A stretch of 64,000 nt of DNA from contig CANGGT010000001.1 in NCBI GenBank assembly GCA_947453375.1, positions 11,381-75,380 on the forward strand, written 5' to 3'. A program made the translations under genes and the position numbers. This document shows positions 1-64,000 of this stretch, piece by piece. Every line of letters starts with the position of its first letter. Positions within the stretch are counted from its first letter, which is position 1. The DNA is from Planctomycetaceae bacterium. Its GTDB lineage: Bacteria; Planctomycetota; Planctomycetia; Pirellulales; UBA1268. The notes under the pieces are model-generated. The model worked only from the letters and a program-made list of their open reading frames with translations, was not told the origin of the DNA and did no database searches.

Positions 1-683
1 GGGCGACTCGGACGGGGGAAGCGGGCGCGGAGATAGGCGGGGACGAGCGACGCGTAGCAGGCGGGCGCTCCGGGAAACGTCGGGGCGATGAGGCGCTCCG
101 GGAGGAATCGGCCCCGCGGCTCCGCCTCGATGGTGACGATTTTTTCGGCCGGGAGGGGAAGGGCCGCGAGGAGCCGACGGGCGTTCTCCGAGCAGGGCTT
201 GGGAACGAGGATCGTCGTCACCCCGTCGAGGTCGATCCCCGCCGCTTCGACGAGCGCCAGCCGAGCGAGGGCATCGAGGAGAAAATGGCAATAGTTGTCG
301 GAGGCGAAGTCGCTCAGCAGGCTGAGCGTCGTGCCGGGGAGGGGCGTCGCTTCGGTGTTGCAAAGCACATGATCCACGAACCGGGCGAAGCGCCCTTCGT
401 GGCAACCGGTCGCGTCGAAGCCGTGGCTGAACCACGTATGGTTGGCGAGGATGATTCCCTCGGCACCGATCAGCCAGCCCCACGGCCGGACGAGCGTAGC
501 GCCCTCGATCTCGAGGACGCCCAGTTCAGGGATGCGCGGCGCGAGAAACCTGCCGAAGTCGATCTGCAACGGCGTGCCCGGTCCGCCAGGAAGGGTTTTG
601 GGAATCGGCCAGTCGACCGTCATCGCGGGACGCGTCGGCCGCCACCGGGCTCCGAAGCGCCGCGCATAGTCGCCGCTGGCCAT
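1..683 (-). CDS. Glycosyltransferase, GT61/DUF563-like (partial; 3' end runs off the left window edge)
   Basis: My own translation of the minus strand from ATG 683-681 down to base 3 gives 227 codons with no stop (MASGDYARRFGARWRPT...WFSHGF...SDNYCHFLLDALARLALVEAAGIDL...PKPCSENARRLLAALP). It is a colinear paralogue of the GT61 module at 840-1973. It is absent from the ORF track because it has no stop inside the window. Confidence 0.75.
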   Translation of the reverse strand, partial: MASGDYARRFGARWRPTRPAMTVDWPIPKTLPGGPGTPLQIDFGRFLAPRIPELGVLEIEGATLVRPWGWLIGAEGIILANHTWFSHGFDATGCHEGRFARFVDHVLCNTEATPLPGTTLSLLSDFASDNYCHFLLDALARLALVEAAGIDLDGVTTILVPKPCSENARRLLAALPLPAEKIVTIEAEPRGRFLPERLIAPTFPGAPACYASLVPAYLRARFPRPSR

Positions 684-839
684 CCCCACGAGTCTGGGCA
701 CGACCGGGCTCCTCGACGGAGCGGCGGGTGGCGCCGGTGGGGTGGCTGGCGCTGGAGCGGGAGGCCGCCACCAATCGGCGAGCCTAGCGACGATCGCCCG
801 GGCCGCGGCGCGGAAGCTTCCTCGGGAATGCCGCACGCA

Positions 840-2531
840 TCAGCCCCCAGGGTGATCTCGAAGCACGTCCGCGAGCGCCCCGCGCAGGGCGTCAGGATCG
901 ACCCGAAAGGAGAACGGCCCGGGGCCGAGCCCGCTCGGCGGGTGATGCCCCGTGGCGCGGCACCGGCAGGGAAGGCAGGCCCAGTCGATCCCCATCCGGA
1001 CCGCGAGGGTGAAATAGTACGGACGGACATGGTCCATCGGCATGAACTCGAGGATCCGCGTGCCCGGCCGGCAGAAGACGAGGTTGGCAAGCCCTGCCCC
1101 ATGGGCCCCGACAACGACGCTTGCCGCAGCGAAGTCGGCGGGCTGGTCGTCGTGTTCGGCGGGGTTGTAGATGGAAAAGCCATGCTCCTCCATCAGCGCG
1201 ATCACCTCGGCACGATTCTCGAGGGTGCGACTCCCGTCCACCCGGTCGACATAGAGGCGGGTCGCCGGCGGCGTGGCCGGCGCTGCCCCGAGGACGTGCG
1301 ACCGGAGAAACTCGGCCGGCTCCGGGGCGTAGCAACAGGGCACGCCTGGATAGGTCGGCGCGAGGAGGCGCTCCGGCTGGAGCACCGCGACATCTCCCTC
1401 GTCGACCCAGACGATCTTCTCCGTCGGGATCGGAAGGGCGGCAAGGATCCGGCGGGCATTCTCCGAGCAGGGCTCGGGAACGAGGATTCTGTCGACGGCC
1501 GCCAGATCGATCCCCGCCGCCGCGACGAGCCCCAACCGACCGAGGGCATCGAGGAGGAAATGGGCGTAGTTGGTGGCGCCGAAGTCGGTGAGCAGGCTGA
1601 GGGTCGTGCCGGGAAGCGGCGACGTCGCGCGCTGGCTCGCTGCCCAAAGCCTTTCGAAATACGGCTTGTCGAGCTGTCGGGAAAACCAGGTGTGATCGCG
1701 GAGGAGGAGATCGTCGGCGCCGACGATCCATCCCCATGGCTCGACGAGCCTCGCCCCGTCGATCTCGATCACGCCAAGCGCCGGGATCCGGCTTTCGAGG
1801 AAGGCGCCGAAATCGATCTGCGCGGGGGTCTCCGGGCCGCCGGGATAGGTCAACGGCAGCGGCCACGCGATCGCTTCAGCGCCACGCGTCGGCCGCCAGA
1901 CGGCCCCGAACCGGGCAGCGTATTGCGCACTCCCGATCCCCACCGGACGGGCGGCCTCAGAGGAAGGCCTCATGGGGCGTTCCTGTCCGGCCCCCGCGTA
2001 GTCCCCACGATTCTCGTGCGGGAAGGGGACGTCGGGCACCGACTGCCCGAGGAACGCGCAGAGGAGATCCCACGACGGCGTCTCCTCCCAGCAGACTTCG
2101 AGGAGCCGGCCCGGCTTGTCGGCGAAGAAGGCGCGGACACGCTCGTTGTGAACGCGGTGGAGGTCGTCGATCGGCACGCCGGGGAGGAAGCGCTCGGCGA
2201 GTTGCCGGCCGAGTTCGATCCGCTCCGGGGGAATCGTCCGCATGTGGTTGTGGAAGCTCCGCCGCCAGGTGTCGTCGTCACGGCGGCGCGTGAGGACGAA
2301 GCGAGCGTCGGGATAGCGGGCGGCGAGGCGCTCGTAGAACCAAAACCAGGGGAAGTCTTCGAAGCTGTCGAAATCGCCGGTGGCGGCGATCACGGCGTCA
2401 GGGTCGCCGACGGCGGCCGGAACGAGGTCGTCGCGGATCGAGCAGTTGCGGTAGCCGAGCTCGCGGAAGCAACGCCCCAAGGTCTTCGTGCCCGACTTGG
2501 CGATCCCCACCCCGAACACCTTCGGCCGCAC
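840..2531 (-). CDS. Sulfotransferase-like domain fused to GT61/DUF563 glycosyltransferase
   Basis: This is the 3' 563 codons of track ORF 840..4193(-); the upstream part of that ORF is Arg-rich junk. The N-terminal ~185 aa carry a PAPS-loop-like KVFGVGIAKSGTKTLG. The C-terminal 377 aa are GT61-like (NYAHFLLDALGRL, VVGAHGAGLANLVF). No stop separates the modules. Start set at GTG 2531 (GGAGAG 10 nt upstream). An internal ATG at 1973 (AGGA upstream) could also initiate the GT61 part alone. Confidence 0.7.
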   Translation of the reverse strand: MRPKVFGVGIAKSGTKTLGRCFRELGYRNCSIRDDLVPAAVGDPDAVIAATGDFDSFEDFPWFWFYERLAARYPDARFVLTRRRDDDTWRRSFHNHMRTIPPERIELGRQLAERFLPGVPIDDLHRVHNERVRAFFADKPGRLLEVCWEETPSWDLLCAFLGQSVPDVPFPHENRGDYAGAGQERPMRPSSEAARPVGIGSAQYAARFGAVWRPTRGAEAIAWPLPLTYPGGPETPAQIDFGAFLESRIPALGVIEIDGARLVEPWGWIVGADDLLLRDHTWFSRQLDKPYFERLWAASQRATSPLPGTTLSLLTDFGATNYAHFLLDALGRLGLVAAAGIDLAAVDRILVPEPCSENARRILAALPIPTEKIVWVDEGDVAVLQPERLLAPTYPGVPCCYAPEPAEFLRSHVLGAAPATPPATRLYVDRVDGSRTLENRAEVIALMEEHGFSIYNPAEHDDQPADFAAASVVVGAHGAGLANLVFCRPGTRILEFMPMDHVRPYYFTLAVRMGIDWACLPCRCRATGHHPPSGLGPGPFSFRVDPDALRGALADVLRDHPGG

Positions 2532-2744
2532 GATGCCCCGGCTCTCCGATGACGCGCCAGATCCCGCGTCGGGACCGGCGCCGGAAAACAACCCAACGAG
2601 GGCTTTGAGGAACTGGAAGGACAAGAGAGCGGGCTCCGGCAGCGGGGGACGAGACCGGGAGGTATCCTGCGACACGACGAATCGCCATGATACCGCTGGC
2701 GGGCCAAGAGACTGCCGAGAGAAACCACACCCGGGAGTGGGCTG

Positions 2745-3374
2745 ATGCCGGCCAAGCGTCTGGTGATGATCATGGGCTTCCAGCGATCCGGGACGACGGC
2801 GCTGTTCGACACCCTCGCGTCGGCGCCGGGGGTTTCGCCGCGTCATGAGCATGCCGACGACGACCTCTACGACGACTACTTCCTCCGCCCCGAGCCCCAG
2901 ATCCGCCCGGTCCTCGCGGCCCTTCCCGGGACGGTGCTCCTCAAGCCGGTGCGGGAGAGCCGGCGCCGGTCCCCCCTCGAGGTTGCGGAGGAGTACCGCG
3001 ACTACGATCTCACCGTGATCTGGCTCTACCGCGATCCGGTGAATGTCTACCAGTCGTGGCTGGAGAAGCAGTGGGTGACCAACCCCGAGGGGATCGGCCA
3101 GCACTGGGTGTCGCGCAACAAGAAGTGCCTCGCTTCCCGGGCCGCCCTCGGCGACACGCTGCTCATCGTTCGCTACGAGGATCTCGTCGCCTCTCCGGCA
3201 TCTGTCACGGCGCTCGCCAGGCGCCTCGGACTCACGGTCGAGTCGACGCTCCGAGCCGATAGCAACGCCGGCCGCGCCCGTGTCGCGGCGATCGATCAAC
3301 AGGCAATTGACGCCGTGACCCGCGTGACGCTCGGGAGACTCGACGACGCCCGCTCGATCCGGCCGCCGGCGTGA
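2745..3374 (+). CDS. Sulfotransferase family protein
   Basis: 209-aa track ORF. It has an N-terminal P-loop of sulfotransferase type (LVMIMGFQRSGTTALF) and a later VRYEDLV block. Codon usage is GC3-rich. It is convergent with 3395-4351. Confidence 0.8.
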   Translation: MPAKRLVMIMGFQRSGTTALFDTLASAPGVSPRHEHADDDLYDDYFLRPEPQIRPVLAALPGTVLLKPVRESRRRSPLEVAEEYRDYDLTVIWLYRDPVNVYQSWLEKQWVTNPEGIGQHWVSRNKKCLASRAALGDTLLIVRYEDLVASPASVTALARRLGLTVESTLRADSNAGRARVAAIDQQAIDAVTRVTLGRLDDARSIRPPA

Positions 3375-3394
3375 TTGACTCGGGCAAGCAGGTG

Positions 3395-4351
3395 TCAGCC
3401 GGCGGGAGCCGGTGAGCCACCCTCCGGGCGACTGAGGAGGATGCTCGCGAGGACGACGAGGGGCTGCGGATCGACCCCGGCCGCGGCGAGGGGCGCAAGC
3501 GCCGCCCCCGCGCGGGCGAGGTGCGCTTCGATCCGCGCGGCGGCAGCGCCGCGCCCCGCGGCGGCCACGAGCGTGGGGCGGCCACTCGCCTCGTCGTCGC
3601 TCCAGGTTGCCGCCCGCTCGTCCTCGGCATCGTCGTCGAGATCGTCGCGAATCTGATAGGCGATCCCGACGGCCTCGCCGAAGGCCTCGAGCGCCAAAGC
3701 GAGCCCCGACGGCGCCGCCTGCCGGCAAGGGAGCCAGGCTGGCACCTCGGCGGCGAGCGCGAAGAGTCGGCCGCACTTGAGCCGCGCCACCTCCTCGGGA
3801 TCGACCTCCGCCCGGCCGAGGCTTCCCGCGAGATCGAGGAACTGCCCGAGATGGAGCGCGTCTTCGGTCTGTTGCTGAAGCGTCGCCACGCGGGCGGCGG
3901 CGCCGACGGGATCGACGGCGTGCGGTGCCGAACCGGCTTTGGCGGCGGCCCGGGCCAGCAGCGAGCGGGAGATCCCGAGCAGCCAGAGCGCTGCCTGGAT
4001 GGCGAGGGCCTCGTTGAAGCGCCGGTGCATCGCCGGTCGCCCGCGGCGCTTCTCGGCGTCGTCCATGCAGGGGAGATCGTCGACCGAGAGCGTGGCGCAG
4101 TGGAGCGCCTCGACGGCACACGCCGCCAGGAGACACGCCTCGGGGTCGGCCCCGACGACGCTCCCCGTCTCGAGGACGAGCACCGCCCGCCACCGGCTCG
4201 CCGGCGCCGTCGTCGATCCGTAGCGGATGGCATCCCGCAGCGGCGCGGGGATCGCAGCCGCATCGATCTCGGCGTCGAGTTGCTCGCGAACCTGCCGCCG
4301 CCAGGCGTCGATCCGGGTGCCGAGGGCATCGGAGGATGGAGGGATGGGCAT
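3395..4351 (-). CDS. trans-Polyprenyl diphosphate synthase (GGPP/FPP synthase family)
   Basis: 318-aa track ORF starting at ATG 4351. Both aspartate-rich motifs are present: DDLPCMDDAEKRRGRP (FARM) and YQIRDDLDD (SARM). Confidence 0.9.
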   Translation of the reverse strand: MPIPPSSDALGTRIDAWRRQVREQLDAEIDAAAIPAPLRDAIRYGSTTAPASRWRAVLVLETGSVVGADPEACLLAACAVEALHCATLSVDDLPCMDDAEKRRGRPAMHRRFNEALAIQAALWLLGISRSLLARAAAKAGSAPHAVDPVGAAARVATLQQQTEDALHLGQFLDLAGSLGRAEVDPEEVARLKCGRLFALAAEVPAWLPCRQAAPSGLALALEAFGEAVGIAYQIRDDLDDDAEDERAATWSDDEASGRPTLVAAAGRGAAAARIEAHLARAGAALAPLAAAGVDPQPLVVLASILLSRPEGGSPAPAG

Positions 4352-4563
4352 GGGCGAACCTGTGCGTGCCTTCGCCCTCGGGCTCCCTGGATGGGCGGAT
4401 CGTCAGATGGGCGGATCGTCAAAGGGCCTTTCGAGCGTTAGTCTACCGCCATCCGCCGCGCAGGAAGCCGCCCCGTATCGCCGCTCCCCCATCGGGATGG
4501 CTGGCTCGGCGGAGGCCCCGCCAGCATCGCGCCCCCGGTGTGCGGTGGTCAGAGGTCAACGCG

Positions 4564-5646
4564 ATGCCATCCGCGCCGAACGAAGCCGAACTTTCCCCTT
4601 CCATCCGCGCCGGCGTCGACTTCCTCGAGCGGAGCCAACTCCCTTCGGGGCAGTTTCCCGTCCAACGGACGCGGCGCAACCGCCCCGGCTGGCCGGTGGA
4701 AGAGGATCATTCGCCGTTCGCCACGGCGTATGTTCTCCACGCCGTGGCGTCGATCCCCCACCCCGCCGTGGCGGCAATGACGGCGCGGGGGGTCGAGTAT
4801 TTCCTCCGGGAGATGGACGGCCACGGCCTGTGGCGCTACTGGAACAAGGGATCGGTGCAGAGCGGACGGAAGGCCCATCCCTTCATCCCCGCCGATCTCG
4901 ACGACATGGCCTGCATCTCGGCGATGCTCCGGCGGGAGGGCATCTCGTTCCCCGACAACCGCCCCCTCATGCTCCACAACCGCGATCGCCACGGGCGCTT
5001 CTACACCTACCAGATCCTCCGCGCCGTCCCCACGCTCGATCCGGTCTACTGGTGGGCGATGCTCCGCGACCTCACCTGGCAGCGCTGGATCGTCTACTGG
5101 CGGTCGCAACCGACCACCTATGACGATGTCAGCGGCGTCGTCAACGCCAACGTGATCTGGTATCTGGGGAATCGTCCGGAAACACGAGGGGCCATCGACT
5201 GGCTGATCCGGGTCGTGGAGGCCGGCGCGGAGTCGGACTGCGACACCTATTACCACGACCCCTTTCCGCTCTGGCACGCGATCTCGCGTGGCTACGCCGC
5301 CGGCGTGACGCGCTTCGCGACGATCCGCGACACGATCCGCTCCCGGATCGAGTCCTATCTCCTCCCCAACGGCTCGATCGCGGCGCCCGACATGCACACG
5401 GCCCTGGCGATGTCGGCGCTCATGAACTTCGGCCTCGAATCTCCCTTCCTCCCCGCCGGCAGAGCGTGGCTCGAGGGAAAGCAGGCGACCGATGGTGGAT
5501 GGGATGCCTTTCCGATGTACTTCGGAGCGCGCCTCAAGCAAAACAGCTGGGCCTCCCGCGCCCTGACGACGGGCTTGTGCCTCGAGGCGATCCAGCGCCA
5601 CAGCGACCGGGCGCGACGAGCGACGGAGGTTGGTTCGTGCGCCTGA
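4564..5646 (+). CDS. Small class II terpene cyclase-like protein (alpha/alpha-toroid, prenyltransferase/squalene-cyclase repeat)
   Basis: Start moved to ATG 4564 inside track ORF 4336..5646, because the upstream 76 codons are Arg/Pro junk. DLDDMA at 4894-4911 resembles the DxDD(T)A protonation motif. A QW-type repeat KQATDGGW lies at 5479-5502. The product is 360 aa. Confidence 0.7.
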   Translation: MPSAPNEAELSPSIRAGVDFLERSQLPSGQFPVQRTRRNRPGWPVEEDHSPFATAYVLHAVASIPHPAVAAMTARGVEYFLREMDGHGLWRYWNKGSVQSGRKAHPFIPADLDDMACISAMLRREGISFPDNRPLMLHNRDRHGRFYTYQILRAVPTLDPVYWWAMLRDLTWQRWIVYWRSQPTTYDDVSGVVNANVIWYLGNRPETRGAIDWLIRVVEAGAESDCDTYYHDPFPLWHAISRGYAAGVTRFATIRDTIRSRIESYLLPNGSIAAPDMHTALAMSALMNFGLESPFLPAGRAWLEGKQATDGGWDAFPMYFGARLKQNSWASRALTTGLCLEAIQRHSDRARRATEVGSCA

Positions 5647-6689
5647 AGAGCATCCTCCGCGCTCACCGCTGGTGGGACACGCAACTCCCGGTGATGATGG
5701 CGCCGGTGTATCACGTCCTGGCGGAGGCCGAGCCGGCCCCTGCCGTGACGACAACGCTCGGCACCCTCCTCCTGTTCCTCGTCGCCTCGGTAGGGATCGC
5801 CGGCTTCGGCCATCTCTTCAACGATCTGTTCGACGTCGAGCAGGACGTGGAGAGCGGCGCGGCGAATCTCGTCGCCGGCCGCCGGCCGCTGCGCTTGGCG
5901 GCCACGTTCGTCGTCGTGCTCATCCTCGCCTGGGTGCCGTGGCTTTGGCTGCCGACGACCCCGGCGGTCTGGGCCCTCCTTGGCCTCGAGTTCGCCCTCT
6001 TCATCCTCTACAGCATGCCGGGATCGCGGCTCAAGGAGCGCGGCATCCTCGGACCGATCGCCGACGCCCTCTACTCCTGGACGATCTCGACGGCCGTGGC
6101 GCTCCTCGTCTTCGCCCGGCTCGGCGCCGTCTCGGTGCCGGCTTGGGCTTCGGCGCTCCTCGCCGCTTGGGCGTTCGTCCTCGGCCTGCGCCACATCCTC
6201 ACCCACCAGATCGAGGATGCCGGCCGGGATCAGGCAGCGGGGATGACGACCTTCGTGACGCGGCACGGTTGGCTGCCGACGTTTCAGATCCTCGAGCGCA
6301 TTCTCCTCCCGGTGGAGATGCTCCTCTTCCTGGCGATCCTCCTCGTGATCGGGATCGATGCCCCGATCGTGCCGATCGGTTTCCTCCTCTGGACGGGCCT
6401 CGTGGTGGCGCGCGAGCGGGATCGAGCGGTGGCGTGGCCTGCGACGGCGGCAGGCACACCGGCGATCCACCGGCTGTTCTTCCTCAACATCACGCTCCTC
6501 CAGCGCTTCTACACGCTCTGGTTTCCCCTCCTCACGCTCGTTCTCCTCGTCGTCCGGCATCCCACCTATCTCGGCCTCGCGATCCTCCACCTCGTCCTGT
6601 TCGAAAACGGCCTGGCGGTCTTCTTCCGCACCGATCTCCCCGACGTCCTCCGCCGGCTCCGCGCCGCCCCGCGACGAGGCTCGGCATGA
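5637..6689 (+). CDS. UbiA-family prenyltransferase (integral membrane)
   Basis: Lies within track ORF 5466..6689. Start set at GTG 5637 (GGAGG at 5625-5629), overlapping the stop of the previous gene by 10 nt. NDLFDVEQD (5820-5846) is the first Asp-rich motif and HQIEDAGRDQAAGMTT the second. There are multiple hydrophobic spans. Confidence 0.85.
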   Translation: MRLKSILRAHRWWDTQLPVMMAPVYHVLAEAEPAPAVTTTLGTLLLFLVASVGIAGFGHLFNDLFDVEQDVESGAANLVAGRRPLRLAATFVVVLILAWVPWLWLPTTPAVWALLGLEFALFILYSMPGSRLKERGILGPIADALYSWTISTAVALLVFARLGAVSVPAWASALLAAWAFVLGLRHILTHQIEDAGRDQAAGMTTFVTRHGWLPTFQILERILLPVEMLLFLAILLVIGIDAPIVPIGFLLWTGLVVARERDRAVAWPATAAGTPAIHRLFFLNITLLQRFYTLWFPLLTLVLLVVRHPTYLGLAILHLVLFENGLAVFFRTDLPDVLRRLRAAPRRGSA

Positions 6690-9241
6690 CGAGCCCTCTT
6701 CACACGTCGAAGGTGGTCGTAGGCCTCCCCCACTGGGGCGTGAGCGGGCCGTGCGTCTTCGCCGAGCGGCTCGTGCGCGGATTGCGCGCGCGCGGCTGGG
6801 AGGCGTCGGTGCTCCTCACCGAGGACGGGTGCCAGAAAGTGCCGGCGCCGGCCGGGCCGGCATCCCCGCCGGCCGACATCCCCTGCCTCACCCTGCCGGT
6901 GCGCCCCGACGATCCCTGGGGGGTGCGATGGGAGGCGATCATCCGCACCCTCGAATCCTCGGCCCCCTGCCACTACCTCATGCTCCACGACTGGCGCAAC
7001 AACGTCGTCGCCCCCCGGCTCTCTGACCGGGTGACGCTCGTGGGGCTCCTTCAGGCCGACAGCGAACTCGACTTCGAGCAGGCCGGCAGGCTCGGCCCCT
7101 TCTGGAATGCGATCGTCGCCGTCGCCGACCCGCTTCAGTTCTCGTTCGCCCACCGCTTTCCTCACCTCGCCCACCGCGCCGTCACGATCCGTAACTGCGT
7201 CCCCGACCTCCCCGAGCCGCCTGCCAAGCCCCAGGCCGGCCCGCTGCGGATCGCCTACTCCGGCGAACTGCGACGCACCCAAAAGCGGCTCGACGACATG
7301 ATCGCCGTCTCGCGAGCCCTCACGGAGCGGGGGATTTCCCACCTGCTCACGCTCTACGGCGATGGCGAATACCGCACCGAGCTCGAGGCACTCGCCGCGC
7401 CGCTCGTGTCGGCGGGAACGGTGCGGTTTGCCGGGCGGCTCCCCGCTGCCCGCCTCCCCGACGAGATGGCCGACCAGCATGTCTTCCTCCTCACCAGCCA
7501 GTTCGAGGGGCTCTCGATCGCGCTGTTGGAGGCGATGAGCCGTGGCTGCGTGCCGGTGGTGTCGGAGCTCGTCACGCAGTCGCTCGTCGTCCGCGATCGT
7601 CTCAACGGCTTGACGTGCCCCGTCGGCGACATCGGCAGCTTCGCCACGAGTCTCGCCCGCCTCGCCGACGATCCGGCGCTCCGCGAGCGCCTCGGGCGGG
7701 CCGCCTTCGAGACGATCCGCACCGGAGGCCACCGCATCGACGACATGCTCGACGGCTACGAAGCCCTCTTCGCCCGCCTCGATGCCCAAGTCGAATCGGG
7801 GGCTTTCAGGCGCTCGTGCGACTGGCTGCGGCTGCCTCCGGAAAGGGTGGGTGCGACGGAGATCCTCACGGCACTGCCGGGGGATCCCTGCGGCCGTCTC
7901 GCCCTCGATCTCGACTTCATCAACGCCGTGCCCGTGTGGCCCGGTCGCCCGTCGCCCCCCGCCACACCTTCCCAGCCCCCCGCCCGGCCGACGGCGCCGC
8001 CTCCCCCCTTCGAGAGCCACAAAGTGATCGTCTCGGCGGCAGGGGGGCAGATCAGCGGCGTCGACACGTTCACGATCCACCTCTTGCGACGCCTCCGCGG
8101 GATGGGAATCGATGCCCGCGTCCATGGCCACCGCGAACTCGCCGATCGCAGCGGCCTGGCGATCGCCGCCGACATTCCTGTCGACCCCCGCGAGACGCCG
8201 GCCTGGATGGGATGGCCGCAGGCTTGGCAGTCGATGATCGACCACCTCGAATCCCAGGCCCCCTGCATCTACATCCCCAACTACGACTACGAATACTCCT
8301 GCGTCGTTCCCCGGCTCTCCGAGAAGGTCCGCGTGGTGACGATCTGCCACAGCGACGATCCGATGCACTACGAGCACACCGCGCGACTGGCGCACGCCTC
8401 CGACGGGATCGTCGCCGTGAGCAGTGCGATCCGGCGCCACCTCGAGGGGCTCCTGCCGAGCCTCGCCGGAAGAATGCACACGATCCCCTACGGCATCCCC
8501 CTGATCAGTACGGGCTCCTCCGCAGTCCGCCCCCCGGAGGGCGTCCTCCGCGTGGCCTACGTCGGCCGCCTGATGCGCTACCAGAAGCGGGCCAATGACG
8601 TCGTCGCCATCGCCGCAGCGCTCGACCGGCGCGGCATCCCCTTCGAGATGCTCGTCGTCGGCGACGGGCCGGAGCGGACGGCGATGGAGCAGGAGGGGCG
8701 CCGGCTCGTCATGCGCCGCAAGCTCGCCTTCCTGGGAACCCAACCCAACGACGACGTCCTCGATCTCCTCGGCAGCTGCGACGCCTTCCTCCTCCCCTCG
8801 GCATTCGAGGGATTGAGCGTGGGGATGCTCGAGGCGATGTCACGCGGGGCCGTGCCGGTCGTCAGCGCCATCCGCAGCGGCGTGCCGGACGTCATCCGGC
8901 CCGGCGAGAACGGCCTCGTCGCCCCCATCGGCGACATCGAGGCTTTCGCCGATCGGCTCGCCCTCCTCCAGGCCGATCCGCAGTCCCGTGCACGGATGGC
9001 GGCGGAGGCGGTGCGGACGATCCACGACGAAGGCTACCTCGTCGACACGATGTTCGAACGCTACCTCGCCCTCTTCCGCGCGGTGGCCGCGGCACCGTCG
9101 CTCCGCATCCCCGGGCCGGTCGTGCCCCCGGCGCATCTTCGCGGGGAAGGGACGCTCTCCGCGTGGGCCCGGCGCGTCGCCTCCGACCCGCTCGCGTCGG
9201 CAGGGCGCGTGTTGGGCCGGTTCTCGGCACGCTCGTCCTGA
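6686..9241 (+). CDS. Tandem double GT4-family glycosyltransferase (two GT-B modules in one polypeptide)
   Basis: Real start is ATG 6686 (ATGA overlap with the UbiA stop) inside track ORF 5630..9241. Two GT4-like halves each carry the E(x7)E-type C-terminal block (QFEGLSIALLEAMSRGCVPVV and AFEGLSVGMLEAMSRGAVPVV). They are joined by the Pro-rich linker PGRPSPPATPSQPPARPTAPPPP. Confidence 0.85.
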   Translation: MTSPLHTSKVVVGLPHWGVSGPCVFAERLVRGLRARGWEASVLLTEDGCQKVPAPAGPASPPADIPCLTLPVRPDDPWGVRWEAIIRTLESSAPCHYLMLHDWRNNVVAPRLSDRVTLVGLLQADSELDFEQAGRLGPFWNAIVAVADPLQFSFAHRFPHLAHRAVTIRNCVPDLPEPPAKPQAGPLRIAYSGELRRTQKRLDDMIAVSRALTERGISHLLTLYGDGEYRTELEALAAPLVSAGTVRFAGRLPAARLPDEMADQHVFLLTSQFEGLSIALLEAMSRGCVPVVSELVTQSLVVRDRLNGLTCPVGDIGSFATSLARLADDPALRERLGRAAFETIRTGGHRIDDMLDGYEALFARLDAQVESGAFRRSCDWLRLPPERVGATEILTALPGDPCGRLALDLDFINAVPVWPGRPSPPATPSQPPARPTAPPPPFESHKVIVSAAGGQISGVDTFTIHLLRRLRGMGIDARVHGHRELADRSGLAIAADIPVDPRETPAWMGWPQAWQSMIDHLESQAPCIYIPNYDYEYSCVVPRLSEKVRVVTICHSDDPMHYEHTARLAHASDGIVAVSSAIRRHLEGLLPSLAGRMHTIPYGIPLISTGSSAVRPPEGVLRVAYVGRLMRYQKRANDVVAIAAALDRRGIPFEMLVVGDGPERTAMEQEGRRLVMRRKLAFLGTQPNDDVLDLLGSCDAFLLPSAFEGLSVGMLEAMSRGAVPVVSAIRSGVPDVIRPGENGLVAPIGDIEAFADRLALLQADPQSRARMAAEAVRTIHDEGYLVDTMFERYLALFRAVAAAPSLRIPGPVVPPAHLRGEGTLSAWARRVASDPLASAGRVLGRFSARSS

Positions 9242-9255
9242 GAAGGGCTCGCGCG

Positions 9256-11658
9256 TCACCGTCGGACAGGCAGGCTCGTCAGTCCGCGGACGCGCTCCGC
9301 AGGGCGCCACGACGGCCGGAACGTCTCGATGTCGGCGGCGTCGAGGTGCAATTCCCCGAGTCGCTCGTTGATCCTCGTCAGCGCGATCCGCGCCTCGGTG
9401 CGCGACAGCAGCGCCCCGGGACAGCTGTGGATCCCGAGGCCGAAGGCCAGATGCCGGTTGGGCGACCGCCCGATGTCGAATCGATCGGGATCGGGGAACA
9501 CCGCCGGGTCGCGGTTCGCCGCACCGAGACAGGCAAGGATCCGATCCCCGGCGGCGATGCCGAGCCCGCCGATCTCGATCGGTTCCTTCGCCGCGCGCGC
9601 GGAGGGGAAGTGGGTGGGGCTCTCGAAGCGGAGCATCTCCTCCACCGCCGGGCCGACGAGCTCCGGGTTCTCCCGCAGGCGGGCATACTGGTCCGGATGC
9701 CGGAGGAGGAGGAGCATGCCGTTCCCGAGCAGGCTCGACGTCGTCTCGTATCCGGCAAGGAGGAGGAGCACGCAGGTCGCGAGCACCTCTCTCATCGAGG
9801 CCTGCCCCCCCGGATCATGGGCCGCCAGGAGCGAAGAGACGAGATCGTCGCCGGGGCTGTTCTGGCGTTCCCTGATGATCCCCGCGAAGTAGTCGGAGAG
9901 CCGCCCCATGTTCCGCGCCGACACCTCGGGGCCTCCCGCCATGTCGGCGCAGGCCGCCAGCATCGGCAAGTCGGTTTCCGGGAGGCCGAGGAGGCCCATC
10001 ATCACTCTCCCTGGGATCCGATCGGCGAAGTGCTCCATGAAGTCGAAGCGGGCGAGTCCGGCGACGCCGTCGATCTGCTCGTCGGTGAGCGCCCTGATCC
10101 GTGATTCGAGCGCCCGCACGGCTGCACCGGTAAACGCCTCGGTCACGAGGCTGCGGAGGCGGCCGTGATCGGGAGGGTCCTGTGCCAGCATCGTGTCGCC
10201 GAGCACTCCGGCCTTCACCGTCCGGTTGGTCACCAAGGGGTCGCGAAACAGGGCCGAGACTTGATCATGGCGGGAGACGATCCAAGCCCCGTGCGACGGC
10301 GAGAAGAAAGGGCCCGGCTGCGCGAGCCAGCGCCGGTAGGTGGGATAGGGATCGTCGTGAAATGCCGCCGCTGCGGCGGCGACCGGATCGACGAGAGCGG
10401 CCGTCTCCCACGCGGCAGGAAGATGGAGCAAGCCGCCGCGGCCGGCGGCATCACCGCGCCGTCCGCCGGCAGGCCCGACCCGGAAGACCGCCCGACCCGA
10501 TCCATCGGTCGGTCCGATGCACCGTTCGGTGCGTGAGTCGTAGAGGCTCACCCGCACGTCGTATTCGCCCGGCACGAGCGCGAGACAGCGGACCTTGCAG
10601 CGGAGCGTGACCCCGGGCGGGTCGATGGAAACGACATCGCCGGGGAGCGTCGCCAACGGGGCGATTTCTCCGCGGCTCACCTGGATGGCGGCGACGACGT
10701 CGCCGAGGGGCTGCGTCGCCCGGACGGTGAAGACGACTTCGGCCGGTTTCCCGGATCGCGGCTGGCCACCATCCTTGCCGACAACGGCGATGGAATCGAC
10801 GACGATCGACCCCGGGGGCTCCGACGGCGCGGCCGGGGGAGCGGGCTGATCCTGCCGCACGATCCGATTCGGGCGGCGGATCGGCAGAGGGGGAAGACCA
10901 CGCTCGATCGCGAGCCGGTTGTAGGCATCGATCGCCGTCGTCGCGTCGGCGGTGAGGACCGGCCGGCCGCCGTCGAGGAGGAGGACACGATCGCAGAGCG
11001 TCTGGATCATGTTCGTGTCGTGCATCGCAAAGAGCATCGATCCGCCGCCGGCGACGTAGTCGGCGATGAAGCCGCGGAAGCGCTCACGGAAGCGCTGATC
11101 GCCGCCGCCGAGCCCCTCGTCGACGAGGAACAGATCGGGGTGGAGGCGGGCGTAGATCGCGAAGCCGAGCCGGCTCCGCATCCCGGCGCTGTAGGTGCCG
11201 ACCGGGGCGTCGAGCTGCTCGTGGAGGTCGGCGAAGGCCGCGATCGCCTCCGTCTCGGCCACGGTGTCGGCGACCGGCACGCCGTACAGCGCCAACTGCA
11301 TGCGGATGTTCTCGCGGCCGGTCTCCTGCGTGCTCAGAACTCCCCCCTGATCGATGCGGCAGACTTTGTCAGTATGGAGCGCGATCGAGCCGGTGGTGGG
11401 GAGAATGATCCCCGACACGAGATTCATCAGCGTGCTCTTGCCGGCGCCGTTGTGGCCGATGACGCCAATCACCTCCCCGGCATCGATCCGCAGGTCGACG
11501 TTCTCGAGCGCCCAAAACTCCCCGTCGCGGAGCCCCTGACGGGCCGGCAGGCCGCAGAGCTCACGGAGCGTGTCGACGGTGGCGTCGCGGAGACGGGCCT
11601 GGGGGCGGAGCGAGTAGCGCTTCGAAACCTGCTTCACGTCGAGGAGGGTTCGTGTCAT
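9256..11658 (-). CDS. Wzt/TagH-type polysaccharide-export ABC ATPase fused to a cytochrome P450
   Basis: 800-aa uninterrupted track ORF. ABC part: Walker A GHNGAGKST (11431-11457), signature YSAGMRSRL, Walker B LFLVDEGL. A beta-rich Wzt_C-like segment spans aa ~285-395. P450 part: AGYETT, EEMLR (ExxR) and heme loop FGLGIHSCPG (9415-9444, verified by hand translation). Confidence 0.85.
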   Translation of the reverse strand: MTRTLLDVKQVSKRYSLRPQARLRDATVDTLRELCGLPARQGLRDGEFWALENVDLRIDAGEVIGVIGHNGAGKSTLMNLVSGIILPTTGSIALHTDKVCRIDQGGVLSTQETGRENIRMQLALYGVPVADTVAETEAIAAFADLHEQLDAPVGTYSAGMRSRLGFAIYARLHPDLFLVDEGLGGGDQRFRERFRGFIADYVAGGGSMLFAMHDTNMIQTLCDRVLLLDGGRPVLTADATTAIDAYNRLAIERGLPPLPIRRPNRIVRQDQPAPPAAPSEPPGSIVVDSIAVVGKDGGQPRSGKPAEVVFTVRATQPLGDVVAAIQVSRGEIAPLATLPGDVVSIDPPGVTLRCKVRCLALVPGEYDVRVSLYDSRTERCIGPTDGSGRAVFRVGPAGGRRGDAAGRGGLLHLPAAWETAALVDPVAAAAAAFHDDPYPTYRRWLAQPGPFFSPSHGAWIVSRHDQVSALFRDPLVTNRTVKAGVLGDTMLAQDPPDHGRLRSLVTEAFTGAAVRALESRIRALTDEQIDGVAGLARFDFMEHFADRIPGRVMMGLLGLPETDLPMLAACADMAGGPEVSARNMGRLSDYFAGIIRERQNSPGDDLVSSLLAAHDPGGQASMREVLATCVLLLLAGYETTSSLLGNGMLLLLRHPDQYARLRENPELVGPAVEEMLRFESPTHFPSARAAKEPIEIGGLGIAAGDRILACLGAANRDPAVFPDPDRFDIGRSPNRHLAFGLGIHSCPGALLSRTEARIALTRINERLGELHLDAADIETFRPSWRPAERVRGLTSLPVRR

Positions 11659-11662
11659 GGGA

Positions 11663-12625
11663 CTACACCAGCATCCGTTCGACGACGTGCGGGCGAGCGA
11701 TCCGGCAGAGAAACCAGCCCAGCACGAAAATCAGCAGCGCGACCAGCGGGCCGATCGCCGCGGCAGCCAGGGAGCCGGGGGCACCGTAGGCGGCGGCGCG
11801 GATGCCCTCGAACAGCCAGGCGAGCGGATTGGCGGCATGGACGAGGCCGAGGAAGCTCTCCGGCTCGGGCACCATGAATACCGGCGTGACGGTGAACAGG
11901 ATCAGCGGTAGGGCGCTGGAGAAGACGTTGATGTCCTGCTGAAGGGCGCTCGGCGGCGCGACGAGCAGGCCGAGACCGGCGCCGGTGAGCGACAGGCCGA
12001 CAAGCCCCCAGGCCGCCAAGGGAAGCGTCACGGCGGGGGGCACGGCGAACAGGGCCATGAGGAGCGCGAGCACGGCCAGACGGATCAAATACCGGAAGCC
12101 GAGATCGAGGAGGATCGCCCCGAGCGGACCCTCGACAGGAAGGCTCTGGCGCCGGAACAGGGCTTGATTCCCGGCGAACAACCGGCGCGTGGCGTTGAAC
12201 GCCTCGAGAAACGCCTGCCCCATGAGCATCCCGCAGGCGCCGAAGAACGCGCTGTTCACCCCGCCGATCTCGCCGGCCACGAGGTGCGAACGCCTTCCGA
12301 ACGTGAACACCAGCGCCGTGAGCACGACCGGCGCGAAGGCGAGGACGATCCCCAGGGACGAGTGGCGGTATTGTTGGATCAGGCTTCGCACGAAAAGCCG
12401 CCAGGCGACCGGCGGCGATCCGGCGGCATCCCGGGCCCATTCGCGGAGACACCGGCCCGGATCGCGGAGCCGGCTGGTCGACGCGTGCAGCCTCACCGGC
12501 GTCCCGGGGAACGCCAAGCCCGGGTCACCCGCCACGCTCAGGTCACCCGCCAAGCCCAGGTCACCCGCTCCGCTTGCGGCGGGGGGCTGAGGGGAGTCCG
12601 CTTCGGGCGAAAGTCGATCAGCCAT
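11663..12625 (-). CDS. wzm: ABC-2 type polysaccharide/O-antigen export permease (Wzm-like)
   Basis: Track ORF 11663..12679(-). It has multiple hydrophobic spans typical of ABC-2 permeases and ends 4 nt before the ATPase gene. Start set at ATG 12625 (GGAGG 8 nt upstream; 8-nt overlap with the upstream stop). ATG 12631 or 12679 are also possible. Confidence 0.8.
   Translation of the reverse strand: MADRLSPEADSPQPPAASGAGDLGLAGDLSVAGDPGLAFPGTPVRLHASTSRLRDPGRCLREWARDAAGSPPVAWRLFVRSLIQQYRHSSLGIVLAFAPVVLTALVFTFGRRSHLVAGEIGGVNSAFFGACGMLMGQAFLEAFNATRRLFAGNQALFRRQSLPVEGPLGAILLDLGFRYLIRLAVLALLMALFAVPPAVTLPLAAWGLVGLSLTGAGLGLLVAPPSALQQDINVFSSALPLILFTVTPVFMVPEPESFLGLVHAANPLAWLFEGIRAAAYGAPGSLAAAAIGPLVALLIFVLGWFLCRIARPHVVERMLV
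12523..12576. repeat. Three in-frame tandem copies of an 18-nt unit inside the 5' end of the wzm-like gene
   Basis: ggtcacccgccacgctca / ggtcacccgccaagccca / ggtcacccgctccgcttg. On the coding (minus) strand this encodes GD(L/P)(G/S)(L/V)A hexapeptide repeats (GAGDLGLAGDLSVAGDPGLA). Confidence 0.7.
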
Positions 12626-13553
12626 CGGCATCCCCTCCGGCGAGGATCGCATCGCAGCGCTCGAGCCAGCCGACGGCATGCCCCCCGAACCGCTCAGCCA
12701 GGGCAGCGATCCCCGGCCGCGACGCCCGGGCCATCTCGCGACGCATCTCCGGCGGCACCTCCGGCTTCACCCCGGCGGGATGGTGATCCCTCTTCCTCGC
12801 CTCCGCGAGCACCCGCGGCTCGTCGGGGTCGACGCCGAGAAAGGTCATCACGCGCCGAAGCATCCCCTCCGGATCGGCGAGGGTGTCGTCGTACCAGCCG
12901 ATGAAGAACCGCTCCTTTGGCACGTGCATCCCCCAGGTGTCGATCGTGCGGAGGTAGTCGTTGCGCGCGGTGACGTGGGCCGAGGCGAAGAATCGCGACA
13001 GATCGGCCGGCGGACCGAGGCCGGGGCCACGGGACGCCCGCGACAACATCTGCCACTGCGAGAGCGCCCGCGACAGTGGCTCGCGGAGCAAGAAGATCAC
13101 CTTCACGTCTGGAAACAGCCGGGTGACATGTCGGACACCGGCGTCATCGAGGAGGGCGTAGGCGGGGGTGATCTCCCCCTTGAGGCGCCCGGCCCCGGCG
13201 GCGAATTGACGCCGGTACCAGGCGTCGTTCTTCTTTCCCGGGAGAAGGTACGAGACCTCCCGCAGCAATTCCCATCCTGTCGCCATCGATATCCGACCGC
13301 GAACAGTCTTCTCGAAGGTCCATCCAACGCGCTGACGCCACTCCCGTTCCGCGGCGCCCCGGCCGAAGAGCCCGGACCACACACTCCTGACCTTCGTGAA
13401 CCGCGGGCCGAGGCCTGCGAGGCGATCGAAATAATGGAGCTCCTTCGTCCCGGGGAGGTGGAGCTGCGGATGCCGTCGTAGACACCGATAGAGCCAGGTG
13501 GTGCCGGCCCTCTGGGCACCGATGCCGAGAAAGTCGACGGTGGGGAGTGACAT
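12618..13553 (-). CDS. Sulfotransferase family protein
   Basis: Track ORF 12618..13622(-). Start moved to ATG 13553 so the product begins MSLPTVDFLGIGAQRAGTTWLYRCL (PAPS-binding loop). It also has the FLLREPLSRALSQW block typical of the family. Confidence 0.8.
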   Translation of the reverse strand: MSLPTVDFLGIGAQRAGTTWLYRCLRRHPQLHLPGTKELHYFDRLAGLGPRFTKVRSVWSGLFGRGAAEREWRQRVGWTFEKTVRGRISMATGWELLREVSYLLPGKKNDAWYRRQFAAGAGRLKGEITPAYALLDDAGVRHVTRLFPDVKVIFLLREPLSRALSQWQMLSRASRGPGLGPPADLSRFFASAHVTARNDYLRTIDTWGMHVPKERFFIGWYDDTLADPEGMLRRVMTFLGVDPDEPRVLAEARKRDHHPAGVKPEVPPEMRREMARASRPGIAALAERFGGHAVGWLERCDAILAGGDADG

Positions 13554-13712
13554 CAACGGGACCGTCGGGGAGAAATGGCTGCCGAAAGCGGACGACGATC
13601 GGGGCGGGATGCCTGGGTGCATTCTAGCCAGCGGAGACTGGGCACGGGATTACCCCTCGCGGTCGCTTATAAGATGGCTTGGCAAGCCTTCCTCCGAGCC
13701 TTCGGCCCCCCG

Positions 13713-14870
13713 ATGCCCGACTGCATTCTCCATTACGGCTTCCCCAAGACCGGCTCGACCGCCATCCAACGGGCGCTGTCGGAGCACTTGGCCGATCCCC
13801 GCTTCGTCTACTCCCACTTCCAGGGTCCGATCCACGACCACGGCAATCACAGCCGCGCCATGGCCACCGCCTTCAGCGACCGGCCGGAGGAGTACCACAC
13901 CCATGTGGCGGAGGGCCTTTCAGCCGAGATCCTTCTCCAGGAACGCGGCGCGTTGCTCGGCCGCCTCGACGACGAGATCACCGCCCTCGCCGGGAGAACC
14001 TTTCTCCTCTCCAGCGAGAGCCTGGGATTTCTCCGCGGAAGCGGCGTGCAGCGGCTCCGCACGTTTCTCGAAGAGCGCCATCTCGTTCCTCGGACCGTCG
14101 GCTACATCCGCCCCCGCCGGGAGTCCGTCGAGAGCTCGTTTGTCGAGAGACTCAAGCACCGTCAGGGGGCTTTCAACGAGGTCTTCAAGGGACTCGGTGA
14201 TGGCCCACGCTCGCAGATGGCAACCCTCGATAAGGTGTTCGGACGGGAAAACGTCCTTCTTTGGAAGTATGACCGGCGCTCGTTTCCTGACCGGTGTGTC
14301 GTGGCTGACTTCTGTCGACGCCTGGGGATCGACCGGCCTCCGGTCATCGATCGGGAGGCCAACCGCTCGCTCTCCCTGCCAGCCATCCGTCTGCTCTTTG
14401 CCTATCGACACGCCTTCCCCGCATCGCCGCCGGGCCGCCGATCAATCGAACAAAACGCCTCTCTCATCGCGGCCCTCGGCGAGATCGACGGGCCGAGGTT
14501 TCGCTTCCATCCCCTCCTTCTCGAACCGGTGATCCGCGAGCAGGAAATCCACCTCGACTGGCTCGAGACGCGTGTCGGGGCGACGCTCCGCGACGGCATG
14601 GACGACGACGGAGAACCGTCGATTCGCTGTGAGGAAGACCTCCTCGACTTCTCCCCGGAGTCGCTCGACTGGCTCGCCCGGCGCACCGGCCGCGCCGCCG
14701 GCAGCCTGGCCGGAAAGGATCCCCGTGCCGTGGCCGACGCCGTCGATCGGCTCCGGGAGATCGCCGTCGCCGAGCAGGTCGCTGCGCAGCGAAAGCCGGA
14801 CGGTCTCGTCGCCCGACTCGGGCACCGGAGCCGACAGCTCCTGGGCCACTTCGGGCGCCGGTCGCCATGA
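13713..14870 (+). CDS. Sulfotransferase-like P-loop protein (family assignment tentative)
   Basis: Track ORF 13575..14870. Start moved to ATG 13713, giving MPDCILHYGFPKTGSTAIQRAL (a PKTGST-type loop as in carbohydrate sulfotransferase-like families). The remainder has no motif I can name. The stop overlaps the next gene (ATGA at 14867). Confidence 0.6.
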   Translation: MPDCILHYGFPKTGSTAIQRALSEHLADPRFVYSHFQGPIHDHGNHSRAMATAFSDRPEEYHTHVAEGLSAEILLQERGALLGRLDDEITALAGRTFLLSSESLGFLRGSGVQRLRTFLEERHLVPRTVGYIRPRRESVESSFVERLKHRQGAFNEVFKGLGDGPRSQMATLDKVFGRENVLLWKYDRRSFPDRCVVADFCRRLGIDRPPVIDREANRSLSLPAIRLLFAYRHAFPASPPGRRSIEQNASLIAALGEIDGPRFRFHPLLLEPVIREQEIHLDWLETRVGATLRDGMDDDGEPSIRCEEDLLDFSPESLDWLARRTGRAAGSLAGKDPRAVADAVDRLREIAVAEQVAAQRKPDGLVARLGHRSRQLLGHFGRRSP

Positions 14871-16054
14871 AGATCCTGCTCGTCAACGACTACGGCGTGC
14901 CGGTGGGGGGCGCCGAGAACATCGTCCTCTCGCTCCGCGACGAACTGCGCCGCCGCGGGCACGAAGCTCGGTTGTTCGCCTCGACGGCGGCTATCGCCGG
15001 GCTCCCGAATCTCGCCGACACCACCTGCCACGGCACGACCGGCCCCCTGCGAACTCCCCTCCAGAGCGCCAACCCCTGGGCCGAGCGGGCCCTGGAGCGG
15101 ATCCTCGCCGACTTTCGCCCCGACGTCGTCCACGTCAATCTCTACCTCACGCAACTCTCGCCGCTGATCCTCCGCGCGCTCCACGGAACGCCGAGTGTCT
15201 ACTACGCGCAGTGGTACCGGGCGGTCTGCCCCCTCGGCACCCGCCGCCGCCCTGATGGAAAGTCCTGCGAGGCCAACGTCGGCGCCGCCTGCCTGCGGTC
15301 AGGATGCCTGTCGGCGCAGGCCTGGCCGTTCTTCATGTTCCAAGCGCACTGTGATCGGGCCTGGGGCGGAGTCTTCCACCGCGTTACGGCGATCAGCCAG
15401 GCCGTGGCGGAGAGCCTCGATACCTACGGCGCGCCCCACCTCCATGGCGCGACGGTCGTTCCCCCCGGCACCGCCGTGGTCGAGCCGCGGCAGGATTTCG
15501 CGGCTCTTCCCGGAATCGTCGCCGCCGGCCGGCTCGTGCCGGAGAAGGGGTTTGACGTTCTCCTGCGGGCCTTTCGGATCGTTGCCGCGCGGATCCCGCA
15601 GGCCCGGCTCGAGATCGTCGGCGACGGGCCGGAGGCAGCGCCTCTGGGCAGGCTCGCCGCCACCCTCGGCGTGGCCGACAAGGTGTCGTTCCCCGGCCAC
15701 CTCTCCCATGCCGACACGTTGATCCGGATGCGCGGGGCCTGGGTGACCTGCGTGCCGAGCGTGTGGGCCGAGCCGTTCGGCATGACGGCGGCCGAGGCGC
15801 AGATGCAGGGGGTGCCGGTGGTGGCCAGCCGCACCGGTGGACTGGGCGAGATTGTCCGTGACGGCATCACCGGTCGGGTCGTGGAGCCGGGCGACATCGA
15901 CGGCCTCGCGGCAGCCCTCCTCGGGATGCTCGCCGACCGGGAGACGGTCGCCTCGATGGGACGGGCGGCCCACGCCGACGCCCGGGAACGTTTCGACCTC
16001 CCCGGCTTCGCGGCCCGCTTCGAAGCGATCTACCGGGAGGTCGCCGCCAAATAG
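14867..16054 (+). CDS. GT4-family glycosyltransferase
   Basis: 395-aa track ORF. N-terminus MKILLVNDYGVPVGGAENIV. C-terminal block EPFGMTAAEAQMQGVPVVASRTGGLGEIV is typical of GT4/GT-B enzymes. Confidence 0.9.
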   Translation: MKILLVNDYGVPVGGAENIVLSLRDELRRRGHEARLFASTAAIAGLPNLADTTCHGTTGPLRTPLQSANPWAERALERILADFRPDVVHVNLYLTQLSPLILRALHGTPSVYYAQWYRAVCPLGTRRRPDGKSCEANVGAACLRSGCLSAQAWPFFMFQAHCDRAWGGVFHRVTAISQAVAESLDTYGAPHLHGATVVPPGTAVVEPRQDFAALPGIVAAGRLVPEKGFDVLLRAFRIVAARIPQARLEIVGDGPEAAPLGRLAATLGVADKVSFPGHLSHADTLIRMRGAWVTCVPSVWAEPFGMTAAEAQMQGVPVVASRTGGLGEIVRDGITGRVVEPGDIDGLAAALLGMLADRETVASMGRAAHADARERFDLPGFAARFEAIYREVAAK

Positions 16055-16896
16055 TCGGCGATCCCCTGCCGCCAATCGGGGAGGGTGATCCCGCGGCCCG
16101 CGAGCTTCGCGGTGTCGAGGATGCTGTAGGGGGGCCGGGCGACGGGGCTTGGATACTCCGCCGAGGTGATCGCCGTCACCACCGTCGGCAGCCCCGCCTG
16201 CTGAAAAAGCTCCGTGGCGAACTCGTGCCAGCAGGTGCCGCCGGCGTTCGTGGCGTGGAACGTCCCCGGCGTACCGTCTTCGAGCAACGCCACGATCGCC
16301 GCGGCAACGTGCGGCACGTAGCTCGGCGTGCAGAACTGATCGGCGACGACGCGCACTTCCGGCCGATCGCGGGCCAGGACGAGCATGGTGTCGGCGAAGT
16401 TCCGCCCGCGGACCGGCCCCGAATCCCCCGCCGAGTAGAGGCCGCAGGTGCGCACCACCTGATGCCGCTCCCAAGCCCTTGCCGCCACCTCGCCGGCGAG
16501 TTTGCTCGCACCGTATTCGCCGAGCGGGCCGGTAGCGTCGTCTTCGCCATAGGGGGACTTCCGCGCCGCATCGGCGCCGAAGACGTAGTCGCTGCTGACC
16601 TGAACGAGGAGGGCGTCGACGTCGCGGCAGGCCTCGGCGAGGGCTGCGACGGCATGGACGTTGGCGGCCCGGCAGGCAGCCGGCTCGGTCTCGGCCTTGT
16701 CGACGGCGGTCCAGGCCGCGCAGTTGATCACGGCGCGCGGACGGAGGCGGCCGATGACGGCGCGGACCGCCGCTGGATCGGCGATGTCGAGGCTGCTCCT
16801 AGGCAGCGCCGCGGCGTTGGGCCCGAGCAGGCGACACAGCGTCCTCCCCAGTTGGCCAGATGACCCGGTAACCGCGATCGTGCCCGTCGTCGACAT
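16030..16896 (-). CDS. rmlD: dTDP-4-dehydrorhamnose reductase
   Basis: 288-aa track ORF. It has the Rossmann motif VTGSSGQLG, the catalytic YGASK (YxxxK) and RmlD-like length. Confidence 0.9.
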
Positions 16897-17881
16897 GCGC
16901 TCTTTCCTCTGCCAATTCCTCGCCGGCGATCTGCACGAGGTAGCGGCCGTAGTCGTTGTTCATTTTCCGGCCGGCAGCCTCGAGGCCCTCCCGCGACAGC
17001 CAGCCCATCCGATAGCCGATCTCCTCCAGACAGGCGATCTTCAATCCCTGACGCTCCTGGATCGTCTGTACGAAGCCGGAGGCCTGCATGAGCGAATCGG
17101 GGGTGCCGGTGTCGAGCCAGGCAAAGCCGCGGCCGAGCGTCTCGACCCGCAGCGTCTTCTCTTCGAGGTAGAGGCGGTTGAGATCGGTGATCTCGAGCTC
17201 GCCCCGCGGGCTCGGCGCGAGCGCCGCGGCGAGGTCGCAGACCCGCGCATCGTAGAAATAGAGACCCGGCACGGCGTGATGGCTCTTCGGCTCCTTCGGC
17301 TTCTCCTCGAGCGACACCGCCCGCCCCGAAGCGTCGAACTCGACGACGCCGAACCGCTCCGGATCGCGGACGGGGTAGGCGAAGATCGTCGCCCCGTCGT
17401 CTCGGTCGGCCGCGCGGCGGAGGACGTCCTGGAAGCCGTGGCCGTAGAAGATGTTGTCGCCGAGGACGAGCGCGGCACGGGCTCCACCGAGGAACTCACG
17501 ACCGATGACGAACGCCTGGGCGAGCCCCTCCGGCCGCGGCTGCTCGGCGTAGGAGAGCGCCACGCCGAACGCGCTGCCGTCGCCGAGGAGGCGTTGGAAG
17601 TGGGGAAGGTCGTGCGGCGTCGAGATGAGGAGGATGTCGCGGATCCCGGCCAGCATCAGCGCCGAGAGCGGATAGTAGACCATCGGCTTGTCGTAGATCG
17701 GCAGGAGCTGCTTCGAGATCGCCAGCGTCATCGGGTTGAGCCGCGTCCCCGCTCCGCCGGCCAGCACGATCCCCTTCAGCGGACTGAGCGGCGGTTGGCT
17801 CGGCGGGCCGCCTGCGGATGACGGCTCGGTGCCGGCAAGGATGAGGCCGTGGTTCGACGCTGTGCCGCGCGGGGGGGACAT
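16799..17881 (-). CDS. rmlA: Glucose-1-phosphate thymidylyltransferase
   Basis: Lies inside track ORF 16799..18679(-); start set at ATG 17881. Motifs: [45 protein letters not shown]. The 3' end overlaps the rmlD start by 98 nt. The ~35-aa N-terminal leader is uncertain. Confidence 0.88.
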
Positions 17882-17937
17882 GGTGCAACCCTGGATGGGG
17901 AGGGAACGGGAGAGAGCCTCGAGGTCGGTCGGTAAGG

Positions 17938-18465
17938 TCAGGCACTCGCCCGGTGGGGAATGCCGCCGTCGATGCGGAACGGGGAGTTCTCGTCGCACTC
18001 GTGACGGATCTCGTCGACCTTCTCCTTCTTCCCCTGGCCGGCGTAGAGTCGGTTGGGGCCGTTGAATACCCAGCCCGGGATGGAGCTGGTGTTGCGGTAG
18101 GCGTGGACGACACCCGGCGGGATCGTCACGGCACAGGGATTCGACTGCCCGCAGATCGTGCGCGTGTGGAGGCCGTAGCTCGGCGACCCTTCGCGGGCGT
18201 CCCAGAGCAGCAGCTCGAAGTCGCCGGGGCCGATGAAGGCGAAGTAGTCGGTCTGATCGACATGCTCGTGCGGCCCGCGGGCCACGCCCGGCTGCGTCTG
18301 GCTCACGTAAGCCATCACCGGATGGAGTGCGGAGTCGAGGTCGTCCTCGCGGTAGATCTCCACGAGCCAGCCACGGGAGTCGGCGTGGCGGTTGAGCGCC
18401 TTGAAGGTGACGTCGGCGATCGCCGCGGGATCGGCGGAGGTGGTGCGGACGGAGAACGACGGCAT
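17938..18465 (-). CDS. rmlC: dTDP-4-dehydrorhamnose 3,5-epimerase-like cupin
   Basis: Track ORF 17938..18633(-), with start moved to ATG 18465. It has [11 protein letters not shown] and later HEH/cupin-like blocks, is 175 aa, and sits directly upstream of rmlA. Confidence 0.72.
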
Positions 18466-18734
18466 GCGATGTCTCGAATGGTTGGGGAAGAGGCCGGCGT
18501 GCCATCTCGAACAGGCCGGCGCGGCGTCGGGAATAGTCGATGCGGCCCACCGAAGCCAGAGCGGTTTCCGGCAGGAGCGGCCGGTGTGGTGACGGTGGGG
18601 GAGTGGCGAATCGGGGATGGCTGGGCAGGGCAAGAACCGGCCCCGGAGCCAATCGCGAAAAAGCTGGTCTGGAGCGCACCTGGCATTTCCGCCGATACAG
18701 GCGTCAGAAACGGACCATCCTCCGGCCTCCGCCC

Positions 18735-19916
18735 ATGTTCAACCGGCATCACACCTCGAGCGTCCGGCACCGTCACCGCCGCGGTGATCCTGGTTCACCG
18801 ACAGGGTCACCGCCCCGGATCTTCCTGGCGCGCGACTGGATCCATTTCCACGACGACGAGGCTCCTTCCGCGCCGCTGCGCCGCACCACGATTGGCCTTT
18901 TCCAGGAGGCCCGACCGCCGGCGCTCGGCACGATCGCTCCGGTACCGGACGGGGAGCCGCGGCCGACGTTCTCGGTGATGCTGCCAACCTACGAGCCGGA
19001 CCATCGCCTCGGTCGATCGCTCGAGGCGGTGCTCGCCCAGGCGCCCGGCCCGGAGGCGATGCAGATCGCCGTCGTCGATGACGGCTCGCGGCAGGTCGAT
19101 GTCCGGGCGCTCGTGCGCTCGTTCGATCCCGGCGGCCGCGTCGAGGTTCACCTCAATCAGCGCCGCGCCGGGCTCGCCGGCAATTGGAACCGTTGCCTGT
19201 CGCTCGCCCGGGGGAGGTTCGTCCATCTCCTCCACCAGGACGACCACGTCCTCCCCGGGTTCTACGACCGCCTCGAGCGCGGCTTCCGCACCGACCCGGG
19301 CATCGGGATGGCGTTTTGCCGCAGCCGAATCGTCGACGGCAACGATCGGCTCATCAAAACCGCGTCACGGCAGCAGTGGACCGCCGGCGTGCTCGCCGGA
19401 TGGCTGCCGAGGATCGCCGAGCGGCAGCGGGTGCAGACACCGGCCGCCGTGGTCGCCCGCAGCGTCTACGAGCAACTCGGGGGCTTTCGCACCGATCTGT
19501 GCCACGCGCTCGACTGGGAGATGTGGGTGCGGATCGCCGCCGCTGCCCCGGTGTGGTACGACCCGCGCGTCCTCGCCGTTTACCGTCGGCACCGGGGCAA
19601 CGAATCGCATCGCCTCCTCACGAGCGGGGCGGTGTGGCCCGACCTCCTCCAGGCGATCGAACTCAACGCCAGCCTCCTTCCGGCGGTCGATCGGGAACGG
19701 GTCAGGGAGCGGAGCGCGCGGTGGTATGCCGGCTCGGCCCTGAGGACGGTGGAGAAACAACTGGCGCGGGGCGACCTCGACGCCGCCGGTCGGACGCTCG
19801 ACCATCTCCCGGAGATGCTCCGCCTCCTCCCTGGCGGCGGCGACCGCAGCGCCCCGCTCCGCCGCGTCGGCAGACTCCAGGATCGACTGCGCACGGCCCG
19901 CCGACGGGCGGCCTGA
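18735..19916 (+). CDS. GT2-family glycosyltransferase
   Basis: Track ORF 18540..19916. Motifs: FSVMLPTYEPD, VVDDGS, HQDD, fitting a GT-A fold. The start is uncertain; ATG 18735 was chosen, and the first ~80 aa have poor coding character. Confidence 0.75.
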   Translation: MFNRHHTSSVRHRHRRGDPGSPTGSPPRIFLARDWIHFHDDEAPSAPLRRTTIGLFQEARPPALGTIAPVPDGEPRPTFSVMLPTYEPDHRLGRSLEAVLAQAPGPEAMQIAVVDDGSRQVDVRALVRSFDPGGRVEVHLNQRRAGLAGNWNRCLSLARGRFVHLLHQDDHVLPGFYDRLERGFRTDPGIGMAFCRSRIVDGNDRLIKTASRQQWTAGVLAGWLPRIAERQRVQTPAAVVARSVYEQLGGFRTDLCHALDWEMWVRIAAAAPVWYDPRVLAVYRRHRGNESHRLLTSGAVWPDLLQAIELNASLLPAVDRERVRERSARWYAGSALRTVEKQLARGDLDAAGRTLDHLPEMLRLLPGGGDRSAPLRRVGRLQDRLRTARRRAA

Positions 19917-19964
19917 TTTTCCCCTCTCCGTGCCGGCCCACCGCCCACCGCGAGCACGCCTGCC

Positions 19965-20849
19965 ATGCGCCGTGCGATCATCCTCGCGCACCACGATCCC
20001 GACGGGATCGTCGATCCGCATGTCGTTCACGCCCTCCGTGCCTACCGTGCGCTCGCGGCGCGGCTGGTGCTCGTCTCGACGTCGGTGGGCCGGCTCCCCG
20101 ACAACCTCGCGGGCACCGTCGACGCGTTCCTGCCGCGCGAGAACGTCGGCTACGACTTCGGCAGTTGGCAGGCCGGCCTTCGCACGCTCTCCCCGTCGGG
20201 TGATTTCGACGCGCCGGGCTTCGACGAGGTGGTGTGCCTCAATGACAGCGTTTATGGACCGCTGTTCGACGCGACGCCGATGTTCGCCGATCCCCGCGTC
20301 GGCGACGCCGATCTGTGGGGAATGGTGATCTCGAGGCAGCCCCCCCGCCACGGCGGTGGACTGCCACGGCCCCACCTCCAGTCGTGGTTCCTCGCTGCCC
20401 GACGAGCGTTGCTCGCGTCGTCGTGCTGGAGCGATTTTTGGAGCGGCGTCGTTCCCCAGCCGACGAAGGACGACGTCATCAGCCGCTACGAGGTCGGGCT
20501 ATCGGAGCGGGTCATGGCTGCCGGCTTCCGGATCGCCGCCCTCTACGACGCCGGCAGGGCACCGCACCCTGGGTGGCGCGACCTCCTGGCCGATCTCTCC
20601 CCGCTGCGGCCTTTTGCCTCCTGGCGGCTCCTGAGGAGAATTCGCCGGCCGTTCCACAACCCCGCCGAACTCCTCCCCCGTCGGCTGCTCGCCGCCGGGG
20701 TTCCCTACGCCAAGGTGTCGCTCCTCCGGGTCAATCACTACCGGCTCGCGCCGGAGGCGATCCGCGCGGCGATCCGGGGGACGGCGACGGGCTACGACCC
20801 GGGCCTCGTGGAACGCCACCAATCGCGGATCGCACGCCGGGACACCTGA
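19965..20849 (+). CDS. Rhamnan-synthesis protein F (RgpF)-like glycosyltransferase
   Basis: 294-aa track ORF. Family-typical blocks are ILAHHDPDGIVDPHV, VLVSTS, GYDFGSW, NDSVYGPLF, DLWG and HLQSWF. Confidence 0.75.
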   Translation: MRRAIILAHHDPDGIVDPHVVHALRAYRALAARLVLVSTSVGRLPDNLAGTVDAFLPRENVGYDFGSWQAGLRTLSPSGDFDAPGFDEVVCLNDSVYGPLFDATPMFADPRVGDADLWGMVISRQPPRHGGGLPRPHLQSWFLAARRALLASSCWSDFWSGVVPQPTKDDVISRYEVGLSERVMAAGFRIAALYDAGRAPHPGWRDLLADLSPLRPFASWRLLRRIRRPFHNPAELLPRRLLAAGVPYAKVSLLRVNHYRLAPEAIRAAIRGTATGYDPGLVERHQSRIARRDT

Positions 20850-20978
20850 CCTGCCACCGCCGAAATCCCCGCGGCCGTGGCGGGAACGGCGATCGATTGG
20901 AAAGACCGGCGCGGTGTGCGATAGTGTCGGCTCGCCGGGCAGCGATCGCCCCCGGCCCCCTTGCGAAGGAAGACCGGC

Positions 20979-22172
20979 ATGAAGATCCACGAATACCAGG
21001 CCAAGGAACTCCTCCGGGCCGCCGGCGTGCCGGTGCTCGCAGGCAAAGTGGCCCGCACCCCCGACGAAGCCGCCGCCGCGTTTGCCTCCCTCGGCACGCC
21101 GATCTGCGCCGTGAAGGCCCAGATCCATGCCGGTGGCCGCGGCAAGGGAATGGTGAAGGGCTCGACGCAGCGCGGCGTGGAACTGGCCAAGAGCGCCGAT
21201 GACGCCGCTCGGATCGCCAAGGGCCTCCTCGATCAGACCCTCGTCACGATCCAAACCGGCCCCGAAGGACAGGTCGTCCGCCAGGTGTTCGTGGAGAGCG
21301 GGTGCGCGATCGAGCGTGAGCTCTACTGCGCGATCCTCGTCGACCGGCAGGCCGGGTCGCCGGTTCTGATCGCCAGCACCGCCGGCGGCATGGACATCGA
21401 GGAAGTGGCGCACAAGACCCCGGAACTGATCATCACCGAGCCGTTCGACCCTGACCGCGGCCTCTCCGCTTGGCAGACGCGCGTCCTGTCGGCCCGCCTC
21501 GGGCTCCCGGCAGCGAGTTGGAGGGCCGCGGAGCAGTTCTTCAAGGCGCTTACGAAGGCGTTCGTGAACCTCGATGCCTCGCTCCTCGAGATCAATCCGC
21601 TCGTCCTCACGAAGGACGGGACGATGGTCGCCCTCGACGCGAAGATGACGTTCGACGACAACGCGCTGTTCCGCCACAAGGACGTTCTCGCTCTCCGCGA
21701 CGAGAGCGAGGAGGAGCCGGCCGAGACGCGGGCCGCCGCAGCCGGGCTCTCCTATGTGAAGCTCAATGGCACGATCGGATGCCTCGTCAACGGCGCCGGC
21801 CTCGCCATGAGCACGATGGACCTCGTCAAATACCATGGCGGGGAACCGGCCAACTTCCTCGATGTCGGCGGTGGCGCGGACGTCAAGCAGGTCACCGAGG
21901 CGTTCCGGATCATCCTCTCCGACAAGAACGTCAAGGCGATCCTCGTCAACATCTTCGGCGGCATCATGCGTTGCACGACGATCGCCAACGCCCTCATCGA
22001 AGCCTCGAAGACCGTCGGCTTCACCGTCCCCCTCGTCGTCCGCCTCGAGGGGACCGAGGTCGAGGAAGGAAAGACGATCCTCGCCAACAGCGGCACGACG
22101 ATCATCACCGCCGACGGCCTCACCGACGCCGCCAAGAAGGTCGTCGCCGCCTCCAAGGGGCTCAAGGCCTGA
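20979..22172 (+). CDS. sucC: Succinyl-CoA synthetase beta subunit
   Basis: [13 protein letters not shown]-terminus, then [12 protein letters not shown]. Start set at ATG 20979 within track ORF 20961..22172. Confidence 0.95.
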
Positions 22173-22254
22173 TCGCCCGACGTCCGCCGCTCGTTGCTCC
22201 GTTCCAAGCCGAAATCCACTTCTCCCTCAACGCCTCCGGGGCCATCGCACCACC

Positions 22255-23141
<887 letters not shown>

Positions 23142-23142
<1 letters not shown>

Positions 23143-23858
23143 TGGACGTCGACCTCTTCATTCCCTGCTTCGTCGATCAGATGAACCCGCGGGTGGGAAT
23201 GGCCGTGGCCACGGTCCTCGAGCGCCTCGGCCATTCCGTCAACTTCCGCCCCGCCCAGACGTGCTGTGGCCAGCCGAGCTTCAACTCCGGCTACTGGGAC
23301 GAGGCCCGCACGGTCGCCATCCGGGCGCTCGATGTCTTCGAGGGGGCAGGCGCCGTCGTCGGCCCGAGTGGCTCCTGCGTGGCGATGATGCGCGTTTTCT
23401 ACCCGGAGCTCCTCGCCGGCACCCCGCACGAGCAACGTGCGCTCGATCTCGCCTCACGGACGTTCGAGTTCGGCGAGTTCCTCGTCGACCGCCTCGGTGT
23501 CACCGATGTCGGGGCCCGCTTCCCCCACCGCGTGACCTACCACGACGGCTGCCACGGCCTCCGTGAGCTGCGAATCAAAGCAGCGCCGCGAAAGCTCCTC
23601 GCAGCCGTCGGTGGGCTCGAGTTGGTCGAGTGCGACGAGCCGGAGAGTTGCTGTGGCTTCGGCGGGCTTTTCAGTGTGAAATTCCCGATGATCTCCACGG
23701 CGATGGCGGAGGTGAAGGCCGGGTCACTCGCCAGGACAGAGTGCGACTGGATCGTGTCGAGCGATCCGAGTTGCCAGCTCCAGATCGACGGCTGGCTCTC
23801 CCGCCAGGGGAAGAAGCCCCGCACGATCCATCTGGCCGAGGTGCTCGCCTCGACCTGA
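23142..23858 (+). CDS. lutA: L-lactate utilisation protein A (CCG-domain Fe-S oxidoreductase)
   Basis: 238-aa track ORF with two CCG motifs (QTCCGQPSFN, ESCCGFGG). The start overlaps the sucD stop (TAATG). Confidence 0.85.
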
Positions 23859-23870
23859 GCCCTTCGCGGA

Positions 23871-24824
23871 TCATGAAGCGGCAGACCGATGCCGCGATCC
23901 GACCAGCGCTTCCCAGGCGAATCCGGCCGCATTCGCTCCCTGCCAGATCCCGAAAGCCGCGAGGATCGCGAGGGTCCTGCCTGCGACGCGCGGATCGCCG
24001 CGCAGCGCCCGCAGCCGAGGCAGGATCGAGGCGTGGAAGCCGATGTCCTGGCGAATGCCTCCCGAACCACGTTCTTTTCTGCGACGATGATGGAGATAAG
24101 CCCCTCGTCCGTAACGGAAATGGAGGTCGGCGAACTTCCGCAGAGACTGGGCGTGGCGGTGTTCGATCCGCGCCGCCGGTTCCCAGACGAGCGGCCATCC
24201 TGCCATCTTCCACCGATCGCAGAAATCGCGGTCTTCGGCCCCGGCGCGGGGGAAGGTGACGTCGAAGCCGCCGAGGGCCTCGAAGCGCTGGCGCGTGCAG
24301 AGAATGTTGTTGCTGGTCAGGAACGTGGCCCGGGAGGGATCGGCGTTGAAGTGGTCGTAGACGAGGTCGACGATCAGTTGACTCGTGCTGGCGAACAATT
24401 CTCCGTTGAGCCCGTTGATCGTCGTGCCCCCGACCATCGCCCCAGGGGTGAGGGCCTCGCGGCGGAGGAGGGCGACGAGCCAGCCGGGCTCGGGCAGGCA
24501 GTCGTCGTCGGTGAAGGCGATGAATTGGCCCCGCGCGACGGCGACGCCGCGGTTACGGGCCCGGGCGGGCCCGGCATTCGCCTGACGCTCGAAGCGGAGA
24601 TCGAGCCGACCGCGAAACGCCTCGGCGATCGAGTCGAGCGGCTCCGGACTCCCGTCGTCGACGACCACCACCTCCCAGGGCGCCTCGCAGCGTTGCGCCG
24701 CCAGAGCCGTCAGGCAGGCAGCGAGTTGCCTCGGCCTGGAGTAGGTGGGGATGACGACGGTGAGGAGCGGAAGCGTCAACGGAGAACCTGGCACAGCTGG
24801 ATCGACTTGCTTCCCGGGTTTCAC
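23871..24824 (-). CDS. GT2-family glycosyltransferase
   Basis: 317-aa track ORF (GTG start; a later GTG or TTG is possible). Motifs: LLTVVIPTYSRP, VVVVDDGS, FTDDDC. Confidence 0.85.
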   Translation of the reverse strand: MKPGKQVDPAVPGSPLTLPLLTVVIPTYSRPRQLAACLTALAAQRCEAPWEVVVVDDGSPEPLDSIAEAFRGRLDLRFERQANAGPARARNRGVAVARGQFIAFTDDDCLPEPGWLVALLRREALTPGAMVGGTTINGLNGELFASTSQLIVDLVYDHFNADPSRATFLTSNNILCTRQRFEALGGFDVTFPRAGAEDRDFCDRWKMAGWPLVWEPAARIEHRHAQSLRKFADLHFRYGRGAYLHHRRRKERGSGGIRQDIGFHASILPRLRALRGDPRVAGRTLAILAAFGIWQGANAAGFAWEALVGSRHRSAAS

Positions 24825-24982
24825 GCCCGCGGGGCTCGCATACTGCCACTTGCCGAAGCGGCACCATGGTCAAGCAACGGGGCGATCGCCGCGGCAGTGT
24901 CGGCCAGGGCCCTGCCACTCAGTATCACAGGCCGACGAGCCCCGGGGCCCCCACCACTCGTGGGGGCGAAGGGCCGCTCGTC

Positions 24983-26362
24983 TTATTTCTTCGGCGCCGG
25001 CTTGAAGGGGTTGGCAGGCCCGGGGGGCGGTTTCGGCGTCTCGTTGGCACGCCCTGGCACCTCGACGGGAGGAGTCGGAGGAGGAGGCGTTGTCGGCTCA
25101 GGCGCCGGGACGGGCGGCTGACCGGCCGGCAGACCGGGCTGCTGCGGCACGCCTGGCTGCTGCGGCGCGGCGGGAGGCACGAGGGCCGCGGGCTGGCCGG
25201 GCTGCTTCGGGACGCCGGGGGGCGTTCCCGGTCCAGGCGCGGGTACGGCGGGGAACGTTTGCCCCGGCTGCGCCGGCTGACCAGGCGGGACGGTCGCAGC
25301 AGGGGGCGCCGTCACGCCAGGCTGGACCGGCACCGGCGGGGGAACCGGGGCGCCCGAAGGGACGACGCCCGGCACTTGCTGTTCGGGGACGCCGGCGGCA
25401 GGGTCGGTCAGGGCGGGACGCGCCGCGGGGGGCGTCACCCCCGGTCCGAGACCACCCGGCGGTGGATAGGGAAGCCCTTCCACCGGTCCGAGTTTCCCGT
25501 TTCGCTGCAGGCGCTGCACCTCCATCTTCGTAACCGTCCGTACCGTCACCCAGGGCCCGAGGGCGTACCGTTCGCGGAGCCCGATGTCGCGGGTCTTGTT
25601 CGTGTTGATGTCGTTGCTCCGCAGACACCAGGTGAAGGAGCCGTTGTCGTCGGCGTCGAGGTACTTCTCCCCCTCGTCCCACTGCTGGTTCCAGTTGACG
25701 TCGGCGTACACCTCGCTCCACTGCGGCAGTTCGATCTTCTCGAGCACCGGCTGCGACGGATCGACCGGGGCCGGCGGCGGTGCGGCCTTGGCGGAATCTT
25801 CCTTTTCGGCCCGGAAGCCCGGCTCCCCGTCCAGCATGATGCCCCGCTCCTCGCTCGACATCGACGGGGCACAGTGGCCGACCAGATCGATGATCCCTTG
25901 GCCGAGATCCCAGCCGAGCTTCGTGTGGTCGAAGGCCATCGACTCGGGGAGCGGTGCCATCGCGAGGATCACCTGAAGCGTGCCGGCGATGACGAGCCCG
26001 GCCAGCGCGCCGACGACGCCCCCACCGACCAGATCGACCAGCGGCGGATAGTTCGTCGCCCCCTCCTGGATCGCCCCCCCGACCGCCAGCCGGATGACGA
26101 TTGCCACGATCGCTACGCTCGTCACGAAGGCGATCGTCTGCCGCCAGATCATCGCGAACTCGTTGGTCATCCCGGCCCACATCAGCAACCCGTCGACATG
26201 GTCGGTGATCGCGAACGCGGCCACGACCGAGGCGAGGGCCTGGAGGCCCCAGACGGTGGCCAAGAACAGCCCGTAGCGCGAGCCGAGCCAGGCGATCAGG
26301 GCCACGATCAGGAGGGTGATCAGCCCCGCAGACTGTTGGAGGATCGAATCGGCGAACAGCAT
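24983..26362 (-). CDS. CvpA-like multi-pass membrane protein with an extended Pro-rich C-terminal tail
   Basis: Real start is ATG 26362 inside track ORF 24983..26686(-). The N-terminal ~140 aa have four hydrophobic spans resembling CvpA. The C-terminal ~160 aa are P/G/Q/V-rich (PGVPQQPGLPAGQPPVPAPEPTTPPPP). It lies 11 nt downstream of the GspE-like gene. Confidence 0.65.
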   Translation of the reverse strand: MLFADSILQQSAGLITLLIVALIAWLGSRYGLFLATVWGLQALASVVAAFAITDHVDGLLMWAGMTNEFAMIWRQTIAFVTSVAIVAIVIRLAVGGAIQEGATNYPPLVDLVGGGVVGALAGLVIAGTLQVILAMAPLPESMAFDHTKLGWDLGQGIIDLVGHCAPSMSSEERGIMLDGEPGFRAEKEDSAKAAPPPAPVDPSQPVLEKIELPQWSEVYADVNWNQQWDEGEKYLDADDNGSFTWCLRSNDINTNKTRDIGLRERYALGPWVTVRTVTKMEVQRLQRNGKLGPVEGLPYPPPGGLGPGVTPPAARPALTDPAAGVPEQQVPGVVPSGAPVPPPVPVQPGVTAPPAATVPPGQPAQPGQTFPAVPAPGPGTPPGVPKQPGQPAALVPPAAPQQPGVPQQPGLPAGQPPVPAPEPTTPPPPTPPVEVPGRANETPKPPPGPANPFKPAPKK

Positions 26363-26373
26363 CGGTATTCCCG

Positions 26374-28017
26374 TCACTTTGCCACCCGCTGCATCTCGCT
26401 GACGCTCGTGATCCCGGCGAGCACCTTGCCGACGCCCGATTCGAGGAGCGTCTTCATGCCCCCTTTGCGGGCCGCCTGACGGATCGTCTGCATCGAGGGG
26501 CGGCCGACGAGAAGCTCGCGGATCGAGTTGTCGAAGATCATCAGTTCGTGGAGGCCGGTGCGGCCGCGGAAGCCGGTGCCATGGCACGCCGGACATCCCT
26601 TCTCCTGGTAGACCGTCACGTCCTTCCCGACCGCGATCCCCCATTTCTGCTTGAGCTCGTCGGAGAGCTGGACGGCCTGCTTGCACTTCGGGCAGAGGAC
26701 GCGAACGAGCCGCTGGGCGAGGACTGCGGAGACGGCCGACTGGATGAGCGTCGCCTCGACACCGATGTCGAGGAGCCGGGTGATCGTGGTGGGGGCGTCG
26801 TTGGCGTGGAGCGTCGTGAACACGAAGTGGCCCGTCATCGCCGCCTGCATGGCGATCTCGGCCGTCTCCTTATCGCGGATCTCGCCGACGAGGATCACGT
26901 CCGGATCTTGCCGGAGCGTCGAGCGGAGGATCTTGGCGAAGGTCAGCTCGGCGGCAACGTTGACCGCGGTCTGCGAGATCCCCTCGAGCCGGTATTCGAT
27001 CGGGTCCTCGATCGTGATGATGTTCTTGGAATTGACGTCGATCTCCGAGAGCGCGGAGTAGAGCGTCGTCGTCTTGCCCGATCCGGTCGGCCCGCAGACG
27101 ATGAGCATGCCGTGCGGTTGCTGGATGATCTCGCGGAGCTGGGCGACGACCGAATCCTTCATGCCGATCGAGCCGAGCCCCCCCTTCACGATCCCGCCGT
27201 CGGCATCGAGGAGCCGCAGCGCCATCTTCTCGCCGAAGTTCGTCGGGGCCGAGGCAGCGCGGACATCGAAGCGCCTGTCCTCCATGAGGACGGTGAACGT
27301 CCCGTCCTGCGGGCGCCGCTTCTCGGCGATGTCCATGTCGCCGAGCACCTTCATCGCCGAGAGGACCGCCTTCCCCTCGTCGGCGGGAAAAGCCGCGATG
27401 TTCTGGAGGATCCCGTCGATGCGGCAGCGAACGACATACTCGTCGTTGCTCTTCGGCTCGCAGTGGATGTCGGTCGCCCGGAGGTCGACCGCCTTGAGGA
27501 ACATCTCCTGCACCGTCTTCACCGCCTGGGAAGTCTCGCGGTCGAGGCCCCCGCCCTTGCCGTCGACGGTGGTGCCGTCTTTTTTCAGGAGGACAATCCG
27601 CGGCGCCGGGCCGGTCCTCGTCAGGCCGCCCGATGCTCCCACCGGGAAGGCCCGGTCGAATTGCCGCTCGAGCCCGAGTCGGACGGCGAGTTTCCGCCCG
27701 GTCCGCCGGGCGAAGGTGGCCGAGAGGATTTTGTCGGTCGGCTTTGCCTTCGAGTCGCGAAGCGCCACATACCCCAGCGTGATGGCGGGGATGAGAAGGG
27801 CGAAGAGCACCAGCGGGCCGAGCCCGGCCTGCCAGGTGGCGAAGAAGAGGAGGAGGCCGACGGCCGCAAAGAGGAGATTCCAGGGGAGCGGGTTCCCGAA
27901 CACCTTTCGGGCATCCCGGTCGACCCACATGCAGATCGCCGCCCAGAGGGCCGCCAGGGCGACCCACAGGCCCCCCGTCCAGAGGAGTTGCTCGCCGAAT
28001 GATGGAGGTACGACCAC
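26374..28017 (-). CDS. GspE/PilB-family secretion ATPase with N-terminal transmembrane segments
   Basis: 547-aa track ORF with a GTG start. ATPase motifs: Walker A GPTGSGKTTT, Walker B DPDVILVGEIRD, His box TGHFVFTTLHAND, tetracysteine CPKC...CPAC. The first ~90 aa contain three hydrophobic helices. Confidence 0.9.
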   Translation of the reverse strand: MVVPPSFGEQLLWTGGLWVALAALWAAICMWVDRDARKVFGNPLPWNLLFAAVGLLLFFATWQAGLGPLVLFALLIPAITLGYVALRDSKAKPTDKILSATFARRTGRKLAVRLGLERQFDRAFPVGASGGLTRTGPAPRIVLLKKDGTTVDGKGGGLDRETSQAVKTVQEMFLKAVDLRATDIHCEPKSNDEYVVRCRIDGILQNIAAFPADEGKAVLSAMKVLGDMDIAEKRRPQDGTFTVLMEDRRFDVRAASAPTNFGEKMALRLLDADGGIVKGGLGSIGMKDSVVAQLREIIQQPHGMLIVCGPTGSGKTTTLYSALSEIDVNSKNIITIEDPIEYRLEGISQTAVNVAAELTFAKILRSTLRQDPDVILVGEIRDKETAEIAMQAAMTGHFVFTTLHANDAPTTITRLLDIGVEATLIQSAVSAVLAQRLVRVLCPKCKQAVQLSDELKQKWGIAVGKDVTVYQEKGCPACHGTGFRGRTGLHELMIFDNSIRELLVGRPSMQTIRQAARKGGMKTLLESGVGKVLAGITSVSEMQRVAK

Positions 28018-28273
28018 GCCTCACCCGCCTCTGGGGATCGCCCTGCAGGACAGCCACGGACGCCGGGTCGGAGGAAGACCGCCGCAGGACCGCCCGCGTC
28101 CCCGCCACGGCCCGAAAAAGGCCGCGTCTCCGAGCACCCCGTTTTAGCCTCTGAGAGGGGGAAAATCCACGCAGCGCCCCCTCGCCGCCACGCTTTTTCT
28201 TCCTGCCGGCACAGGCGCCGGACGGCTATCATCGGATGAGAGCTCGAGCCGTCACGCCCCCGTCGCACCCGCC

Positions 28274-29773
28274 ATGCCCCCCCATCCGTCACCCACCGCG
28301 TCCCCCCACCCCGGCCATTCCGGCGATCCCGTCGGCGGTGCGCACGGGGCGAAGAAGCAGTTCCTCCGCGATGCGCGCGAGTATGTCCGCGACACCGACC
28401 ACCGCGCCTTCCTCCGCCGCGCCCTGGCGGGCTACTACACCACGCGCGACGGCCAAAAGGCGCGCTACCGCGACTGGGAGCACGCCCGCGACGCCGCCAA
28501 CCTCGCCAAGTGGAACGCCGTCAACCGGCTCGACGAGATGCTCGTCCGCTTCGCCGACACCTTCGAGGCCGGCGGCGGCAAAGTGCACTGGGCCCGCGAC
28601 GCGGCCGAGGCGCGTTCGATCATCCTCGGGATCGTCCGCGACGCGGGTGCCAAGGCGATCATCAAGAGCAAGTGCATGACGAGCGAGGAGATCCACCTGA
28701 ACGCCGCCCTCGAGGCCGAGGGCTACGGCGTGGTGGAGAGCGACCTCGGAGAGTTCATCCAGCAGCTCCGTGGCGAGCCCCCCTTCCACTTCGTCTTTCC
28801 CTGCATGCACGTCCGCCGTGGCGAGATCAGCAAGCTCTTCGAGGAGCACCTCGGCAGCGCGCCGACGGAGAGCCCCGAGGAGCTGACGATGATCGCCCGT
28901 CGCTACATGCGTCGGCTCTACGTCGAGGCCGACGTGGGGATCACGGGCGGCAATTTCCTCGTCGCCGAGACCGGCCAGATCTCGATCACCGAAAACGAAG
29001 GCAACGCCCGGCTCACCGCGGCGCTGCCGCGCGTCCACGTGGCGCTGGTGGGAATCGAGAAATGCGTGGAGCGGCTCGATGATCTCGCCGTTCTCCTCCC
29101 GATGCTCGCGACCGCCGGAACCGGCCAACCGATCACCTGCTACAACACCCTCTACGGCGGCCCCCGGGCCACCGGGGAATGCGACGGCCCGCGGGAGATG
29201 CACGTCGTCCTCCTCGACAACGGCCGCGCGGCGATCCTCGCCGATCCCGAGCAGCGAGATAGCCTCCAGTGCATCCGCTGCGGTGCCTGCCTCAACGTCT
29301 GCCCGATCTTCAAGAACGTCGGCGGCTTCACCTACGGCACCACCTACCAGGGGCCGATCGGCTCGGTGATCACCCCCCATCTCCGCGGCCTCGGTGACTG
29401 GAATCACCTTTCCCAGGCCAGTTCGCTGTGCGGCGCCTGCACCGACGCCTGTCCGGTGCGGATCGACATCCACCACCATCTCCTCCACAACCGGCGCAAT
29501 GCCGTCCGGGCTGCGCCGAACCGCATCGAGCGGATGGGCCACCGGATGTTCGCCGCCGTCGCCGCGCGGCCGCAACTGTTTGCCGCCGGCGGAGCGCTGT
29601 TTCGCCGTTCGCTCTGGCTCTTGAAGAAACTCCGGCTGCCGCTGCTGCGTGACTGGATCGCGAGCCGCGATCTGCCGGGGGCTCCGGCGCGGAGCTTCCG
29701 CGACCAATGGCGCCATCGCGCCGCCCCGGCGGTGGCCCGCAGTCGCCCGAGCACCGGCGGGGGTGCCCGATGA
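28274..29773 (+). CDS. lutB: L-lactate utilisation protein B (4Fe-4S, LUD domain)
   Basis: 499-aa track ORF. Ferredoxin-type cluster motifs CIRCGACLNVCP and CGACTDACP, and an LUD-type block ITGGNFLVAETGQISI. Confidence 0.9.
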   Translation: MPPHPSPTASPHPGHSGDPVGGAHGAKKQFLRDAREYVRDTDHRAFLRRALAGYYTTRDGQKARYRDWEHARDAANLAKWNAVNRLDEMLVRFADTFEAGGGKVHWARDAAEARSIILGIVRDAGAKAIIKSKCMTSEEIHLNAALEAEGYGVVESDLGEFIQQLRGEPPFHFVFPCMHVRRGEISKLFEEHLGSAPTESPEELTMIARRYMRRLYVEADVGITGGNFLVAETGQISITENEGNARLTAALPRVHVALVGIEKCVERLDDLAVLLPMLATAGTGQPITCYNTLYGGPRATGECDGPREMHVVLLDNGRAAILADPEQRDSLQCIRCGACLNVCPIFKNVGGFTYGTTYQGPIGSVITPHLRGLGDWNHLSQASSLCGACTDACPVRIDIHHHLLHNRRNAVRAAPNRIERMGHRMFAAVAARPQLFAAGGALFRRSLWLLKKLRLPLLRDWIASRDLPGAPARSFRDQWRHRAAPAVARSRPSTGGGAR

Positions 29774-30534
29774 ACGCCCGCGATGCGATTCTCGCCCGGG
29801 TTCGGGAGGCGCTCACCGTTCCCGGTCCTGGGCCCCATCAGCGTGCCGGGGAGATGGCCGGCCACGGAGCCGCCCCCCATCCGGCGCCTCCGCCGCTCGG
29901 CAGCCTGCCGGTGCTCGCGCTCGAGGCCGCGCGTCCCTGGCTCCCCGACGGCGGCGCCACCCCGGAAGAGCGGCTGTCCCTGCTCGCCGACAATCTCGGC
30001 AAGCTCAAGGCCGTGTTCCACTGTGTGCCGACGATCCACGCCGCGCAAGATCTCCTCTTTTCGATCGCCCGCGAGCGCGACTGGAAGCGCGTCGCCTGGC
30101 ACGCCCATCCGCTCGTCGAGCCGATCCTCGCAGGCATCCCGTGCGCGACGCACAAAGTCGACTCAGCCGCTGGGGTGGTGGCCGATCTCGCCACCGACGC
30201 CGGCGCCCGCAAGGACGCCCTCGAGGCCTGCGACGCCGGCATCACCGGCTGCGAGGCGCTCGTCGCCCAGACCGGCTCGATCCTCGTCTCGAGCGCCACC
30301 TGCGGGGGCCGGGCACTGTCGGTGCTGCCGCCGGTGCATGTCGTCGTCGCCACGCCCGAGCAGATCGTGGCAACCCTCGCCGACGCCTTCGACGCCCTCC
30401 GCGAGCGGCACGGGAAGTCTCTCCCGAGCATGCTCTCCTTCATCACCGGCCCGAGTCGCACCGGCGACATCGAGCGGATCCTCGTCCTCGGCGCCCATGG
30501 GCCGAAGGAACTGATCGTGATCCTCGTCGGTTGA
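29770..30534 (+). CDS. lutC: L-lactate utilisation protein C (LUD domain)
   Basis: Start at ATG 29770 (ATGA overlap with the lutB stop) within track ORF 29707..30534. Motifs: MNARDAILARVREAL, ITGCEALVAQTGSILV. Confidence 0.85.
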   Translation: MNARDAILARVREALTVPGPGPHQRAGEMAGHGAAPHPAPPPLGSLPVLALEAARPWLPDGGATPEERLSLLADNLGKLKAVFHCVPTIHAAQDLLFSIARERDWKRVAWHAHPLVEPILAGIPCATHKVDSAAGVVADLATDAGARKDALEACDAGITGCEALVAQTGSILVSSATCGGRALSVLPPVHVVVATPEQIVATLADAFDALRERHGKSLPSMLSFITGPSRTGDIERILVLGAHGPKELIVILVG

Positions 30535-30716
30535 CGGGGCGTCGCCCCCCTCCCCGGTAGCCCTGCGATTCGCCCCGTGCCCAGCGACGGCGCTCACGAT
30601 CCGCCCGGGATCGACAGCCTCGATTTTCACCAGAACGGTGATCGAGCCGCACTCAATCTTGGGATCCAATTTCGCAATCACTGCGAAACCGCCGGCTGTG
30701 CTTCGCCGCGGTGCTG

Positions 30717-30789
30717 GCCGTTTCGTCCCTGGAATTGCCCGTTCGTCCCTGCCCATGCCCATTCGTCCCTGCCCACGCCCATTCGTCAC
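30717..30789. repeat. About 3.5 tandem copies of a 20-bp motif, ~100 bp upstream of the PEP-CTERM gene
   Basis: gccgtttcgtccctggaatt / gcccgttcgtccctgcccat / gcccattcgtccctgcccac / gcccattcgtcac. The core TTCGTCCCTG recurs at 30722, 30742 and 30762 (TTCGTCAC at 30782). Confidence 0.6.
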
Positions 30790-30895
30790 TTTTTCTTTAC
30801 TGCTCGGCGAAAGGAACGACCTTTGCGGATTCACCGTCCTGCCGGAAGGTCGTCAGCGTTGACGGTCCTCTCTTTCCTTTCCAAGGTTTCTCTTC

Positions 30896-31693
30896 ATGAA
30901 CAGCTTCTTCGCTTCAGCGGCTCGTGTGTGGTGCCGAGTCGGTGCTACTGCGTTCGTCCTCGTGTCCCTCACCAACGTTGCTTCCGCCGTGAGTGTGGCC
31001 ACCAACACGCTCAACAACCCGGCTCTGCCACTCAAAGTTTCGTTGTCGCACACCGGCAGCGGACCGGGCTCACGGACCGACATCATCACTCATGCCCAGC
31101 CTTTCCATTTGAGCCCGGTCGGTTCGCAAGGGGACATCATCCGAGGCGTGGAGGCTTACACGCATGGCCTTCAAATGGATCCGCAGAATCTCCGCATCGG
31201 CATCTATGCGAACATGGTCGACTTTCAACAACTCCAGCCCCCGGCGATCGGCACCATCGCCGTCGATGTTCCGGACCTCAGCACCGCACTGATCGAGTTC
31301 GGGACACCGACGGTGACCACCTTCTCCGACGTTTCGGGAACTTCCTGGACCGCCAGATTCACCCCGCGTGTGTTGAGCAACCACTTCCTTCCGTCGAACG
31401 CTTCCCCCTACTGGATCGTCTATTCGCTCGTCGCCGACCAAGAGCTTTTCTTGGACGGGGTCGCGTCCGGCTTGCCCTTCCCCGAGTCGACCCGGGCCGA
31501 GTACTTCTTCAACGGCAGTGACCCCGTGACCCCATCGTGGGTCACCCAGGGCCGTGCCGTCGCCGCGTCGATCGAGTACGTCGCCGTCCCCGAGATCGAC
31601 CCGAGCAGTTTCGGCAGTGCCCTGTCGCTTGTCGTCGGCGCGATCGCGCTTTGCGAACGGCGCCGCCTCCGCGGGTGTGCGTCGGCCTCCTGA
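30896..31693 (+). CDS. Secreted PEP-CTERM sorting-domain protein
   Basis: 265-aa track ORF. It has an N-terminal signal peptide (VGATAFVLVSLTNVASA) and a C-terminal VPEIDPSSFGSALSLVVGAIALCERRRLRG (PEP motif + TM + basic cluster). It uses visibly more A/T-ending codons than its neighbours. Confidence 0.75.
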   Translation: MNSFFASAARVWCRVGATAFVLVSLTNVASAVSVATNTLNNPALPLKVSLSHTGSGPGSRTDIITHAQPFHLSPVGSQGDIIRGVEAYTHGLQMDPQNLRIGIYANMVDFQQLQPPAIGTIAVDVPDLSTALIEFGTPTVTTFSDVSGTSWTARFTPRVLSNHFLPSNASPYWIVYSLVADQELFLDGVASGLPFPESTRAEYFFNGSDPVTPSWVTQGRAVAASIEYVAVPEIDPSSFGSALSLVVGAIALCERRRLRGCASAS

Positions 31694-32029
31694 TCCCCCT
31701 CCGGACGACCCGTGGGTCTCCCCACATCGGGCCGGGCATCGCAAGGTGCCCGGCCCGCGTCGTTGTTCGCCGCGCCCGACAGAGTGTCGGAAAGCCCTCT
31801 CCACTCCTTCCCCGGCGCTCGGATCGTTCGGATGCCGCCGCGCTCCGGGGCGCGAGAACGATCCCAGCCGATTTTTTTCCCAAGTGCGAACCAGCCCGCC
31901 GAGCCCTCCGTAGAATCCACCGGACGTTGCGGTGCCGTGAGGTGGCCGCGATGCCCACTCGAGACGGGAGATGGTTGGCGGCCACGTCTTTTCCAGGGCG
32001 TGGCTGCGGCAAGGAGAAGGTGGATTCCG

Positions 32030-32659
32030 ATGACCCTGCAACGATCCAATCCGGGCTTGTGGCTCTCCTGCGGGATGAGTCTGCGCTCGGTCGGTCGGCA
32101 GCAGGGGAGCCGGCTCCATCGTCGTGACGGGCTGATTCGTGGTGACCTGCGGCCTCTGGCTGCGGGCCCACGCTCTCGGCTCGCCCTCGCTGCGGCCCTG
32201 GTCGTCGCCTCCCTCCTGTCCCCGGGTGCCAGCGGTGCCTGCGCCGGGTGTTGTGACGACGGTTCCCCGACCGTCGCTGCGCCCCTGGCTGCGGGCATCG
32301 CCCCCGTTCACGCCGCGGCTCTGGTCAAAGCGGCTCCCCACGGCTGCTGCCACCTCCCCGGTGGCGACATGGGGGCCACAGCCGAGTCGTGCTGCTCGAG
32401 TGCCGTTCTCGAGGCGGCCGGCTGCGAGTCGCCGTTGGATCGGGCCGATTCGTGCGGCTGCAACCTTGTCCCCCGCGACGAGTCGCCGGCCGTCCCGGTC
32501 CGCACCGAGCCCGACGTCCGTGCCAGCACGGCGATCTTCACGCATGGCTTCCACGCGACGGCGGTCGACGTCGGCCAGTTGTGTCGTCAAAGCGACGGCA
32601 CGGTGCTGCCGGTCCATGCCCGCCCGTTGCGGGTGCTCTACGGGGTGTGGCGGAACTGA
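32030..32659 (+). CDS. Hypothetical Cys-rich exported/membrane protein
   Basis: The 3' 209 codons of track ORF 31712..32659. Start at ATG 32030 (AAGGAG at 32011-32016); ATG 32075 is also possible. It has a hydrophobic segment LALAAALVVASLL followed by Cys motifs CAGCC, GCCH, SCC, GC and SCGC. Coding status is moderate. Confidence 0.45.
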   Translation: MTLQRSNPGLWLSCGMSLRSVGRQQGSRLHRRDGLIRGDLRPLAAGPRSRLALAAALVVASLLSPGASGACAGCCDDGSPTVAAPLAAGIAPVHAAALVKAAPHGCCHLPGGDMGATAESCCSSAVLEAAGCESPLDRADSCGCNLVPRDESPAVPVRTEPDVRASTAIFTHGFHATAVDVGQLCRQSDGTVLPVHARPLRVLYGVWRN

Positions 32660-32749
32660 AGCCGGATCCGGAGTCTCCATGCCCTGCATGGCCCTCCATG
32701 ATCTTCCCGGTTTTCTTTCCTTCCACGTTCTTTCCCAAGGAGCTTTCTC

Positions 32750-33007
32750 ATGTCCACGTTCCTCGTCTGGGCCGCCATGGCCCTCTCTCCCCTGGCTGGT
32801 GGTCAGACCGCATCGTGCGGCCTGTGTGACGCCTGCGAATGCTGCGGTTGCTGCGAGAGCGGCGCCTGCACGTGCAGCGAGTGCCGCTGCTCCTGCTGTG
32901 AGGCCGGTGCCTCCCAGACAGAGGGCTGCTGCACCGTGAGCGCTGCGGCCGATCGTGCCCTCCAGGCCGAGCAGGCCGGCTGCTGCGGCAGCGGCTGCTG
33001 CAAGTAA
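32750..33007 (+). CDS. Small extremely Cys-rich peptide (85 aa, 19 Cys), metallothionein-like composition
   Basis: Track ORF with a strong SD (AAGGAG at 32737-32742, 7 nt before the ATG). Hydrophobic N-terminus MSTFLVWAAMALSPLAGG, then SCGLCDACECCGCCESGACTCSECRCSCCE...GCC...GCCGSGCCK. A terminator follows at 33081-33125. Confidence 0.65.
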   Translation: MSTFLVWAAMALSPLAGGQTASCGLCDACECCGCCESGACTCSECRCSCCEAGASQTEGCCTVSAAADRALQAEQAGCCGSGCCK

Positions 33008-33080
33008 GACGCGCTGCTGATACTTCCGGCAATCCCCGACCGGGCTGACGGCGGTTCTCCGCCCCACCCGGCATGAGCCT

Positions 33081-33125
33081 CCGGCCGGGCGTCGCATCTG
33101 CGGCGCCCGGCCGGGCTTCTTTCTC
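33081..33125 (+). terminator. Rho-independent terminator
   Basis: Perfect 11-bp stem ccggccgggcg (33081-33091) / cgcccggccgg (33104-33114), followed by the T-rich tract gcttctttctc. Confidence 0.6.
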
Positions 33126-33473
33126 GACGCCGCACTGCGCTCTGCCTCGCGCTCACCGGCGCGCGTCGCCGCCACAGCGGCGCTCGCCCGCTACGACCGG
33201 AATCCTCGTCACGGTCGGATCTTTTCGAGCCCCAGTGAGTTTTCCGACTGGGAAAGATCGATCTCCTGTCCAGGAGTTTGCCGCTCGCGCAAACCCTGAC
33301 GATCACGGTGATCTCGCCACGTACCGGCGACGTGCACGGCAGGGGAATAAAGCGGCGGGCTCGGTCGGTGCGGAGCTGTGGCACGCCTTCCATCTGGGGT
33401 GGGCGGGCCAGGCGACGGACCGGCCAAGTGTTCGCGAACCGTTTCCTTTTTTTCTTTCCATCCGGAGGATTCT

Positions 33474-35081
33474 GTGAAGAAGCGTTTGACGTTCGGCTTC
33501 CTGCCCTGGGTTGCCGCTGTTGCCATCTGTTCCGGCAGCGGTTTTTCCCACGGTCAGGAGTCCGTGATCGAGGCCGGCTCGGTTCTTGCCAACGGTGGCG
33601 TGGCTCACACCGAGCCCGCGATCGTCGAGGGTGAGGCCGCCGCGCCGTCCGCTGCGGAGGGTGCCATCGTTAGCGAAGGCGCCATCGTCAGCGAGGGTGC
33701 CGCCGCCGGTGGTGCCACCCGCAAGGTGCTCCGCCGCGAGTGGGTCACCGAAACCCGTGACGTCAACGTCACGGAGTATGTCCAGGAGCAGCGTGAGCGG
33801 TCCTACACCGTCACGAAGCGCGTCCCCCGCACCGAGCAGCGGACCCGCGAGTACACGGTGAACGTGCCCGAGACGCGCACCAAGACGGTGAACTACACCG
33901 TCAACACGACCGTTCCGGAAACCCGCACCCGTGAGTACACGGTCAAGGTTCCCTACACGGAGACGATCGAGCAGAACTACACCGTGATGGTCCCGGTCAA
34001 GGAAGAGAAGAGCCGGAGCTGGACGGTGAAGGTCCCCTACACCGAGTCCGTCGAGCAGGCGTACACGGTGAACGTGCCGGTCAAGGAAGAGAAGACGGCG
34101 ACCTACACGGTGAAGGTTCCCTACACCGAGCAGCGTTCGGCCAGCTACACGGTCCGGGTTCCGTACACCGAGCAGGTCGAGGAGACCTACACGGTGCGCG
34201 TTCCCTACACCGAGCAGATGACCGGCTACCGCACGGTCAGCAAGCGGGTTCCCGTCAAGGAGATGAAGACGGTCTCCGTGAAGGGCGGCCACTGGGAGAC
34301 CAGCGCCAAGGAGATCTCCGCGAACGGCAAGTATGACGCCGAGGGCAACCCCTGCTGCCCGAAGACGGTCTGCTGCCGCACGTGGGTCCCGACCTGCGAG
34401 TCGAAGGAAGTCGAGACCACCCGGTGGGAGTGCACCACGGAGCAGGTGCCCTACACCTACTGCGTGACGAAGAGCCGCTGCGAAACCCGCTCGCGCACCA
34501 AGTGCGTGACGAAGTTCCGCTGCGAGGAGCGGACCCGGAACTACTGCGTGACCCTGTCGCGCTGCGAGACCCGGACCCGCAACTACTGCGTCACGAAGAT
34601 GGTCCCCGAGACCCGGACCCGGACGGTGAAGGTGCAGAAGTGCCGTGACGAGATCCGCACCGGCACCTACTGCGTGACGAAGATGGTTCCCGAGACCCGC
34701 ACGAAGAGCGTGTGCGTGAAGAAGTTCCGTTGCGAGACGCGGACCGCTTCCTACACGGTCAACAAGTGTGTCCCCGAGACCCGTTCGAAGGAAGTGTGCT
34801 ACACGGTGATGGTCCCGCAGCAGCGGACGGCCAACTACTGTGTCACCCTCTATGACAACGTCTGCGAGACGAAGACCTGCTCCTACACGGTGTGCGTGCC
34901 GAAGTGCGTCACCAAGCAGATCCAGGTCAAGGTTTGCCGGACGGTTTGCGAGGAAGTCCCCTGCGATGCTTGCTCGGGCTGCTCGAGCGACGCTGACGCC
35001 TGCGGTTGCGGCAACGGCAACGCCGGCAAGGCCAAGGGCCACAAGGGCTGCGGTCTCCTCCGCTGCCGCAAGGGCTGCTGA
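33474..35081 (+). CDS. YTV-repeat protein (Planctomycete cell-wall-type), Cys-rich C-terminal half
   Basis: Start at GTG 33474 (GGAGG at 33464-33468) within track ORF 33378..35081. It has a signal peptide, then many YTVxVP(Y/E)TE repeats, then repeats of YCVTK/RCETR type with ~30 Cys. It ends CDACSGCSS...CGCGNG...GCGLLRCRKGC. Confidence 0.85.
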   Translation: MKKRLTFGFLPWVAAVAICSGSGFSHGQESVIEAGSVLANGGVAHTEPAIVEGEAAAPSAAEGAIVSEGAIVSEGAAAGGATRKVLRREWVTETRDVNVTEYVQEQRERSYTVTKRVPRTEQRTREYTVNVPETRTKTVNYTVNTTVPETRTREYTVKVPYTETIEQNYTVMVPVKEEKSRSWTVKVPYTESVEQAYTVNVPVKEEKTATYTVKVPYTEQRSASYTVRVPYTEQVEETYTVRVPYTEQMTGYRTVSKRVPVKEMKTVSVKGGHWETSAKEISANGKYDAEGNPCCPKTVCCRTWVPTCESKEVETTRWECTTEQVPYTYCVTKSRCETRSRTKCVTKFRCEERTRNYCVTLSRCETRTRNYCVTKMVPETRTRTVKVQKCRDEIRTGTYCVTKMVPETRTKSVCVKKFRCETRTASYTVNKCVPETRSKEVCYTVMVPQQRTANYCVTLYDNVCETKTCSYTVCVPKCVTKQIQVKVCRTVCEEVPCDACSGCSSDADACGCGNGNAGKAKGHKGCGLLRCRKGC

Positions 35082-35130
35082 TCGCGACCGGCCAGCAGGT
35101 CGCTGACCTGACGGTCGACACGAAGCACGA

Positions 35131-35171
35131 GGGGGGTCGGACGGGAAACCGTCCGGCCCCCCCGTCTTTTT
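35131..35171 (+). terminator. Rho-independent terminator
   Basis: Stem ggggggtcggacgg / ccgtccggcccccc (one mismatch) with a gaaa loop, followed by gtcttttt. Confidence 0.65.
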
Positions 35172-35343
35172 GTCTTTTCCCCTTTCCGCACCGGCCCGAA
35201 GCGGCGTTGCTTCTCCGCCCCCGCAGAGGGAGAATCGGGGTCCTGCCGGATCCCTCCGCTGGGAACCCTGGACCGCGATCCCCGTCAAGCGATTCAGCCG
35301 GGGGATCCAGCCCCGGGTTTCACTCTCCAGGAGCCCCGCCCCG

Positions 35344-36042
35344 ATGCCCTCCGTCCATGCCAATCGTCGATCGAGCGCTGCCAGCGAGTCGCGCGGCCGG
35401 CCGATTGTTTTCGCCAGTCTCCTCCTGGCCCTTCTCCTCGGGCTCATCTCGGCCGGCGCCTGGTGGGGGGGATGGTTCGGCGCCAAGGAGGATCCGCGGC
35501 TCACCGAGGTGAAGACCGTGATGGCAGATGCGGCGGCGAAGTATCCGCCCGATCAAGCCCCCAAGAACATGCTCGAAACCGCCGCCCGGGTCGGGACGAT
35601 GGTGAGCGTCATGGCGAAGATCCAGGCGCTTCCGGAAGACCTCCGTCCGAAGGCGATGGAGGAAGGGCGGAAGCTGATGATGAAGGGGATGGAGGCGCGG
35701 GTCGACTCCTACTTCGCCGCCCCGCCGGATCAGCGTCAGAAGCTCATCGACGACCAGCTCAAGCAAATGCAATCGATGCAGAAGGCCTTCGAGGGGAGCC
35801 GATCGATGTTCCAAGGTCTCGGCGGAGGCCAGGGGGGCGGCGGGGGCGGCGGCGGCAACCAACAGGCAGCCGGTGGGCCGGGGCCACGTTCCGAGGAGGA
35901 TCGCAGCGCCTGGCGGAAGCGGATGATCGACGGATCGTCCCCGAGCCAGCGGGCCCGCTGGACCGAATACTTCGGCGAGGTCGAGAAGCGTCGCCAAGCC
36001 CTCGGCATGGGTGGCGGCGGCGGGCCGTTCGGACCACGTTGA
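35344..36042 (+). CDS. Hypothetical N-terminally anchored protein with a Gly-run
   Basis: Start at ATG 35344 (AGGAG at 35329-35333) within track ORF 35170..36042. It has a TM segment IVFASLLLALLLGLISAGAWW, K/E/M/Q-rich helical regions and GLGGGQGGGGGGGGNQQ. I recognise no family. Confidence 0.6.
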   Translation: MPSVHANRRSSAASESRGRPIVFASLLLALLLGLISAGAWWGGWFGAKEDPRLTEVKTVMADAAAKYPPDQAPKNMLETAARVGTMVSVMAKIQALPEDLRPKAMEEGRKLMMKGMEARVDSYFAAPPDQRQKLIDDQLKQMQSMQKAFEGSRSMFQGLGGGQGGGGGGGGNQQAAGGPGPRSEEDRSAWRKRMIDGSSPSQRARWTEYFGEVEKRRQALGMGGGGGPFGPR

Positions 36043-36082
36043 GGAGGATCACTCCCGGCGACCACGACGAAGGATCCCCCAC

Positions 36083-36544
36083 ATGCAACACTGGCTGCTC
36101 AAGAGCGAACCGGACTGCTTCTCGATCGACGCTCTCCGCAAGGCGAAGAAACAGACGACCTGCTGGGACGGCGTGCGGAACTACCAGGCCCGCAACTTCC
36201 TCCGCGCGATGAAAGTCGGTGATCGCGCCTTCTTCTACCACTCCAGCTGCGATCCCCCGGCGGTCGTCGGGGTCGTCGAGATCGTCCGCGAGGCCTATCC
36301 CGACTCGAGCGCCTGGAATCCCGACGACGACCACTACGATCCCAAGGCTTCCCCCGAGAATCCGGTCTGGTCGATGGTCGACGTGAAGCTCGTCGAGGTC
36401 TTTCCGCGGCCGGTTCCGCTCGACGAACTCCGGGGCGTGAAGGCCCTGGCCGGCCTGGAACTCCTCCGCCGCGGCAGTCGGCTCTCGGTCCATCCCGTGA
36501 CGGCGGCCGAGTTCCGCACGATCGAGCAGCTCGGCTGCGGGTGA
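36083..36544 (+). CDS. EVE (PUA-like) domain protein
   Basis: Start at ATG 36083 within track ORF 36011..36544. Motifs: MQHWLLKSEPDCFSIDAL, WDGVRNYQARNFLR, GDRAFFYHS. Confidence 0.85.
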   Translation: MQHWLLKSEPDCFSIDALRKAKKQTTCWDGVRNYQARNFLRAMKVGDRAFFYHSSCDPPAVVGVVEIVREAYPDSSAWNPDDDHYDPKASPENPVWSMVDVKLVEVFPRPVPLDELRGVKALAGLELLRRGSRLSVHPVTAAEFRTIEQLGCG

Positions 36545-36595
36545 TGTCGGTGGACGGCCCATCCCCACGCCGGCCGGCATGGCCATAATGTCGGC

Positions 36596-37810
36596 ATGAC
36601 CTGCCGCCCGCCATTCACCGCTCCCCAGCGCCCCGCTGCCATCGCCGGGCTCCCGGAGCCCCTGGCCTGGATCGACGCGGGGCTCGAGAGCCTCCGTCGC
36701 GACGGCCTCGAGCGGCCCCGGCGTATCCGTGCAGGGCGGCAGGGGAGGGTGGTCGAGCTCGACGGCCGGGCGCTTCTCAACTTCGGCTCCAACGACTACC
36801 TCGGGCTGGCTGGCGATGTCCGGCTGACGAAGGCCGCCTCGAGGGCTGCGTGCGCCGAGGGCTTCGGCTCGGGGGCGAGCCCGCTGGTGAGCGGCCACTC
36901 CTCCATCCACGCGGCCCTCGAGGCGGCACTCGCGGATCTCCTCGGCACCGGCGACGCGCTCCTCTTTCCGTCGGGATTCGCCGCCAACGCTGCCACGATC
37001 GCGGCGCTCGTCGGCCCCGGCGATGTCGTTTTCAGCGACGAGCGCAATCACGCGAGCATCATCGATGGCTGTCGGCTGTCGCGCGCGGCGGTGGCCGTCT
37101 TCCCCCACCGCGATGTCGCCACCCTCGACCGGCTCCTGACCGCCGCGACGGGACGCCGGCGGCTGATCGTCACCGACAGCCTGTTCTCGATGGATGGCAC
37201 GATCGCGCCGCTTTCCGATCTCGCCGCCGTCGCATTCCGCCACGGCGCCATCCTCATGGTCGACGAGGCCCATGCCACCGGCGTGTTCGGAACGCGCGGA
37301 AGCGGCCTGGTCGAGGCGAGTGGCACCGCAGACGGCGTTCACGTCCGCGTCGGCACGCTCTCGAAGGCGCTGGGGTCGGCCGGAGGCTTCGTCGCCGGCC
37401 ACCCGCGCCTCGTCGACTGGCTGCGACACTCCGCGCGGGCCTGGGTCTTCTCCACAGCCCACCCCCCCGCCGTGGCCGGCGCGGCGCTGTGCGCGGTGGA
37501 GTTCCTCGCAACCGAGCCCCATCGTCGCACCACGCTCCTCGGAAGGGCGACGGCGTTCCGCGATCGGCTCCGGGCCGCCGGCCTCGATCTCGGCGATGCG
37601 GCCGCCCAGATCGTGCCGGTGATCGTGGGGAGCGCTGACGGCGCGGTCGCGCTGGCGGCGCGGCTCGCCGACGACGGCCTGTTCGTCCCGGCCATCCGTC
37701 CGCCGAGCGTCCCGTCCGGGGGGAGCCTCGTCCGCGCGAGCCTCGCCTGCCCTCACACCGACGCCGATCTCGATCGCCTTGCCCGCGCCCTCACCGAGGG
37801 CCAGGGATGA
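36596..37810 (+). CDS. bioF: 8-amino-7-oxononanoate synthase
   Basis: 404-aa track ORF. Motifs: NFGSNDYLGL, SLFSMDGTIAPL, VDEAHATG and the PLP-lysine block GTLSKALG. Confidence 0.9.
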   Translation: MTCRPPFTAPQRPAAIAGLPEPLAWIDAGLESLRRDGLERPRRIRAGRQGRVVELDGRALLNFGSNDYLGLAGDVRLTKAASRAACAEGFGSGASPLVSGHSSIHAALEAALADLLGTGDALLFPSGFAANAATIAALVGPGDVVFSDERNHASIIDGCRLSRAAVAVFPHRDVATLDRLLTAATGRRRLIVTDSLFSMDGTIAPLSDLAAVAFRHGAILMVDEAHATGVFGTRGSGLVEASGTADGVHVRVGTLSKALGSAGGFVAGHPRLVDWLRHSARAWVFSTAHPPAVAGAALCAVEFLATEPHRRTTLLGRATAFRDRLRAAGLDLGDAAAQIVPVIVGSADGAVALAARLADDGLFVPAIRPPSVPSGGSLVRASLACPHTDADLDRLARALTEGQG

Positions 37811-39165
37811 GCGGTCAGGGAGCCGTCGACGACGGGTGGTGCGTCATCGGCGCGGGCCCCTCGGGCCTGACGGCGCTCAAGAATCTCCTCGCGCTCGGGA
37901 TCCGCGCCGTCTGCCTCGAACGGGAGGACGACATCGGCGGCAACTGGTATTTCGGCTCCGGTGCCTCGGCAGTGTTCGCATCGACGCGGCTGATCAGTTC
38001 GAAATCGCTCACCGCCTTCACCGACTTTCCGATGCCGCGGCAGTGGCCCGCCTACCCCGACCACGCTCGCTGCCTCGCCTATCTCCGCGCCTACGCCGAC
38101 CACTTCGCGCTCCGGCCCCACATCCGCACGCACGCTCCGGTCGAGGCCGTCACGCCCCGCCCTGGGGGCGGCTGGACGGTCTCGAGCGGCGACGGATCGA
38201 TCGTGTGTCGCGGCCTCGTGATCGCCAACGGCCACAACCACACCCCGCGCTGGCCCGAGATTCCCGGGAGCTTCGCCGGGCCGTTCCTCCACGCCTGTCA
38301 GTACAAGTCGCCGGTCGATCCGGTGGCGATCGCGGGAAAACGCGTCCTCGTCATCGGCGGGGGCAACTCCGGCAGCGACATCGCCGTGGAGTGCTCCCGG
38401 CACGCCGCCCGCACCGTCCACTCGACGCGCCGCGGCTACCATGTCGTGCCGCGATTCATCATGGGCCGCCCCTCCGATGTCCGCGGCGAGCGGCTCCTGG
38501 CGATGGGAGCGCCGGCATGGCTGCGCCGCTTCGTGAGCCTCCGCGCCATCGACCGAGCGATCGGTCTTTCCTGGAAACACGGGCTCCCCCGCCCCGATCA
38601 CCGGCTCTGGGACAGCCATCCGGTGATCAACTCGGAGATCCTCGGCCGGATCGACTCTGGCGCCCTCGTGCCGCGCGGCGACGTGCGCCTTTTGAAAGGC
38701 GACGTGGCGACGTTTGCCGACGGCTCGCGGGAATCGTTCGATGTCGTGATCTGCGCCACCGGCTACGTCCTCTCCCTGCCCTTCATCGACTCCGCCCACC
38801 TCCATCCCATCGACGGCGCCCCGCGGCTCTTCCTCCACACGCTCCATCCCACGCGTGACGACATTGCCGTCTGCGGACTGATCCAGCCCGACAGCGGTCA
38901 ATGGGGCCTCACCGATCTCCAGGGGCAGCTCATCGCCCGGATGGCCCTGGCAACGGAGCGTTCGCCCCACGCCGCGGCGTTCCTCCATCGCAAGCGGAGC
39001 CGACCGGGCGACGGCATTCCCCGCCCCGCCGGCATCGACTACGTCGACAGCCCACGGCACCGCTTCGAGGTCGAGCACCACGCCTACCGTCGCCGCCTGG
39101 AAGCGCTGATCGCCGCCACTGACCGGAGGCTCCGCCGCGACGGCGCCCTGCGGTCAGGGATCTGA
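37807..39165 (+). CDS. Flavin-containing monooxygenase (FMO/BVMO-like)
   Basis: 452-aa track ORF with an ATGA overlap with bioF. It has the FAD GxGxxG (VIGAGPSGL), the FMO motif FAGPFLHACQY (FxGxxxHxxxY) and the NADPH GxGxxG (VIGGGNSGSD). Confidence 0.85.
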   Translation: MSGQGAVDDGWCVIGAGPSGLTALKNLLALGIRAVCLEREDDIGGNWYFGSGASAVFASTRLISSKSLTAFTDFPMPRQWPAYPDHARCLAYLRAYADHFALRPHIRTHAPVEAVTPRPGGGWTVSSGDGSIVCRGLVIANGHNHTPRWPEIPGSFAGPFLHACQYKSPVDPVAIAGKRVLVIGGGNSGSDIAVECSRHAARTVHSTRRGYHVVPRFIMGRPSDVRGERLLAMGAPAWLRRFVSLRAIDRAIGLSWKHGLPRPDHRLWDSHPVINSEILGRIDSGALVPRGDVRLLKGDVATFADGSRESFDVVICATGYVLSLPFIDSAHLHPIDGAPRLFLHTLHPTRDDIAVCGLIQPDSGQWGLTDLQGQLIARMALATERSPHAAAFLHRKRSRPGDGIPRPAGIDYVDSPRHRFEVEHHAYRRRLEALIAATDRRLRRDGALRSGI

Positions 39166-39238
39166 TCGGCCCCTTGCCGAAGCGATCGCCGCGGAGGGCG
39201 ACGTTGGGCCGCTCGGCGAACCGCGTCACGGTCCGGTT

Positions 39239-42200
39239 TCAGCCCGCCGGGAACGAAAGAGGTGCATCGGGCGCCGCTGCCGGGGGAAGTGGCGGCAGAA
39301 CCGGCGCGGCCGGTGCCTGAGGCGCGGGGCGCGGCGGGAGCGCGGGGGCCGCAGGGGGGGGATTGCCGAACAGTTCCTCGAGCCCCTCGAGGCCCCGTTC
39401 GAAGCCGTCCTTGATGATCCCCTCGGCGGTGTTGTCGACGATCCGGGCGATGAGGCCGTCGATGGCGCCGGCGTCGAATTGCGGCCGATCGGACGTTCCC
39501 TTGAGCGGGATCACCAGCGGTGTCCGGAGGAGCTTGGCCAGCCGCGGCGCACCGGCGACGAGGTCGCCACGGAAGCCGATCTCGACCACCATCGCAAGCG
39601 ATCCGTCGGCCCCCACGCTCCCGGCGGAGCGGAGCATGAGCTGACCCATGTCCATGACGAGGCCGTCGTGCCAGGCACGCCCCGCGGCGAGCCGGACGCG
39701 AACCGGCTCGGAGCGGACACGGAGGAGAACCGCCTTGTCGCCGAACGCGAACCGCGGATCGATGACCGCCTGGAGCTTGGCGACGAGATTCGCCAGCGGC
39801 GCCATCAGCGGCCCCGGGGTCACCTCGAGATTCTCAAACACCATCTCCCCGGCGGCATCCCCGGCCCAGGGATCGGAAAGCGGCAGCCGGGCCCCCGCCA
39901 CGTCGACGCTCACCACCCCCTGCGTCCGCATCGAGCGGCCGACGATCGGAAACATCCAGTTCATCCACCGGTCGGCGAGCGGCCCGGCGAGCACCATCCG
40001 CTCGACGAGCCTCCCCTTCGGCACGACGAGCTCGCCGGGGCCGGGAAGGAGTTGCACCCACGGCGCGCCGCGGAGCCGGCCGCCACCGAAGCCGACGTCG
40101 AACGGCCCGAGGGCCAACTGCCCCTCGAAGAGCCGCAGCGGCGTCTCGCCGGCCTCGAGCTGCATCCCCTCGAGGGCCCCTGTGGCCCAGGTGGTCGACG
40201 TGTCGATCGACAGGCTCCGCAGCCACGCGGCCGTCTCGTTGCGCGCTGCAGGCTGGAGCGACACCGGCAGCGCCGCCCGCACCGGCCTCTCGGGATCGGC
40301 CTCACGCACCCCGCCACGGACATTCGCCAGCCAGTTCTCCGGGAGAGGAACTTCCGTCGTCGCCGGGTCGTCGCTCGCCGCGACCACCGACGTGTCGGCG
40401 CCCGTGCGTCCCCCGGGGGTTACGCCATCGAGGACGAGCCGGATCAGCGGCTCGACCGGCGCCCGCAGGGCGAAGGGCCGGGCCGCGCCTCCGGCGAGAT
40501 CGAGCCTGCCTCCCGTCCAGGGGAGGAGGAGCCGCGAGAGCATGCCCCAGTCGTAGTTGAGCGTGCCGCCAACATCGAGGAGCGGGCGCGACGAGCAGTC
40601 ATGGACCGTTCCCACGGCCGCCGCCGCCACCGTCGACGACTCGAGCACGAGGCGATTAATGGCCACGGCATCGCCGACCGGAGCGCGGGTGAGCTCGACG
40701 AGGAGTCGGGCCCGTGGTTCCGCCCACACCTCGCGCGCCGCCGCTCCCATGGGATCGATCGGCGCCGTCGACCGCGGGTCTGCGGTGGTCGAGAGGGTGA
40801 GTTGGTTGCCGGTGGCATCGACGAGGAGATTGAGCCCCGCCGGCGTCTCCTGGAGATCGATCGTTCCCCACACGCGCCCCGCCGCCGGCCAGCGATCGAC
40901 GGTCACCGGATCGACAATCCACGACGCCGTCCTCCCGATATCGCACTGCCACTGGACGCGTCCACGGCAGCGGCCCGGATCATCCCAGGGCCGCCGGGCC
41001 CCGCTCGCCGCCGGCCGGTCGGATGGCGGAGGGAGGATTGTCAGTCCACCGGTGCGGAGCGAGAGGCTCGCCGTCAGCACCTCGGCGGAGGAGATGTCGA
41101 CCCTGCCGCTCGTCGCATCGATCGTGCCGGCCGCCGTGGCGACCAATCTCGGCTCGACGATTCGCCCACGGTCGATTTCGAGTTCCTCGACTTCCGCTCC
41201 AGCGCGCGTCACTTGCCACAACTCGCCGTGGGCCGCAAGCGATGCCGAGGCCTCCACCGTGCCGCCGAGCCGCGTCGCCGGGAGGGCCGCATCCCCGAGG
41301 AGCGCCACGAGCCGCGCCTGCCAGCGGGCCAGATCCCCCTGCAGCGACCAATCGACCGAGATTCCCGTCGACGTCGGCGCCGGCCGCAGCCATGTTCCGC
41401 CCCGCCGCGCCAGGCCGATCAATGACGGCAGGAGCGAAGGATCGACCAGCGCCCCGCCGGCCACGGTCACTTCAAGGCGGTCGCCGGCCGCGGCGCACTC
41501 CGAGCGCGCCGTGTCGATGACCATCGTGCCATCGGCCACCGAGCCGGCCGCCGAGGCGTCGATCGTGATCTCCTCGTCGATCCAGTCGGGCCGACCGGCC
41601 ACGAGCCACCGGAAGCCGGTCACGCTGCCAGTGAGCGAGGCGGTCGCCGCGCCGTTGGCCGGCGCCCGCTCGAGCGTGGCCCGACCACGCGTCGTCCCGG
41701 CGAGATCGACACCATGAAGATCGAGGATCTCGCCGGCATCCGCGACCAGACGCCCGAGATCGGCGGTCCACTGGAGGTCGGATGACTCGGTCGTGCCCGA
41801 CGCCGACACCTCGAAGGCCGACGTCGCCAAACGCGCCTCCTCCACCCGGAGCCGATCGCCGCGTCCGGCTCCCCGCCGCGAGCGCAGCCAGCCGACGAAA
41901 GGCTCCGGCCAGCGCAGTTGCCGAGTGCCCTGGGTGACCTCCAGATCCCGCGCTCCGACGCGAACCTCGAGGACACGCTCCGTCCCCTCGGCCCGTCCGG
42001 CCGCGGCGATCTGCAACTGTCCTCCGGCGACCCGGACATCGGGACGGACATGCAATCCGCCACTGACGCTCCGCGACGCTGCAGCGAGGTCGATGTCGAC
42101 GGCCAGCGCGAAGTCGTCGCCGATGAGCATCTCTGCCCACTCCCAGGCAGTCCCCTGGGGCAGACCGATCCGCCCCGATGCCTCTGCCCGGAACAGGGGC

Positions 42201-43282
42201 GACTCGATCCGGCAATCCCGGAGCGTGACGGTCGTCCCGTCCATCGAGACGTCGAGGGGCGCTTCCCAACGGTCGAGGGCCACCAGTCGCTCGAGCGTGT
42301 CGGCGCGGCAGACGGCGAGCCGGGCGCCGTCGATGCGCCCGGCGACACGCAGCCCGTGGCCTGCAGCGCTGCCGGCAGGAAGTTGGATGTCGAGACGGAC
42401 GTCGGCCGTCCCCTCGAGCACGCGCGGAAGATCGAATCTCGCGGCAACGACCCTGGTGAGATCGAGCGGCACCCCGTTGCCCGCCACGGCCAGCGCGCGG
42501 GGCGTCGGCACGCCGGGGTCGTTCGGGGAGGAGATCGACCAGCCGCCGGCCCGCGCCAGGCTCGCGGTGGCCGCGGTAACGATCGTCGTCCGGTCGAGCC
42601 GCGACGGTGCGGGTGCGTCCTTCGGCCCGGTCGGCGGCGTGGCGAAGGCTGCCGCGAGATCGCGCTTTGGCGCCCCGGTGTGCACGACCCGTCCGGCAAG
42701 CGTCCATCCCGCCAGCGTCGCCCCGGGCCGGAGGCTGCCGGCCGCGATCAGTTCCGTGATCCGCCAGGCGTCGTCCCGTTCGGCATCGACGACTTCGACC
42801 GAGGCATCGACGACTTCGAGTTCGAGCGACGGAGTCGTTTCGGCCCGCGAGGCCGCCGCGATCCAGGGGGCGAGAATATCCTCGAAGCCACTCCCTCCGC
42901 GGCGCACCTCGACCAGCGCTTCTCCTCCGACCAGCCGCACCGTCCCCAGATCGCTGCGGTCGACGAGGAGTTGCAACAGTCCGCGGTCGAGGATCATCCG
43001 CCGCGCGGCAGCCACCGGTCGGCCACCGCGGTCGACGAGCATGACGTCGCGGTACTCGATCGCCCCGAGCCAATTCCAGGTGGCGGCCCGGCTCGAGATT
43101 CCCCCGTCGATGCCGGCGAGCGCGAGCGTCAGCGGCCAATCGCGCAGCGGCGTCCTCACCGCCGCGACCGGCGCGAACCAGACCGCAGCGCCGATCGCCG
43201 CCAGGACCACCACCCAGCGGAGGGCCCGGCGGCCCCGCGGGCGCCCGTCAGCCTCATGCGCTCGGGTGTTTCGCGTCGCCAT
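39239..43282 (-). CDS. Giant N-terminally anchored envelope protein (AsmA/TamB-like architecture, tentative)
   Basis: 1347-aa track ORF starting at ATG 43282. It has a basic N-terminus, a single TM (LRWVVVLAAIGAAVWFAPVAAV), a long A/G/V/T/D/R-rich body and a Pro-rich tail (PPPAAPALPPRPAPQAPAAPVLPPLPPAAAP). Other long ORFs across 39.4-44.4 kb are shadows. Confidence 0.7.
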   Translation of the reverse strand: MATRNTRAHEADGRPRGRRALRWVVVLAAIGAAVWFAPVAAVRTPLRDWPLTLALAGIDGGISSRAATWNWLGAIEYRDVMLVDRGGRPVAAARRMILDRGLLQLLVDRSDLGTVRLVGGEALVEVRRGGSGFEDILAPWIAAASRAETTPSLELEVVDASVEVVDAERDDAWRITELIAAGSLRPGATLAGWTLAGRVVHTGAPKRDLAAAFATPPTGPKDAPAPSRLDRTTIVTAATASLARAGGWSISSPNDPGVPTPRALAVAGNGVPLDLTRVVAARFDLPRVLEGTADVRLDIQLPAGSAAGHGLRVAGRIDGARLAVCRADTLERLVALDRWEAPLDVSMDGTTVTLRDCRIESPLFRAEASGRIGLPQGTAWEWAEMLIGDDFALAVDIDLAAASRSVSGGLHVRPDVRVAGGQLQIAAAGRAEGTERVLEVRVGARDLEVTQGTRQLRWPEPFVGWLRSRRGAGRGDRLRVEEARLATSAFEVSASGTTESSDLQWTADLGRLVADAGEILDLHGVDLAGTTRGRATLERAPANGAATASLTGSVTGFRWLVAGRPDWIDEEITIDASAAGSVADGTMVIDTARSECAAAGDRLEVTVAGGALVDPSLLPSLIGLARRGGTWLRPAPTSTGISVDWSLQGDLARWQARLVALLGDAALPATRLGGTVEASASLAAHGELWQVTRAGAEVEELEIDRGRIVEPRLVATAAGTIDATSGRVDISSAEVLTASLSLRTGGLTILPPPSDRPAASGARRPWDDPGRCRGRVQWQCDIGRTASWIVDPVTVDRWPAAGRVWGTIDLQETPAGLNLLVDATGNQLTLSTTADPRSTAPIDPMGAAAREVWAEPRARLLVELTRAPVGDAVAINRLVLESSTVAAAAVGTVHDCSSRPLLDVGGTLNYDWGMLSRLLLPWTGGRLDLAGGAARPFALRAPVEPLIRLVLDGVTPGGRTGADTSVVAASDDPATTEVPLPENWLANVRGGVREADPERPVRAALPVSLQPAARNETAAWLRSLSIDTSTTWATGALEGMQLEAGETPLRLFEGQLALGPFDVGFGGGRLRGAPWVQLLPGPGELVVPKGRLVERMVLAGPLADRWMNWMFPIVGRSMRTQGVVSVDVAGARLPLSDPWAGDAAGEMVFENLEVTPGPLMAPLANLVAKLQAVIDPRFAFGDKAVLLRVRSEPVRVRLAAGRAWHDGLVMDMGQLMLRSAGSVGADGSLAMVVEIGFRGDLVAGAPRLAKLLRTPLVIPLKGTSDRPQFDAGAIDGLIARIVDNTAEGIIKDGFERGLEGLEELFGNPPPAAPALPPRPAPQAPAAPVLPPLPPAAAPDAPLSFPAG

Positions 43283-43321
43283 GGGGGGGAGTATAGGAGT
43301 GCCCCCCTGGTTTCCCGTAGG

Positions 43322-43984
43322 TCAGCTTTCCCCCTCGATTGCCAGGAAATCCCCCAAGTCCTCCAAGTCCCGTGGCGTGTCGAGGTCGCGGAAGCTCTGC
43401 AACCCCGGATCGACCGGGCGGAATCTCTCTTCAGGAATGACGATCGCCCTGCCCGCCTTGGCGAGGCTTTCCAGAAGCGACCGCGGACCGCGCCGGCCGG
43501 CCGCGAGATGGGCCTCGATCGCCTCCAAGGCCGCCGGCCGCATCGCCGACACGAGCCCCTGAAGATGGCCACCCACCTCCGGCACCACCCACAGCGGCGC
43601 TCCCGCCCCGCCCATCAGCCCCCCGCGCAAGACCCTGAGGACCTCCGGACTGACCAGCGGCACGTCGCACGACACGACAAGCACCGCCGCCGCGTCACCG
43701 CCGAGGGCCCGCAGCCCATCGGCGATCCCCGCCAAAGGCCCTGTCCCAGGGGCGCTGTCACGCACCACCTCAACGTCGATCGGCAGGGCAGGAACGACCT
43801 GCCCCGGCGCCGCCACGACGACGATCCTCCGCGCCACCCGCCCCACCCGGCCACAGACCCGTTCGAGGAGCGTCGCGCCGGCGAGCACGAGGCCGGCCTT
43901 GCCGCCGGGGGGGACGATCCCGGCGCTCGCCAATCGCGACGAACGTCCGCCGGCGAGCACGATCGCAGCTGTCGAGTCGATCAT
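43322..43984 (-). CDS. mobA: Molybdenum cofactor guanylyltransferase
   Basis: Start at ATG 43984 within track ORF 43322..44089(-). Motifs: AIVLAGGRSSRL, GTGPLAGI, VVSCDVPLV. Confidence 0.85.
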   Translation of the reverse strand: MIDSTAAIVLAGGRSSRLASAGIVPPGGKAGLVLAGATLLERVCGRVGRVARRIVVVAAPGQVVPALPIDVEVVRDSAPGTGPLAGIADGLRALGGDAAAVLVVSCDVPLVSPEVLRVLRGGLMGGAGAPLWVVPEVGGHLQGLVSAMRPAALEAIEAHLAAGRRGPRSLLESLAKAGRAIVIPEERFRPVDPGLQSFRDLDTPRDLEDLGDFLAIEGES

Positions 43985-44109
43985 CGCCCCGCTCCATCCA
44001 TCCGGCATCCACATCGATCGAGCCACGGAGACGAGTCTATACTTCCCGCCGCGCGGGCTCGTCCCGGCGCCTCTTGTCCTGCCGCCCACCGTTCGCCGGA
44101 GATCGCCCC

Positions 44110-44736
44110 GTGCCCACGCCGCTCCCCCGCGCCTTGGCCGTCCTCCTCACTGTCATCATGGCCCTGGCGACGGCTGCAACCGTCCTCCGCGCCGAGGAAA
44201 TCCCGGCGACGTCGAGCCTGCCGCCGATCTTCAACGGTCGGGATCTCACCGGCTGGACTCCCCCCGCCGAATCCCATTGGAAGGTCGTCGATGGAATCCT
44301 CGTCGGCGAGAACGATGCCGAGAAGAAGGGCTCGATGCTCTACACCGAGAAAGCCTACGGCGATGTGATCCTCGAAGGAGAGGTTCGCTTCGAGGGGGAG
44401 ATCGACAGTGGATTCATGCTCCGCAAGCCGGAGTTGCAACTCCAGATCGGCGTCTCGCGCAGCCTCAAGCGCGACATGACCTGCTCGTTCTACGTCGGCA
44501 ACTATCCGGAAGAGGCGCAGGCGAAGCGCGCCGGCGAGTTGCTCAAGCCGGGAGATTGGAACCGGATCCGGATCCGCGCCCGAGGGGACACGTTCACCGT
44601 CTGGCTCAACGGCGAGCCGGTGTCGCAGTACACGTCGCCGAAATACGCCGACCCGGCCCCGATCGGACTCCAGATCCACGGCGGGCTGACGATGAAGGTG
44701 GAGTTTCGCGACCTTCGCGCGCTCGAGCTTGAGTGA
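44110..44736 (+). CDS. Secreted DUF1080 (3-keto-disaccharide hydrolase-like) domain protein
   Basis: Track ORF 44074..44736 (TTG start). I prefer the in-frame GTG 44110, which gives the signal peptide PTPLPRALAVLLTVIMALATAATVLRA. Motifs: FNGRDLTGW, WKVVDGILVG, EVRFEG, LQIHGG. Confidence 0.8.
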   Translation: MPTPLPRALAVLLTVIMALATAATVLRAEEIPATSSLPPIFNGRDLTGWTPPAESHWKVVDGILVGENDAEKKGSMLYTEKAYGDVILEGEVRFEGEIDSGFMLRKPELQLQIGVSRSLKRDMTCSFYVGNYPEEAQAKRAGELLKPGDWNRIRIRARGDTFTVWLNGEPVSQYTSPKYADPAPIGLQIHGGLTMKVEFRDLRALELE

Positions 44737-44960
44737 GCCGGACTGGCCGGTACTCGAACTCAAACGTCGCTTCGGGGTCGCCCGCGCCCCCAGCCGAAGT
44801 TCACTACGGCCTTCGTGGCCTCCGTTCACTCGGAGCCTGCTTCGCTCCGCCTTCCATGGCTGCGCTCGCATCCTACGCCGGCTCTCGGAGCACGGGCGAC
44901 CCCTCGCTGAAGAGCCTCGCTAGGGAGCGTTGAGGGTTGGTCCTTATCGCCCGCGGTAGG

Positions 44961-46184
44961 TCACGCTCCCACGAAGCGGGCGATGCGGTCGAGGCCGCGC
45001 TCGAGCTTCTCTTCGCTCGACGCAAAGCTCATCCGCACGTTGCCCTCGGCGCCGAAGGCACTCCCGGCCACGAGCGCGACGTGCTCCTTCTCGAGGAGCG
45101 CCTCGCACCAGGCGGCGCTTGTCGTGATCCCGTTGGCACCGCGGGCGAGGATCGGGCTGATGTCGAAGAAGGCATAGAAGGCGCCGCCGATGTCGGGGAT
45201 GCGAACGCCGGGGATTGCCCGGAGCCGCGCTGCGACGAGATCGCGGCGGACCTGGAAGGCGGCGTTCATCGTGGCGACGCATTCCTGCGGGCCGGTCAGG
45301 GCCGCGACCGCGGCGTGCTGGCTGACGCTGCAGGGATTGCTCGTCTCCTGGCTCTGGAGATTGCCGATCGCCTTGGAGAGTGGCTCGGGGCAGATCGTCC
45401 ACCCGATCCGCCAGCCGGTCATCGAGTAGGTCTTGCTGACACCGGCCACGACGACGGTGCGGTCGCCAAGGCCGGGGCGGAGGGTGGGGAACGAGACGGC
45501 CTGGCGACCGTCGAACACGAGCTGGTCGTAGATCTCGTCGGCGACGACCGAGAGGTTGGCTTCAATGGCGACGTCGGCGAGGCCTCCCAGCTCGTCAGCG
45601 GTGTAGACCACACCGGTGGGATTGCTCGGCGAGCAGAGGAGGAGCATCCGCGTCGCCGGAGTGAGCGCGGCACGGAGGGCCTCGGGGCGGAGCTTGAAAT
45701 CATCCTCGAGGCGTGTCGGGAGAATCACCGGCTTCGCCCCGGCGAGCTTGATGAGCTCCGCGTAGCTCACCCAATACGGAGCGGGGACGATCACCTCATC
45801 CCCCTCGTCGAGGAGCGCCGTGAAAACGTTGTGGAGCGAGTGCTTGGCGCCGTTGGAGACGACCACCTGCGCCGGCGTCACACTCATGCCACTGCGGCGG
45901 GTGTAGTCGGCGGCCACCGCCTTGCGGAGATCGGGAATGCCGGCCGCCGGCGTGTACTTCGTCTTCCCGGCACGGATCGCCGCCTCGGCGGCCCGGCAGA
46001 TGTGCTCGGGGGTGGGGAAGTCGGGCTCGCCGACCGACAGATCGATGACGTCGACCCCCGAGGCGGCCAGCGCCTGGGCCCGCGCCGCCATGGCGAGCGT
46101 GGCGGAGGGCTCGAGCGCGTGCATGCGCGTGGCGAGGGCGAGAGGGGAGCGGCGAGCGGAGGACGATGGCGAAGAGTGGGACAT
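44961..46184 (-). CDS. Class I PLP-dependent (aspartate-type) aminotransferase
   Basis: Start at ATG 46184 within track ORF 44961..46274(-). Motifs: DLSVGEPDFPTP, NPTGVVY and the PLP-lysine block SKTYSMTGWRIG. Confidence 0.9.
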   Translation of the reverse strand: MSHSSPSSSARRSPLALATRMHALEPSATLAMAARAQALAASGVDVIDLSVGEPDFPTPEHICRAAEAAIRAGKTKYTPAAGIPDLRKAVAADYTRRSGMSVTPAQVVVSNGAKHSLHNVFTALLDEGDEVIVPAPYWVSYAELIKLAGAKPVILPTRLEDDFKLRPEALRAALTPATRMLLLCSPSNPTGVVYTADELGGLADVAIEANLSVVADEIYDQLVFDGRQAVSFPTLRPGLGDRTVVVAGVSKTYSMTGWRIGWTICPEPLSKAIGNLQSQETSNPCSVSQHAAVAALTGPQECVATMNAAFQVRRDLVAARLRAIPGVRIPDIGGAFYAFFDISPILARGANGITTSAAWCEALLEKEHVALVAGSAFGAEGNVRMSFASSEEKLERGLDRIARFVGA

Positions 46185-46321
46185 GCGGGTGGAGAGGGTG
46201 CGGGGGGGGAGCCGATAGGAGGGGGGAAACGCGGCACGTTTTGCGTGCTGTCGGCGCGTCGTGCATGATACCACCGCGGTGACTGTTTCCCAGGAGCCGC
46301 GACGCTCCTCCGACCCCAGGA

Positions 46322-47587
46322 ATGCACCCAGCCATGGCAGCCCCTCACGGCCGTTCGTCCACCCGATCCGAATCCGATCCCGCCGGCCGCACTCGCGGCC
46401 GCACGGGGCTGTGGCTCATCGGCGCCAAAGGGGGCGTGGCGACGACCGTGATCACCGGTCTGGCGGCCCTGGCCCGCGGCGCGACCGAGCCGCACGGCCT
46501 GGTAACGGCGCTTTCCCACTGTGCGCCGCTCGATCTGGTCGGCTTCGACGAGATCGTCATCGGCGGCCACGACATCCGCCCCGGCCACCTCGCCGACGAG
46601 GCGCGGCGGATGTGGGTCGAGAGTCGGGCGATCACCCCGGACGTACTCGATGCCGCCGCCGACTCCTTCGCCGCCATCGAGCAGCGGCTCCGTCCGGGCA
46701 CCGTCGTCGCCGCGGGGGACAAAATCCGCGAGCTGGCCGATCCTTCGGTCGCGAATGTCGTCGAGACCCCTCGGCAGGCGATCGACCGGATCCGCGCCGA
46801 CATCGAAGCCTTTGCGGCCCACGACCATCTCCAGCACGTCGTCGTCGTGAACGTCGCCTCCACCGAGCCACCGGCCGGCCGCCCGATTCCCGAACGCTGG
46901 AGCGAGGTCGCCTCGCTTCTCGGCGATGCCGCTGCCTGCCCCCTGCCGGCGAGCAGCCTCTATGCCGTAGCTGCCTTCGAGGCCGGCGCGTCGTACGTCA
47001 ACTTCACCCCGTCCACCGGCTCGACGCCGCCGGCCCTGTGCGAACTGGCCCTCGAGCGCGGCCTGCCCCACGCCGGCTGCGACGGCAAGACCGGCGAGAC
47101 GCTCCTCAAAAGCGTCCTCGCGCCGATGTTCGCCGCCCGCAACCTCGAGGTGATGAGCTGGGTGGGGCACAACATCTTCGGCAACATGGACGGCAAGGTG
47201 CTCGACGATCCGCGCAACAAGGCCGCCAAGGTGCGCAGCAAGGATCACCTTCTCGCCTCGATCCTCGGCTACCCCCCGCAGACCCACGTCTCGATCGAGT
47301 ACATCCGATCCTTGGGCGACTGGAAGACGGCCTGGGACCATGTCCACTTCCGCGGCTTCCTCGGCACGCCGATGACGTTCCAGTTCACCTGGCAGGGTTG
47401 CGATTCGATCCTCGCCGCGCCGCTGGTCATCGATCTGGTACGTCTCACCGAGCGTGCCTGGCGCGGCGGCGAGCAAGGGATGCTGCGTGGCTTGGCGCCG
47501 TTCTTCAAGAGCCCTCTCGGTGTCGAGGAACAGGATTTCGCCAAGCAGTGCGCCATGCTCGATGCATGGATCGAATCACTCGCGTGA
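46322..47587 (+). CDS. ino1: myo-Inositol-1-phosphate synthase (archaeal/bacterial type)
   Basis: 421-aa track ORF. Motifs: LWLIGAKGGVATT, NFTPS, DGKTGETLLKSVLAPMF, WDHVHFRGFLG. Confidence 0.88.
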   Translation: MHPAMAAPHGRSSTRSESDPAGRTRGRTGLWLIGAKGGVATTVITGLAALARGATEPHGLVTALSHCAPLDLVGFDEIVIGGHDIRPGHLADEARRMWVESRAITPDVLDAAADSFAAIEQRLRPGTVVAAGDKIRELADPSVANVVETPRQAIDRIRADIEAFAAHDHLQHVVVVNVASTEPPAGRPIPERWSEVASLLGDAAACPLPASSLYAVAAFEAGASYVNFTPSTGSTPPALCELALERGLPHAGCDGKTGETLLKSVLAPMFAARNLEVMSWVGHNIFGNMDGKVLDDPRNKAAKVRSKDHLLASILGYPPQTHVSIEYIRSLGDWKTAWDHVHFRGFLGTPMTFQFTWQGCDSILAAPLVIDLVRLTERAWRGGEQGMLRGLAPFFKSPLGVEEQDFAKQCAMLDAWIESLA

Positions 47588-47698
47588 AGCGAGCCGAACC
47601 GCGTCGCTGACGCGCTCCACGACAGCGCTGCGTTCGATGCGCGACGGTCGATGACGACAGCCCGCCGAAAAAAATCGTGACTTCTCCACGATTTTCTC

Positions 47699-47895
47699 TT
47701 GACAGTTTTCGGCGCAATCCTTCACAACACACACAGTGATGCGATCAAGGCGTCATTGTCGACCCGCCGATTCGGGGTCCGACGAGACCATTCAATCGGA
47801 TTCGTTTCCGGTACGTCGTCCGATCCCTTCAACAGAGTGCCCGAGGGATCGGTCGAAGGTTTGAGTTCGGGTGCTCGACGCTAGGAGCCATCACC
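47699..47895 (+). promoter_or_regulatory. Putative promoter plus ~170-nt structured leader of the Lys-rich micro-ORF
   Basis: This is the lowest-GC stretch of the window. It contains TTGACA at 47699-47704 (weak -10-like TCACAA 17 nt later), a perfect 9-bp hairpin ccgatccct (47820-47828) / agggatcgg (47844-47852), and AGGAG at 47883-47887. Confidence 0.3.
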
Positions 47896-47955
47896 ATGGC
47901 GAAGAAGAAGAAGAAGGCTGCCAAGAAGGTCGCCAAGAAGAAGGGCAAGAAGTAA
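47896..47955 (+). CDS. 19-codon Lys-rich micro-ORF (MAKKKKKAAKKVAKKKGKK)
   Basis: ATG 47896 lies 8 nt after AGGAG and the stop is TAA 47953-47955. It is too short for the ORF track. It is flanked by its own promoter-like region and a strong terminator. The overlapping Glu-rich track ORF 47871..48077 lacks an SD. Confidence 0.45.
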   Translation: MAKKKKKAAKKVAKKKGKK

Positions 47956-48040
47956 TTCCTTCCCGGCGACGATCCGCGACGCGGCCTCAGGCCGTGCGAG
48001 CGGGCACCGAGCCGGGAACCCTTCCTGACCAGACGAGAAA

Positions 48041-48082
48041 GGCCGGCCCGGGCCCTTGGGCGCCCGGGCCGGCCTGATTTTT
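48041..48082 (+). terminator. Rho-independent terminator
   Basis: 12-bp GC stem ggccggcccggg (48041-48052) / cccgggccggcc (48063-48074), followed by tgattttt. Confidence 0.65.
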
Positions 48083-48149
48083 GCGCCCGTCCCCAACTTT
48101 TCCGGTGCGGCCGCTTCCGTCCGGCCCGTTCTCAGGCCATAGTGGCCGG

Positions 48150-49280
48150 ATGAACGACCCCGAACCACGTGGTGAGTATCTTCTCGTCGCCTGCCAGGCC
48201 GGCGCCGAGGATATCGTCGCCGCCAGAATGGCGCAGGCCCTGCCCGGATCGACCCGCGGCGCCTGGCGGCGGGGGGTCGTCACCTTCCGCCTCCCTCCCG
48301 GCCTCGACCCGAGCCCCGCCGAACTCGATCGCGTTCGCGATCAAATCGTCGTCGCCCGCACGCTCTTCCGGTGCTACGGCCAGATCCGTTGGGAGGATGA
48401 CGCCGGAAGGCTCACGGCCCTCCGCGAGCGCCTCCCCACCGCGCGGTTTGATGCTGTCCATCTTTATCCGCGCGATCTCCGGGCCCTCGCCGCGGCCGAC
48501 GTCGTCGCCGACATGCCCCGTCTGGCCACGGCCGCAGGGCTCGCCGCGGCCTTCCCGGAGGCGACGCTCGGCATCGCCCGTCCGGGAGATCTCGTCCTTG
48601 ACTGCCTCTCCGACGGCGACGATCGCTGGTGGATCGGGTGGCACCGGGCCCAGGCGCCGTCGACCTGCTGGCCGGGGGGCCTCTATCCGCGTCCCCTTCC
48701 CGGCGACAAGGTGTCGCGGGCGTGGCTCAAGCTCGACGAAGCGATCGCGAGCTTCGGTGTCGAGTTTCGCGAAGGGCAACACGTCTGCGAACTCGGAGCT
48801 TCCCCTGGCGGTGCCTGCCAGCGACTCCTCGAGAGTGGCCTCGAAGTCGTCGGCATCGATCCGGCGCTCGTCGATCCGGTGGTCGCGGCGATCCCCGGCT
48901 TCACGCAATGGCGGAAGCGCGCCAGGGACGTGCCGCTGCGCGACCTGCGCGGCTTCGAGTGGGTCGTGGCCGACATGAACATCGATCCGACGAGCACCCT
49001 CGAGGCGATCGGTCGCGTCGTCACCGCGCCCGGGTCGCGGGCCGGCGGGATCATCGCCACCCTCAAGATTCCCGACTGGTCGCGGGCCGCGGGCCTCGAT
49101 GCATGGCTCGGGCAATTCCGCTGCTGGGGATTCACGCCGCGGGCCCGGCAGCTCTCCACCGGCGGCCGCGAGGTGTGTGTCGTAGCGCTGCGCACGGGAG
49201 GGCATCGCTCCCGGCAAGGCAAAGCGAAGGCCGCCGTGGTCAGGCGGTCGCGCCCCGCCAGACGTCGGCCGGATCAGTGA
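48150..49280 (+). CDS. RlmM-like FtsJ-type rRNA 2'-O-methyltransferase
   Basis: Start at ATG 48150 within track ORF 48081..49280. It has the SAM loop VCELGASPGGACQRL, DMN and a THUMP-like N-terminal half. The basic C-terminal tail overlaps the birA 3' end by 41 nt. Confidence 0.72.
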   Translation: MNDPEPRGEYLLVACQAGAEDIVAARMAQALPGSTRGAWRRGVVTFRLPPGLDPSPAELDRVRDQIVVARTLFRCYGQIRWEDDAGRLTALRERLPTARFDAVHLYPRDLRALAAADVVADMPRLATAAGLAAAFPEATLGIARPGDLVLDCLSDGDDRWWIGWHRAQAPSTCWPGGLYPRPLPGDKVSRAWLKLDEAIASFGVEFREGQHVCELGASPGGACQRLLESGLEVVGIDPALVDPVVAAIPGFTQWRKRARDVPLRDLRGFEWVVADMNIDPTSTLEAIGRVVTAPGSRAGGIIATLKIPDWSRAAGLDAWLGQFRCWGFTPRARQLSTGGREVCVVALRTGGHRSRQGKAKAAVVRRSRPARRRPDQ

Positions 49281-50103
49281 GGCTTCCCGACACGAGGTGC
49301 ACCATGCCGGCCGCGGTGTCGAGGACGAGCGCCCCATCGGCATCGATCCCGTGACAGACACCGACGAGACGGTGGCCGTCGTCGCGGTGCACCGTGACGA
49401 CCGTGCCGACGAGGCTGCACAGCGGCCGGTATCGTTCCACGAGCACCCCCGGATCGCGCGACGTCTCGCCGAGCAGCGAGAACAGCCGGGGGACGAAGGC
49501 GCCGAGGAGTCGACTCCGCGGCAATGTCCGGCCGGTGATGTCGGGGAGCGTGCCGACCCGGCCGCGCAGGCTCTCGGGCGCGTCTGCGGCTGATCCGGTG
49601 GTGTTCACGCCGACGCCGAAGATCACCCGCCCCCCCGGGGCGGTCTCGACGAGGATACCGGCCAGCTTCCGACCGCCGACGACGACGTCGTTGGGCCAGC
49701 GGACCCGCGCCGCGACCGAAGGCTCGAGGAGCGTGAGGCTCTCGGCGAGCGCCACGCCGCAAGCGAGCGACCACAGCGGCGTGACGCGCGCGCTTGGCGA
49801 CTCCACCACGCGGGAGGCATCGACGACGAGACTCGTCGCCAGGCTCCCCGGCGCCTGCCACCATCCCGCCCCGCGCCGCCCCCGGCCGGCGGTCTGTCGG
49901 TCGGCGAGAACGGCCAGCGGCAGGGCCACGCCCGGTTCGGCGGCCAAGCTCCGGGCCCGTTCCATCGTCGAGGTCACCTCGGCGAGGACTTCGATCGCAG
50001 CCAGCCCGGTGGCACGCTCCACCGCAGCGCGATTGAACGTCTCGGGATCGACACCGCCGGCCGCGGATCGGGGCCCGGGGGCGTCGGGGGAAGGGAGCGA
50101 CAC
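49240..50103 (-). CDS. birA: Biotin--[acetyl-CoA-carboxylase] ligase (class I, no HTH seen)
   Basis: Lies within track ORF 49240..50235(-). Start set at GTG 50103 (AAGGAA 6 nt upstream). Motifs: QTAGRGRRGAGWW (GRGRxGxxW), WPNDVVVGGRKLAGILVE. Confidence 0.85.
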   Translation of the reverse strand: MSLPSPDAPGPRSAAGGVDPETFNRAAVERATGLAAIEVLAEVTSTMERARSLAAEPGVALPLAVLADRQTAGRGRRGAGWWQAPGSLATSLVVDASRVVESPSARVTPLWSLACGVALAESLTLLEPSVAARVRWPNDVVVGGRKLAGILVETAPGGRVIFGVGVNTTGSAADAPESLRGRVGTLPDITGRTLPRSRLLGAFVPRLFSLLGETSRDPGVLVERYRPLCSLVGTVVTVHRDDGHRLVGVCHGIDADGALVLDTAAGMVHLVSGSLTDPADVWRGATA

Positions 50104-50311
50104 GGGGGATTCCTTGCGGACGGCGCCTGAAAAGGGGACGAAAGCCGTTCCCTCTTTACCCAGTTCTCCTCGGAAGCGGCAGTCCCCCCGAAGCCCCGGC
50201 TCAGACCGGCGTACGACCTTGACCCTGCGGCGCACGGCGTGGTACCCCCCCGGGCTGTCGGCAGTCTTCCCTCCATTTCATCACCATTTTTTGTCCGCAA
50301 GGGACCGATCC

Positions 50312-51523
50312 GTGCGCTTTCCGATCCGTGTCGCCGTGCGGAGCCTGACTGCGGCGCTCCTCTGCGCGCTCGGTTTCGGGCCGTCGGTCACGGACGGGCA
50401 GACAGTGTCGCTCCCCACGCCCCCGTCGTCGCAGCTCGACCGGGTCATGCAGGTGCAGTATCTCGCCCCGCCGCCAACCCAGTGGGATCCTTACTCACCC
50501 CAGGGAACGCAGCTCCCCGCGGCCGCGCCGCAGACCGGCAACTGGGCCCCCTCCGCACTCTCCGGTCAGCCGGGCTATCCGGGCTACTCGACCGCGGCGC
50601 CGTCGTTGGTCCCCCAGCAGGCGCCCTACGGCGCCCCGCCGGGAGGCTCTCCGGCATCGGCCTTCTCGCCGCAGACGATCATGGCCAGCCCGACGATGCA
50701 GCAGACGATGCGCGTCTTCCAGGGGGTGCGCGGGAGCTGGGCCTATCTCTATGGCAGCGGCGACGGCACGAGCGTCGGGGTGAACGAACTCGACACCACC
50801 GCCACGTTCGCAATCCCGTTTTTCCACAACTCGCAGGCCAATCTCAACCACGCGCCCCTCCTCATCACTCCGGGATTCGGCCTCCAGCTCTGGGACGGGC
50901 CGCAGACGACGTCGACGATGCTCGCCGACCTGCCCCCGAGCACGTACGACGTCTTCATCGACGCGGCCTGGAATCCGCAGTTCACGCCGCTGTTCGGTGC
51001 CGAGCTCGGCATCCGGACCGGCGTCTACACCAACTGGGACGTGATGGTGTCGCAGAGCTGGCGCATCATGGGGCGGGCCGTCGGCACGCTCCAGCTGACG
51101 CCGACGATGCAGGGCAAGGCGGGGATCGTCTACCTCGACCGCAACCAGGTGAAGCTCCTCCCCGTCGTCGGCATGACCTGGGTGCCCAACGCCAACGCCC
51201 GCTACGACATCCTCTTCCCCACCCCGAAGGCGGCCTGGCGTTTCAGCGAGGTGGCCAACCGCTCGCTGTGGGGCTACGTGGCGGGGGAGTACGGCGGTGG
51301 CGCCTGGACCTTCCGCCGCTCCACCGGGCAGATCTCCCCCTTCGACTACAACGATATCCGCATCGTTTTCGGCGGCGAGCTCGTGCCGAAGACGCCGCAG
51401 GGCCTCGCCGGCCACCTCGAGGTCGGCTACGTCTTCTACCGGCAGCTGTTCTTCGTCGACGGCCCCCCGCAGATCCAGGATCTCGACGACACCTGGATGA
51501 TCCGTCTCGGCCTCGCCTACTGA
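50312..51523 (+). CDS. Predicted outer-membrane beta-barrel-like protein, paralogue 1
   Basis: Start at GTG 50312 (AAGGGA upstream) within track ORF 49394..51523. It has a signal peptide RFPIRVAVRSLTAALLCALGFG, a Q/P/A-rich region, then alternating beta-like sequence. The C-terminus RLGLAY ends in an aromatic residue. Confidence 0.65.
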   Translation: MRFPIRVAVRSLTAALLCALGFGPSVTDGQTVSLPTPPSSQLDRVMQVQYLAPPPTQWDPYSPQGTQLPAAAPQTGNWAPSALSGQPGYPGYSTAAPSLVPQQAPYGAPPGGSPASAFSPQTIMASPTMQQTMRVFQGVRGSWAYLYGSGDGTSVGVNELDTTATFAIPFFHNSQANLNHAPLLITPGFGLQLWDGPQTTSTMLADLPPSTYDVFIDAAWNPQFTPLFGAELGIRTGVYTNWDVMVSQSWRIMGRAVGTLQLTPTMQGKAGIVYLDRNQVKLLPVVGMTWVPNANARYDILFPTPKAAWRFSEVANRSLWGYVAGEYGGGAWTFRRSTGQISPFDYNDIRIVFGGELVPKTPQGLAGHLEVGYVFYRQLFFVDGPPQIQDLDDTWMIRLGLAY

Positions 51524-51549
51524 CGGGCCCAGAGCCCGGAGATCACCGC

Positions 51550-52632
51550 TTGCACCTGCACGTCTCCACACTCCTGCTCCTCGTCGCGCTCTCGATGGCA
51601 GCGCCGGCGGTCGCCGACGACGCGCCACCCCCGCTTCCGCTTCCGGCGACGATCGACGACGAGGCGGGCTGGATCGATGTCCCGGTGCCGCTGCCGTCGG
51701 TGGAGGAGCTCCTTCCCGGCCGCGTCCGCCTGGCCGCGATCGGCGATCCGCAGGATCTCCAGGAGCCCCTCCTCCCCGACGACTTGGCGCCGCCGGGACA
51801 GCCGCGGCAGGAGTTCGAACCGCCGGCCGGGCGGAAGCTTCCCCCAGGAGCGAAGCCGGGGATGCTCCAGCAGGCGATCTACACCGTGACCGAGCTCCCC
51901 AAGCTCGGCAGCGATGGCCTCGGGCTGACGGTCCTCGAGAAGTGGGTGACGCTCGGCCTGCCGGCGCCGACGGTCGACTCGCCGCTTCTCATCACCCCCG
52001 GCTTCAGCGGCACGCTCGTCGACGCCCCGGACGGGGTCGACCTCCCGAGCGAGCTCTACGAGGGCTACATCCAGGCGCGCTGGCTACGCAAGATCGGCAA
52101 GCGCCTCGGCGTCGATCTGGCCGTCGCCCCCGGCTGGTACAGCGACTTCCACAACGATTCTTCGCAGGCCTTGCGGATCACCGGCCACGGTTTCGGCGCC
52201 TGGGAGGCGACCGACAATCTCCGCGTCGTCGCCGGTCTGATCTACCTCGACCGCTACGACGTCAACATCCTCCCGGCCGGCGGCCTCGTCTGGACCCCGG
52301 CCGACGACAAGCGCTTCGAGCTCATCTTCCCGCGCCCCCGGCTCGCCTGGCGCTTCGCCGAGCACCCCCGCGCCGCCCACTGGAGCTATCTCGCAGCGGA
52401 GTTCGGCGGCAATCAGTGGGCGATGCAATCGGCGACCGGCGCCGACGAGGTGGTCGTGATCCGCGACTATCGGCTCATCGCCGGCTGGGAACGGAAGCCG
52501 GCCGATCTGGGGATCTCGTGGCGGCTCGAGACCGGCTACGTCTTCGGCCGCACCGTGCAGTACTACGACTCCGTCACCCCGACCGCCCACCCCGGCAACA
52601 CCTTCATGGTCCGCGGCGGGGTGTGGTACTAG
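51550..52632 (+). CDS. Predicted outer-membrane beta-barrel-like protein, paralogue 2
   Basis: Start at TTG 51550 (GGAGA 8 nt upstream) within track ORF 50239..52632. It has the signal peptide LHLHVSTLLLLVALSMAAPAVA. It shares PLLITPGF, IYLDR, ILP..G..W.P, FP.P..AWRF and a C-terminal Y (RGGVWY) with 50312-51523. Confidence 0.65.
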   Translation: MHLHVSTLLLLVALSMAAPAVADDAPPPLPLPATIDDEAGWIDVPVPLPSVEELLPGRVRLAAIGDPQDLQEPLLPDDLAPPGQPRQEFEPPAGRKLPPGAKPGMLQQAIYTVTELPKLGSDGLGLTVLEKWVTLGLPAPTVDSPLLITPGFSGTLVDAPDGVDLPSELYEGYIQARWLRKIGKRLGVDLAVAPGWYSDFHNDSSQALRITGHGFGAWEATDNLRVVAGLIYLDRYDVNILPAGGLVWTPADDKRFELIFPRPRLAWRFAEHPRAAHWSYLAAEFGGNQWAMQSATGADEVVVIRDYRLIAGWERKPADLGISWRLETGYVFGRTVQYYDSVTPTAHPGNTFMVRGGVWY

Positions 52633-52698
52633 CTGTATCGTGAACGAAGCCCTCCATGGCCTTCGGCAGCGCCCCGTCGGGATGACTAAGATGAAGGC

Positions 52699-53544
52699 AT
52701 GTTCCGTCCCTCCTGCCATCGTCAACCGGGCCGCCGCGATCCCGGCGCCGTCACGGCCCTCCTCGTCGCCGTCAGCGTGACCATCCTCTTCGGCTGCACG
52801 AAGCCGACGCCGCCGCGGGTGGCGCGGGCGCCGACGAAGATCCGTGTCGCCGCCGCCACCGACCTGCGGTCCTGCCTCGACGCCCTCACCGATGCCTTTC
52901 AGGTCGAGCATCCCAACTTCGACCTCCTCCCCACGTTCGGTGCTTCGGGAACGCTCCTGTCCCAGCTCAAAAGCGGCCTCGAGACCGATCTCTACCTCTC
53001 CGCCGACGTCGCCTACGCCCACGACCTCGCCGCGGCCGGCCTCGCCGCCGAGGCTGATGTCTTCGAGAGCGGCCACGGCCGGCTCGTCATCTGGGTGCGC
53101 AACGAGTCGCCGATCGACGTCAGCAAGCTCGGCGGCGAGGCGCTCCTCGACCCTTCCGTGCGCCGCGTCGCGATCGCCAATCCGGTCCACGCCCCGTATG
53201 GCCGGGCGGCTGTCGCGGCGCTCGAGCATCTCGGGCTCCACGATCGCGTGAAAGAGAAGCTCGCCGTCGGCGAGAGCGCGGCGCAGGCGGCCCAGTATGT
53301 CGAGAGCGGGGCGGCGGAGGTGGGGATCTTGCCGATGGCGCTGGCGAAGGGCACGAGGCTCGTGGAGCGCGGCCGCTTCTGGGTTGTCCCGGCCGATGCC
53401 CACCCGCCGATCCGCCACGGTGGCGCGATCCATGCCCGCGCGATCGACCGCGAGGCGACGGTGGCCTTCCGCGACTTTCTCCTCGCGCCAGCCGGTCGCG
53501 CGATCCTCGCGCGCTACGGGTTCGAGTTTCCCGCGGTGCCGTGA
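52699..53544 (+). CDS. modA: Molybdate ABC transporter substrate-binding lipoprotein
   Basis: 281-aa track ORF. It has the lipobox ILFGC and the motifs FGASGTLLSQL, NPVHAPYG and AQYVESG. Confidence 0.9.
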   Translation: MFRPSCHRQPGRRDPGAVTALLVAVSVTILFGCTKPTPPRVARAPTKIRVAAATDLRSCLDALTDAFQVEHPNFDLLPTFGASGTLLSQLKSGLETDLYLSADVAYAHDLAAAGLAAEADVFESGHGRLVIWVRNESPIDVSKLGGEALLDPSVRRVAIANPVHAPYGRAAVAALEHLGLHDRVKEKLAVGESAAQAAQYVESGAAEVGILPMALAKGTRLVERGRFWVVPADAHPPIRHGGAIHARAIDREATVAFRDFLLAPAGRAILARYGFEFPAVP

Positions 53545-54248
53545 CGAGAGAGGATCTCCCCCCTTTGGACGTCACCGCCGCCTGGCTCACGTTTTCGCTC
53601 GCCACCACGACGACGCTCCTCCTCGCCGCCGTCGGCCTGCCGCTGGCCTGGTGGCTCGCCGCGCCGCACCGCCGCGGCACCGGCCTCCGCGGCCTCGTCG
53701 AGGCGGTCTGCACGCTGCCGCTGGTGCTCCCGCCGACCGTGGCCGGTTTCTTTCTCCTCGTGGCCACCGCCCCGCAGAGCGTCCTCGGCCGACTCTGGGG
53801 GGGGCTCACCGGGGGCACGCTCCCGTTCACGTTCAGCGGCATCCTCCTCGCCGCGGTGCTCATGAATCTCCCCTATGCGATCGGGCCGTTCACGACGGCC
53901 TTCGCCGCGCTCGACCGCCGGCTCATCGAAGCCTCCTGGTGCCTGGGGGAGTCGCGCCTCGCGACGATGCTCCGCGTCGTCCTTCCCGCCTGCTGGCCGG
54001 GCATCGTCACCGGCCTGGTGATGACCTTCGCCCACGTCGTCGGGGAGTTCGGCGTCGTCCTCATGATCGGTGGCAACATCCCCGGTGTCACCCGCACCCT
54101 CTCGGTGGCGCTCTACGACGACGTCCAGGCGCTCGATCATGCCTCGGCGGCACGGACGGCCGCGGTGCTTGTCGCCGTGGCACTTGTGACGCTGGTCACC
54201 GTGCAACGGCTCGCGCGGCGGCCGGCGGAGAAGGGGACGGGCCAATGA
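53541..54248 (+). CDS. modB: Molybdate ABC transporter permease
   Basis: 235-aa track ORF with a GTGA overlap with modA. It has five to six hydrophobic spans and an EAA-like loop (IEASWCLGESRLATMLRVVLP). Confidence 0.9.
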   Translation: MTREDLPPLDVTAAWLTFSLATTTTLLLAAVGLPLAWWLAAPHRRGTGLRGLVEAVCTLPLVLPPTVAGFFLLVATAPQSVLGRLWGGLTGGTLPFTFSGILLAAVLMNLPYAIGPFTTAFAALDRRLIEASWCLGESRLATMLRVVLPACWPGIVTGLVMTFAHVVGEFGVVLMIGGNIPGVTRTLSVALYDDVQALDHASAARTAAVLVAVALVTLVTVQRLARRPAEKGTGQ

Positions 54249-55378
54249 GCCAGCCCGGACAGAGGCTCGTTGCCTCCTTCACCGTCCGCCATCGCTCCGG
54301 CACGACGATCGACGGCCACGTCGAGACCGGCGGCGGCGTCGTCGTCCTCTACGGCCCTTCGGGGTGCGGCAAGACGACGGTCCTCCGGGCGCTCGCTGGC
54401 CTCGACCGGCCGACGACGGGGAGGATCGCATTCGACGGCGTCCCGTGGTTCGACGCCGAGCGGGGCATCGATCTGCCGCCGCAGTCGCGCGATATCGGGA
54501 TGCTCGGCCAAGATCTCTCCCTCTTCCCCTGGCTCGACGTTGCCGGAAACGTCAGCTACGCCCTCCGTCGCCTCCCCACGGCGGAGCGTGCCGAGCGCGT
54601 CTCCGTGGCCCTCCGCCGCTTCGATCTCGACAGCCTCGCGCGGCGAATGCCGGCGACGCTCTCCGGCGGCCAGCAGCAGCGCGTGGCGCTGGCACGGGCG
54701 CTCGTGCGCCAGCCACAGCTCCTCCTCCTCGACGAGCCGCTCTCGGCGCTCGACGCGCCCCTTCGCGCTCGCTTGAGGCCGGGACTGCGGCGCTGGCTTG
54801 TCGAGACAGGGCTGCCGGTCGTCCTCGTCACCCACGACCACACCGAGGCCCTGGCGCTCGGCGACGGAATCGTCGTCATGGAGGAGGGGAGGGTGCTCCA
54901 GACCGGCACGGTCGCCGAGGTCTTCAGCAGGCCAGCCGATGCGCGCGTGGCGCGGATCGTCGGCACCGAATCAATCCTCTGCGGCGAGGTGATCGCGGTC
55001 GAAGGGGGGCTGGCGACGGTCGATGTCGCCGGCGTGCGGCTCACCGCCGTGGCGCTGCCCGACGACTGCCGGCTCGTCCATGTCTGCCTCCGCGCCGAAG
55101 AGGTGGTCCTTCTGCGGCACGCCGACGGGGGCTTGAGCGCCCGCAACCGCTTCCCCGCCACGGTGCGGTTCGTGGTCCCCGAGGGGCCGCTTGTCCGCGT
55201 CGGCCTCGATGCCGGCTTCGAACTCACGGCGCTGGTCACCAGGGCTGCCGCCGAGGAGCTTGCGCTCCTCCCGGGTGAGCGCGTGCTGGCGGCGGTGAAG
55301 GTGCCGGCCGTCCATCTCGTGCCAAGGGAGGGCCTTCCGCCCCGCCCGTTCGCTGTTTCAACGACGATCCCCCGGTGA
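54245..55378 (+). CDS. modC: Molybdate ABC transporter ATP-binding protein
   Basis: Start at ATG 54245 (ATGA overlap with modB) within track ORF 53297..55378. Motifs: GPSGCGKTT, LSGGQQQRVALARAL, LLLLDEP. It has a C-terminal Mop/TOBE-like half. Confidence 0.9.
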   Translation: MSQPGQRLVASFTVRHRSGTTIDGHVETGGGVVVLYGPSGCGKTTVLRALAGLDRPTTGRIAFDGVPWFDAERGIDLPPQSRDIGMLGQDLSLFPWLDVAGNVSYALRRLPTAERAERVSVALRRFDLDSLARRMPATLSGGQQQRVALARALVRQPQLLLLDEPLSALDAPLRARLRPGLRRWLVETGLPVVLVTHDHTEALALGDGIVVMEEGRVLQTGTVAEVFSRPADARVARIVGTESILCGEVIAVEGGLATVDVAGVRLTAVALPDDCRLVHVCLRAEEVVLLRHADGGLSARNRFPATVRFVVPEGPLVRVGLDAGFELTALVTRAAAEELALLPGERVLAAVKVPAVHLVPREGLPPRPFAVSTTIPR

Positions 55379-55475
55379 CTATCATGGGTGATTCCAGCGC
55401 CGTCCGGGTGGAGCCGTGCGCTGACCGTTTCCGGCCTGTCCGTCGCAAGTGTCACCCCCGTCGCGAGTGCCTTCC

Positions 55476-58400
55476 ATGCCATTCCGTCCTGCTGCCGCGT
55501 GCCTCCTCGGCTCGCTCCTCATGCTCCCCGGCTTCGGTCTTCGCGTTGGCGCCGCCGCCGAGCGCTGGGAGCAGCTTCCCGAGAAGCAGCCCGCCGGCGG
55601 CGCCGCCGCCGAGGTGCCCGCGGTGACCAAGGGGCTCGCCGACTGGATCTGGGGCCCGAGCGACGACGGTGACTACCGGCTCTCCAAGTCGTTTGCCGGC
55701 GGGGCCAAGAAGGGAATCCTCACCGCCACGGCCGACAATCGGATGACGCTCCTCCTCAACGGCAAAGAGATCGCCAAGGGCGAATCCTGGGAAAACCCCG
55801 TCGCCGTCGACCTCACACAAGATCTGAAGGCCGGCGACAACGAACTGGTCGCCATCGTCGGCAATGAAGGGGGCCCGGCCGGATTCTCCTGCCGGCTCGT
55901 CCTCACCGCCGCCGACGGCAGCGAGCGGGTGATCTCGAGCGACTCCTCCTGGAAGGGCGCGCCGGCCGGCAAGCCGACCGAGGCGGTCGCCGTCCGCGTC
56001 GTCGCCAAGGCCGGGGAAGGCCCGTGGAGGGACGCCCTCGCCGGCCAGGCCCGGGCCGCTACGGCGCAGCCCTTCAATCTCCTCCCCGGCTTCCAAGTTG
56101 AAAAGCTGTTCACCGTGCCTCAAGACGTGCTCGGCTCGTGGGTCTGCCTCACGACCGATCCGAAGGGTCGGCTGATCGCCAGCGACCAAGGCGACAAGGG
56201 GCTCGTGCGGATCACGCCAGCGCCCCTCGACGGCTCGAAGCCGACGGTCGTCGAGAAGATCCCGGTCGCGCTGTCGGGTGCCCAGGGGCTCCTGTGGGCG
56301 TTCGACGCCCTCTACGTCGTCTGCAACGGCGGCCCGGGGAGCGGCCTCTACCGCGCCACCGATTCCAACGGCGACGACATCCTCGATCATGTCGAGAAGC
56401 TCCGCACGTTCGAAGGGGGCGGGGAGCATGGGCCCCATGCCATCCGTCTCTCCCCCGATGGCAAGAAGCTGTTCATCATCTGCGGCAACCACACCCTCCC
56501 GCCGTTTGCGGTGAAGAACATCACCGAGCCGCAGACGCTCGGTGGCATCCGCCCCAATCAGCGCCGTGTCGAGCTTCCCCCGGAGGCGTCGAGCCGCCTG
56601 CCCGCCAACTGGGACGAAGATCTCCTCATCACGCGTCTCTGGGACGCCGGGGGCCATGCCGTCGGGATCCTCGCGCCGGGCGGCTATGTCGTCAGCACCG
56701 ATCCCGATGGCAAATCGTGGGAAATCTGGACCGGCGGCTACCGCAATCCCTACGACTTCGCCTTCAACGCTGACGGCGAGATGTTCGTCTACGACGCCGA
56801 CATGGAGTGGGACTTCGGTTCGCCGTGGTATCGACCGACGCGTGTCAACCATGCCACGAGCGGCAGCGAACTCGGCTGGCGTTCCGGTGCCGGCAAGTGG
56901 TCGCCGGCGCTTCCCGACAGCCTCCCGGCGCTCGTCGACATCGGCCCCGGCTCGCCGGTCGGCGCCTCCTTCGGCTACGGCGCGAAGTTCCCCGCCAAAT
57001 ATCAAAAAGCGTTCTTCATCTGCGACTGGACGTTCGGGACGATGTACGCGATCCACCTCACGCCCGACGGCTCGACCTACAAAGGCGAGAAGGAGGAGTT
57101 CGTCTCGCGGACGCCGCTCCCGCTCACCGACATGACGATCGGCCAGGATGGGGCCGTCTACTTCACCGTCGGTGGCCGTGGCGGCCAAGGTGAGCTCTAC
57201 CGGGTGACCTACGTCGGCAAGGAATCGACCGCCCCGGTCGATGCCAAGTCGACCGCCGGAGCCGAGAGCCGCAAGGCTCGCCAGGCGCTCGAGGCATTTC
57301 ACGTGAAGGGGGCCGACACGAAGGCGGCCGTCGCCGCGGCGCTCCCGCAGCTTGCCAATCCCGACCGCTTCATCCGCTACGCCGCCAGGATCGCGCTCGA
57401 GCACCAGCCGCTCGAGGCCTGGACTGCCCAGGCGTTCTCGATCTCCAATCCGCTCGCCCGGATCCACGCGGCGATCGCCGTCGCCCGCCAGGGGGAGCCG
57501 GCGATGCAGCCGGTGGTGCTATCCACCCTCGATGGCGTCGACCTGACCAAGCTCGATACCGCCGGGAAGATCGATCTCGTCCGCGCCTATCAGCTCGCGA
57601 TGATCCGGCTTGGCGACCCGTCGGCGGAGGCGAAGGAGAAGATCGCCGCCAAGCTCGCGCCGCTGTTTCCCTCGGGATCCTTCGATCTCGACCGCGAGCT
57701 CTCGAGCCTGCTTGTTGCCGTTCGTGCCCCGGGGATCGTGACACAACTCGTCGGCCTCATGGCCGAGCCGTCGAAGTCGGCCGGCGCCACCAACCTCGCC
57801 CCCAACGAAGAGGAGCTGCGGCAGCTGATCACGCGGAATGCCGGCTACGGCAGCTCCGTTCGCGACGCCCTCGAGAAGCGCAGCGATCTCCTCCAGGTCC
57901 ACTTCGCGTATGTCCTCCGGACAGTCAACGAGAAAAATGCCTGGACGCTCGACGACCGCAAGGGCTACCACGGCTGGTTCAACCGTGCCCAGCAATGGGC
58001 CGGCGGCGCGAGTTTCCGGAAGTTCCTCGTCAACATCGAGAACGACAGCCTCGTCGGCCTCTCGGAGAACGACAAGCTCGCCCTCGAGACGATCGGCGCC
58101 CGCAAGGCCTACGTGCCGCCGCAACTGCCGAAGCCGGTTGGGCCGGGGAAGGCCTGGTCGGTCGATGATGTCCTTGCATCGGCCGAGAAGGGGCTGGCCA
58201 CGGGGCGAGACTTCGAGGGGGGCAAGCGCACCTTTGCGGCGGCGCGGTGCGTCGTCTGCCACCGCTTCGGCGACGACGGCGGCTCGACCGGCCCCGATCT
58301 CACCCAGGCCGGCGGCCGCTTCCAGCTCAAGGACATGATCGAAGCGATGGTGGTTCCGAGCAAGGTGATCTCCGACCAATACAAGGGGAGCATCGTCACG

Positions 58401-58652
58401 ACCCAGGGGGGGAAGGCCCACACCGGCCGGATCGTGTACGAGTCGCCGGAGAAGGTCGTCGTCGTCACCGATCCGGAAGACGCGACGAAGTTCGTCGAGA
58501 TCCCCCGCGCGGACATCGACGAGATCATTCCGGCGGCGGAGTCGCTGATGCCCAAGGGGCTCCTCGACACCCTCAATGAGGCGGAGGTCCTCGATCTCCT
58601 CGCCTACACGCTCTCGCGAGGAAACCAAAGCGATGCCCGGTTCAAGAAGTAA
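55476..58652 (+). CDS. PVC-type heme-binding (CxxCH) protein with dehydrogenase-like beta-propeller and HEAT-like regions
   Basis: Track ORF 55449..58652; start preferred at ATG 55476, which gives the signal peptide MPFRPAAACLLGSLLMLPGFG. It has the cytochrome c motif ARCVVCHRFGDDGGSTGPDL near the C-terminus and GGYRNPYDFAFN in the propeller-like part. Confidence 0.85.
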   Translation: MPFRPAAACLLGSLLMLPGFGLRVGAAAERWEQLPEKQPAGGAAAEVPAVTKGLADWIWGPSDDGDYRLSKSFAGGAKKGILTATADNRMTLLLNGKEIAKGESWENPVAVDLTQDLKAGDNELVAIVGNEGGPAGFSCRLVLTAADGSERVISSDSSWKGAPAGKPTEAVAVRVVAKAGEGPWRDALAGQARAATAQPFNLLPGFQVEKLFTVPQDVLGSWVCLTTDPKGRLIASDQGDKGLVRITPAPLDGSKPTVVEKIPVALSGAQGLLWAFDALYVVCNGGPGSGLYRATDSNGDDILDHVEKLRTFEGGGEHGPHAIRLSPDGKKLFIICGNHTLPPFAVKNITEPQTLGGIRPNQRRVELPPEASSRLPANWDEDLLITRLWDAGGHAVGILAPGGYVVSTDPDGKSWEIWTGGYRNPYDFAFNADGEMFVYDADMEWDFGSPWYRPTRVNHATSGSELGWRSGAGKWSPALPDSLPALVDIGPGSPVGASFGYGAKFPAKYQKAFFICDWTFGTMYAIHLTPDGSTYKGEKEEFVSRTPLPLTDMTIGQDGAVYFTVGGRGGQGELYRVTYVGKESTAPVDAKSTAGAESRKARQALEAFHVKGADTKAAVAAALPQLANPDRFIRYAARIALEHQPLEAWTAQAFSISNPLARIHAAIAVARQGEPAMQPVVLSTLDGVDLTKLDTAGKIDLVRAYQLAMIRLGDPSAEAKEKIAAKLAPLFPSGSFDLDRELSSLLVAVRAPGIVTQLVGLMAEPSKSAGATNLAPNEEELRQLITRNAGYGSSVRDALEKRSDLLQVHFAYVLRTVNEKNAWTLDDRKGYHGWFNRAQQWAGGASFRKFLVNIENDSLVGLSENDKLALETIGARKAYVPPQLPKPVGPGKAWSVDDVLASAEKGLATGRDFEGGKRTFAAARCVVCHRFGDDGGSTGPDLTQAGGRFQLKDMIEAMVVPSKVISDQYKGSIVTTQGGKAHTGRIVYESPEKVVVVTDPEDATKFVEIPRADIDEIIPAAESLMPKGLLDTLNEAEVLDLLAYTLSRGNQSDARFKK

Positions 58653-61059
58653 GTCAGCCGCGGCAGCGATCGTCGGGGCCCTCGTGGCGTTTGCCACGGG
58701 ATCTGTCGCCGCGGTCGACTTCTCCCACGAGGTCGTGCCGATTCTCCGGGCCAAGTGTGGCAAATGCCACACGGGCTCGCAGCGGCAGGGGGGCTTCTCG
58801 CTCAACGACCGGGAGGCGATCCTCGCCGGTGGTGATTCGGGCACGCCGGGCCTCGTGGCCGGCGATGCCTCCGGGAGCGAACTGATCCGCCGGATCACCA
58901 GCACCGATCCCGACCTCCGCATGCCGAGCGAGGGGGAGGCACTGCCAGCCGAGGCGGTCGCGATCCTCACCCGCTGGGTCGAGGCGAAGGCGCCGTGGGA
59001 GGATGGATTTTCGTTTGCTGGGAACACCTACGAAGCCCCCTTGAAGCTTCGTCAGGTGGAATTGCCACCCCCCCACGACGGCCGTCTCCATCCGGTCGAT
59101 CGGCTCGTCGATGCCTACCAGGAAGCGAAGGGGGTGCCGCCGCCGCCGCGCTGCGATGACGCCACGTTCCTCCGCCGCGTGAGCCTCGATCTCGTCGGCC
59201 TCCTTCCATCCCCAGAGGCTGTCGACGCTTTCTGCGCCGACGCAGATCCCGGCAAGCGACAGCGAAAGATCAAGGAGCTCCTCGACGACGATCTCGCTCG
59301 CGCCGAGCACTGGATGACGTTCTGGAACGATCTGTTGCGCAACGACTACACCGGCACCGGCTTCATCACCGGTGGCCGCAAGCAGATCACCCCCTGGCTC
59401 CACCGCGCCCTCGTCGACAACATTCCCTACGACCGGTTTGTCCGCGAGCTCGTGGCCCCGTCCGACGCCTCTCGTGGCTTCATCGACGGGATCGTGTGGC
59501 GCGGCGAGGTCAATTCGAGCCAGACGGTGCCGATCCAGTTCGCGCAAAACGTCGGGCAGACATTCCTGGGGATCAATCTCAAGTGCGCGAGCTGCCACGA
59601 CAGCTTCGTCGACCGCTGGAAGCTCCAAGAGACCTACGATCTCGCGGCGGTGATGGCCCCTGACACCCTCGAGCTCTTCCGCTGCGACAAGGCGACCGGT
59701 GCGTTCGCCTCCCCCGGCTGGCCATTCAAGGAGCTCGGGGCGATCGACGGCACCAAGCCGCCGGCCGAGCGGCTCGAGCAGCTCGCACGCCTCATGACCG
59801 ACCCGGGCAACGGCTGGCTGTCGCGGAATCTCGTCAATCGGATCTGGGCGAAGCTCATGGGTCGCGGGCTCGTCCATCCGGTCGACGCCCTACGGACGAG
59901 GCCGTGGAACGAAGACCTCCTCGACTGGCTCGCCGCCGACTTCGTCGCCTCGGGCTACGACACCAAGCACCTCCTTTGGACCATCTGCTCCTCCGAGGCT
60001 TATGGGGCCGCGACCCCGAGCGTCGAGGGGCAGCCGCAGGGAAGCGACTACGTCTTCCACGGGCCGCTGCCGCGGCGGATGACCGCCGAGCAGTTCACCG
60101 ACGCGCTCTGGCAACTCACCGGCGCAGCTCCTGCCAAGCCCGATGCCGACGTGCAGCGCGTCCGGGCCGATCCGGGAGCGCCGCGGCCGCTTCCGCCGCG
60201 CGCGAAGTGGATCTGGAACAACCAAGCCGCCGCCTCGCCCCCCGGCGAGAGGCTCGCCTTCCGGGCCCGCATCAATCTCCTCGATCCAGTGACCCACGCC
60301 GTCGCCGTCGCCACCGCCGACAACGAAGTGACGATGTGGATCAACGGCACGAAGGTCGGCCATTCGGCCGACTGGGGAAAGCCGTTCGCCGAGCCGGTCG
60401 GCGGGGCTTTGAAGCGGGGCGGCAACGAGGTCCTCGTCGTCGCCGCCAACGCCGATGCCGGTGGTCCGGCGGCGCTCAAAGCCGAGGTCCGTGCGATCCT
60501 CGCCAACGGCGTCACCTGGATCGCTTCCGATGACTCCTGGGAATGGACGGCAACGCTTCCCGACGGCGAAGGAAAATGGCCCGGTGGCCAGGAGCCTGCC
60601 GACTGGCAAAGGGCGAGCGTCGTGGAAAACCAGGCCACCTGGGCCCCGAGCGACGCGGCTTTTGCCGACGGTGTGAGGGGTGCCTCCGGCCCCCAGCCGA
60701 TGGTCCGGGCCGTCCTCGTGAAGTGCACGCCGCTGATGGCCTCTCTCGGCCGGCCGAACCGCGATCAGGTCGTGACGTCGCGCCCCACCGACCTCACCAC
60801 CCTCGAAGCGATCCAACTCGCCAACGAGCAGGCCCTCTTCGAGACCTTTTCCGTCGGGGGGAGGCGGTGGCTCGCCGAGCATGGGAATGATCCCGGGGCC
60901 CTTGTCGGGACGATCTTCAAGTCGGCCTTGGGGCGGCTCCCGACGCCCGCCGAGGCGACGGCCGTCCGCGAAATCCTCGGGGATTCTCCCACCGAATCGT
61001 CGGTCGCCGACTGCCTCTGGGCGGTCGTCATGCTCCCTGAGTTTCAGCTCGTTCGATAA
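58633..61059 (+). CDS. PSCyt (Planctomycete cytochrome c) / DUF1549 / DUF1553 (PSD) protein
   Basis: Start at ATG 58633 within track ORF 58576..61059, with a 20-nt overlap with the upstream gene. Motifs: CGKCHTG (CxxCH), LRRVSLDLVGLLPSPEAVDAF, LKCASCHDSFVDRW, and the C-terminal MLPEFQLVR. Confidence 0.9.
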   Translation: MPGSRSKSAAAAIVGALVAFATGSVAAVDFSHEVVPILRAKCGKCHTGSQRQGGFSLNDREAILAGGDSGTPGLVAGDASGSELIRRITSTDPDLRMPSEGEALPAEAVAILTRWVEAKAPWEDGFSFAGNTYEAPLKLRQVELPPPHDGRLHPVDRLVDAYQEAKGVPPPPRCDDATFLRRVSLDLVGLLPSPEAVDAFCADADPGKRQRKIKELLDDDLARAEHWMTFWNDLLRNDYTGTGFITGGRKQITPWLHRALVDNIPYDRFVRELVAPSDASRGFIDGIVWRGEVNSSQTVPIQFAQNVGQTFLGINLKCASCHDSFVDRWKLQETYDLAAVMAPDTLELFRCDKATGAFASPGWPFKELGAIDGTKPPAERLEQLARLMTDPGNGWLSRNLVNRIWAKLMGRGLVHPVDALRTRPWNEDLLDWLAADFVASGYDTKHLLWTICSSEAYGAATPSVEGQPQGSDYVFHGPLPRRMTAEQFTDALWQLTGAAPAKPDADVQRVRADPGAPRPLPPRAKWIWNNQAAASPPGERLAFRARINLLDPVTHAVAVATADNEVTMWINGTKVGHSADWGKPFAEPVGGALKRGGNEVLVVAANADAGGPAALKAEVRAILANGVTWIASDDSWEWTATLPDGEGKWPGGQEPADWQRASVVENQATWAPSDAAFADGVRGASGPQPMVRAVLVKCTPLMASLGRPNRDQVVTSRPTDLTTLEAIQLANEQALFETFSVGGRRWLAEHGNDPGALVGTIFKSALGRLPTPAEATAVREILGDSPTESSVADCLWAVVMLPEFQLVR

Positions 61060-61090
61060 GCCTCGGTTTTCCCGTCAGGAGCTCATTCCG

Positions 61091-62527
61091 ATGCGATCCC
61101 GCCACAGCCGAGAAGCACGCCGCGACTTCTTGAAAAGCCTCTCGGCCGCGGCGACGGCCACGCTCGCCCTTCCGCAGCCGCGGCTCCTCGCCGATGCGGC
61201 GATCGAGCATCCCGGCGCGACCGCCGACGCGATCATCGTCCTGTGGATGGCCGGCGGGATGGCCGCCCCCGACAACCTCGACCCGAAGAAATACAAGCCG
61301 TTTGAGAAGGGGCTCGCGGTCGCCGACTGCATCAGCACCTTCCCGGCGATTCCCACCGCGATCGACGGCGTGCAGATCTGCGAGGGGCTCGAGGGGGTCG
61401 CGAGTGTCCTCGATCGCGGCACGCTCATCCGCTCGCACGTGCAGCCCGATCTCGGAAGCATTCTCCACTCGCGCCATCAGTATCACTGGCACACCGGCTA
61501 CGTCCCTCCGCAGACGGTCGCCTGCCCGCACATCGGTGCCTGGATGGCGCGCGTCCTCGGGCCGCGCAATCCCACCATGCCGGCCTTTATCAACATTGGC
61601 CAGCGGCTCGAGGGGATCGGTGAGAACGAGGAGATCAAGGCCTTCACCACCCCCGGCTTCTTCGGAAGCGAGTTCGGCCCGATGAATCTCCCCTTCCCCG
61701 AGGAGGCGGCGCTCGCCGTCCGGCCGCCGAAGGGGATGGAGCCGGGGCGTTTCGCCGATCGCTACAAGCACTTCAAGAAGCTCGTCGCCGCGAACCCGGG
61801 AAGTGAGTTCACGAGCGACTACCACCAGGAGTCGATGCTGCGGAGCCTGGAGAACGCCCACCGCCTTCTTTCGGCCAAGGAGCGCGAGGCCTTCGACATC
61901 GCCCTCGAGCCGAAGGAGGTCGTCGAGCAGTACGACACCGGCCGGTTCGGCCGCGGCTGCCTCCTCGCCCGCCGGCTCGTCGAGAACGGCGCTCGGTATG
62001 TCGAGGTGACGACCGAATACATCCCCTTCGTCCACTGGGACACCCACGAACGCGGCCACGAGACGGTCGACAGGATGCACAAGGAGATCGACCGCCCCAT
62101 CGCCACGCTGATCCGCGATCTCGAGGCCCGCGGGCTCCTCGACCGGACGCTCGTCGTCATCGCCAGCGAGTTCAGCCGCGACATGATCACCGAGGGGCGG
62201 CCCGGCTCGAAGGCCACCGATCAGGCCAGCTCCCCGAAGGATTTCCTCCTCGAACCGAATCACTACGGCCAGCACCGCCACTTCACCGGCGGCTCGACGG
62301 TGGCCCTCTTCGGCGGCGGCGTGAAGAAGGGTTTTGTGTATGGCAAGACGGCCGACGAGCGCCCCTGCCTCGCCGTGGAGAATCCCGTCACGATCACCGA
62401 TCTCCATGCCACGCTGTTCACGGCGATGGGGATGAGCCCGAAGACGGTGTTCGACATCGAGGGAAGGCCGTTCTACGCCACCGAGGATGGCAAGGGGCGC
62501 GCCGTCGAGGCGGTCTTCGGCGCGTAA
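61091..62527 (+). CDS. DUF1501 (sulfatase-fold-like) protein with a Tat signal
   Basis: Start at ATG 61091 (AGGAG at 61077-61081) within track ORF 60881..62527. It has the twin-arginine signal SREARRDFLKSLSAAATA, plus FVHWDTHE, VVIASEFSR and ITDLHATLF. Confidence 0.9.
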   Translation: MRSRHSREARRDFLKSLSAAATATLALPQPRLLADAAIEHPGATADAIIVLWMAGGMAAPDNLDPKKYKPFEKGLAVADCISTFPAIPTAIDGVQICEGLEGVASVLDRGTLIRSHVQPDLGSILHSRHQYHWHTGYVPPQTVACPHIGAWMARVLGPRNPTMPAFINIGQRLEGIGENEEIKAFTTPGFFGSEFGPMNLPFPEEAALAVRPPKGMEPGRFADRYKHFKKLVAANPGSEFTSDYHQESMLRSLENAHRLLSAKEREAFDIALEPKEVVEQYDTGRFGRGCLLARRLVENGARYVEVTTEYIPFVHWDTHERGHETVDRMHKEIDRPIATLIRDLEARGLLDRTLVVIASEFSRDMITEGRPGSKATDQASSPKDFLLEPNHYGQHRHFTGGSTVALFGGGVKKGFVYGKTADERPCLAVENPVTITDLHATLFTAMGMSPKTVFDIEGRPFYATEDGKGRAVEAVFGA

Positions 62528-62578
62528 GATGGTCTGCGGGCCCCGCCGACCGGCGCCTCCCCTGCTGCGACCTCACCG

Positions 62579-63826
62579 ATGCGCCTGCGACCCATCCCCC
62601 TCCTCCTCGGCATGTTGGCGTTGGCGATCCCCACGCCGGCCGTGGCCCAACAGCCGGCCACGACCAAGCCCCCGGCGGCCTCCCGCCATCCAATTCTCTC
62701 CGACGAGCCTCGACAAGAACCGCGGCCGATCCGCTCGCGCCACTTTTCTTTTCTCTCTGACGTCTCGGATCGCGAAGCAAAGCTCATTCTCGACAAGCTC
62801 GAGACGATGGTCGGCCTCCTCGAGCGCTACTTCGGTCGCCGCCAGCGCGGGGTGATCGAGGGCTTCATCGTCCACGATCTCGCCGTCTGGCCGGAGGGAG
62901 TGCTCACCGAGCCCCTCGGCATCGAGAAGATCAAGGAGCCGGCGGGGATCTGCTTCACGACCGTCCTCGGCCCCCATGCCAGAGCCGTGCTCTATGCCTG
63001 CGACGACCCCGGCATCATCCAGCACGAATGCACCCACGGCTTTTGTCATCTGACTTTTGGCGGCGTGGGGCCGCTGTGGCTCGCCGAGGGTCTTGCCGAG
63101 CTGGGGCGATGGTGGCGCGAGAAGGAGAAGGGGGTGAACGTCCCCCCGGTGATCCTCGCCCATCTCCATACCGCAGATCGCCCCACGCTTGCGGCGATCA
63201 CGGCCCCGAACCAGGCCCCTTCTAACGACTGGCGCGACTACACCTGGCGCTACGCGCTGTGCCAGATGCTGCTCGACAATCCGAACTACGCCGACCGCTT
63301 CCGGACGCTTGCCGGAGCGCTCATGGAGGGGCAGCCGGGCGTGTCGTTCGAGAGTGTCTATGGGCCGGTCGGCCGGGAGGTCGCCTTCGAGTTCGAGCAG
63401 TTCCTCACGCACGTGGGCAACGGCTACCGGGCCGATCTCACCGCCTGGCCCTGGAAAGCGAAGCAGCGAAAGCTCGCCCCCGGCGGCGTCGGCCGCGCGA
63501 AGGTGAAGGGGGCTGCCGGCTGGCAGGCCAGTGGCGTGGAGGTGGAGGCAGGGGCGGTCTACGTGATCACGGCCGAAGGAACATGTCGCCTGGCCGCCGA
63601 TGGCGAGCCCACGGGGCCGGAAGGGGATCCGGCCGGCCGCGGCCGGCTCGCAGGCGCGCTCTATAACGATTTCACCCTCGGCCCCGAAATCACGCTCGGC
63701 AGCCACGCGAGCTGGATCGCCCCGGCCGACGGCCTGCTCATGCTCCGCGCCGCCGACGCCTGGACAGAACTCGGCGACAACGACGGCACGCTCTCCATCA
63801 CCATCCGCCGCGGGGAGGCTCCTTGA
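62579..63826 (+). CDS. Secreted putative zinc metallopeptidase (HExxH; DUF1570-like) with a C-terminal beta-sandwich-like domain
   Basis: 415-aa track ORF. It has the signal peptide MRLRPIPLLLGMLALAIPTPAVA and an HECTH motif (IIQHECTHGFCH). The family assignment is tentative. Confidence 0.7.
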   Translation: MRLRPIPLLLGMLALAIPTPAVAQQPATTKPPAASRHPILSDEPRQEPRPIRSRHFSFLSDVSDREAKLILDKLETMVGLLERYFGRRQRGVIEGFIVHDLAVWPEGVLTEPLGIEKIKEPAGICFTTVLGPHARAVLYACDDPGIIQHECTHGFCHLTFGGVGPLWLAEGLAELGRWWREKEKGVNVPPVILAHLHTADRPTLAAITAPNQAPSNDWRDYTWRYALCQMLLDNPNYADRFRTLAGALMEGQPGVSFESVYGPVGREVAFEFEQFLTHVGNGYRADLTAWPWKAKQRKLAPGGVGRAKVKGAAGWQASGVEVEAGAVYVITAEGTCRLAADGEPTGPEGDPAGRGRLAGALYNDFTLGPEITLGSHASWIAPADGLLMLRAADAWTELGDNDGTLSITIRRGEAP

Positions 63827-64000
63827 TGTTTTCTGAGTTTCGCCGCCGTCTCGTTCTGATCCTGCCCGCGATCTTGGCCGGCTGCAGCGGTCCGCAGCCT
63901 GTCCCCCGCGACCCTCGCGCCAAGATCGAGCTCGATCTCGAGGCCCTCGACGCCGACGGCCTCCGCGGCCCCCCCGACGGCAAGGTGGCGGTCGACTACG
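63826..64000 (+). CDS. Lipoprotein (partial; runs off the right window edge)
   Basis: ATG 63826 overlaps the upstream stop (TGATG). My own translation gives MFSEFRRRLVLILPAILAGCSGPQPVPRDPRAKIELDLEALDADGL..., with the lipobox LAGC. There is no stop before the window end, so it is absent from the track. Confidence 0.5.
   Translation, partial: MFSEFRRRLVLILPAILAGCSGPQPVPRDPRAKIELDLEALDADGLRGPPDGKVAVDY

Follow-up and report, generated by a model that had tools for sequence, protein, structure and literature searches.

The first ~21 kb of the window, by which we mean the whole 64,000-nucleotide stretch of DNA that was analysed, are a composite of two separable units. Unit A is a strain-variable island that reaches from beyond the left edge to ~16054, and unit B is a rhamnose block (16030..20849) that contains rmlD, rmlA, an rmlC-like gene, a GT2 gene and an RgpF-like gene and has sucCD as a conserved neighbour. 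We put roughly even odds (about 0.5) on the reading that the locus makes a cyclic terpenoid lipid, decorates this lipid with sugars and sulfate and exports it, and that a separate rhamnose block adjoins the locus.

The host is a freshwater planctomycete, an uncultured Pirellulales bacterium known from metagenomes only. Gene calling by GC3 frame analysis and codon usage gave 17 genes in region 1..20849, and domains were assigned with Pfam gathering scores and NCBIfam equivalog cut-offs. The left end of the island falls outside the window, and its genes within the window are:

1..839, minus strand: N-terminal part (279 aa) of a GT61/DUF563 protein whose gene runs past the left window edge
840..2531, minus strand: fusion of N-terminal Sulfotransfer_4 (PF17784, E 1.2e-27) and C-terminal GT61 (PF04577, E 6.6e-19), 563 aa
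2745..3374, plus strand: sulfotransferase, 209 aa (Sulfotransfer_3, 48 bits, cut-off 27; Sulfotransfer_1, 24.3 bits, cut-off 22)
3395..4351, minus strand: trans-polyprenyl diphosphate synthase, 318 aa (PF00348, E 2e-28)
4540..5646, plus strand: monodomain class II terpene cyclase (SHC-like) of an uncharacterised family, 368 aa (motif, profile and fold)
5637..6689, plus strand: UbiA-superfamily intramembrane prenyltransferase, 350 aa (PF01040, E 5e-13)
6686..9241, plus strand: tandem GT4, 851 aa (two Glycos_transf_1 stretches, E 1.4e-50)
9256..11658, minus strand: Wzt-P450 fusion, 800 aa (ABC_tran, E 5e-18; p450, E 9e-30)
11663..12535, minus strand: Wzm ABC-2 permease, ~290 aa (ABC2_membrane, 32.9 bits, cut-off 26.9)
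12618..13553, minus strand: sulfotransferase, 311 aa (Sulfotransfer_3, 68 bits; Sulfotransfer_1, 40 bits)
13674..14870, plus strand: sulfotransferase-like P-loop protein, 398 aa (sub-threshold Sulfotransfer_3, E 0.11)
14867..16054, plus strand: single GT4, 395 aa (Glycos_transf_1, E 8e-38; Glyco_transf_4, E 4e-16)

The rhamnose block consists of:

16030..16896, minus strand: RmlD, dTDP-4-dehydrorhamnose reductase (TIGR01214, 269 bits, cut-off 224)
16799..17881, minus strand: RmlA, glucose-1-phosphate thymidylyltransferase (TIGR01207, 472 bits, cut-off 361)
17938..18465, minus strand: divergent RmlC-like cupin (PF00908, dTDP_sugar_isom, 43.6 bits, cut-off 27; TIGR01221, 29 bits, cut-off 156)
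18975..19916, plus strand: GT2 (Glycos_transf_2, E 3e-14; alternative start 18540)
19965..20849, plus strand: RgpF-like protein, 294 aa (PF05045, E 1.7e-26, profile positions 15-167 of 503)

Nearly every item in the gene inventory that an earlier note had drawn up for the first ~21 kb was upheld by Pfam and NCBIfam. Its many glycosyltransferases (two GT61 modules, one GT2, the RgpF-like protein and three GT4 domains) were all confirmed, as was its Wzm/Wzt-type ABC-2 exporter. Pfam searches of all other called genes in the window, eight of which lack any Pfam match, likewise agreed that the window holds neither rmlB nor the PAPS-synthesis genes (APS kinase, ATP sulfurylase), and none of Wzx, Wzy, WaaL, Wza and Wzc. 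Two items stood in part: RmlA and RmlD score above their equivalog cut-offs, whereas the RmlC assignment is weak and far below that of TIGR01221, leaving a probable dTDP-sugar epimerase; and three of four reported sulfotransferase modules exceed Pfam gathering scores, while 13674..14870 is sulfotransferase-like but below threshold. We regard this protein as a probable fourth sulfotransferase. Its ortholog in the related locus L001 also gives a sub-threshold Sulfotransfer_3 match (E 0.005), the profile of its family (2559 members) matches the solved sulfotransferase 3rnl (E 1.5e-5), and its PKTGST motif is of the 5'-PSB type, not a Walker A; Foldseek matches of its AF2 model (pLDDT 91) are weak (E ~2e-3) and mix sulfotransferases with NMP-kinase folds. 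The sulfotransferase-GT61 fusion carries a 5'-PSB-type motif (GIAKSGTKTL) and is 81% identical to its L001 ortholog, and the 209-aa and 311-aa enzymes show RSGTT and RDP, and RAGTT and REP, respectively. The product may be heavily sulfated. The 1..839 protein has no Pfam match of its own because the GT61 domain begins near residue 199, and it is 72% identical to a 441-aa GT61 of L001 (Pfam GT61, E 1.9e-20).

We then compared the region with related loci. Four relatives (L090, L091, L094 and L096), whose SucC and RmlA are 95-97% and 85-95% identical to those of the window, keep rmlD-rmlA-rmlC-GT2-RgpF-sucCD, with RmlD, the first gene of the block, at 88-95% identity. No island gene was found in the 2.6-6 kb visible to the left of rmlD in these four relatives, the place being taken by unrelated genes for a TPR protein, a MIP channel and an FAD oxidase. 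Conversely, there are no rml genes within 22 kb of the island in its carriers L001-L005, and the tailoring genes of these islands differ from those of the window, L001 having instead a pyruvyl-transferase-GT61 fusion and a DUF6473-GT4. The GT2 and RgpF genes are conserved together in L089-L101, and in the window the RgpF-like gene is followed by sucC, at 20979. The earlier note had read the 21 kb as one supercluster for a sulfated, rhamnose-containing product, a claim that is not supported by this comparison, in which the rml block is kept without the island and the island without rml. Of the clustering that it expected in relatives, the rml part fails; the terpenoid core and the sulfotransferase and GT61 genes do stay together in L001, L004, L010 and L013.

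These data bear on a model, along the lines of that note, of a single ABC-transporter polysaccharide locus, in which all glycosyltransferases of 1..20849 would build a sulfated rhamnan-like polymer on undecaprenyl phosphate for export by Wzm/Wzt, the terpenoid genes merely supplying or modifying the carrier. We consider this model unlikely. In its favour are the genuine RmlA and RmlD, the RgpF-like and GT2 genes and the total of at least seven GT domains, but close relatives keep rml-GT2-RgpF in the absence of the island, and other relatives have the island without rml. We propose that unit B produces dTDP-rhamnose and, independently of unit A, a glycan that contains rhamnose; a supply of rhamnose from unit B to the unit A product is possible but not required. 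With its rml genes, GT2 and RgpF-like protein, unit B resembles the streptococcal rgp rhamnan locus (rmlD, rgpA-F and the RgpC/D ABC transporter). It differs in that its RgpF match is limited to the N-terminal third of the rhamnan-synthesis protein F model, in its divergent rmlC-like gene, in containing no transporter and in its planctomycete host.

The terpenoid trio of cyclase, UbiA-family enzyme and polyprenyl synthase is the conserved heart of the locus and no bystander. We assign the cyclase on the basis of a P-x-D-x-D-D motif that is invariant in its family (40 homologues), family-profile matches to SHC (1.4e-14), drimenol synthase (7e-13) and MstE (3e-4), an AF2 model with pLDDT 93, and the best Foldseek matches of that model, which are class II cyclase domains and the monodomain cyclases 6ij1, 8pak and 6sbb. 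We know of no role for a DxDD cyclase in making undecaprenyl phosphate, which further argues against the single-polysaccharide model. Cyclase, UbiA and tandem GT4 are translationally coupled: UbiA begins 10 nt inside the end of the cyclase gene, and the tandem GT4 begins 4 nt inside the end of UbiA. The polyprenyl synthase falls under every NCBIfam equivalog cut-off; it carries the motifs DDLPCMDD and DDLDD, has A and T as small residues in positions -5 and -4, and is predicted to make C20 or longer chains. It is found in L009-L011 (92% relatives) and is absent from L001, L004 and L013.

The UbiA-family protein has NDLFDVEQD and EDAGRD motifs and eight hydrophobic segments. Its family profile best matches chlorophyll synthase (1.8e-9), followed by DGGGP synthase (8e-7) and the mycobacterial DPPR synthase 8j8j (3.5e-3), with no aromatic C-prenyltransferase structure at E <= 10, and these nearest solved relatives tentatively suggest an O-linkage. 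The DPPR synthase match could instead indicate a polyprenyl-phosphate phosphoribosyltransferase (DPPR/PPPRS type) that supplies a lipid-linked pentofuranose donor for periplasmic glycan decoration, much as three-component systems do in Citrobacter and mycobacteria, with the SHC-like protein non-catalytic or unrelated; UbiA-family PPPRS enzymes are indeed found in ABC-transporter-dependent O-antigen loci (PMC11127046). We find this very improbable, since that match is weaker than those to chlorophyll and DGGGP synthases, Pfam detected no GT-C glycosyltransferase, small flippase or phosphatase in the locus, and the invariant DxDD and the linkage of cyclase to UbiA in 43 of 47 loci favour a catalytic cyclase in the same pathway.

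That linkage comes from a synteny survey (phmmer, E <= 1e-5) of 47 cyclase-homologue loci with full 10-kb flanks from many phyla. Besides UbiA (43/47), GT4 (41/47), a Wzt-like NBD (28/47), P450 (22/47) and Wzm (17/47) occurred within 10 kb of the cyclase homologue; the count of 28 overstates Wzt, because NBDs in some Bacteroidota loci match MsbA-type exporters rather than ABC-2. The typical order is Wzm-P450-Wzt-cyclase...UbiA-GT4-GT2, and carriers include Pyrinomonadaceae, Hymenobacter, Fibrella, Gemmatimonadales, a Spartobacteria MAG and an actinomycete MAG. The tandem GT4 is kept beside UbiA in L001, L004, L006, L010, L013 and L085. Moreover, cyclase-UbiA-GT4 with ABC-2 and P450 is seen in phyla without rml, GT61 or RgpF genes, a further point against a single polysaccharide locus.

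A quite unlikely alternative is that three independent systems with unrelated products are neighbours by chance: a cluster for a terpenoid natural product, one for a sulfated glycan and its ABC-2 exporter, and the rhamnose block. Such a view would fit the demonstrable independence of unit B, a polyprenyl synthase present in some relatives only and tailoring genes that vary among relatives, as in L001. It is at odds with the 4-nt UbiA/GT4 overlap, with the immediate proximity of Wzm, P450 and Wzt to the cyclase in several phyla, and with the sulfotransferase and GT61 genes that flank the terpenoid core on both sides and are retained in L001, L004, L010 and L013, the 209-aa sulfotransferase beside the cyclase in all four. 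Nor does it fit the sulfotransferase gene that comes immediately after the cyclase in Acidobacteriota, Gemmatimonadota and Armatimonadota, three other phyla. Of 80 loci, 24 show this arrangement, with Pfam confirmation of the sulfotransferase in L047 and L021; in L008 the order is P450-cyclase-ST-polyprenyl synthase-UbiA-GT4-GT2-GT4. The single GT4 is the final gene of the island, overlaps the preceding stop by 4 nt and is 76% identical to its L001 ortholog.

The exporter comprises a Wzm permease with five strongly hydrophobic segments and a Wzt that consists of an ATPase (~aa 1-250), a beta-rich middle domain (~aa 280-400) and a P450 (~aa 420-800). The P450 part retains FGLGIHSCPG (an intact haem-binding motif), AGYETT and EEMLR and is nearest to PikC and other CYP107-type enzymes. 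The best solved relatives of the NBD are TarH/TagH, Aquifex Wzt and mycobacterial RfbE (E 1e-38 to 1e-31), all of which export polyprenyl-PP-linked polymers, and the middle domain sits where a carbohydrate-binding module would lie, though its Wzt_C match (E 0.07) is under threshold; both observations favour the single-polysaccharide model. Against it, Pfam detected no priming phosphoglycosyltransferase, chain terminator or outer-membrane export protein in the window. Priming transferases are frequently encoded away from the glycan locus, so that their absence is weak evidence. The locus thus resembles known Wzm/Wzt exporters (O-antigen Wzm-Wzt, TarGH/TagGH for teichoic acid, mycobacterial RfbD/RfbE for galactan) in its ABC-2 permease and related NBD, and Wzt proteins with a carbohydrate-binding module in its extra domain after the NBD. 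It differs in the sub-threshold middle domain, in having no priming transferase or terminator and in the complete, haem-competent P450 at the Wzt C-terminus, which in cyclase loci of other phyla is a separate gene between wzm and wzt. The fusion is present in nine metagenomic protein clusters, and our literature search found no report of a P450 fused to Wzt.

Under the cyclic terpenoid lipid reading, the core of unit A (cyclase, UbiA, tandem GT4, Wzm/Wzt and P450, here also a polyprenyl synthase for C20 or longer chains) would make a glycosylated cyclic terpenoid lipid at the cytoplasmic membrane face. The data show the domain identities, the fold and motif of the cyclase, the synteny and the separability of the two units; the sequence of the steps, what UbiA uses as acceptor, where sulfate is placed and what kind and length of glycan is made are inferred. 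UbiA would join the prenyl chain to a polar acceptor, the cyclase would cyclise it by protonation via the DxDD aspartates, and the P450 would introduce a hydroxyl group. GT4 and GT61 enzymes would then add sugars, three or four PAPS-dependent sulfotransferases would add sulfate, probably including on the terpenoid or its first sugars, and Wzm/Wzt would move the amphiphile out of the inner leaflet. The at least seven GT domains and the Wzt-type exporter are no less compatible with a long polysaccharide than with a small glycolipid.

Several known systems share parts of this arrangement. In the merosterolic acid pathway of Scytonema, a ~350-370-aa single-beta-domain cyclase is likewise partnered by a UbiA-family prenyltransferase and, for GGPP supply, a C20-type polyprenyl synthase, and structures of its cyclase, MstE, are among the Foldseek and profile matches of the window cyclase. 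MstE is only ~15% identical, however, and uses DxD where the window family retains the canonical DxDD; the window locus has no aromatic-acceptor genes, its UbiA profile is nearer O-prenylating members, and beyond the shared parts it encodes an ABC-2 exporter, a P450, glycosyltransferases and sulfotransferases. Mycobacterium tuberculosis makes sulfomenaquinone with Cyp128, which hydroxylates the polyprenyl tail, and Stf3, which sulfates it, a pairing of P450 and PAPS-dependent sulfotransferase on an isoprenoid lipid that may be comparable in role, although that pathway is not known to involve a cyclase, glycosylation or a dedicated exporter. P450 and sulfotransferase are adjacent in the window and a single protein in L004, L005 and L013, where the 311-aa sulfotransferase is fused directly to the P450; wzm and the wzt NBD are missing there, and the fusion may thus have been left behind by a deletion and not signal a functional link. 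The loci for brasilicardin and phenalinolactone, bacterial terpene glycosides, likewise cluster a polyprenyl synthase, class II cyclase, P450s and deoxysugar glycosyltransferases. Their cyclases are two-domain epoxy-polyprenyl enzymes, unlike the monodomain cyclase here, and they are not known to have a UbiA-coupled tandem GT4, sulfotransferases or Wzm/Wzt. To our knowledge such loci are confined to actinomycetes, whereas the core described here occurs in many phyla.

A survey of cyclase phylogeny notes that Planctomycetes, Bacteroidota and Acidobacteriota have monodomain homologues that are uncharacterised (PMC12324236), and our literature search did not find the cyclase-UbiA-GT4 module described. 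The core module is present in many bacterial phyla and uncharacterised. Since no part of the locus other than cyclase-UbiA-GT4 with ABC-2 and P450 is conserved between phyla, the lipid that carries the glycan is probably a dedicated cyclic terpenoid, not undecaprenyl phosphate.

Because the window is ~70% G+C and its raw ORF lists were mostly spurious frames, genes were called with a GC3 frame plot and a codon-usage gene caller, which gave 17 genes in 1..20849. Searches against Pfam and NCBIfam verified nearly all the items that an earlier note had read from this segment, and its gene inventory can be taken as confirmed.

Genes of 1..20849 and the adjoining sucC
3..839 (-), GT61, partial ORF; 72% identity to the N-terminus of a 441-aa GT61 on a related contig, zero Pfam matches
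840..2531 (-), Sulfotransfer_4-GT61 fusion (Pfam/NCBIfam)
2745..3374 (+), sulfotransferase (Pfam)
3395..4351 (-), polyprenyl synthase (Pfam)
4540..5646 (+), squalene-hopene-cyclase-like protein (weak match)
5637..6689 (+), UbiA (PF01040)
6686..9241 (+), tandem GT4
9256..11658 (-), ABC-ATPase-P450 fusion, 800 aa
11663..12535 (-), ABC-2 permease (Wzm)
12618..13553 (-), sulfotransferase, 311 aa (Pfam)
13674..14870, sulfotransferase-like module (sub-threshold Pfam)
14867..16054 (+), GT4
16030..18465 (-), RmlD, RmlA, RmlC-like
18975..19916 (+), GT2
19965..20849 (+), RgpF-like protein
20979..22172, sucC, followed by sucD and then a LutA-like CCG protein

Among the called genes of the window, Pfam gave no match for rmlB, APS kinase, ATP sulfurylase, Wzx, Wzy, WaaL, Wza or Wzc, and eight genes had no Pfam match at all. 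The remaining called genes include the planctomycete hallmark families YTV, PSCyt1, PSCyt2, PSD1 and DUF1501 (Pfam), and the closest genomes are freshwater Pirellulales MAGs. Genes for lactate utilisation stand in two places, with the LutA-like CCG gene (23142..23858) apart from lutB (28274..29773) and lutC (29770..30534); the genes in between are on the opposite strand and comprise a GT2 (23871..24779), a 459-aa protein with zero Pfam matches (24983..26362) and a T2SSE-type secretion ATPase (26374..28017). Coding signal is weak in 30500-33400, immediately upstream of a YTV-repeat protein (33474..35081), and the window's G+C minimum also falls here (0.654 in 30001-32000). A 1324-aa ORF at 39239-43213 (-) has a strong coding signal and no Pfam match at E <= 0.001. 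The sole anion transporter of the window is a three-gene ABC importer at 52699-55378 (SBP_bac_11 binding protein, one permease, and an ATPase with a TOBE domain), which looks like a molybdate (ModABC) rather than a sulfate uptake system and has no obvious tie to sulfation.

One of the terpenoid genes encodes the 368-aa cyclase-like protein. The DxDD motif is the catalytic signature of class II cyclases, and the protein carries it as IPADLDDMA at residues 116-124; in an alignment of 40 homologues (36-83% identity), P117, D119, D121 and D122 were invariant, giving P-x-D-x-D-D within IPADLDDxA. Its AlphaFold2 model was confident (pLDDT 93, pTM 0.92) and, by Foldseek, showed a single domain of ~350 aa with the (alpha/alpha)6-barrel beta-domain fold, matching the class II domain of drimenol synthase (E 8e-14) and the monodomain cyclases 6ij1, 8pak, 8paj and MstE (E 1e-8 to 1e-10). 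A PDB search from the single sequence returned noise-level matches only; the family profile was required, and it recovered squalene-hopene cyclase (1.4e-14), drimenol synthase (7e-13) and the same monodomain proteins 8pak, 8paj, 6ij1 and MstE. The protein is thus a predicted monodomain class II terpene cyclase. A survey of cyclase phylogeny describes a clade of uncharacterised beta-only homologues across many phyla, of which MstE is the only studied member; MstE has a DxD motif (PMC12324236), whereas the family found here has DxDD.

The cyclase, UbiA and tandem GT4 genes overlap in succession, each start preceding the stop of the gene before it. We collected 80 genomic loci with cyclase homologues and searched their six-frame ORFs with the window proteins; stop-to-stop ORF clustering of these neighbourhoods was noisy in high-GC loci owing to antisense shadow ORFs, which were filtered. 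Full 10-kb flanks were available for 47 loci, and among these UbiA was present in 43, GT4 in 41, a Wzt-like ATPase domain (NBD) in 28, P450 in 22 and Wzm in 17, while a polyprenyl synthase was found in only 3. Since a genome holds only a handful of UbiA-family genes, we estimate that by chance no more than a few per cent of loci would have one within 10 kb. The order Wzm-P450-Wzt-cyclase...UbiA-GT4-GT2 recurs in Pyrinomonadaceae, Hymenobacter, Fibrella, Gemmatimonadales, a Spartobacteria MAG and an actinomycete MAG, and one Pyrinomonadaceae locus reads P450-cyclase-sulfotransferase-polyprenyl synthase-UbiA-GT4-GT2-GT4. PhyH-type oxygenases, GT2 and an asparagine-synthase-like gene are also repeated near the cyclase, some Bacteroidota loci have an MsbA-type exporter in place of ABC-2, and GT61 and rml genes were seen solely in Pirellulales relatives. 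Judged by these neighbourhoods, the terpenoid genes form the conserved core of the locus; we found no description of the combination in the literature, of which our coverage is incomplete and does not prove absence.

Two distant loci (L006:3077-5161 and L007:17600-21062) place the cyclase among B12-binding radical SAM enzymes and several PhyH dioxygenases, which hints at further modification of the lipid tail there. Two MAG contigs labelled 'uncultured cyanobacterium' (L013, CAIJRN010000019.1) and 'uncultured Gemmatimonadetes' (L012, CAIUOO010000230.1) have an island or cyclase of Pirellulales type (82-87% protein identity), and these labels look like mis-binning or contamination.

The UbiA protein has the superfamily's features, with NDLFDVEQD at 62-70, EDAGRD at 193-198, eight hydrophobic segments and a PF01040 score of 49 bits against a cut-off of 34, and it fell far under the cut-off of every NCBIfam equivalog. 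Its family profile lay nearest chlorophyll synthase (1.8e-9) and DGGGP synthase (8e-7), then DPPR synthase (3.5e-3), and matched no aromatic C-prenyltransferase structure at E <= 10; because of this order and the lack of such matches, the profile hints at O-prenylation. The established chain-length rule for polyprenyl synthases holds that residues ahead of the first Asp-rich motif predict product length, and the small residues at -5 and -4 of the synthase at 3395..4351 thus predict a product of C20 or longer. As an alternative, UbiA could act as a polyprenyl-phosphate phosphoribosyltransferase (PPPRS), as in the three-component periplasmic pentofuranose modification system, which joins a PPPRS-type UbiA with a flippase and a GT-C glycosyltransferase (PMC11127046). 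The DPPR synthase match would fit that role, but it is weak, and Pfam found neither a GT-C nor a small flippase in the locus.

The ABC-2 permease and a Wzt/TagH-type NBD make up a Wzm/Wzt-type pair, the NBD being nearest TarH/TagH, Aquifex Wzt and mycobacterial RfbE. The beta-rich domain that follows the NBD scored 13.5 bits against Wzt_C (E 0.07; cut-off 30.4). To our knowledge, transporters of this type are known only for polyprenyl-diphosphate-linked polymers, and a classical undecaprenyl-linked sulfated rhamnan is a rival to a terpenoid cargo. No Pfam family of a WecA/WbaP-type priming transferase or of a chain terminator/adaptor was present among the called genes of the window; such genes may lie elsewhere in the genome.

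The P450 half of the fusion is complete, with the haem-thiolate motif FGLGIHSCPG, the ExxR motif EEMLR and the I-helix motif AGYETT, and it belongs to a CYP107-like group (PikC, E 8e-68). A match to TIGR04515 raised the possibility of a haem-less 'P450-derived glycosyltransferase activator', which we rejected because the cysteine ligand motif is intact. The Wzt-P450 fusion was found in nine protein clusters (69-95% identity), all metagenomic, with no exact match to the window's protein and the nearest relative 95% identical, and we know of no description of it in the literature, although our coverage is incomplete and absence is not proven. In a sister lineage (L004:10001-12121, L005:6361-8481, L013:11567-13749; protein clusters P0010 and P0011), this P450 forms an in-frame fusion with the 311-aa sulfotransferase, and neither wzm nor the wzt NBD is present, so that the island may work there without its own ABC-2 exporter. 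In Hymenobacter mellowenesis (L071:6388-8691), the P450 beside Wzm/Wzt and an N-terminal, FabD/PKS-AT-like Acyl_transf_1 domain lie together in a single stop-to-stop ORF, which suggests an acyltransferase-P450 fusion in Bacteroidota loci and perhaps acylation of the product. P450 ORFs of similar size (2.2-2.4 kb) occur in L018, L057, L067, L068, L078 and L085, the Pfam domain check being of L071 only.

For sulfation, a model match above threshold together with 5'-PSB and 3'-PB motifs was found in the N-terminal domain of 840..2531, in 2745..3374 and in 12618..13553. The module at 13674..14870 fell under the Pfam threshold (E 0.11), while its family profile matched the solved sulfotransferase 3rnl (E 1.5e-5) and its PKTGST fits the 5'-phosphosulfate-binding (5'-PSB) type of PAPS enzymes, not Walker A. 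Its AlphaFold model was confident, with weak Foldseek matches to a mix of sulfotransferases and NMP-kinase (P-loop kinase) folds; it is probably a fourth sulfotransferase. Pfam has no model for the large family of this 360-aa domain (2559 representatives at E <= 0.001; homologues include P0242, P0244, P0309 and P0363); in some members the domain is repeated in tandem three to five times, with lengths of up to 1541 aa. By an iterated sulfotransferase profile, 24 of the 80 loci, belonging to Acidobacteriota, Gemmatimonadota, Armatimonadota and Pirellulales, have a sulfotransferase as the next gene downstream of the cyclase; Pfam verified two of these. In a Gemmatimonadales MAG, a CysD-like PAPS_reduct gene (L047:18116-19288; E 8e-46) sits at a distance of ~7 kb from the cyclase and its sulfotransferase; in Gemmatimonadota, a gene for sulfate activation may move together with the locus. 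The same CysD-like ORF family occurs in L031 and L046.

The earlier note had proposed a single ~21-kb cluster for a sulfated, rhamnose-containing glycoconjugate exported by an ABC-2 system. Sulfation, glycosylation and ABC-2 export were retained, but the single cluster and the rhamnose-containing product were not, as the units are separable in relatives. The four-enzyme dTDP-L-rhamnose set (RmlABCD) was incomplete: RmlA and RmlD scored above equivalog cut-offs, the RmlC-like protein reached 29 bits against 156, and RmlB was absent among the window's called genes. The rmlA and rmlD calls overlap by an unusually long 98 nt on the same strand (16799-16896) and the RmlA C-terminal tail is unusually long; either the end called for rmlA or the beginning called for rmlD may be wrong.

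Scanning metagenomes with the RgpF-like protein brought up very close relatives (SucC 95-98%, RmlA 85-95% and RmlD 88-95% identical), and in four of them (L090, L091, L094, L096) rmlD-rmlA-rmlC-GT2-RgpF-sucC-sucD is intact. No island genes occur within the 2.6-6 kb left of rmlD in these loci, where a TPR protein, a MIP channel, an FAD oxidase or a GDP_Man_Dehyd-family dehydratase is encoded. This dehydratase, ~1.5-4.5 kb left of rmlD in L096 and L094, is probably rmlB. Conversely, no rml genes occur in 22 kb of five island-bearing contigs (L001-L005; island proteins 69-90% identical), which past the shared GT4 hold differing tailoring genes, a pyruvyl-transferase-GT61 fusion and DUF6473-GT4. 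Because the rml block is intact in relatives that lack island genes beside it, and island contigs lack rml, 1..16054 is an island that varies between strains, and 16030..20849 is conserved beside sucCD. We dropped a model of island insertion between TPR and rmlD genes: it drew on a TPR gene after GT61 in L001 and before rmlD in L090 and L096, and the two TPR proteins are not homologous. Island and block join at a convergent 25-nt overlap. On a rival view, the terpenoid, sulfated-glycan and rhamnose genes could be unrelated clusters that happen to be neighbours. Transferases of the island may draw on the rhamnose block, and rhamnose would then be a possible part of the sulfated product.

Taken together, the comparisons are best explained by an island that would make and export a sulfated, glycosylated cyclic terpenoid lipid, beside an independent rhamnose-glycan block. 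A broader reading, to which we give a probability of roughly 0.3, is that cyclase-UbiA-GT4 with Wzm/Wzt and P450 constitutes a previously undescribed pathway for envelope-exported cyclic-terpenoid glycolipids in Planctomycetota, Acidobacteriota, Bacteroidota, Gemmatimonadota, Armatimonadota, Verrucomicrobiota and other phyla. In this tentative scheme, the glycan that a Wzm/Wzt-type transporter exports would have a dedicated cyclised terpenoid as its anchor; the P450, which is always the transporter's neighbour and in this lineage its fusion partner, would couple lipid oxidation to export, and lipid sulfation would also be coupled to export in several phyla. In widespread bacteria of soil and fresh water, these lipids could be membrane components resembling hopanoids or sterols.

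The cyclase family has no Pfam family, and its 246 detectable homologues, from many soil and freshwater phyla, are nearly all unannotated, carried as hypothetical proteins. Several cultured organisms are among the carriers (Hymenobacter, Fibrella, Pedobacter gandavensis, Flavobacterium kayseriense and Wocania ichthyoenteri), and the idea is therefore directly testable. A practical lesson is that rhamnose genes should not be assumed to share the island's product. If the model holds, more than 200 monodomain class II terpene cyclases would mark a new class of bacterial terpenoid glycolipids with its own export system, bearing on the cyclic envelope lipids of bacteria besides hopanoids and sterols, on the cargo range of Wzm/Wzt and on the source of cyclic terpane biomarkers, and the multiply sulfated variant in this window would give a planctomycete an unusual sulfated lipid in its envelope.

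Follow-up and report, generated by a model that had tools for sequence, protein, structure and literature searches.

A Wzt-type ABC transporter ATPase fused in frame to a complete CYP107-like cytochrome P450 in uncultured Planctomycetia

Within the window, i.e. the whole stretch of 64,000 nucleotides of planctomycete DNA analysed here, a single gene joins the ATPase of a glycolipid or polysaccharide exporter to an oxygenase. As read from its sequence, a Wzt-type ATPase, consisting of a nucleotide-binding domain (NBD) and a divergent domain with the fold of a carbohydrate-binding domain (CBD), runs into a complete, Cys-ligated CYP107-like P450 about 12 residues past its natural C-terminal strand. 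Its translation follows immediately on that of a Wzm-type ABC-2 permease. The fusion is real and has been passed on vertically within a narrow clade of uncultured Planctomycetia. The P450 probably oxidises a sulfated glycolipid cargo close to the exporter; a strict dependence of export on the P450 is not favoured.

The fusion gene and its domains

The gene comprises the following parts, with amino acid positions referring to the fusion protein:

9256..11658, minus strand: whole fusion gene, Wzt-type ABC ATPase plus CBD-like domain plus cytochrome P450, 800 aa (ORF and translation, uniform GC3, Pfam ABC_tran and p450, full-length homologues)
10879..11658, minus strand: nucleotide-binding domain, aa 1-260 (Pfam, motifs, fold matches)
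10807..10878, minus strand: unstructured Pro/Ala-rich hinge between NBD and CBD, aa 261-284 (pLDDT <50 at aa 263-279; variable in length in the alignment)
10399..10806, minus strand: beta-sandwich with the predicted Wzt carbohydrate-binding-domain fold, aa 285-420 (sub-threshold Wzt_C, model, fold match)
10363..10398, minus strand: short Ala-rich linker, aa 421-432, TAALVDPVAAAA (alignment; low pLDDT at aa 422-438 in the full-length model)
9259..10362, minus strand: complete CYP107-like cytochrome P450, aa 433-800 (Pfam, PDB alignments, motifs)

The initial annotation had described one uninterrupted ORF of 800 codons, and this is what we find: a single frame with an ATG start and no internal stop. 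The motif coordinates given there all proved exact on re-checking. GC3 ranges from 0.70 to 1.00 over the whole ORF, including the Gly/Ala/Arg-rich junction (aa 376-435), and its continuity across the junction fits a single reading frame. Fusion homologues with 69-95% identity span nine 90%-identity clusters, that of the window protein having 177 members, and an architecture of 793-817 aa is common to P0001-P0005 and P0007-P0009 from ENA, JGI, Logan and NCBI assemblies. In none of these nine diverged clusters has the fusion been re-split, apart from the homologue P0006 with its frameshifted P450 part. The suspicion that a stop or frameshift between two separate genes had been missed could draw on P0006 and on the apparent origin of the window from a metagenome-assembled genome, but with the in-frame junction recurring in independent assemblies and the GC3 periodicity unbroken across it, a sequencing or assembly artefact is effectively refuted.

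The combination of an ABC ATPase with a P450 is rare. A search of 1.84 billion representative proteins shows it, among the best 150 matches, in a single 50%-identity cluster (P0002), and the remaining matches in two stretches are P450-P450 or double-NBD Wzt proteins. In the fusion chain Pfam detects ABC_tran (aa 51-181, 5e-18), a weak AAA_29 and p450 (9e-30, 104 bits against a cut-off of 22.8). Of the three profiles named in the initial annotation two are thus found, whereas Wzt_C (PF14524) remains below threshold (E 0.055, 13.9 bits against a cut-off of 30.4).

The NBD carries all elements expected of a Wzt ATPase: Walker A (GHNGAGKST, aa 68-76, nt 11431-11457), Q-loop (IDQGG, aa 102-106), signature (YSAGMRSRL, aa 156-164), Walker B (LFLVDEGL, aa 176-183) and H-loop (H213). 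Its best NCBIfam ABC matches are galactan Wzt/RfbE (132 bits against a cut-off of 400) and TagH (119 against 320 bits), both of sub-equivalog level, and by fold it matches Wzt, TagH, TarH and KpsT. The dN/dS is 0.10-0.35 in the NBD and about 1 in the hinge that follows it.

A beta-rich segment of ~110 aa had been noticed at the position of the Wzt CBD. This assignment holds by fold but not by Pfam, and the unfused relative P0012 lies equally below the Wzt_C threshold (E 0.09). An AlphaFold model of aa 1-425 (pLDDT 85.6) contains seven strands in aa 285-395 with a pLDDT of ~90. The top seven PDB matches to this model are all full-length WzmWzt of A. aeolicus (8dne/7k2t/8dku; E ~1e-33, 426-434 aligned columns), compared with ~2e-23 and ~250 columns for NBD-only Wzt chains. 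Judged by this predicted fold, a jelly-roll beta-sandwich after the NBD, the middle domain has the build of a Wzt CBD. It ends in a conserved strand (LHLPAAWE, aa 411-418) at which the unfused P0012, P0016 and P0019 terminate, and its dN/dS is 0.45-0.59. The alignment with unfused relatives places the junction exactly at the natural Wzt C-terminus. In the full-length model the final CBD strand (aa 415-421) directly precedes the P450; with a pTM of 0.48 the inter-domain geometry of this model carries no confidence.

The fusion shares with CBD-type Wzt proteins (A. aeolicus WzmWzt 7k2t/8dne/8dku, E. coli O9a Wzt) an NBD with the Wzt/TagH-type signature, an ABC-2 permease directly upstream and a C-terminal CBD-fold beta-sandwich with a conserved end strand; the A. 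aeolicus protein is its best structural match over NBD and CBD. It differs by ~380 extra residues (the P450) after the CBD, by a CBD too diverged for Pfam Wzt_C and an NBD below every NCBIfam equivalog cut-off, and by a locus in which terpenoid and sulfotransferase genes take the place of the usual terminator enzymes.

The P450 had been called complete with intact signatures, and the alignments agree. In the PDB, PikC, EryF, BioI and Vdh match it over their full length at E 1e-57 to 7e-68, and the PikC alignment (E 7e-68; query 8-379 of 380, chain 19-404) runs from end to end. Like these class I enzymes of the CYP107 type it has all catalytic motifs: I-helix AGYETT (aa 635-640), ExxR EEMLR (aa 673-677) and the Cys loop FGLGIHSCPG (aa 739-748, nt 9415-9444). 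By Pfam score, full-length similarity and motifs it classes as a predicted heme-thiolate mono-oxygenase, and its dN/dS of 0.19-0.33 resembles that of the ATPase part. Unlike the CYP107 enzymes it is joined at its N-terminus to an ABC ATPase and is without an adjacent ferredoxin or reductase; a motif scan of the window revealed no ferredoxin gene near the fusion. In P450BM3 and CYP116B-type enzymes, too, the P450 shares its chain with a second functional domain. Here, however, the partner is a transporter ATPase and not a redox partner, and as Pfam finds no reductase domain (FMN, FAD or Fe-S) in the chain, the protein does not belong to the self-sufficient P450s. The nearest stand-alone P450s among the best 150 matches are only 45-47% identical, so that neither an orthologue nor a substrate can be assigned. 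The same matches include CYP107-like P450s fused to methyltransferases, an epimerase and a metallo-beta-lactamase domain.

It is very improbable that the P450 is a non-catalytic auxiliary domain of the DesVIII/EryCII type, i.e. a glycosyltransferase activator which would help the neighbouring GT4 enzymes or bind lipid without oxidising it. GT4 genes do lie on both flanks of the fusion, and the NCBIfam family TIGR04515 ("P450-derived glycosyltransferase activator") matches aa 416-775 at 1e-48, but with 167 bits against a cut-off of 343 the protein falls outside this family. Such activators are defined by the loss of the heme-ligand cysteine, whereas the Cys loop and ExxR are conserved in all intact fusion homologues and in a sulfotransferase-P450 fusion (ST::P450, see below), as is the I-helix Glu-Thr, save for P0005 and P0009 with Glu-Ala in its place.

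The gene neighbourhood

The genes surrounding the fusion are:

2745..3374, plus strand: second sulfotransferase, ST2 (Pfam Sulfotransfer_3 2.4e-12)
3395..4351, minus strand: short-chain (FPP/GGPP-type) prenyl-diphosphate synthase (Pfam polyprenyl_synt 2e-28; NCBIfam FPP synthase subfamily 1.5e-36, below cut-off)
4336..5646, plus strand: monodomain class II terpene-cyclase-like protein, unannotated (alignment, profile matches; conserved core from ~aa 70)
5466..6689, plus strand: UbiA-family prenyltransferase (Pfam UbiA 5e-13; NCBIfam only generic or MenA-like prenyltransferase)
5630..9241, plus strand: double GT4 glycosyltransferase, convergent with the fusion (two Pfam Glycos_transf_1 matches)
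11663..12679, minus strand: Wzm-type ABC-2 permease (Pfam ABC2_membrane; stop 4 nt before the ATG of the fusion)
12618..13622, minus strand: sulfotransferase ST1, first gene of the ST1-Wzm-Wzt::P450 string (Pfam Sulfotransfer_3 1.4e-18; weak NoeE similarity)
13575..20849, both strands: other flank of the locus, six genes (Pfam), namely
13575-14870, plus strand: conserved unknown gene (syntenic in L001, L003)
14867-16054, plus strand: GT4 (Pfam; syntenic in L001, L003)
16030-16896, minus strand: RmlD (Pfam)
17938-18633, minus strand: RmlC-like (Pfam)
18540-19916, plus strand: GT2 (Pfam)
19965-20849, plus strand: RgpF-like (Pfam)

The permease gene ends, as the initial annotation had it, 4 nt upstream of the fusion, so that the ATPase is encoded beside an ABC-2 (Wzm) permease as a Wzt protein should be. 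Because the permease orthologues have 293-294 aa, its true start is probably near 12547; an orthologue precedes the fusion in the related loci L003, L086, L091 and partly L089. ST1 is 76% identical to aa 1-311 of P0011. For the double GT4 gene, whose orthologues have 850 aa, the real start probably lies at ~6686, and syntenic genes of 850-852 aa occur in L001, L003 and L090. The UbiA gene is syntenic in L001, L003 and L091, with homologues adjoining Wzt in L028 and L068, and ST2 is syntenic in L001, L003 and L091. The prenyl-diphosphate synthase gene is found at the same place in L091 and is absent from L003 and L001.

The cyclase-like protein has only sub-cut-off matches in Pfam and NCBIfam. 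It possesses an invariant PxDxDD motif (ADLDDM, aa 185-190) and a QW-type repeat (QATDGGW / QxxDGGW), and its profile matches squalene-hopene cyclase (1.5e-10), drimenol synthase and the cyclases 8paj/8pak of 361-365 aa. With DxDD and QW repeats it would be a class II terpene cyclase. Orthologues adjoin Wzt and/or UbiA in L028, L068 and L091, and all 66 proteins of this family are unnamed or "hypothetical", bar one labelled as methyltransferase. The side-by-side arrangement of prenyl-diphosphate synthase, UbiA prenyltransferase and monodomain class II cyclase is shared with MstE-type meroterpenoid pathways, and monodomain cyclases of the MstE clade have been reported in Planctomycetes (PMC12414744). 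However, the window protein matches MstE only at E ~2, squalene-hopene cyclase and 8paj better, and it carries DxDD where MstE uses DxD (PMC12414744). A link of an MstE-type pathway to Wzm/Wzt was not found described in the literature covered.

Judged by its gene content the locus is not a plain, classical O-antigen cluster, as Wzm/Wzt are accompanied by sulfotransferases, glycosyltransferases, rhamnose genes and terpenoid genes. These terpenoid and sulfotransferase surroundings offer the P450 a hydrophobic substrate other than a glycan cap. A comparable pair is known from M. tuberculosis, where CYP128A1 and Stf3 are proposed to hydroxylate and then O-sulfate a prenyl lipid, yielding the envelope sulfolipid sulfomenaquinone (S881; PMC6469627). 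In both cases a P450 and a sulfotransferase are co-encoded, here as ST1 and P450 in one gene string and in relatives even as one polypeptide; the likeness is at the family level. The window locus differs by additional glycosyltransferases, a terpene-cyclase-like protein and a dedicated ABC-2 exporter.

Rearranged, unfused and recombined relatives

In the sister lineage L001/L090 Wzm and most of Wzt (aa 1-402) have been lost in an in-frame deletion, and the upstream sulfotransferase is now continuous with the same P450, giving the ST::P450 protein. Its P450 has kept all motifs, with a dN/dS of 0.28 between the two derived lineages, which indicates that the P450 has been kept without the motor. 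Since these genomes could carry another Wzm/Wzt elsewhere, this independence from the transporter holds for this locus only.

An analogous locus exists in Gemmatimonadota, where P450 and Wzt are encoded by separate adjacent genes in reverse order. The Gemmatimonadales loci L028 and L015 co-encode Wzm, Wzt, P450, sulfotransferase, UbiA, cyclase-like protein, GT4 and GT2. Among the relatives of the window domains in a local BLAST the Gemmatimonadota P450 has only rank 66 and the Wzt rank 102, so they are not the closest relatives and the locus is to be regarded as an analogy and not as orthologous.

Comparison of the window with L091 gives 93% identity for the CBD and 62-67% for the P450. Sequence identities of this kind indicate that NBD, CBD and P450 recombine independently as modules and that the type of CBD does not co-vary with the type of P450. 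Next to the intact Wzm-Wzt::P450 of L086 and L089 no UbiA or cyclase gene is present within the available 7-10 kb; the link of the P450 to the transporter therefore appears closer than its link to the terpenoid genes, and the P450 substrate may not be a terpenoid. Other loci with the triad of cyclase-like, UbiA and double-GT4 genes have PhyH or radical SAM oxygenases in place of the P450.

Possible roles of a P450 tethered to an exporter

To our reading there is about an even chance that the exporter-tethered P450 hydroxylates, and thereby tailors, a sulfated lipid-linked glycoconjugate. The product of the locus would be a sulfated, lipid-anchored glycoconjugate, whose lipid would be terpenoid or prenyl-derived in the window and possibly acyl in relatives with a condensation-type acyltransferase or a FadD/ACP pair. 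Assembly of the product would take place at the inner membrane, on the cytoplasmic side, and Wzm2Wzt2 would carry out its export. As its tailoring mono-oxygenase the P450 would most probably hydroxylate the hydrophobic moiety and so create a site for a sulfotransferase or glycosyltransferase, in the order of hydroxylation and then sulfation that has been proposed for CYP128/Stf3 in the making of sulfomenaquinone. With the fusion at the CBD end, two copies of the P450 would sit close to the membrane where the transporter is loaded, so that oxidation and export would be co-localised and their enzymes expressed in equal amounts. The tether would be a convenience rather than a checkpoint, and the P450, supplied with ferredoxin and reductase from elsewhere, would be a recombinable module that survives deletion of the transporter genes. 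In favour of this tailoring role we count the intactness of both catalytic parts and the purifying selection acting on them; the position of ST1 two genes upstream and the formation of ST::P450 by in-frame deletion link the P450 to a sulfotransferase.

A possible, if unlikely, alternative is a near-neutral fusion, in which the Wzt stop codon was lost, two adjacent co-transcribed pathway genes were joined and the P450 works as if free, the tether adding co-expression only. This would agree with a single origin and narrow spread (the one 50%-identity cluster among the best 150 matches), with a junction exactly at the natural Wzt end followed by a short unconstrained linker, and with the tolerance of the same P450 for a very different N-terminal partner, the sulfotransferase; the CYP107-like fusions to other enzymes suggest that such fusions arise easily. 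The lack of re-splitting in the nine diverged clusters, P0006 apart, and the preservation of the fused frame in spite of domain-level recombination speak against it, both being weak points. The near-neutral fusion overlaps with the explanation as a tailoring enzyme.

The initial annotation had gone further and suggested that oxidation is physically coupled to export or serves as a checkpoint for it. In this case the P450 would make or proof-read the chain-terminating modification seen by the adjacent CBD, and oxidation would license export in an obligatory manner. The P450 is indeed attached ~12 residues from the CBD, and in characterised Wzt proteins it is the CBD which reads the cap at the polysaccharide end (PMC9445017). 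Furthermore, the fusion has been kept across a dS of ~1 with both parts constrained, the Wzm-Wzt::P450 unit persists in L086 and L089 while the remaining locus differs, and the CBD evolves fast, as substrate-specific CBDs would. Still, we consider an obligatory checkpoint improbable. The idea is weakened by the ST::P450 lineage, whose P450 is under purifying selection after the loss of the motor, by the lack of co-inheritance of CBD and P450 types (window against L091), by the unfused genes of Gemmatimonadota in their reversed order, and by surroundings that are not those of a classical O-antigen locus. In addition, CYP107-type P450s are known to act on hydrophobic small molecules and not on polysaccharide termini. 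The caps known so far are methyl, phosphate or Kdo, which are attached by transferases (PMC9445017).

Equally doubtful is a "processing exporter". Wzt CBD dimers swap their C-terminal strands and undergo a rigid-body movement in the ATP cycle (PMC9445017), and two P450 domains on such a mobile CBD dimer under the channel entrance might oxidise the lipid-linked cargo at loading, the ATP-driven CBD movement gating access to the heme. In such a machine, a new class of sulfated terpenoid-anchored glycoconjugate would be chemically matured and moved across the membrane in mechanically coupled steps.

The motor subunit of the characterised Wzm/Wzt systems does no more than read its cargo. The initial annotation knew of no exporter whose motor carries an oxygenase, and a full-text literature search on this architecture found none described. 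A motor with an intact oxygenase would thus be, within the literature searched, the first exporter subunit potentially able to alter its cargo chemically as well. Even if the fusion is a mere co-localising tether, it provides a Rosetta-stone link of the P450, the sulfotransferases, the cyclase-like family with its UbiA partner and the ABC-2 exporter into one pathway, and together with its locus it suggests that the planctomycete envelope contains a sulfated lipid-linked glycoconjugate not yet described.

Reading frame and domains of the fusion

The fusion gene lies at 9256-11658 (-) and runs from an ATG start over 800 codons with no interruption. Because long spurious ORFs are common at the GC content of the window (66-72%), this length alone is no proof of a gene. 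That the fusion is a real gene in one frame follows from its GC3, which is 0.70-1.00 in all 30-codon windows including the junction (aa 376-435), from two Pfam domains in that same frame, ABC_tran (aa 51-181, 5e-18) and p450 (9e-30, 104 bits against a cut-off of 22.8), and from the existence of full-length homologues. The initial annotation had described a single in-frame fusion, and the conservation in the homologues together with the continuous GC3 backs this description; on the same grounds an assembly artefact is ruled out and can be regarded as effectively excluded. The motif coordinates proposed there proved exact when the motifs were located in the translation, and the permease is indeed adjacent, as the upstream ABC2_membrane ORF stops 4 nt ahead of the fusion ATG. 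Among the Pfam families expected from that description ABC_tran and p450 were recovered, while the match of the beta-domain to Wzt_C is sub-threshold (E 0.055).

Domains of the fusion protein
aa 1-260, (-), nucleotide-binding domain (NBD) of the Wzt/TagH type, from NCBIfam and fold matches
aa 285-420, (-), beta-domain, preceded by a disordered Pro/Ala hinge
aa 433-800, (-), P450, from alignment to CYP107-type enzymes

The best NCBIfam ABC matches of the NBD are the mycobacterial galactan Wzt/RfbE and TagH, both under the equivalog cut-offs, and its best fold matches are Wzt, TagH, TarH and KpsT. An AlphaFold model of aa 1-425 (42 sequences) reached a pLDDT of 85.6 and has seven confident strands. 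Its best seven PDB matches are full-length A. aeolicus Wzt chains (E ~1e-33, 426-434 columns), compared with ~2e-23 over ~250 columns for NBD-only Wzt chains. Since the full-length chains outscore the NBD-only ones on this model, we accept the beta-domain as a predicted, diverged carbohydrate-binding-domain (CBD) fold.

CYP107-type enzymes, with PikC, EryF, BioI and Vdh among them, align with the P450 part from its N-terminal DPYPTY motif to its last residues (best E 7e-68). The P450 part retains ExxR as well as AGYETT in the I-helix and FGLGIHSCPG in the Cys loop. Three unfused Wzt relatives (P0012, P0016, P0019; 443-455 aa, 62-67% identical) stop directly after the conserved strand LHLPAxWE, therefore the P450 is joined to the natural Wzt C-terminus via about 12 Ala-rich residues. 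This strand forms aa 415-421 in the full-length AlphaFold model (pLDDT 75). With its low-confidence linkers and a pTM of 0.48, this model gave no confident domain arrangement, so a fixed arrangement cannot be claimed.

Occurrence and conservation of the architecture

Searching 5.8 billion proteins by a word-indexed method we found eight clusters of homologues with ABC_tran and p450 (793-817 aa, 69-95% identity), drawn from ENA, JGI, Logan and NCBI, and alongside them a frameshifted copy. The window protein belongs to a 90% cluster of 177 members, some of which the JGI automatic annotation already names P450/ABC polysaccharide-transport ATPase; looking up contigs by the exact sequence of this protein returned no record. 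The dN/dS values from a codon analysis of four diverged orthologues indicate that NBD and P450 are both maintained by selection.

dN/dS along the fusion
NBD, 0.10-0.35
P450, 0.19-0.33
CBD, 0.45-0.59
hinge, ~1

Among the best 150 HMMER matches in 1.84 billion 50%-identity representatives, the homologue P0002 is the sole representative of the fusion. Ten of the largest long or two-stretch matches were given a Pfam check and none of these ten is an independent ABC + P450 fusion; in a few additional two-stretch matches of 775-800 aa the best-matching stretch is the ATPase part.

Non-fusion matches in the Pfam check
P0137, P0139: P450-P450
P0142, P0181, P0195, P0216: double-NBD Wzt
P0150, P0204, P0161, P0263: P450 with methyltransferase, epimerase or lactamase_B

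The P450s in the first and last of these groups are CYP107-like and about 40-45% identical to the window domain, their partners being SAM methyltransferases, an NAD-epimerase, a metallo-beta-lactamase domain or a second P450. Such non-redox P450 fusions seem to be frequent among metagenomic proteins. The stand-alone P450s closest to the window domain share 45-47% identity with it. Wzt and P450, the two halves of the fusion, each belong to a familiar family, and P450s occur fused to many different proteins.

The GTDB species representatives contain no near relative of the fusion (best Wzt 39% identical), and full-text literature searches for a P450-exporter or P450-ABC fusion returned nothing relevant. 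Together with the homologue, selection and HMMER results this means that the ABC-P450 architecture is real, arose once, has a narrow distribution and is uncharacterised. The earlier statement that no described exporter motor carries an oxygenase still holds: as far as these searches extend, no exporter ATPase with a P450 has been described, and the combination occurs in a single planctomycete clade.

As to the host, SucC (20961-22172) shares 86-91% identity with proteins whose names refer to Planctomycetaceae, Pirellulales and Planctomycetia MAGs. The protein at 55449-58652 (+) scores above cut-off for TIGR02603, a putative CxxCH heme-binding domain, and matches TIGR02604, the PVC-type N-terminal model, below threshold; it and the protein at 58576-61059 (+) fit a planctomycete origin. 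Both large proteins show weak alpha-L-rhamnosidase-like similarity at the N-terminus, which may be of interest where the locus makes dTDP-rhamnose. A tRNA scan found none.

Gene content of the locus and its relatives

On the strand of the fusion the genes are ordered as a first sulfotransferase (ST1, 12618-13622), the ABC-2 permease Wzm and then Wzt::P450.

Genes beside the fusion
2745-3374 (+), second sulfotransferase (ST2)
3395-4351 (-), short-chain prenyl-diphosphate synthase of the FPP/GGPP type, between ST2 and the cyclase-like gene
4336-5646 (+), unannotated terpene-cyclase-like protein
5466-6689 (+), UbiA prenyltransferase
5630-9241 (+), double-GT4 glycosyltransferase, convergent with the fusion
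Other flank: conserved unknown gene, GT4, RmlD, RmlC-like, GT2, RgpF-like

With its sulfotransferases, glycosyltransferases, UbiA, cyclase-like protein and prenyl synthase, the locus is not a plain O-antigen cluster; it resembles a pathway that would make a sulfated glycoconjugate whose lipid part is terpenoid or prenyl-derived. The 1203-codon glycosyltransferase ORF overlaps the UbiA ORF in another frame; as the orthologous glycosyltransferases have 850 aa, its start is probably near 6686, an example of how far ORF length can mislead in DNA of 70% GC. UbiA has only generic or MenA-like NCBIfam matches and its gene adjoins the cyclase-like gene, so a DPPR synthase of the mycobacterial arabinan type was rejected. 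The prenyl-diphosphate synthase gene is present in the window and in the fusion locus L091; L003 and L001, syntenic in other respects, lack it.

The cyclase-like protein carries the motif P-x-D-x-D-D, which is invariant in its family, and repeats of the QW type (QxxDGGW). Direct phmmer against the PDB gave no significant match, but a four-sequence profile reached terpene cyclases, monodomain class II enzymes among them, namely squalene-hopene cyclase (1.5e-10), drimenol synthase and ent-CPP synthase, as well as the 361-365 aa cyclases 8paj/8pak and, weakly, MstE. According to a recent survey, monodomain cyclases of the MstE clade occur in many phyla, Planctomycetes among them (PMC12414744). 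In total we found 66 proteins of this family (~350 aa), one labelled 'methyltransferase' by JGI and the remainder unnamed or 'hypothetical protein'.

Members of the cyclase-like family in other loci
L028 (Gemmatimonadales), 12320-13387
L068 (Pseudomonadota), 11203-12186
L092-L094, 10001-11089

Across at least three phyla, a UbiA gene lies beside the cyclase-like gene in most loci examined, and a double-GT4 glycosyltransferase often does too. Two of the three other loci examined, one of them with planctomycete-specific domains, combine the cyclase-like gene with UbiA and an Asn-synthase-like gene, followed in one of the two by a 1094-aa double GT4. PhyH dioxygenases and radical-SAM enzymes occur near the gene in all three, and a P450 or Wzm/Wzt within 10 kb in none.

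The window shares synteny with two fusion loci, L003 and L091. ST1 of L003 (8829-9113, equivalent to 12618-13622) is a 95-aa remnant in the P0003 lineage, made of aa 23-72 plus aa 300-333, and the ST1-Wzm-Wzt stretch therefore looks deletion-prone. Two further syntenic loci, L001 (NCBI GCA_040399705.1) and L090, encode a 706-aa sulfotransferase::P450 (P0011).

Sulfotransferase::P450 genes, relatives of window 9256-13622
L001, 10001-12121
L090, 183-2303

Its aa 1-311 correspond to the entire ST1 (76% identical) and aa 308-706 to aa 403-800 of the window fusion (81% identical), last Wzt strand and linker included, and judged by this alignment the protein arose by a deletion that took out Wzm together with Wzt aa 1-402 and kept the frame. 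The breakpoint falls in Gly/Asp-rich stretches (ST1 end ...AGGDADG; Wzt ...RRGDAAGRGG). The two lineages differ by a dS of 0.21 with a P450 dN/dS of 0.28 and all motifs intact, so that at this locus the P450 is kept under selection without the motor.

The Gemmatimonadales loci L028 and L015 have the order Wzm, FkbM methyltransferase, P450, Wzt (sub-threshold Wzt_C match, E 0.0064) and cyclase-like protein (38% identical), the latter gene overlapped by a sulfotransferase-domain ORF, and further on UbiA, GT2, GT4 and a PAPS-reductase-family gene. In contrast to the window, P450 and Wzt are separate genes in opposite order. As the two reach no better than ranks 66 and 102 in a comparison with the window domains, we downgraded this locus from orthologous evidence to an analogy: it is of the same kind, but no proof of orthology. 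The Pseudomonadota locus L068 has Wzm, Wzt, cyclase-like protein and UbiA without a P450.

Genes found at fusion loci give a hint that some product variants may be acylated, as in mycobacterial sulfolipid pathways.

Acylation-related genes
L086, 7557-9017 (+), condensation-type (PapA-like) acyltransferase directly upstream of Wzm
L091, 2904-5526 (-), FadD-like adenylating enzyme plus ACP, both near the locus

The modules of the window fusion were compared with those of L091, L003, L089, P0005 and P0008. Their identities are discordant, which points to recombination at the domain borders within the fusion clade, comparable to the cassette exchange of serotype loci.

Identity of the window fusion by module
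L091: NBD 96%, CBD 93%, P450 62-67%
L003: NBD 91%, CBD 73%, P450 82-91%
P0005: NBD 94%, CBD 51%, P450 65-78%

Possible role of the tethered P450

As far as sequence can tell, an ABC-2 exporter ATPase has at the end of its CBD a P450 of class I type that is maintained by selection and apparently catalytic; sulfotransferase, glycosyltransferase and terpenoid-lipid genes accompany it in the locus. The reading we prefer, with about even confidence, is a tailoring hydroxylase of an exported, lipid-linked sulfated glycoconjugate that is tethered to the exporter. CYP107-type P450s typically oxidise hydrophobic small molecules, not polysaccharide termini. The P450 would most likely act on the hydrophobic moiety of the glycoconjugate, and the new hydroxyl could serve as acceptor for sulfation or glycosylation. 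The same hydroxylate-then-sulfate logic has been proposed for CYP128A1/Stf3 in sulfomenaquinone synthesis (PMC6469627). During the ATP cycle CBD dimers, whose C-terminal strands are swapped, move below the NBDs as one rigid unit (PMC9445017); with the fusion, two P450s would thus be placed where cargo is loaded on the cytoplasmic side. Electrons would come from a ferredoxin system encoded elsewhere, given that no ferredoxin turned up near the locus in a motif scan. The weakest step of the reading is the terpenoid substrate, because L086 and L089 keep Wzm-Wzt::P450 with no UbiA or cyclase genes within reach.

A near-neutral fusion of adjacent pathway genes, which we hold to be rather unlikely, overlaps with the tailoring hydroxylase and differs from it only in whether the tether matters. 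Still less probable is an export checkpoint or a cap-making P450. The tight tether between CBD and P450 and the fusions in L086 and L089 would suit it, but the usual oxidation targets of CYP107 enzymes speak against it, as do the selection on the P450 after loss of Wzm/Wzt in L001/L090, the separate genes in Gemmatimonadales and the independent recombination of NBD, CBD and P450. The last three observations likewise disfavour the obligatory coupling of oxidation to export suggested by the initial annotation, and on their basis we read the tether as a helpful co-localisation, which would not be an obligatory checkpoint. A non-catalytic P450-like glycosyltransferase activator, highly improbable, was rejected on its score under the cut-off and the conserved Cys ligand.

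The fusion provides a Rosetta-stone link which places the P450, the sulfotransferases, the terpene-cyclase-like/UbiA module and the Wzm/Wzt exporter in one pathway. This pathway would make an undescribed envelope glycolipid, and the fusion is a testable case of possible export-coupled chemistry.

Follow-up and report, generated by a model that had tools for sequence, protein, structure and literature searches.

The region analysed here, a 64-kb stretch of DNA from a Planctomycetaceae bacterium (hereafter the window), carries on its minus strand a gene for a membrane-anchored ATPase of the PilB/GspE class (26374–28017; 547 amino acids from a GTG start), identified from the ORF list and a Pfam T2SSE match. 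A gene for a CvpA-like membrane protein begins 11 nt past its end. After a further 158 nt starts the gene for a GT2 glycosyltransferase (23871–24824, minus strand; 317 amino acids, no TM segment), which matches PF00535 with 88.4 bits against a cut-off of 23.3. The initial annotation had joined these three open reading frames into one operon, and all three are found where it had placed them. On the plus strand, a lutA-like gene with a CCG domain (23142–23858) converges on this group and lutB- and lutC-like genes (28274–30534) diverge from it; tblastn found both flanks conserved in the clade, with Pfam CCG, LUD_dom and Fer4 on the orthologues. In the window's clade, the ATPase and CvpA-like genes lie as a unit of opposite orientation between lutA on one side and lutBC on the other, and since lutBC is the divergent flank, the pair separates sucCD-lutA from lutBC.

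The catalytic part of the ATPase consists of the N2 domain and the C-terminal core (residues 163–547 plus the stop codon; 26374–27531, minus strand), with intact catalytic motifs and zinc tetracysteine. The T2SSE profile (PF00437) matches residues 163–544 with 399.3 bits (cut-off, 24.9; E = 1.7e-119), a score above the Pfam gathering score that places the protein within the PilT-VirB11-like secretion ATPase superfamily. Walker A (GPTGSGKTT), the Asp box (IITIEDPIEY), Walker B (DPDVILVGEIRD) and the His box (GHFVFTTLHAN) are invariant within the window's clade, as expected for the PilB/GspE class, and the zinc motif CPKC...CPAC (C442, C445, C475 and C478) is invariant in 55 sequences, so that every signature listed in the initial annotation is present. 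Because all catalytic residues are invariant in an alignment of 17 sequences (61–88% identity), this conservation argues for a probably active enzyme in the window's clade. The ATPase is of the hexameric type and presumably forms a hexamer; the AlphaFold2 model represents a monomer only. More than 120 full-length homologues with 61–95% identity align over 95–100% of the query length.

The core is about equally close to several known ATPases. A sequence search matched residues 163–547 to Vibrio GspE (4pht, E = 1e-98), and the best Foldseek match of the modelled core was the core of Thermus PilF (5oiu), with a TM-score of 0.94 normalised to the target and an r.m.s.d. of 1.8 Å for 384 columns with 44% identity. 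The sequence comparisons gave 334 bits for GspE, 327 for PilF and 316–319 for PilB. The GspE equivalog TIGR02533 scored 464.1 bits, below its cut-off of 630.25, with the match beginning at profile position 109 and ATPase residue 165, residues 1–160 being the TM domain and linker. The PilB equivalog TIGR02538 reached 436 bits (cut-off, 675.65) and covered only profile positions 177–562. The anti-phage defence models of PADLOC produced only P-loop-level matches of at most 17 bits.

A basic linker (residues 91–162; 27532–27747, minus strand), supported by the AlphaFold2 model and family alignments, connects the core to the N-terminal region. It is modelled as two short helices and a disordered stretch (residues 127–139), and has a conserved LLKKDGT-x-VDG motif in which K146, D147 and G148 are invariant in two alignments. 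Residues 1–90 (27748–28017, minus strand) form a three-TM domain, as indicated by hydropathy (segments 11–32, 44–66 and 68–86), the positive-inside count, invariant columns and AlphaFold2 (helices 5–39, 46–64 and 69–90; mean pLDDT 86.8). The proposal that this ATPase anchors itself in the membrane therefore stands. The N1 domain of GspE binds the cytoplasmic domain of GspL; as the initial annotation had noted, this soluble docking domain is missing here and the three-TM anchor is in its place, and neither sequence nor Foldseek searches found a PDB entry covering the first ~160 residues. Because Lys and Arg number zero in the N-terminal stretch, three in loop 1, zero in loop 2 and eleven after TM3, the N-terminus is predicted to lie outside and the ATPase core in the cytoplasm, with D35, W46, Y83 and R87 near the predicted cytoplasmic helix ends. 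All 55 sequences compared, with identities as low as 27%, retain the signature W25, W31-x3-D35, W46 and Y83-x3-R87 without change, and the domain has no Pfam match better than E = 0.005. With this invariance and three confidently modelled helices, it is a real, unannotated domain under selection. It is also specific to this ATPase family: its profile retrieved only 60 matches from 1.84 billion representative proteins, and all ten near-full-length matches examined (507–622 amino acids) carry T2SSE, P0229 marginally (26.2 bits, E = 3.9e-06). All records in which it was found are labelled Planctomycetes, except a few MAGs that evidently carry a wrong label.

The hydrophobic N-terminus might have been an artefact of a wrong start codon, as the initial annotation itself had considered, because the gene starts with GTG and an ATG is present at codon 30. 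However, the GTG at 28017 is the first start codon past an in-frame TGA located two codons upstream, and W18, W25 and C29, all preceding M30, are invariant in the 17-sequence alignment, W25 even across all 55 sequences; together these observations fix the start at GTG. The near-complete alignment of the more than 120 homologues likewise opposes a later start, and the chance of such an artefact is negligible.

The partner protein begins with a CvpA-family four-TM domain (residues 1–140; 25943–26362, minus strand), recognised from orthologues, alignments, AlphaFold2 and a sub-threshold Colicin_V match, continues with a predicted periplasmic acidic region that has invariant alignment columns (residues 141–290; 25493–25942) and ends in a proline-rich disordered tail defined by composition, pLDDT and alignment (residues 291–459 plus the stop codon; 24983–25492). 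The initial annotation had described it as a CvpA-like protein with four TM helices and a proline-rich tail 11 nt downstream of the ATPase gene. The gap, the tail and the four helices, found by both hydropathy and AlphaFold2, were borne out, whereas the protein's own score against Pfam Colicin_V (PF02674) is 18 bits, below the gathering score of 29.3. Its assignment to CvpA rests instead on the orthologous partners in L001, L056, L058, L059, L060 and L061, which carry an unmarked PF02674 match, and on the aligned residues D110, G113, G114, G118, G122 and G127, which reproduce the conserved Asp and the GxxxG glycine pattern in the last helix of CvpA. The predicted topology is N-out/C-out, with which the charge bias agrees, and the charge distribution also agrees with the published CvpA topology. 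The source for these family features also predicts a periplasmic C-terminus for CvpA, which varies in length and is required for function (bioRxiv 10.1101/2020.09.25.314492).

The acidic region matches no Pfam family and, like everything else beyond the TM helices, was modelled by AlphaFold2 with low confidence. It has three EF-hand-like loops (D221-x-N-x-N-x3-D-x2-E232, D236-x-D-x-N-G-x-F243 and D251-x-N-x-N...R258-D259), a motif that suggests possible calcium binding. Proline makes up 35% of the last 174 residues, pLDDT is below 50 for residues 313–456, and the end motif PGRANETPKP...PFKPAPKK is conserved. The partners at distant loci have ~200 residues and no proline-rich tail; both this tail and the EF-hand-like region occur only in the clade of the window.

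The CvpA-like gene lies directly downstream of the ATPase gene in all 51 tblastn-testable loci with the lut/suc neighbourhood of the window. The intervening gaps are at most ~110 nt except in one species with 200 nt and at one mis-called start. The two genes are also adjacent in eight of eight distant loci, where the other neighbours are unrelated. The coupling proposed in the initial annotation is thus far stronger than could be known from a single sequence, because the pair survives a complete turnover of its neighbourhood: it is a conserved two-gene module which, within the reach of our searches, is restricted to Planctomycetes. The ATPase N-domain diverges more closely in step with the CvpA TM domain (Spearman rho 0.83; 0.82 after removing LutB) than with the flanking genes, although, being uncorrected for phylogeny, this correlation is weak evidence. 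The GT2 gene, which had been counted as the third operon member, does not belong to the module. Only L007, L009, L014, L015 and L040, the five closest relatives (ATPase N-domain identity at least 94%), have it here, and it is absent from all other loci in the tblastn survey that reach past the CvpA-like gene. It is a recent, lineage-specific neighbour.

Among the 30 other ORFs scanned in the window, no Pfam match to T2SSF, pilin or secretin was found, and 14 Pfam-annotated contigs (six lut-type and eight distant) show no platform (GspF/PilC), pilin or secretin match within 8–10 kb. The initial annotation had likewise recognised none in the window, and adjacent GspF/PilC genes in relatives, which it had named as an argument against its reading, did not appear in these 14 contigs. 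A PilT-family gene is located directly upstream of the pair in L056, L058 and L059 (381–391 bits; cut-off, 319), and a fourth distant contig has a 403-residue T2SSE gene at the same position. With such a gene upstream in four of eight distant loci, the pair could be connected to a type IV pilus-like apparatus whose genes lie elsewhere. Walker A and B and the His box are degenerate in seven distant members (P0200, P0221, P0215, P0208, P0206, P0201 and P0185), which still keep every residue of the TM signature and all zinc cysteines; ATP-driven work is therefore not the function of the whole ATPase family.

GspE/EpsE of Vibrio (4pht, 1p9r and 4ksr) shares with the window ATPase the N2 domain and C-terminal core (~42% identity), the Walker, Asp and His boxes, the tetracysteine zinc site and presumably the hexameric state. 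It differs in having an N1 domain for GspL instead of a three-TM anchor, and the window locus has no gspC-M, gspD or gspF nearby, its invariant neighbour being the CvpA-family gene. PilB/PilF (Thermus 5oiu/5it5 and Geobacter 5tsh/5zfr) provides the closest structure to the modelled core, and the PilT-family gene next to some distant members recalls pilB-pilT-pilC, a known operon arrangement. However, the MshEN/GSPII N-terminal domains are missing from the membrane-integral window ATPase, and its loci have the CvpA-like gene where pilC would be expected and no pilin genes nearby.

We consider it about an even chance (roughly 50%) that the two genes encode a motor and a CvpA-like membrane partner that together serve the cell envelope. 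The ATPase ring would use its own helices to sit at the membrane, and the anchor might touch the CvpA-like protein within the bilayer; through this contact, the CvpA-like protein could take the role that GspL/GspF/PilC-type partners have in the classical systems. ATP-driven domain movements would then be transmitted to the CvpA-like protein, whose periplasmic C-terminal part would relay them to the envelope. This part would, in the window's lineage, comprise the acidic EF-hand-like region, the proline-rich spacer and the conserved basic end motif. The contact between the two proteins, the direction in which energy passes between them, its target in the envelope and the cellular task of the module are all inferred. 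The predicted N-out/C-out topology leaves the partner only tiny cytoplasmic loops, so the coupling must be intramembrane, which counts against the mechanism; to our knowledge, intramembrane coupling is unprecedented for the PilB/GspE ATPase family. The upstream PilT-family genes, which fit a pilus-like apparatus encoded elsewhere, the sub-threshold Colicin_V score and the poor model of the partner beyond its TM helices, the clade-limited tail and EF-hand-like region, and the distant members with degenerate catalytic motifs also weigh against it. If true, the module would be an undescribed two-protein envelope machine composed of a self-anchored motor and a CvpA-family protein, and the pairing offers a way to approach what CvpA does.

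The ATPase might instead drive extension, as a substitute or additional motor, in an ordinary type IV pilus or type II secretion system whose platform, pilins and secretin lie elsewhere, with the TM anchor replacing PilM/GspL docking and the CvpA-like protein acting as an accessory or regulator. The equal closeness of the core to GspE, PilF and PilB, the intact catalytic motifs and the PilT-family and T2SSE genes upstream of the distant pairs all fit such a motor, and pilus-system genes are often dispersed across the genome. The lack of platform, pilin and secretin genes in the window and the 14 contigs speaks against it, as do the CvpA-like gene as the sole invariant partner and the wide margins by which both equivalog cut-offs are missed (464 versus 630 and 436 versus 676), and we regard this explanation as rather unlikely. 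More doubtful still is a sensor or regulator, in which a membrane-anchored PilB-like protein, serving as a scaffold that binds nucleotide and having lost catalysis in many lineages, would together with CvpA report envelope or ion stress or modulate a neighbouring PilT. It would account for the seven degenerate members that yet keep their TM signature and zinc cysteines, three of which have a PilT-like gene directly upstream, and it agrees with genetic data that connect E. coli CvpA with the sigma-E response to envelope stress, and with the comparison drawn between CvpA and MscS/MscL channels (bioRxiv 10.1101/2020.09.25.314492). However, the catalytic residues are invariant in the 17 sequences of the window's clade, and neither protein has a signalling output domain.

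A three-gene unit for polysaccharide synthesis and export, combining the ATPase, the CvpA-like protein and the GT2, is suggested by the co-directional genes in the window, by a different GT2 after the pair in L058, and by rml genes, RgpF, GT2, GT4 and a Wzm/Wzt-type ABC exporter within ~10–15 kb in the window and its relatives. The phyletic pattern largely refutes this very improbable arrangement, as only the five closest relatives have the GT2. Moreover, the GT2s of the window and L058 share only generic similarity (27 bits), the 158-nt gap precedes a GT2 devoid of TM segments, and sucCD and lutA lie between the glycan genes and the pair.

The partner can also be compared with other envelope proteins. 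Like CvpA (PF02674) of E. coli and others, it resides in the inner membrane with four helices and has a conserved Asp, a glycine-rich helix and a predicted periplasmic C-terminus of variable length; it differs in its strong divergence (18 bits), its 320-residue C-terminal extension and the tie of its gene to the ATPase gene instead of the cvpA-purF context known from E. coli. MarP (Rv3671c) of Mycobacterium tuberculosis, to whose family N-terminus the L056 partner shows a weak NCBIfam match, also joins an N-terminal membrane domain of four TM helices (PMC12183614) to a C-terminal functional domain. The latter is a serine protease in MarP, whereas the window partner has an acidic, proline-rich region. 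We know of no ATPase partner of MarP. TonB/TolA offer an analogy of layout only, in that an inner-membrane anchor leads into a long proline-rich spacer and then a conserved C-terminus; they share no sequence similarity with the window partner, whose tail is limited to its clade, and they are powered by the proton-motive-force stators ExbBD and TolQR rather than by an ATPase.

The minus-strand gene at 26374–28017, which starts with GTG, encodes a membrane-integral ATPase of the PilB/GspE class (547 aa) with a new conserved N-terminal membrane domain, and its partnership with a gene of the CvpA family is invariant. The partner gene (24983–26362, 459 aa) begins 11 nt past the ATPase stop codon, and a gene for a GT2 glycosyltransferase (23871–24824, 317 aa) lies 158 nt beyond it, all three genes of 23871–28017 running in the same direction on the minus strand. 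The pair of ATPase and partner genes divides the plus-strand genes sucC-sucD-lutA (20961–23858) from lutB-lutC (28274–30534), and this split is kept in all related species-level loci with that neighbourhood; the pair therefore seems to have entered an ancestral sucCD-lutABC array as a single unit. A mobile cassette as the reason why the pair lies inverted between lutA and lutBC was rejected, as the flanks hold no notable direct or inverted repeats, and a defence system was set aside because PADLOC gave no match. Within the pair, we found no terminator-like sites on the coding strand and no sigma-70-like promoter, in a scan that is uninformative for the promoters of Planctomycetes. The window has a G+C content of about 69% and contains the Planctomycetes-specific families YTV, PSCyt1/2, PSD1, and DUF1501; its closest relatives are MAGs of uncultured freshwater Planctomycetes labelled Planctomycetaceae or Pirellulales.

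In textbooks, ATPases of the PilB/GspE type are soluble motors, and partner proteins alone bring them to the membrane. The core of the ATPase conforms to this class: residues 163–544 match Pfam T2SSE with 399 bits, and the closest sequences with solved structures are Vibrio GspE (334 bits), Thermus PilF (327 bits), and Geobacter PilB (316–319 bits), which align to residues 156–547 at most. We modelled the protein with AlphaFold2 from an alignment of 55 sequences (mean pLDDT 86.8). Superposition of the modelled core on that of the Thermus PilF ATPase yields a target-normalised TM-score of 0.94 and an r.m.s.d. of 1.8 Å over 384 columns; among the PDB matches listed, none aligns beyond the ATPase core. 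The catalytic signatures of type II/IV secretion ATPases noted in the initial annotation are all in place: the window's clade shows no variation in the Walker A motif, Asp box, Walker B motif, His box, or CPKC...CPAC zinc site. Both curated NCBIfam equivalogs are missed by a wide margin (GspE, 464 versus 630 bits; PilB, 436 versus 676 bits), so that the ATPase, judged by profile scores, falls within the PilB/GspE class yet belongs to neither named family.

The initial annotation had also placed three transmembrane helices in the N-terminal region, and hydropathy (segments 11–32, 44–66, and 68–86) and AlphaFold2 (helices 5–39, 46–64, and 69–90) agree on them. In the model, the third helix is followed by two short basic helices (100–123), a disordered stretch (127–139), and then the N2 domain. 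The Lys/Arg counts (0 in the N-terminal stretch, 3 in loop 1, 0 in loop 2, and 11 after the third helix) fit a predicted topology of N-out/C-in that leaves the ATPase on the cytoplasmic side, an assignment based on hydropathy, charge bias, and AlphaFold2. A wrong start as the source of the hydrophobic N-terminus is effectively excluded. A start at M30 would cut off W18, W25, and C29, none of which varies in the 17-sequence family alignment (W25 is constant in 55 of 55 sequences), and an in-frame TGA two codons ahead of the GTG rules out any start further upstream.

A signature of W25, W31-x3-D35, W46, and Y83-x3-R87 is invariant in 55 sequences with identities down to 27%, and over 120 homologues, each roughly 545 aa long, are 61–95% identical across 95–100% of the query. 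No Pfam or NCBIfam model covers this domain (residues 1–90), and the isolated domain returned only noise from Pfam at E-values up to 10. Against 1.84 billion representative proteins, its profile gave only 60 matches at E ≤ 1e-3; all ten of the near-full-length matches tested (507–622 aa) carry T2SSE, one of them (P0229) marginally at 26.2 bits, and the named carriers are Gemmatales and Planctomycetaceae MAGs. Derivation of the domain from a CvpA-like domain was rejected with an hhalign probability of 0.2%. This transmembrane domain with its W/D/Y/R signature is one of two unannotated domains that are now defined.

The second is the acidic EF-hand-like region of the partner. The partner had been described as a CvpA-like protein with four transmembrane helices and a proline-rich tail. 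Hydropathy and AlphaFold2 both give four hydrophobic helices, orthologues in relatives carry unmarked Colicin_V matches, and it keeps the hallmark of the CvpA family, an Asp followed by a glycine-rich helix (bioRxiv 10.1101/2020.09.25.314492), as D110, G113, G114, G118, G122, and G127; its own Colicin_V/CvpA score, however, is 18 bits and thus below the threshold of 29.3. The charge distribution fits the N-out/C-out topology that is predicted for CvpA. The acidic region contains three invariant EF-hand-like loops (D221-x-N-x-N-x3-D-x2-E232, D236-x-D-x-N-G-x-F243, and D251-x-N-x-N...R258-D259), which might, from their motif, bind calcium. The tail is indeed rich in proline (35%), comprising about 170 disordered residues with the conserved C-terminal motif PGRANETPKP...PFKPAPKK. 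Pfam at E-values up to 10 gave only noise for the soluble region, and a homologue search with 100 aa of it returned no candidates. The AlphaFold2 model has low confidence outside the helices and is poor in the acidic region, and a PDB fold search with this low-confidence model gave nothing at E < 0.9.

We gathered 48 species-level genome loci with the N-domain as the query and six more metagenome loci from homologue look-ups, all family members coming from metagenomes or MAGs. In every locus of the lut/suc neighbourhood with enough DNA, the ATPase and CvpA-like genes stand between lutC-lutB and lutA-sucD-sucC on the opposite strand, even where the ATPase N-domain is only 29–35% identical to that of the window, and the gap between the two genes is at most about 110 nt in nearly all loci. 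Eight distant members (27–51% overall identity) lie in unrelated neighbourhoods without lut genes, and a CvpA-like gene (200–390 aa) directly follows the ATPase gene in all eight; seven of these genes match Colicin_V, and the eighth, encoding 210 aa, has no match on record. The coupling proposed initially between the two genes is thus constant across both kinds of loci, and a pairing that outlasts complete turnover of its surroundings is a standard genomic signature of a functional unit. The divergence of the ATPase N-domain follows that of the partner's transmembrane domain more than that of flanking genes (rho 0.83; 0.82 with LutB removed), also in the distant subset (0.50 versus 0.10 for LutB), and these values, calculated without correction for phylogeny, lend weak support.

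The synteny in the window's lineage reaches well past the pair, because the plus-strand genes for an EVE-domain protein (35927–36544), an aminotransferase (36545–37810), and an FMO-like monooxygenase (37639–39165) recur in identical order near the pair in locus L003, and locus L001 also has an EVE-domain gene. Several MAG records of the locus, including L020, are labelled 'Candidatus Kuenenia stuttgartiensis' and one 'Chitinophagaceae'; these labels are probably wrong because the sequences are 90–95% identical to freshwater Planctomycetaceae/Pirellulales MAGs.

The operon picture needs correction in its third member. A conserved trio with the GT2 had been proposed, and the GT2 was found only in the five closest loci, whose ATPase N-domains are at least 94% identical; it is therefore a recent addition, a bystander outside the unit. 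Two results rule out its membership, this phyletic pattern and the finding that the GT2 behind the pair in locus L058 is not specifically similar to it, and a polysaccharide-related trio is effectively excluded.

In four of the eight distant loci, a gene for another T2SSE protein (370–403 aa) lies directly upstream of the ATPase gene, and the three such proteins with available DNA score 381–391 bits against a PilT/PilU subfamily cut-off of 319. The resulting order, pilT-like, TM-pilB-like, and cvpA-like, is similar to that of pilT/pilB/pilC operons, the CvpA-like gene occupying the place of pilC. Walker A, Walker B, and the His box are degenerate in seven members, the six most distant (P0200, P0221, P0215, P0208, P0206, and P0201) and P0185, and the His box of P0179 and P0186 no longer contains its histidine; all nine retain the TM signature and the four cysteines of the zinc site without change. 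The observation on degenerate members covers the L055–L059 contigs together with those seven proteins. Three degenerate members have a PilT-like gene directly upstream, and NCBIfam confirms two of these upstream genes as PilT family, pointing to a pair made up of a pseudo-ATPase and an active PilT-like ATPase. As the window's clade keeps all catalytic residues and several other members are degenerate, the family mixes presumably active enzymes with probable pseudo-enzymes.

The most far-reaching reading, to which we give a probability of roughly 0.3, is that the TM-anchored ATPase and its partner work as a self-sufficient machine of the inner membrane, independent of pilins, with the CvpA-like protein as platform or transducer. 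In our preferred reading, the two proteins would touch within the membrane through the ATPase's own helices, the simplest geometry because the cytoplasmic loops of the partner are only a few residues long. The partner might then transmit ATP-driven movement to the periplasm. For the window's clade, an arm across the periplasm would be well served by the acidic EF-hand-like region and the proline-rich spacer with its conserved end; the analogy to TonB or TolA is one of layout only. At the level of its core, the ATPase would work like PilB and GspE, whereas it lacks their N-terminal docking/regulatory domains and their defining genomic company.

In the main competing explanation, the ATPase works for a conventional pilus or secretion system whose genes lie elsewhere, a view favoured by the adjacent pilT-like genes. 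The invariant CvpA partner and the missed GspE/PilB cut-offs speak against it, as does the absence of platform genes nearby: in agreement with the initial annotation, no T2SSF, pilin, or secretin family was found in the annotated contexts or among the 30 other window ORFs scanned. The degenerate members and the genetic link of E. coli CvpA to envelope stress (bioRxiv 10.1101/2020.09.25.314492) suggest instead a regulatory or scaffold role for the pair, but the fully conserved catalytic site in the window's clade argues for an active enzyme there.

No membrane-anchored PilB/GspE protein or PilB/CvpA pair is described in the full-text literature searched, most subscription journals lying outside it. 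An ATPase that carries a membrane domain of its own and depends on a four-helix partner would alter what counts as the minimal working unit of the PilB/GspE motor family. A pilin-independent machine, if true, would add to the superfamily of type IV filament motors a new branch that acts on the envelope without a filament. CvpA homologues have been reported in 55 bacterial phyla and are important for gut colonisation by enteric pathogens, and CvpA has no known biochemical function (bioRxiv 10.1101/2020.09.25.314492). The invariant link to an ATPase provides a concrete, testable hypothesis for the function of CvpA-type proteins, and a pilin-independent machine, if real, would be the first mechanistic assignment for this widespread and functionally unexplained family.

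Several other features of the window were observed. An 824-codon stop-to-stop frame (9256–11730, minus strand) combines a Wzt/TagH-like ABC ATPase (~70–270) with a C-terminal cytochrome P450 (~440–822), either as an unusual fusion or as two adjacent genes in one frame; it adjoins an ABC-2 permease gene (11663–12766, minus strand) in a region of sulfotransferases and glycosyltransferases. The 265-aa product of 30896–31693 (plus strand) has an N-terminus resembling a signal peptide and the C-terminal sequence VPEIDPSSFGSALSLVVGAIALCERRR, and matches the VPEID-CTERM sorting domain weakly (17.5 bits against a cut-off of 33). An 85-aa ORF (32750–33007, plus strand), hydrophobic at its N-terminus and very rich in cysteine in its body (CC and CxC runs), sits in a 1.6-kb stretch of lower G+C without a confident gene call and has no NCBIfam match. 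The gene at 33378–35081 (plus strand) encodes a 567-aa protein with seven Planctomycetes-specific YTV repeats and a Cys-rich C-terminal half.
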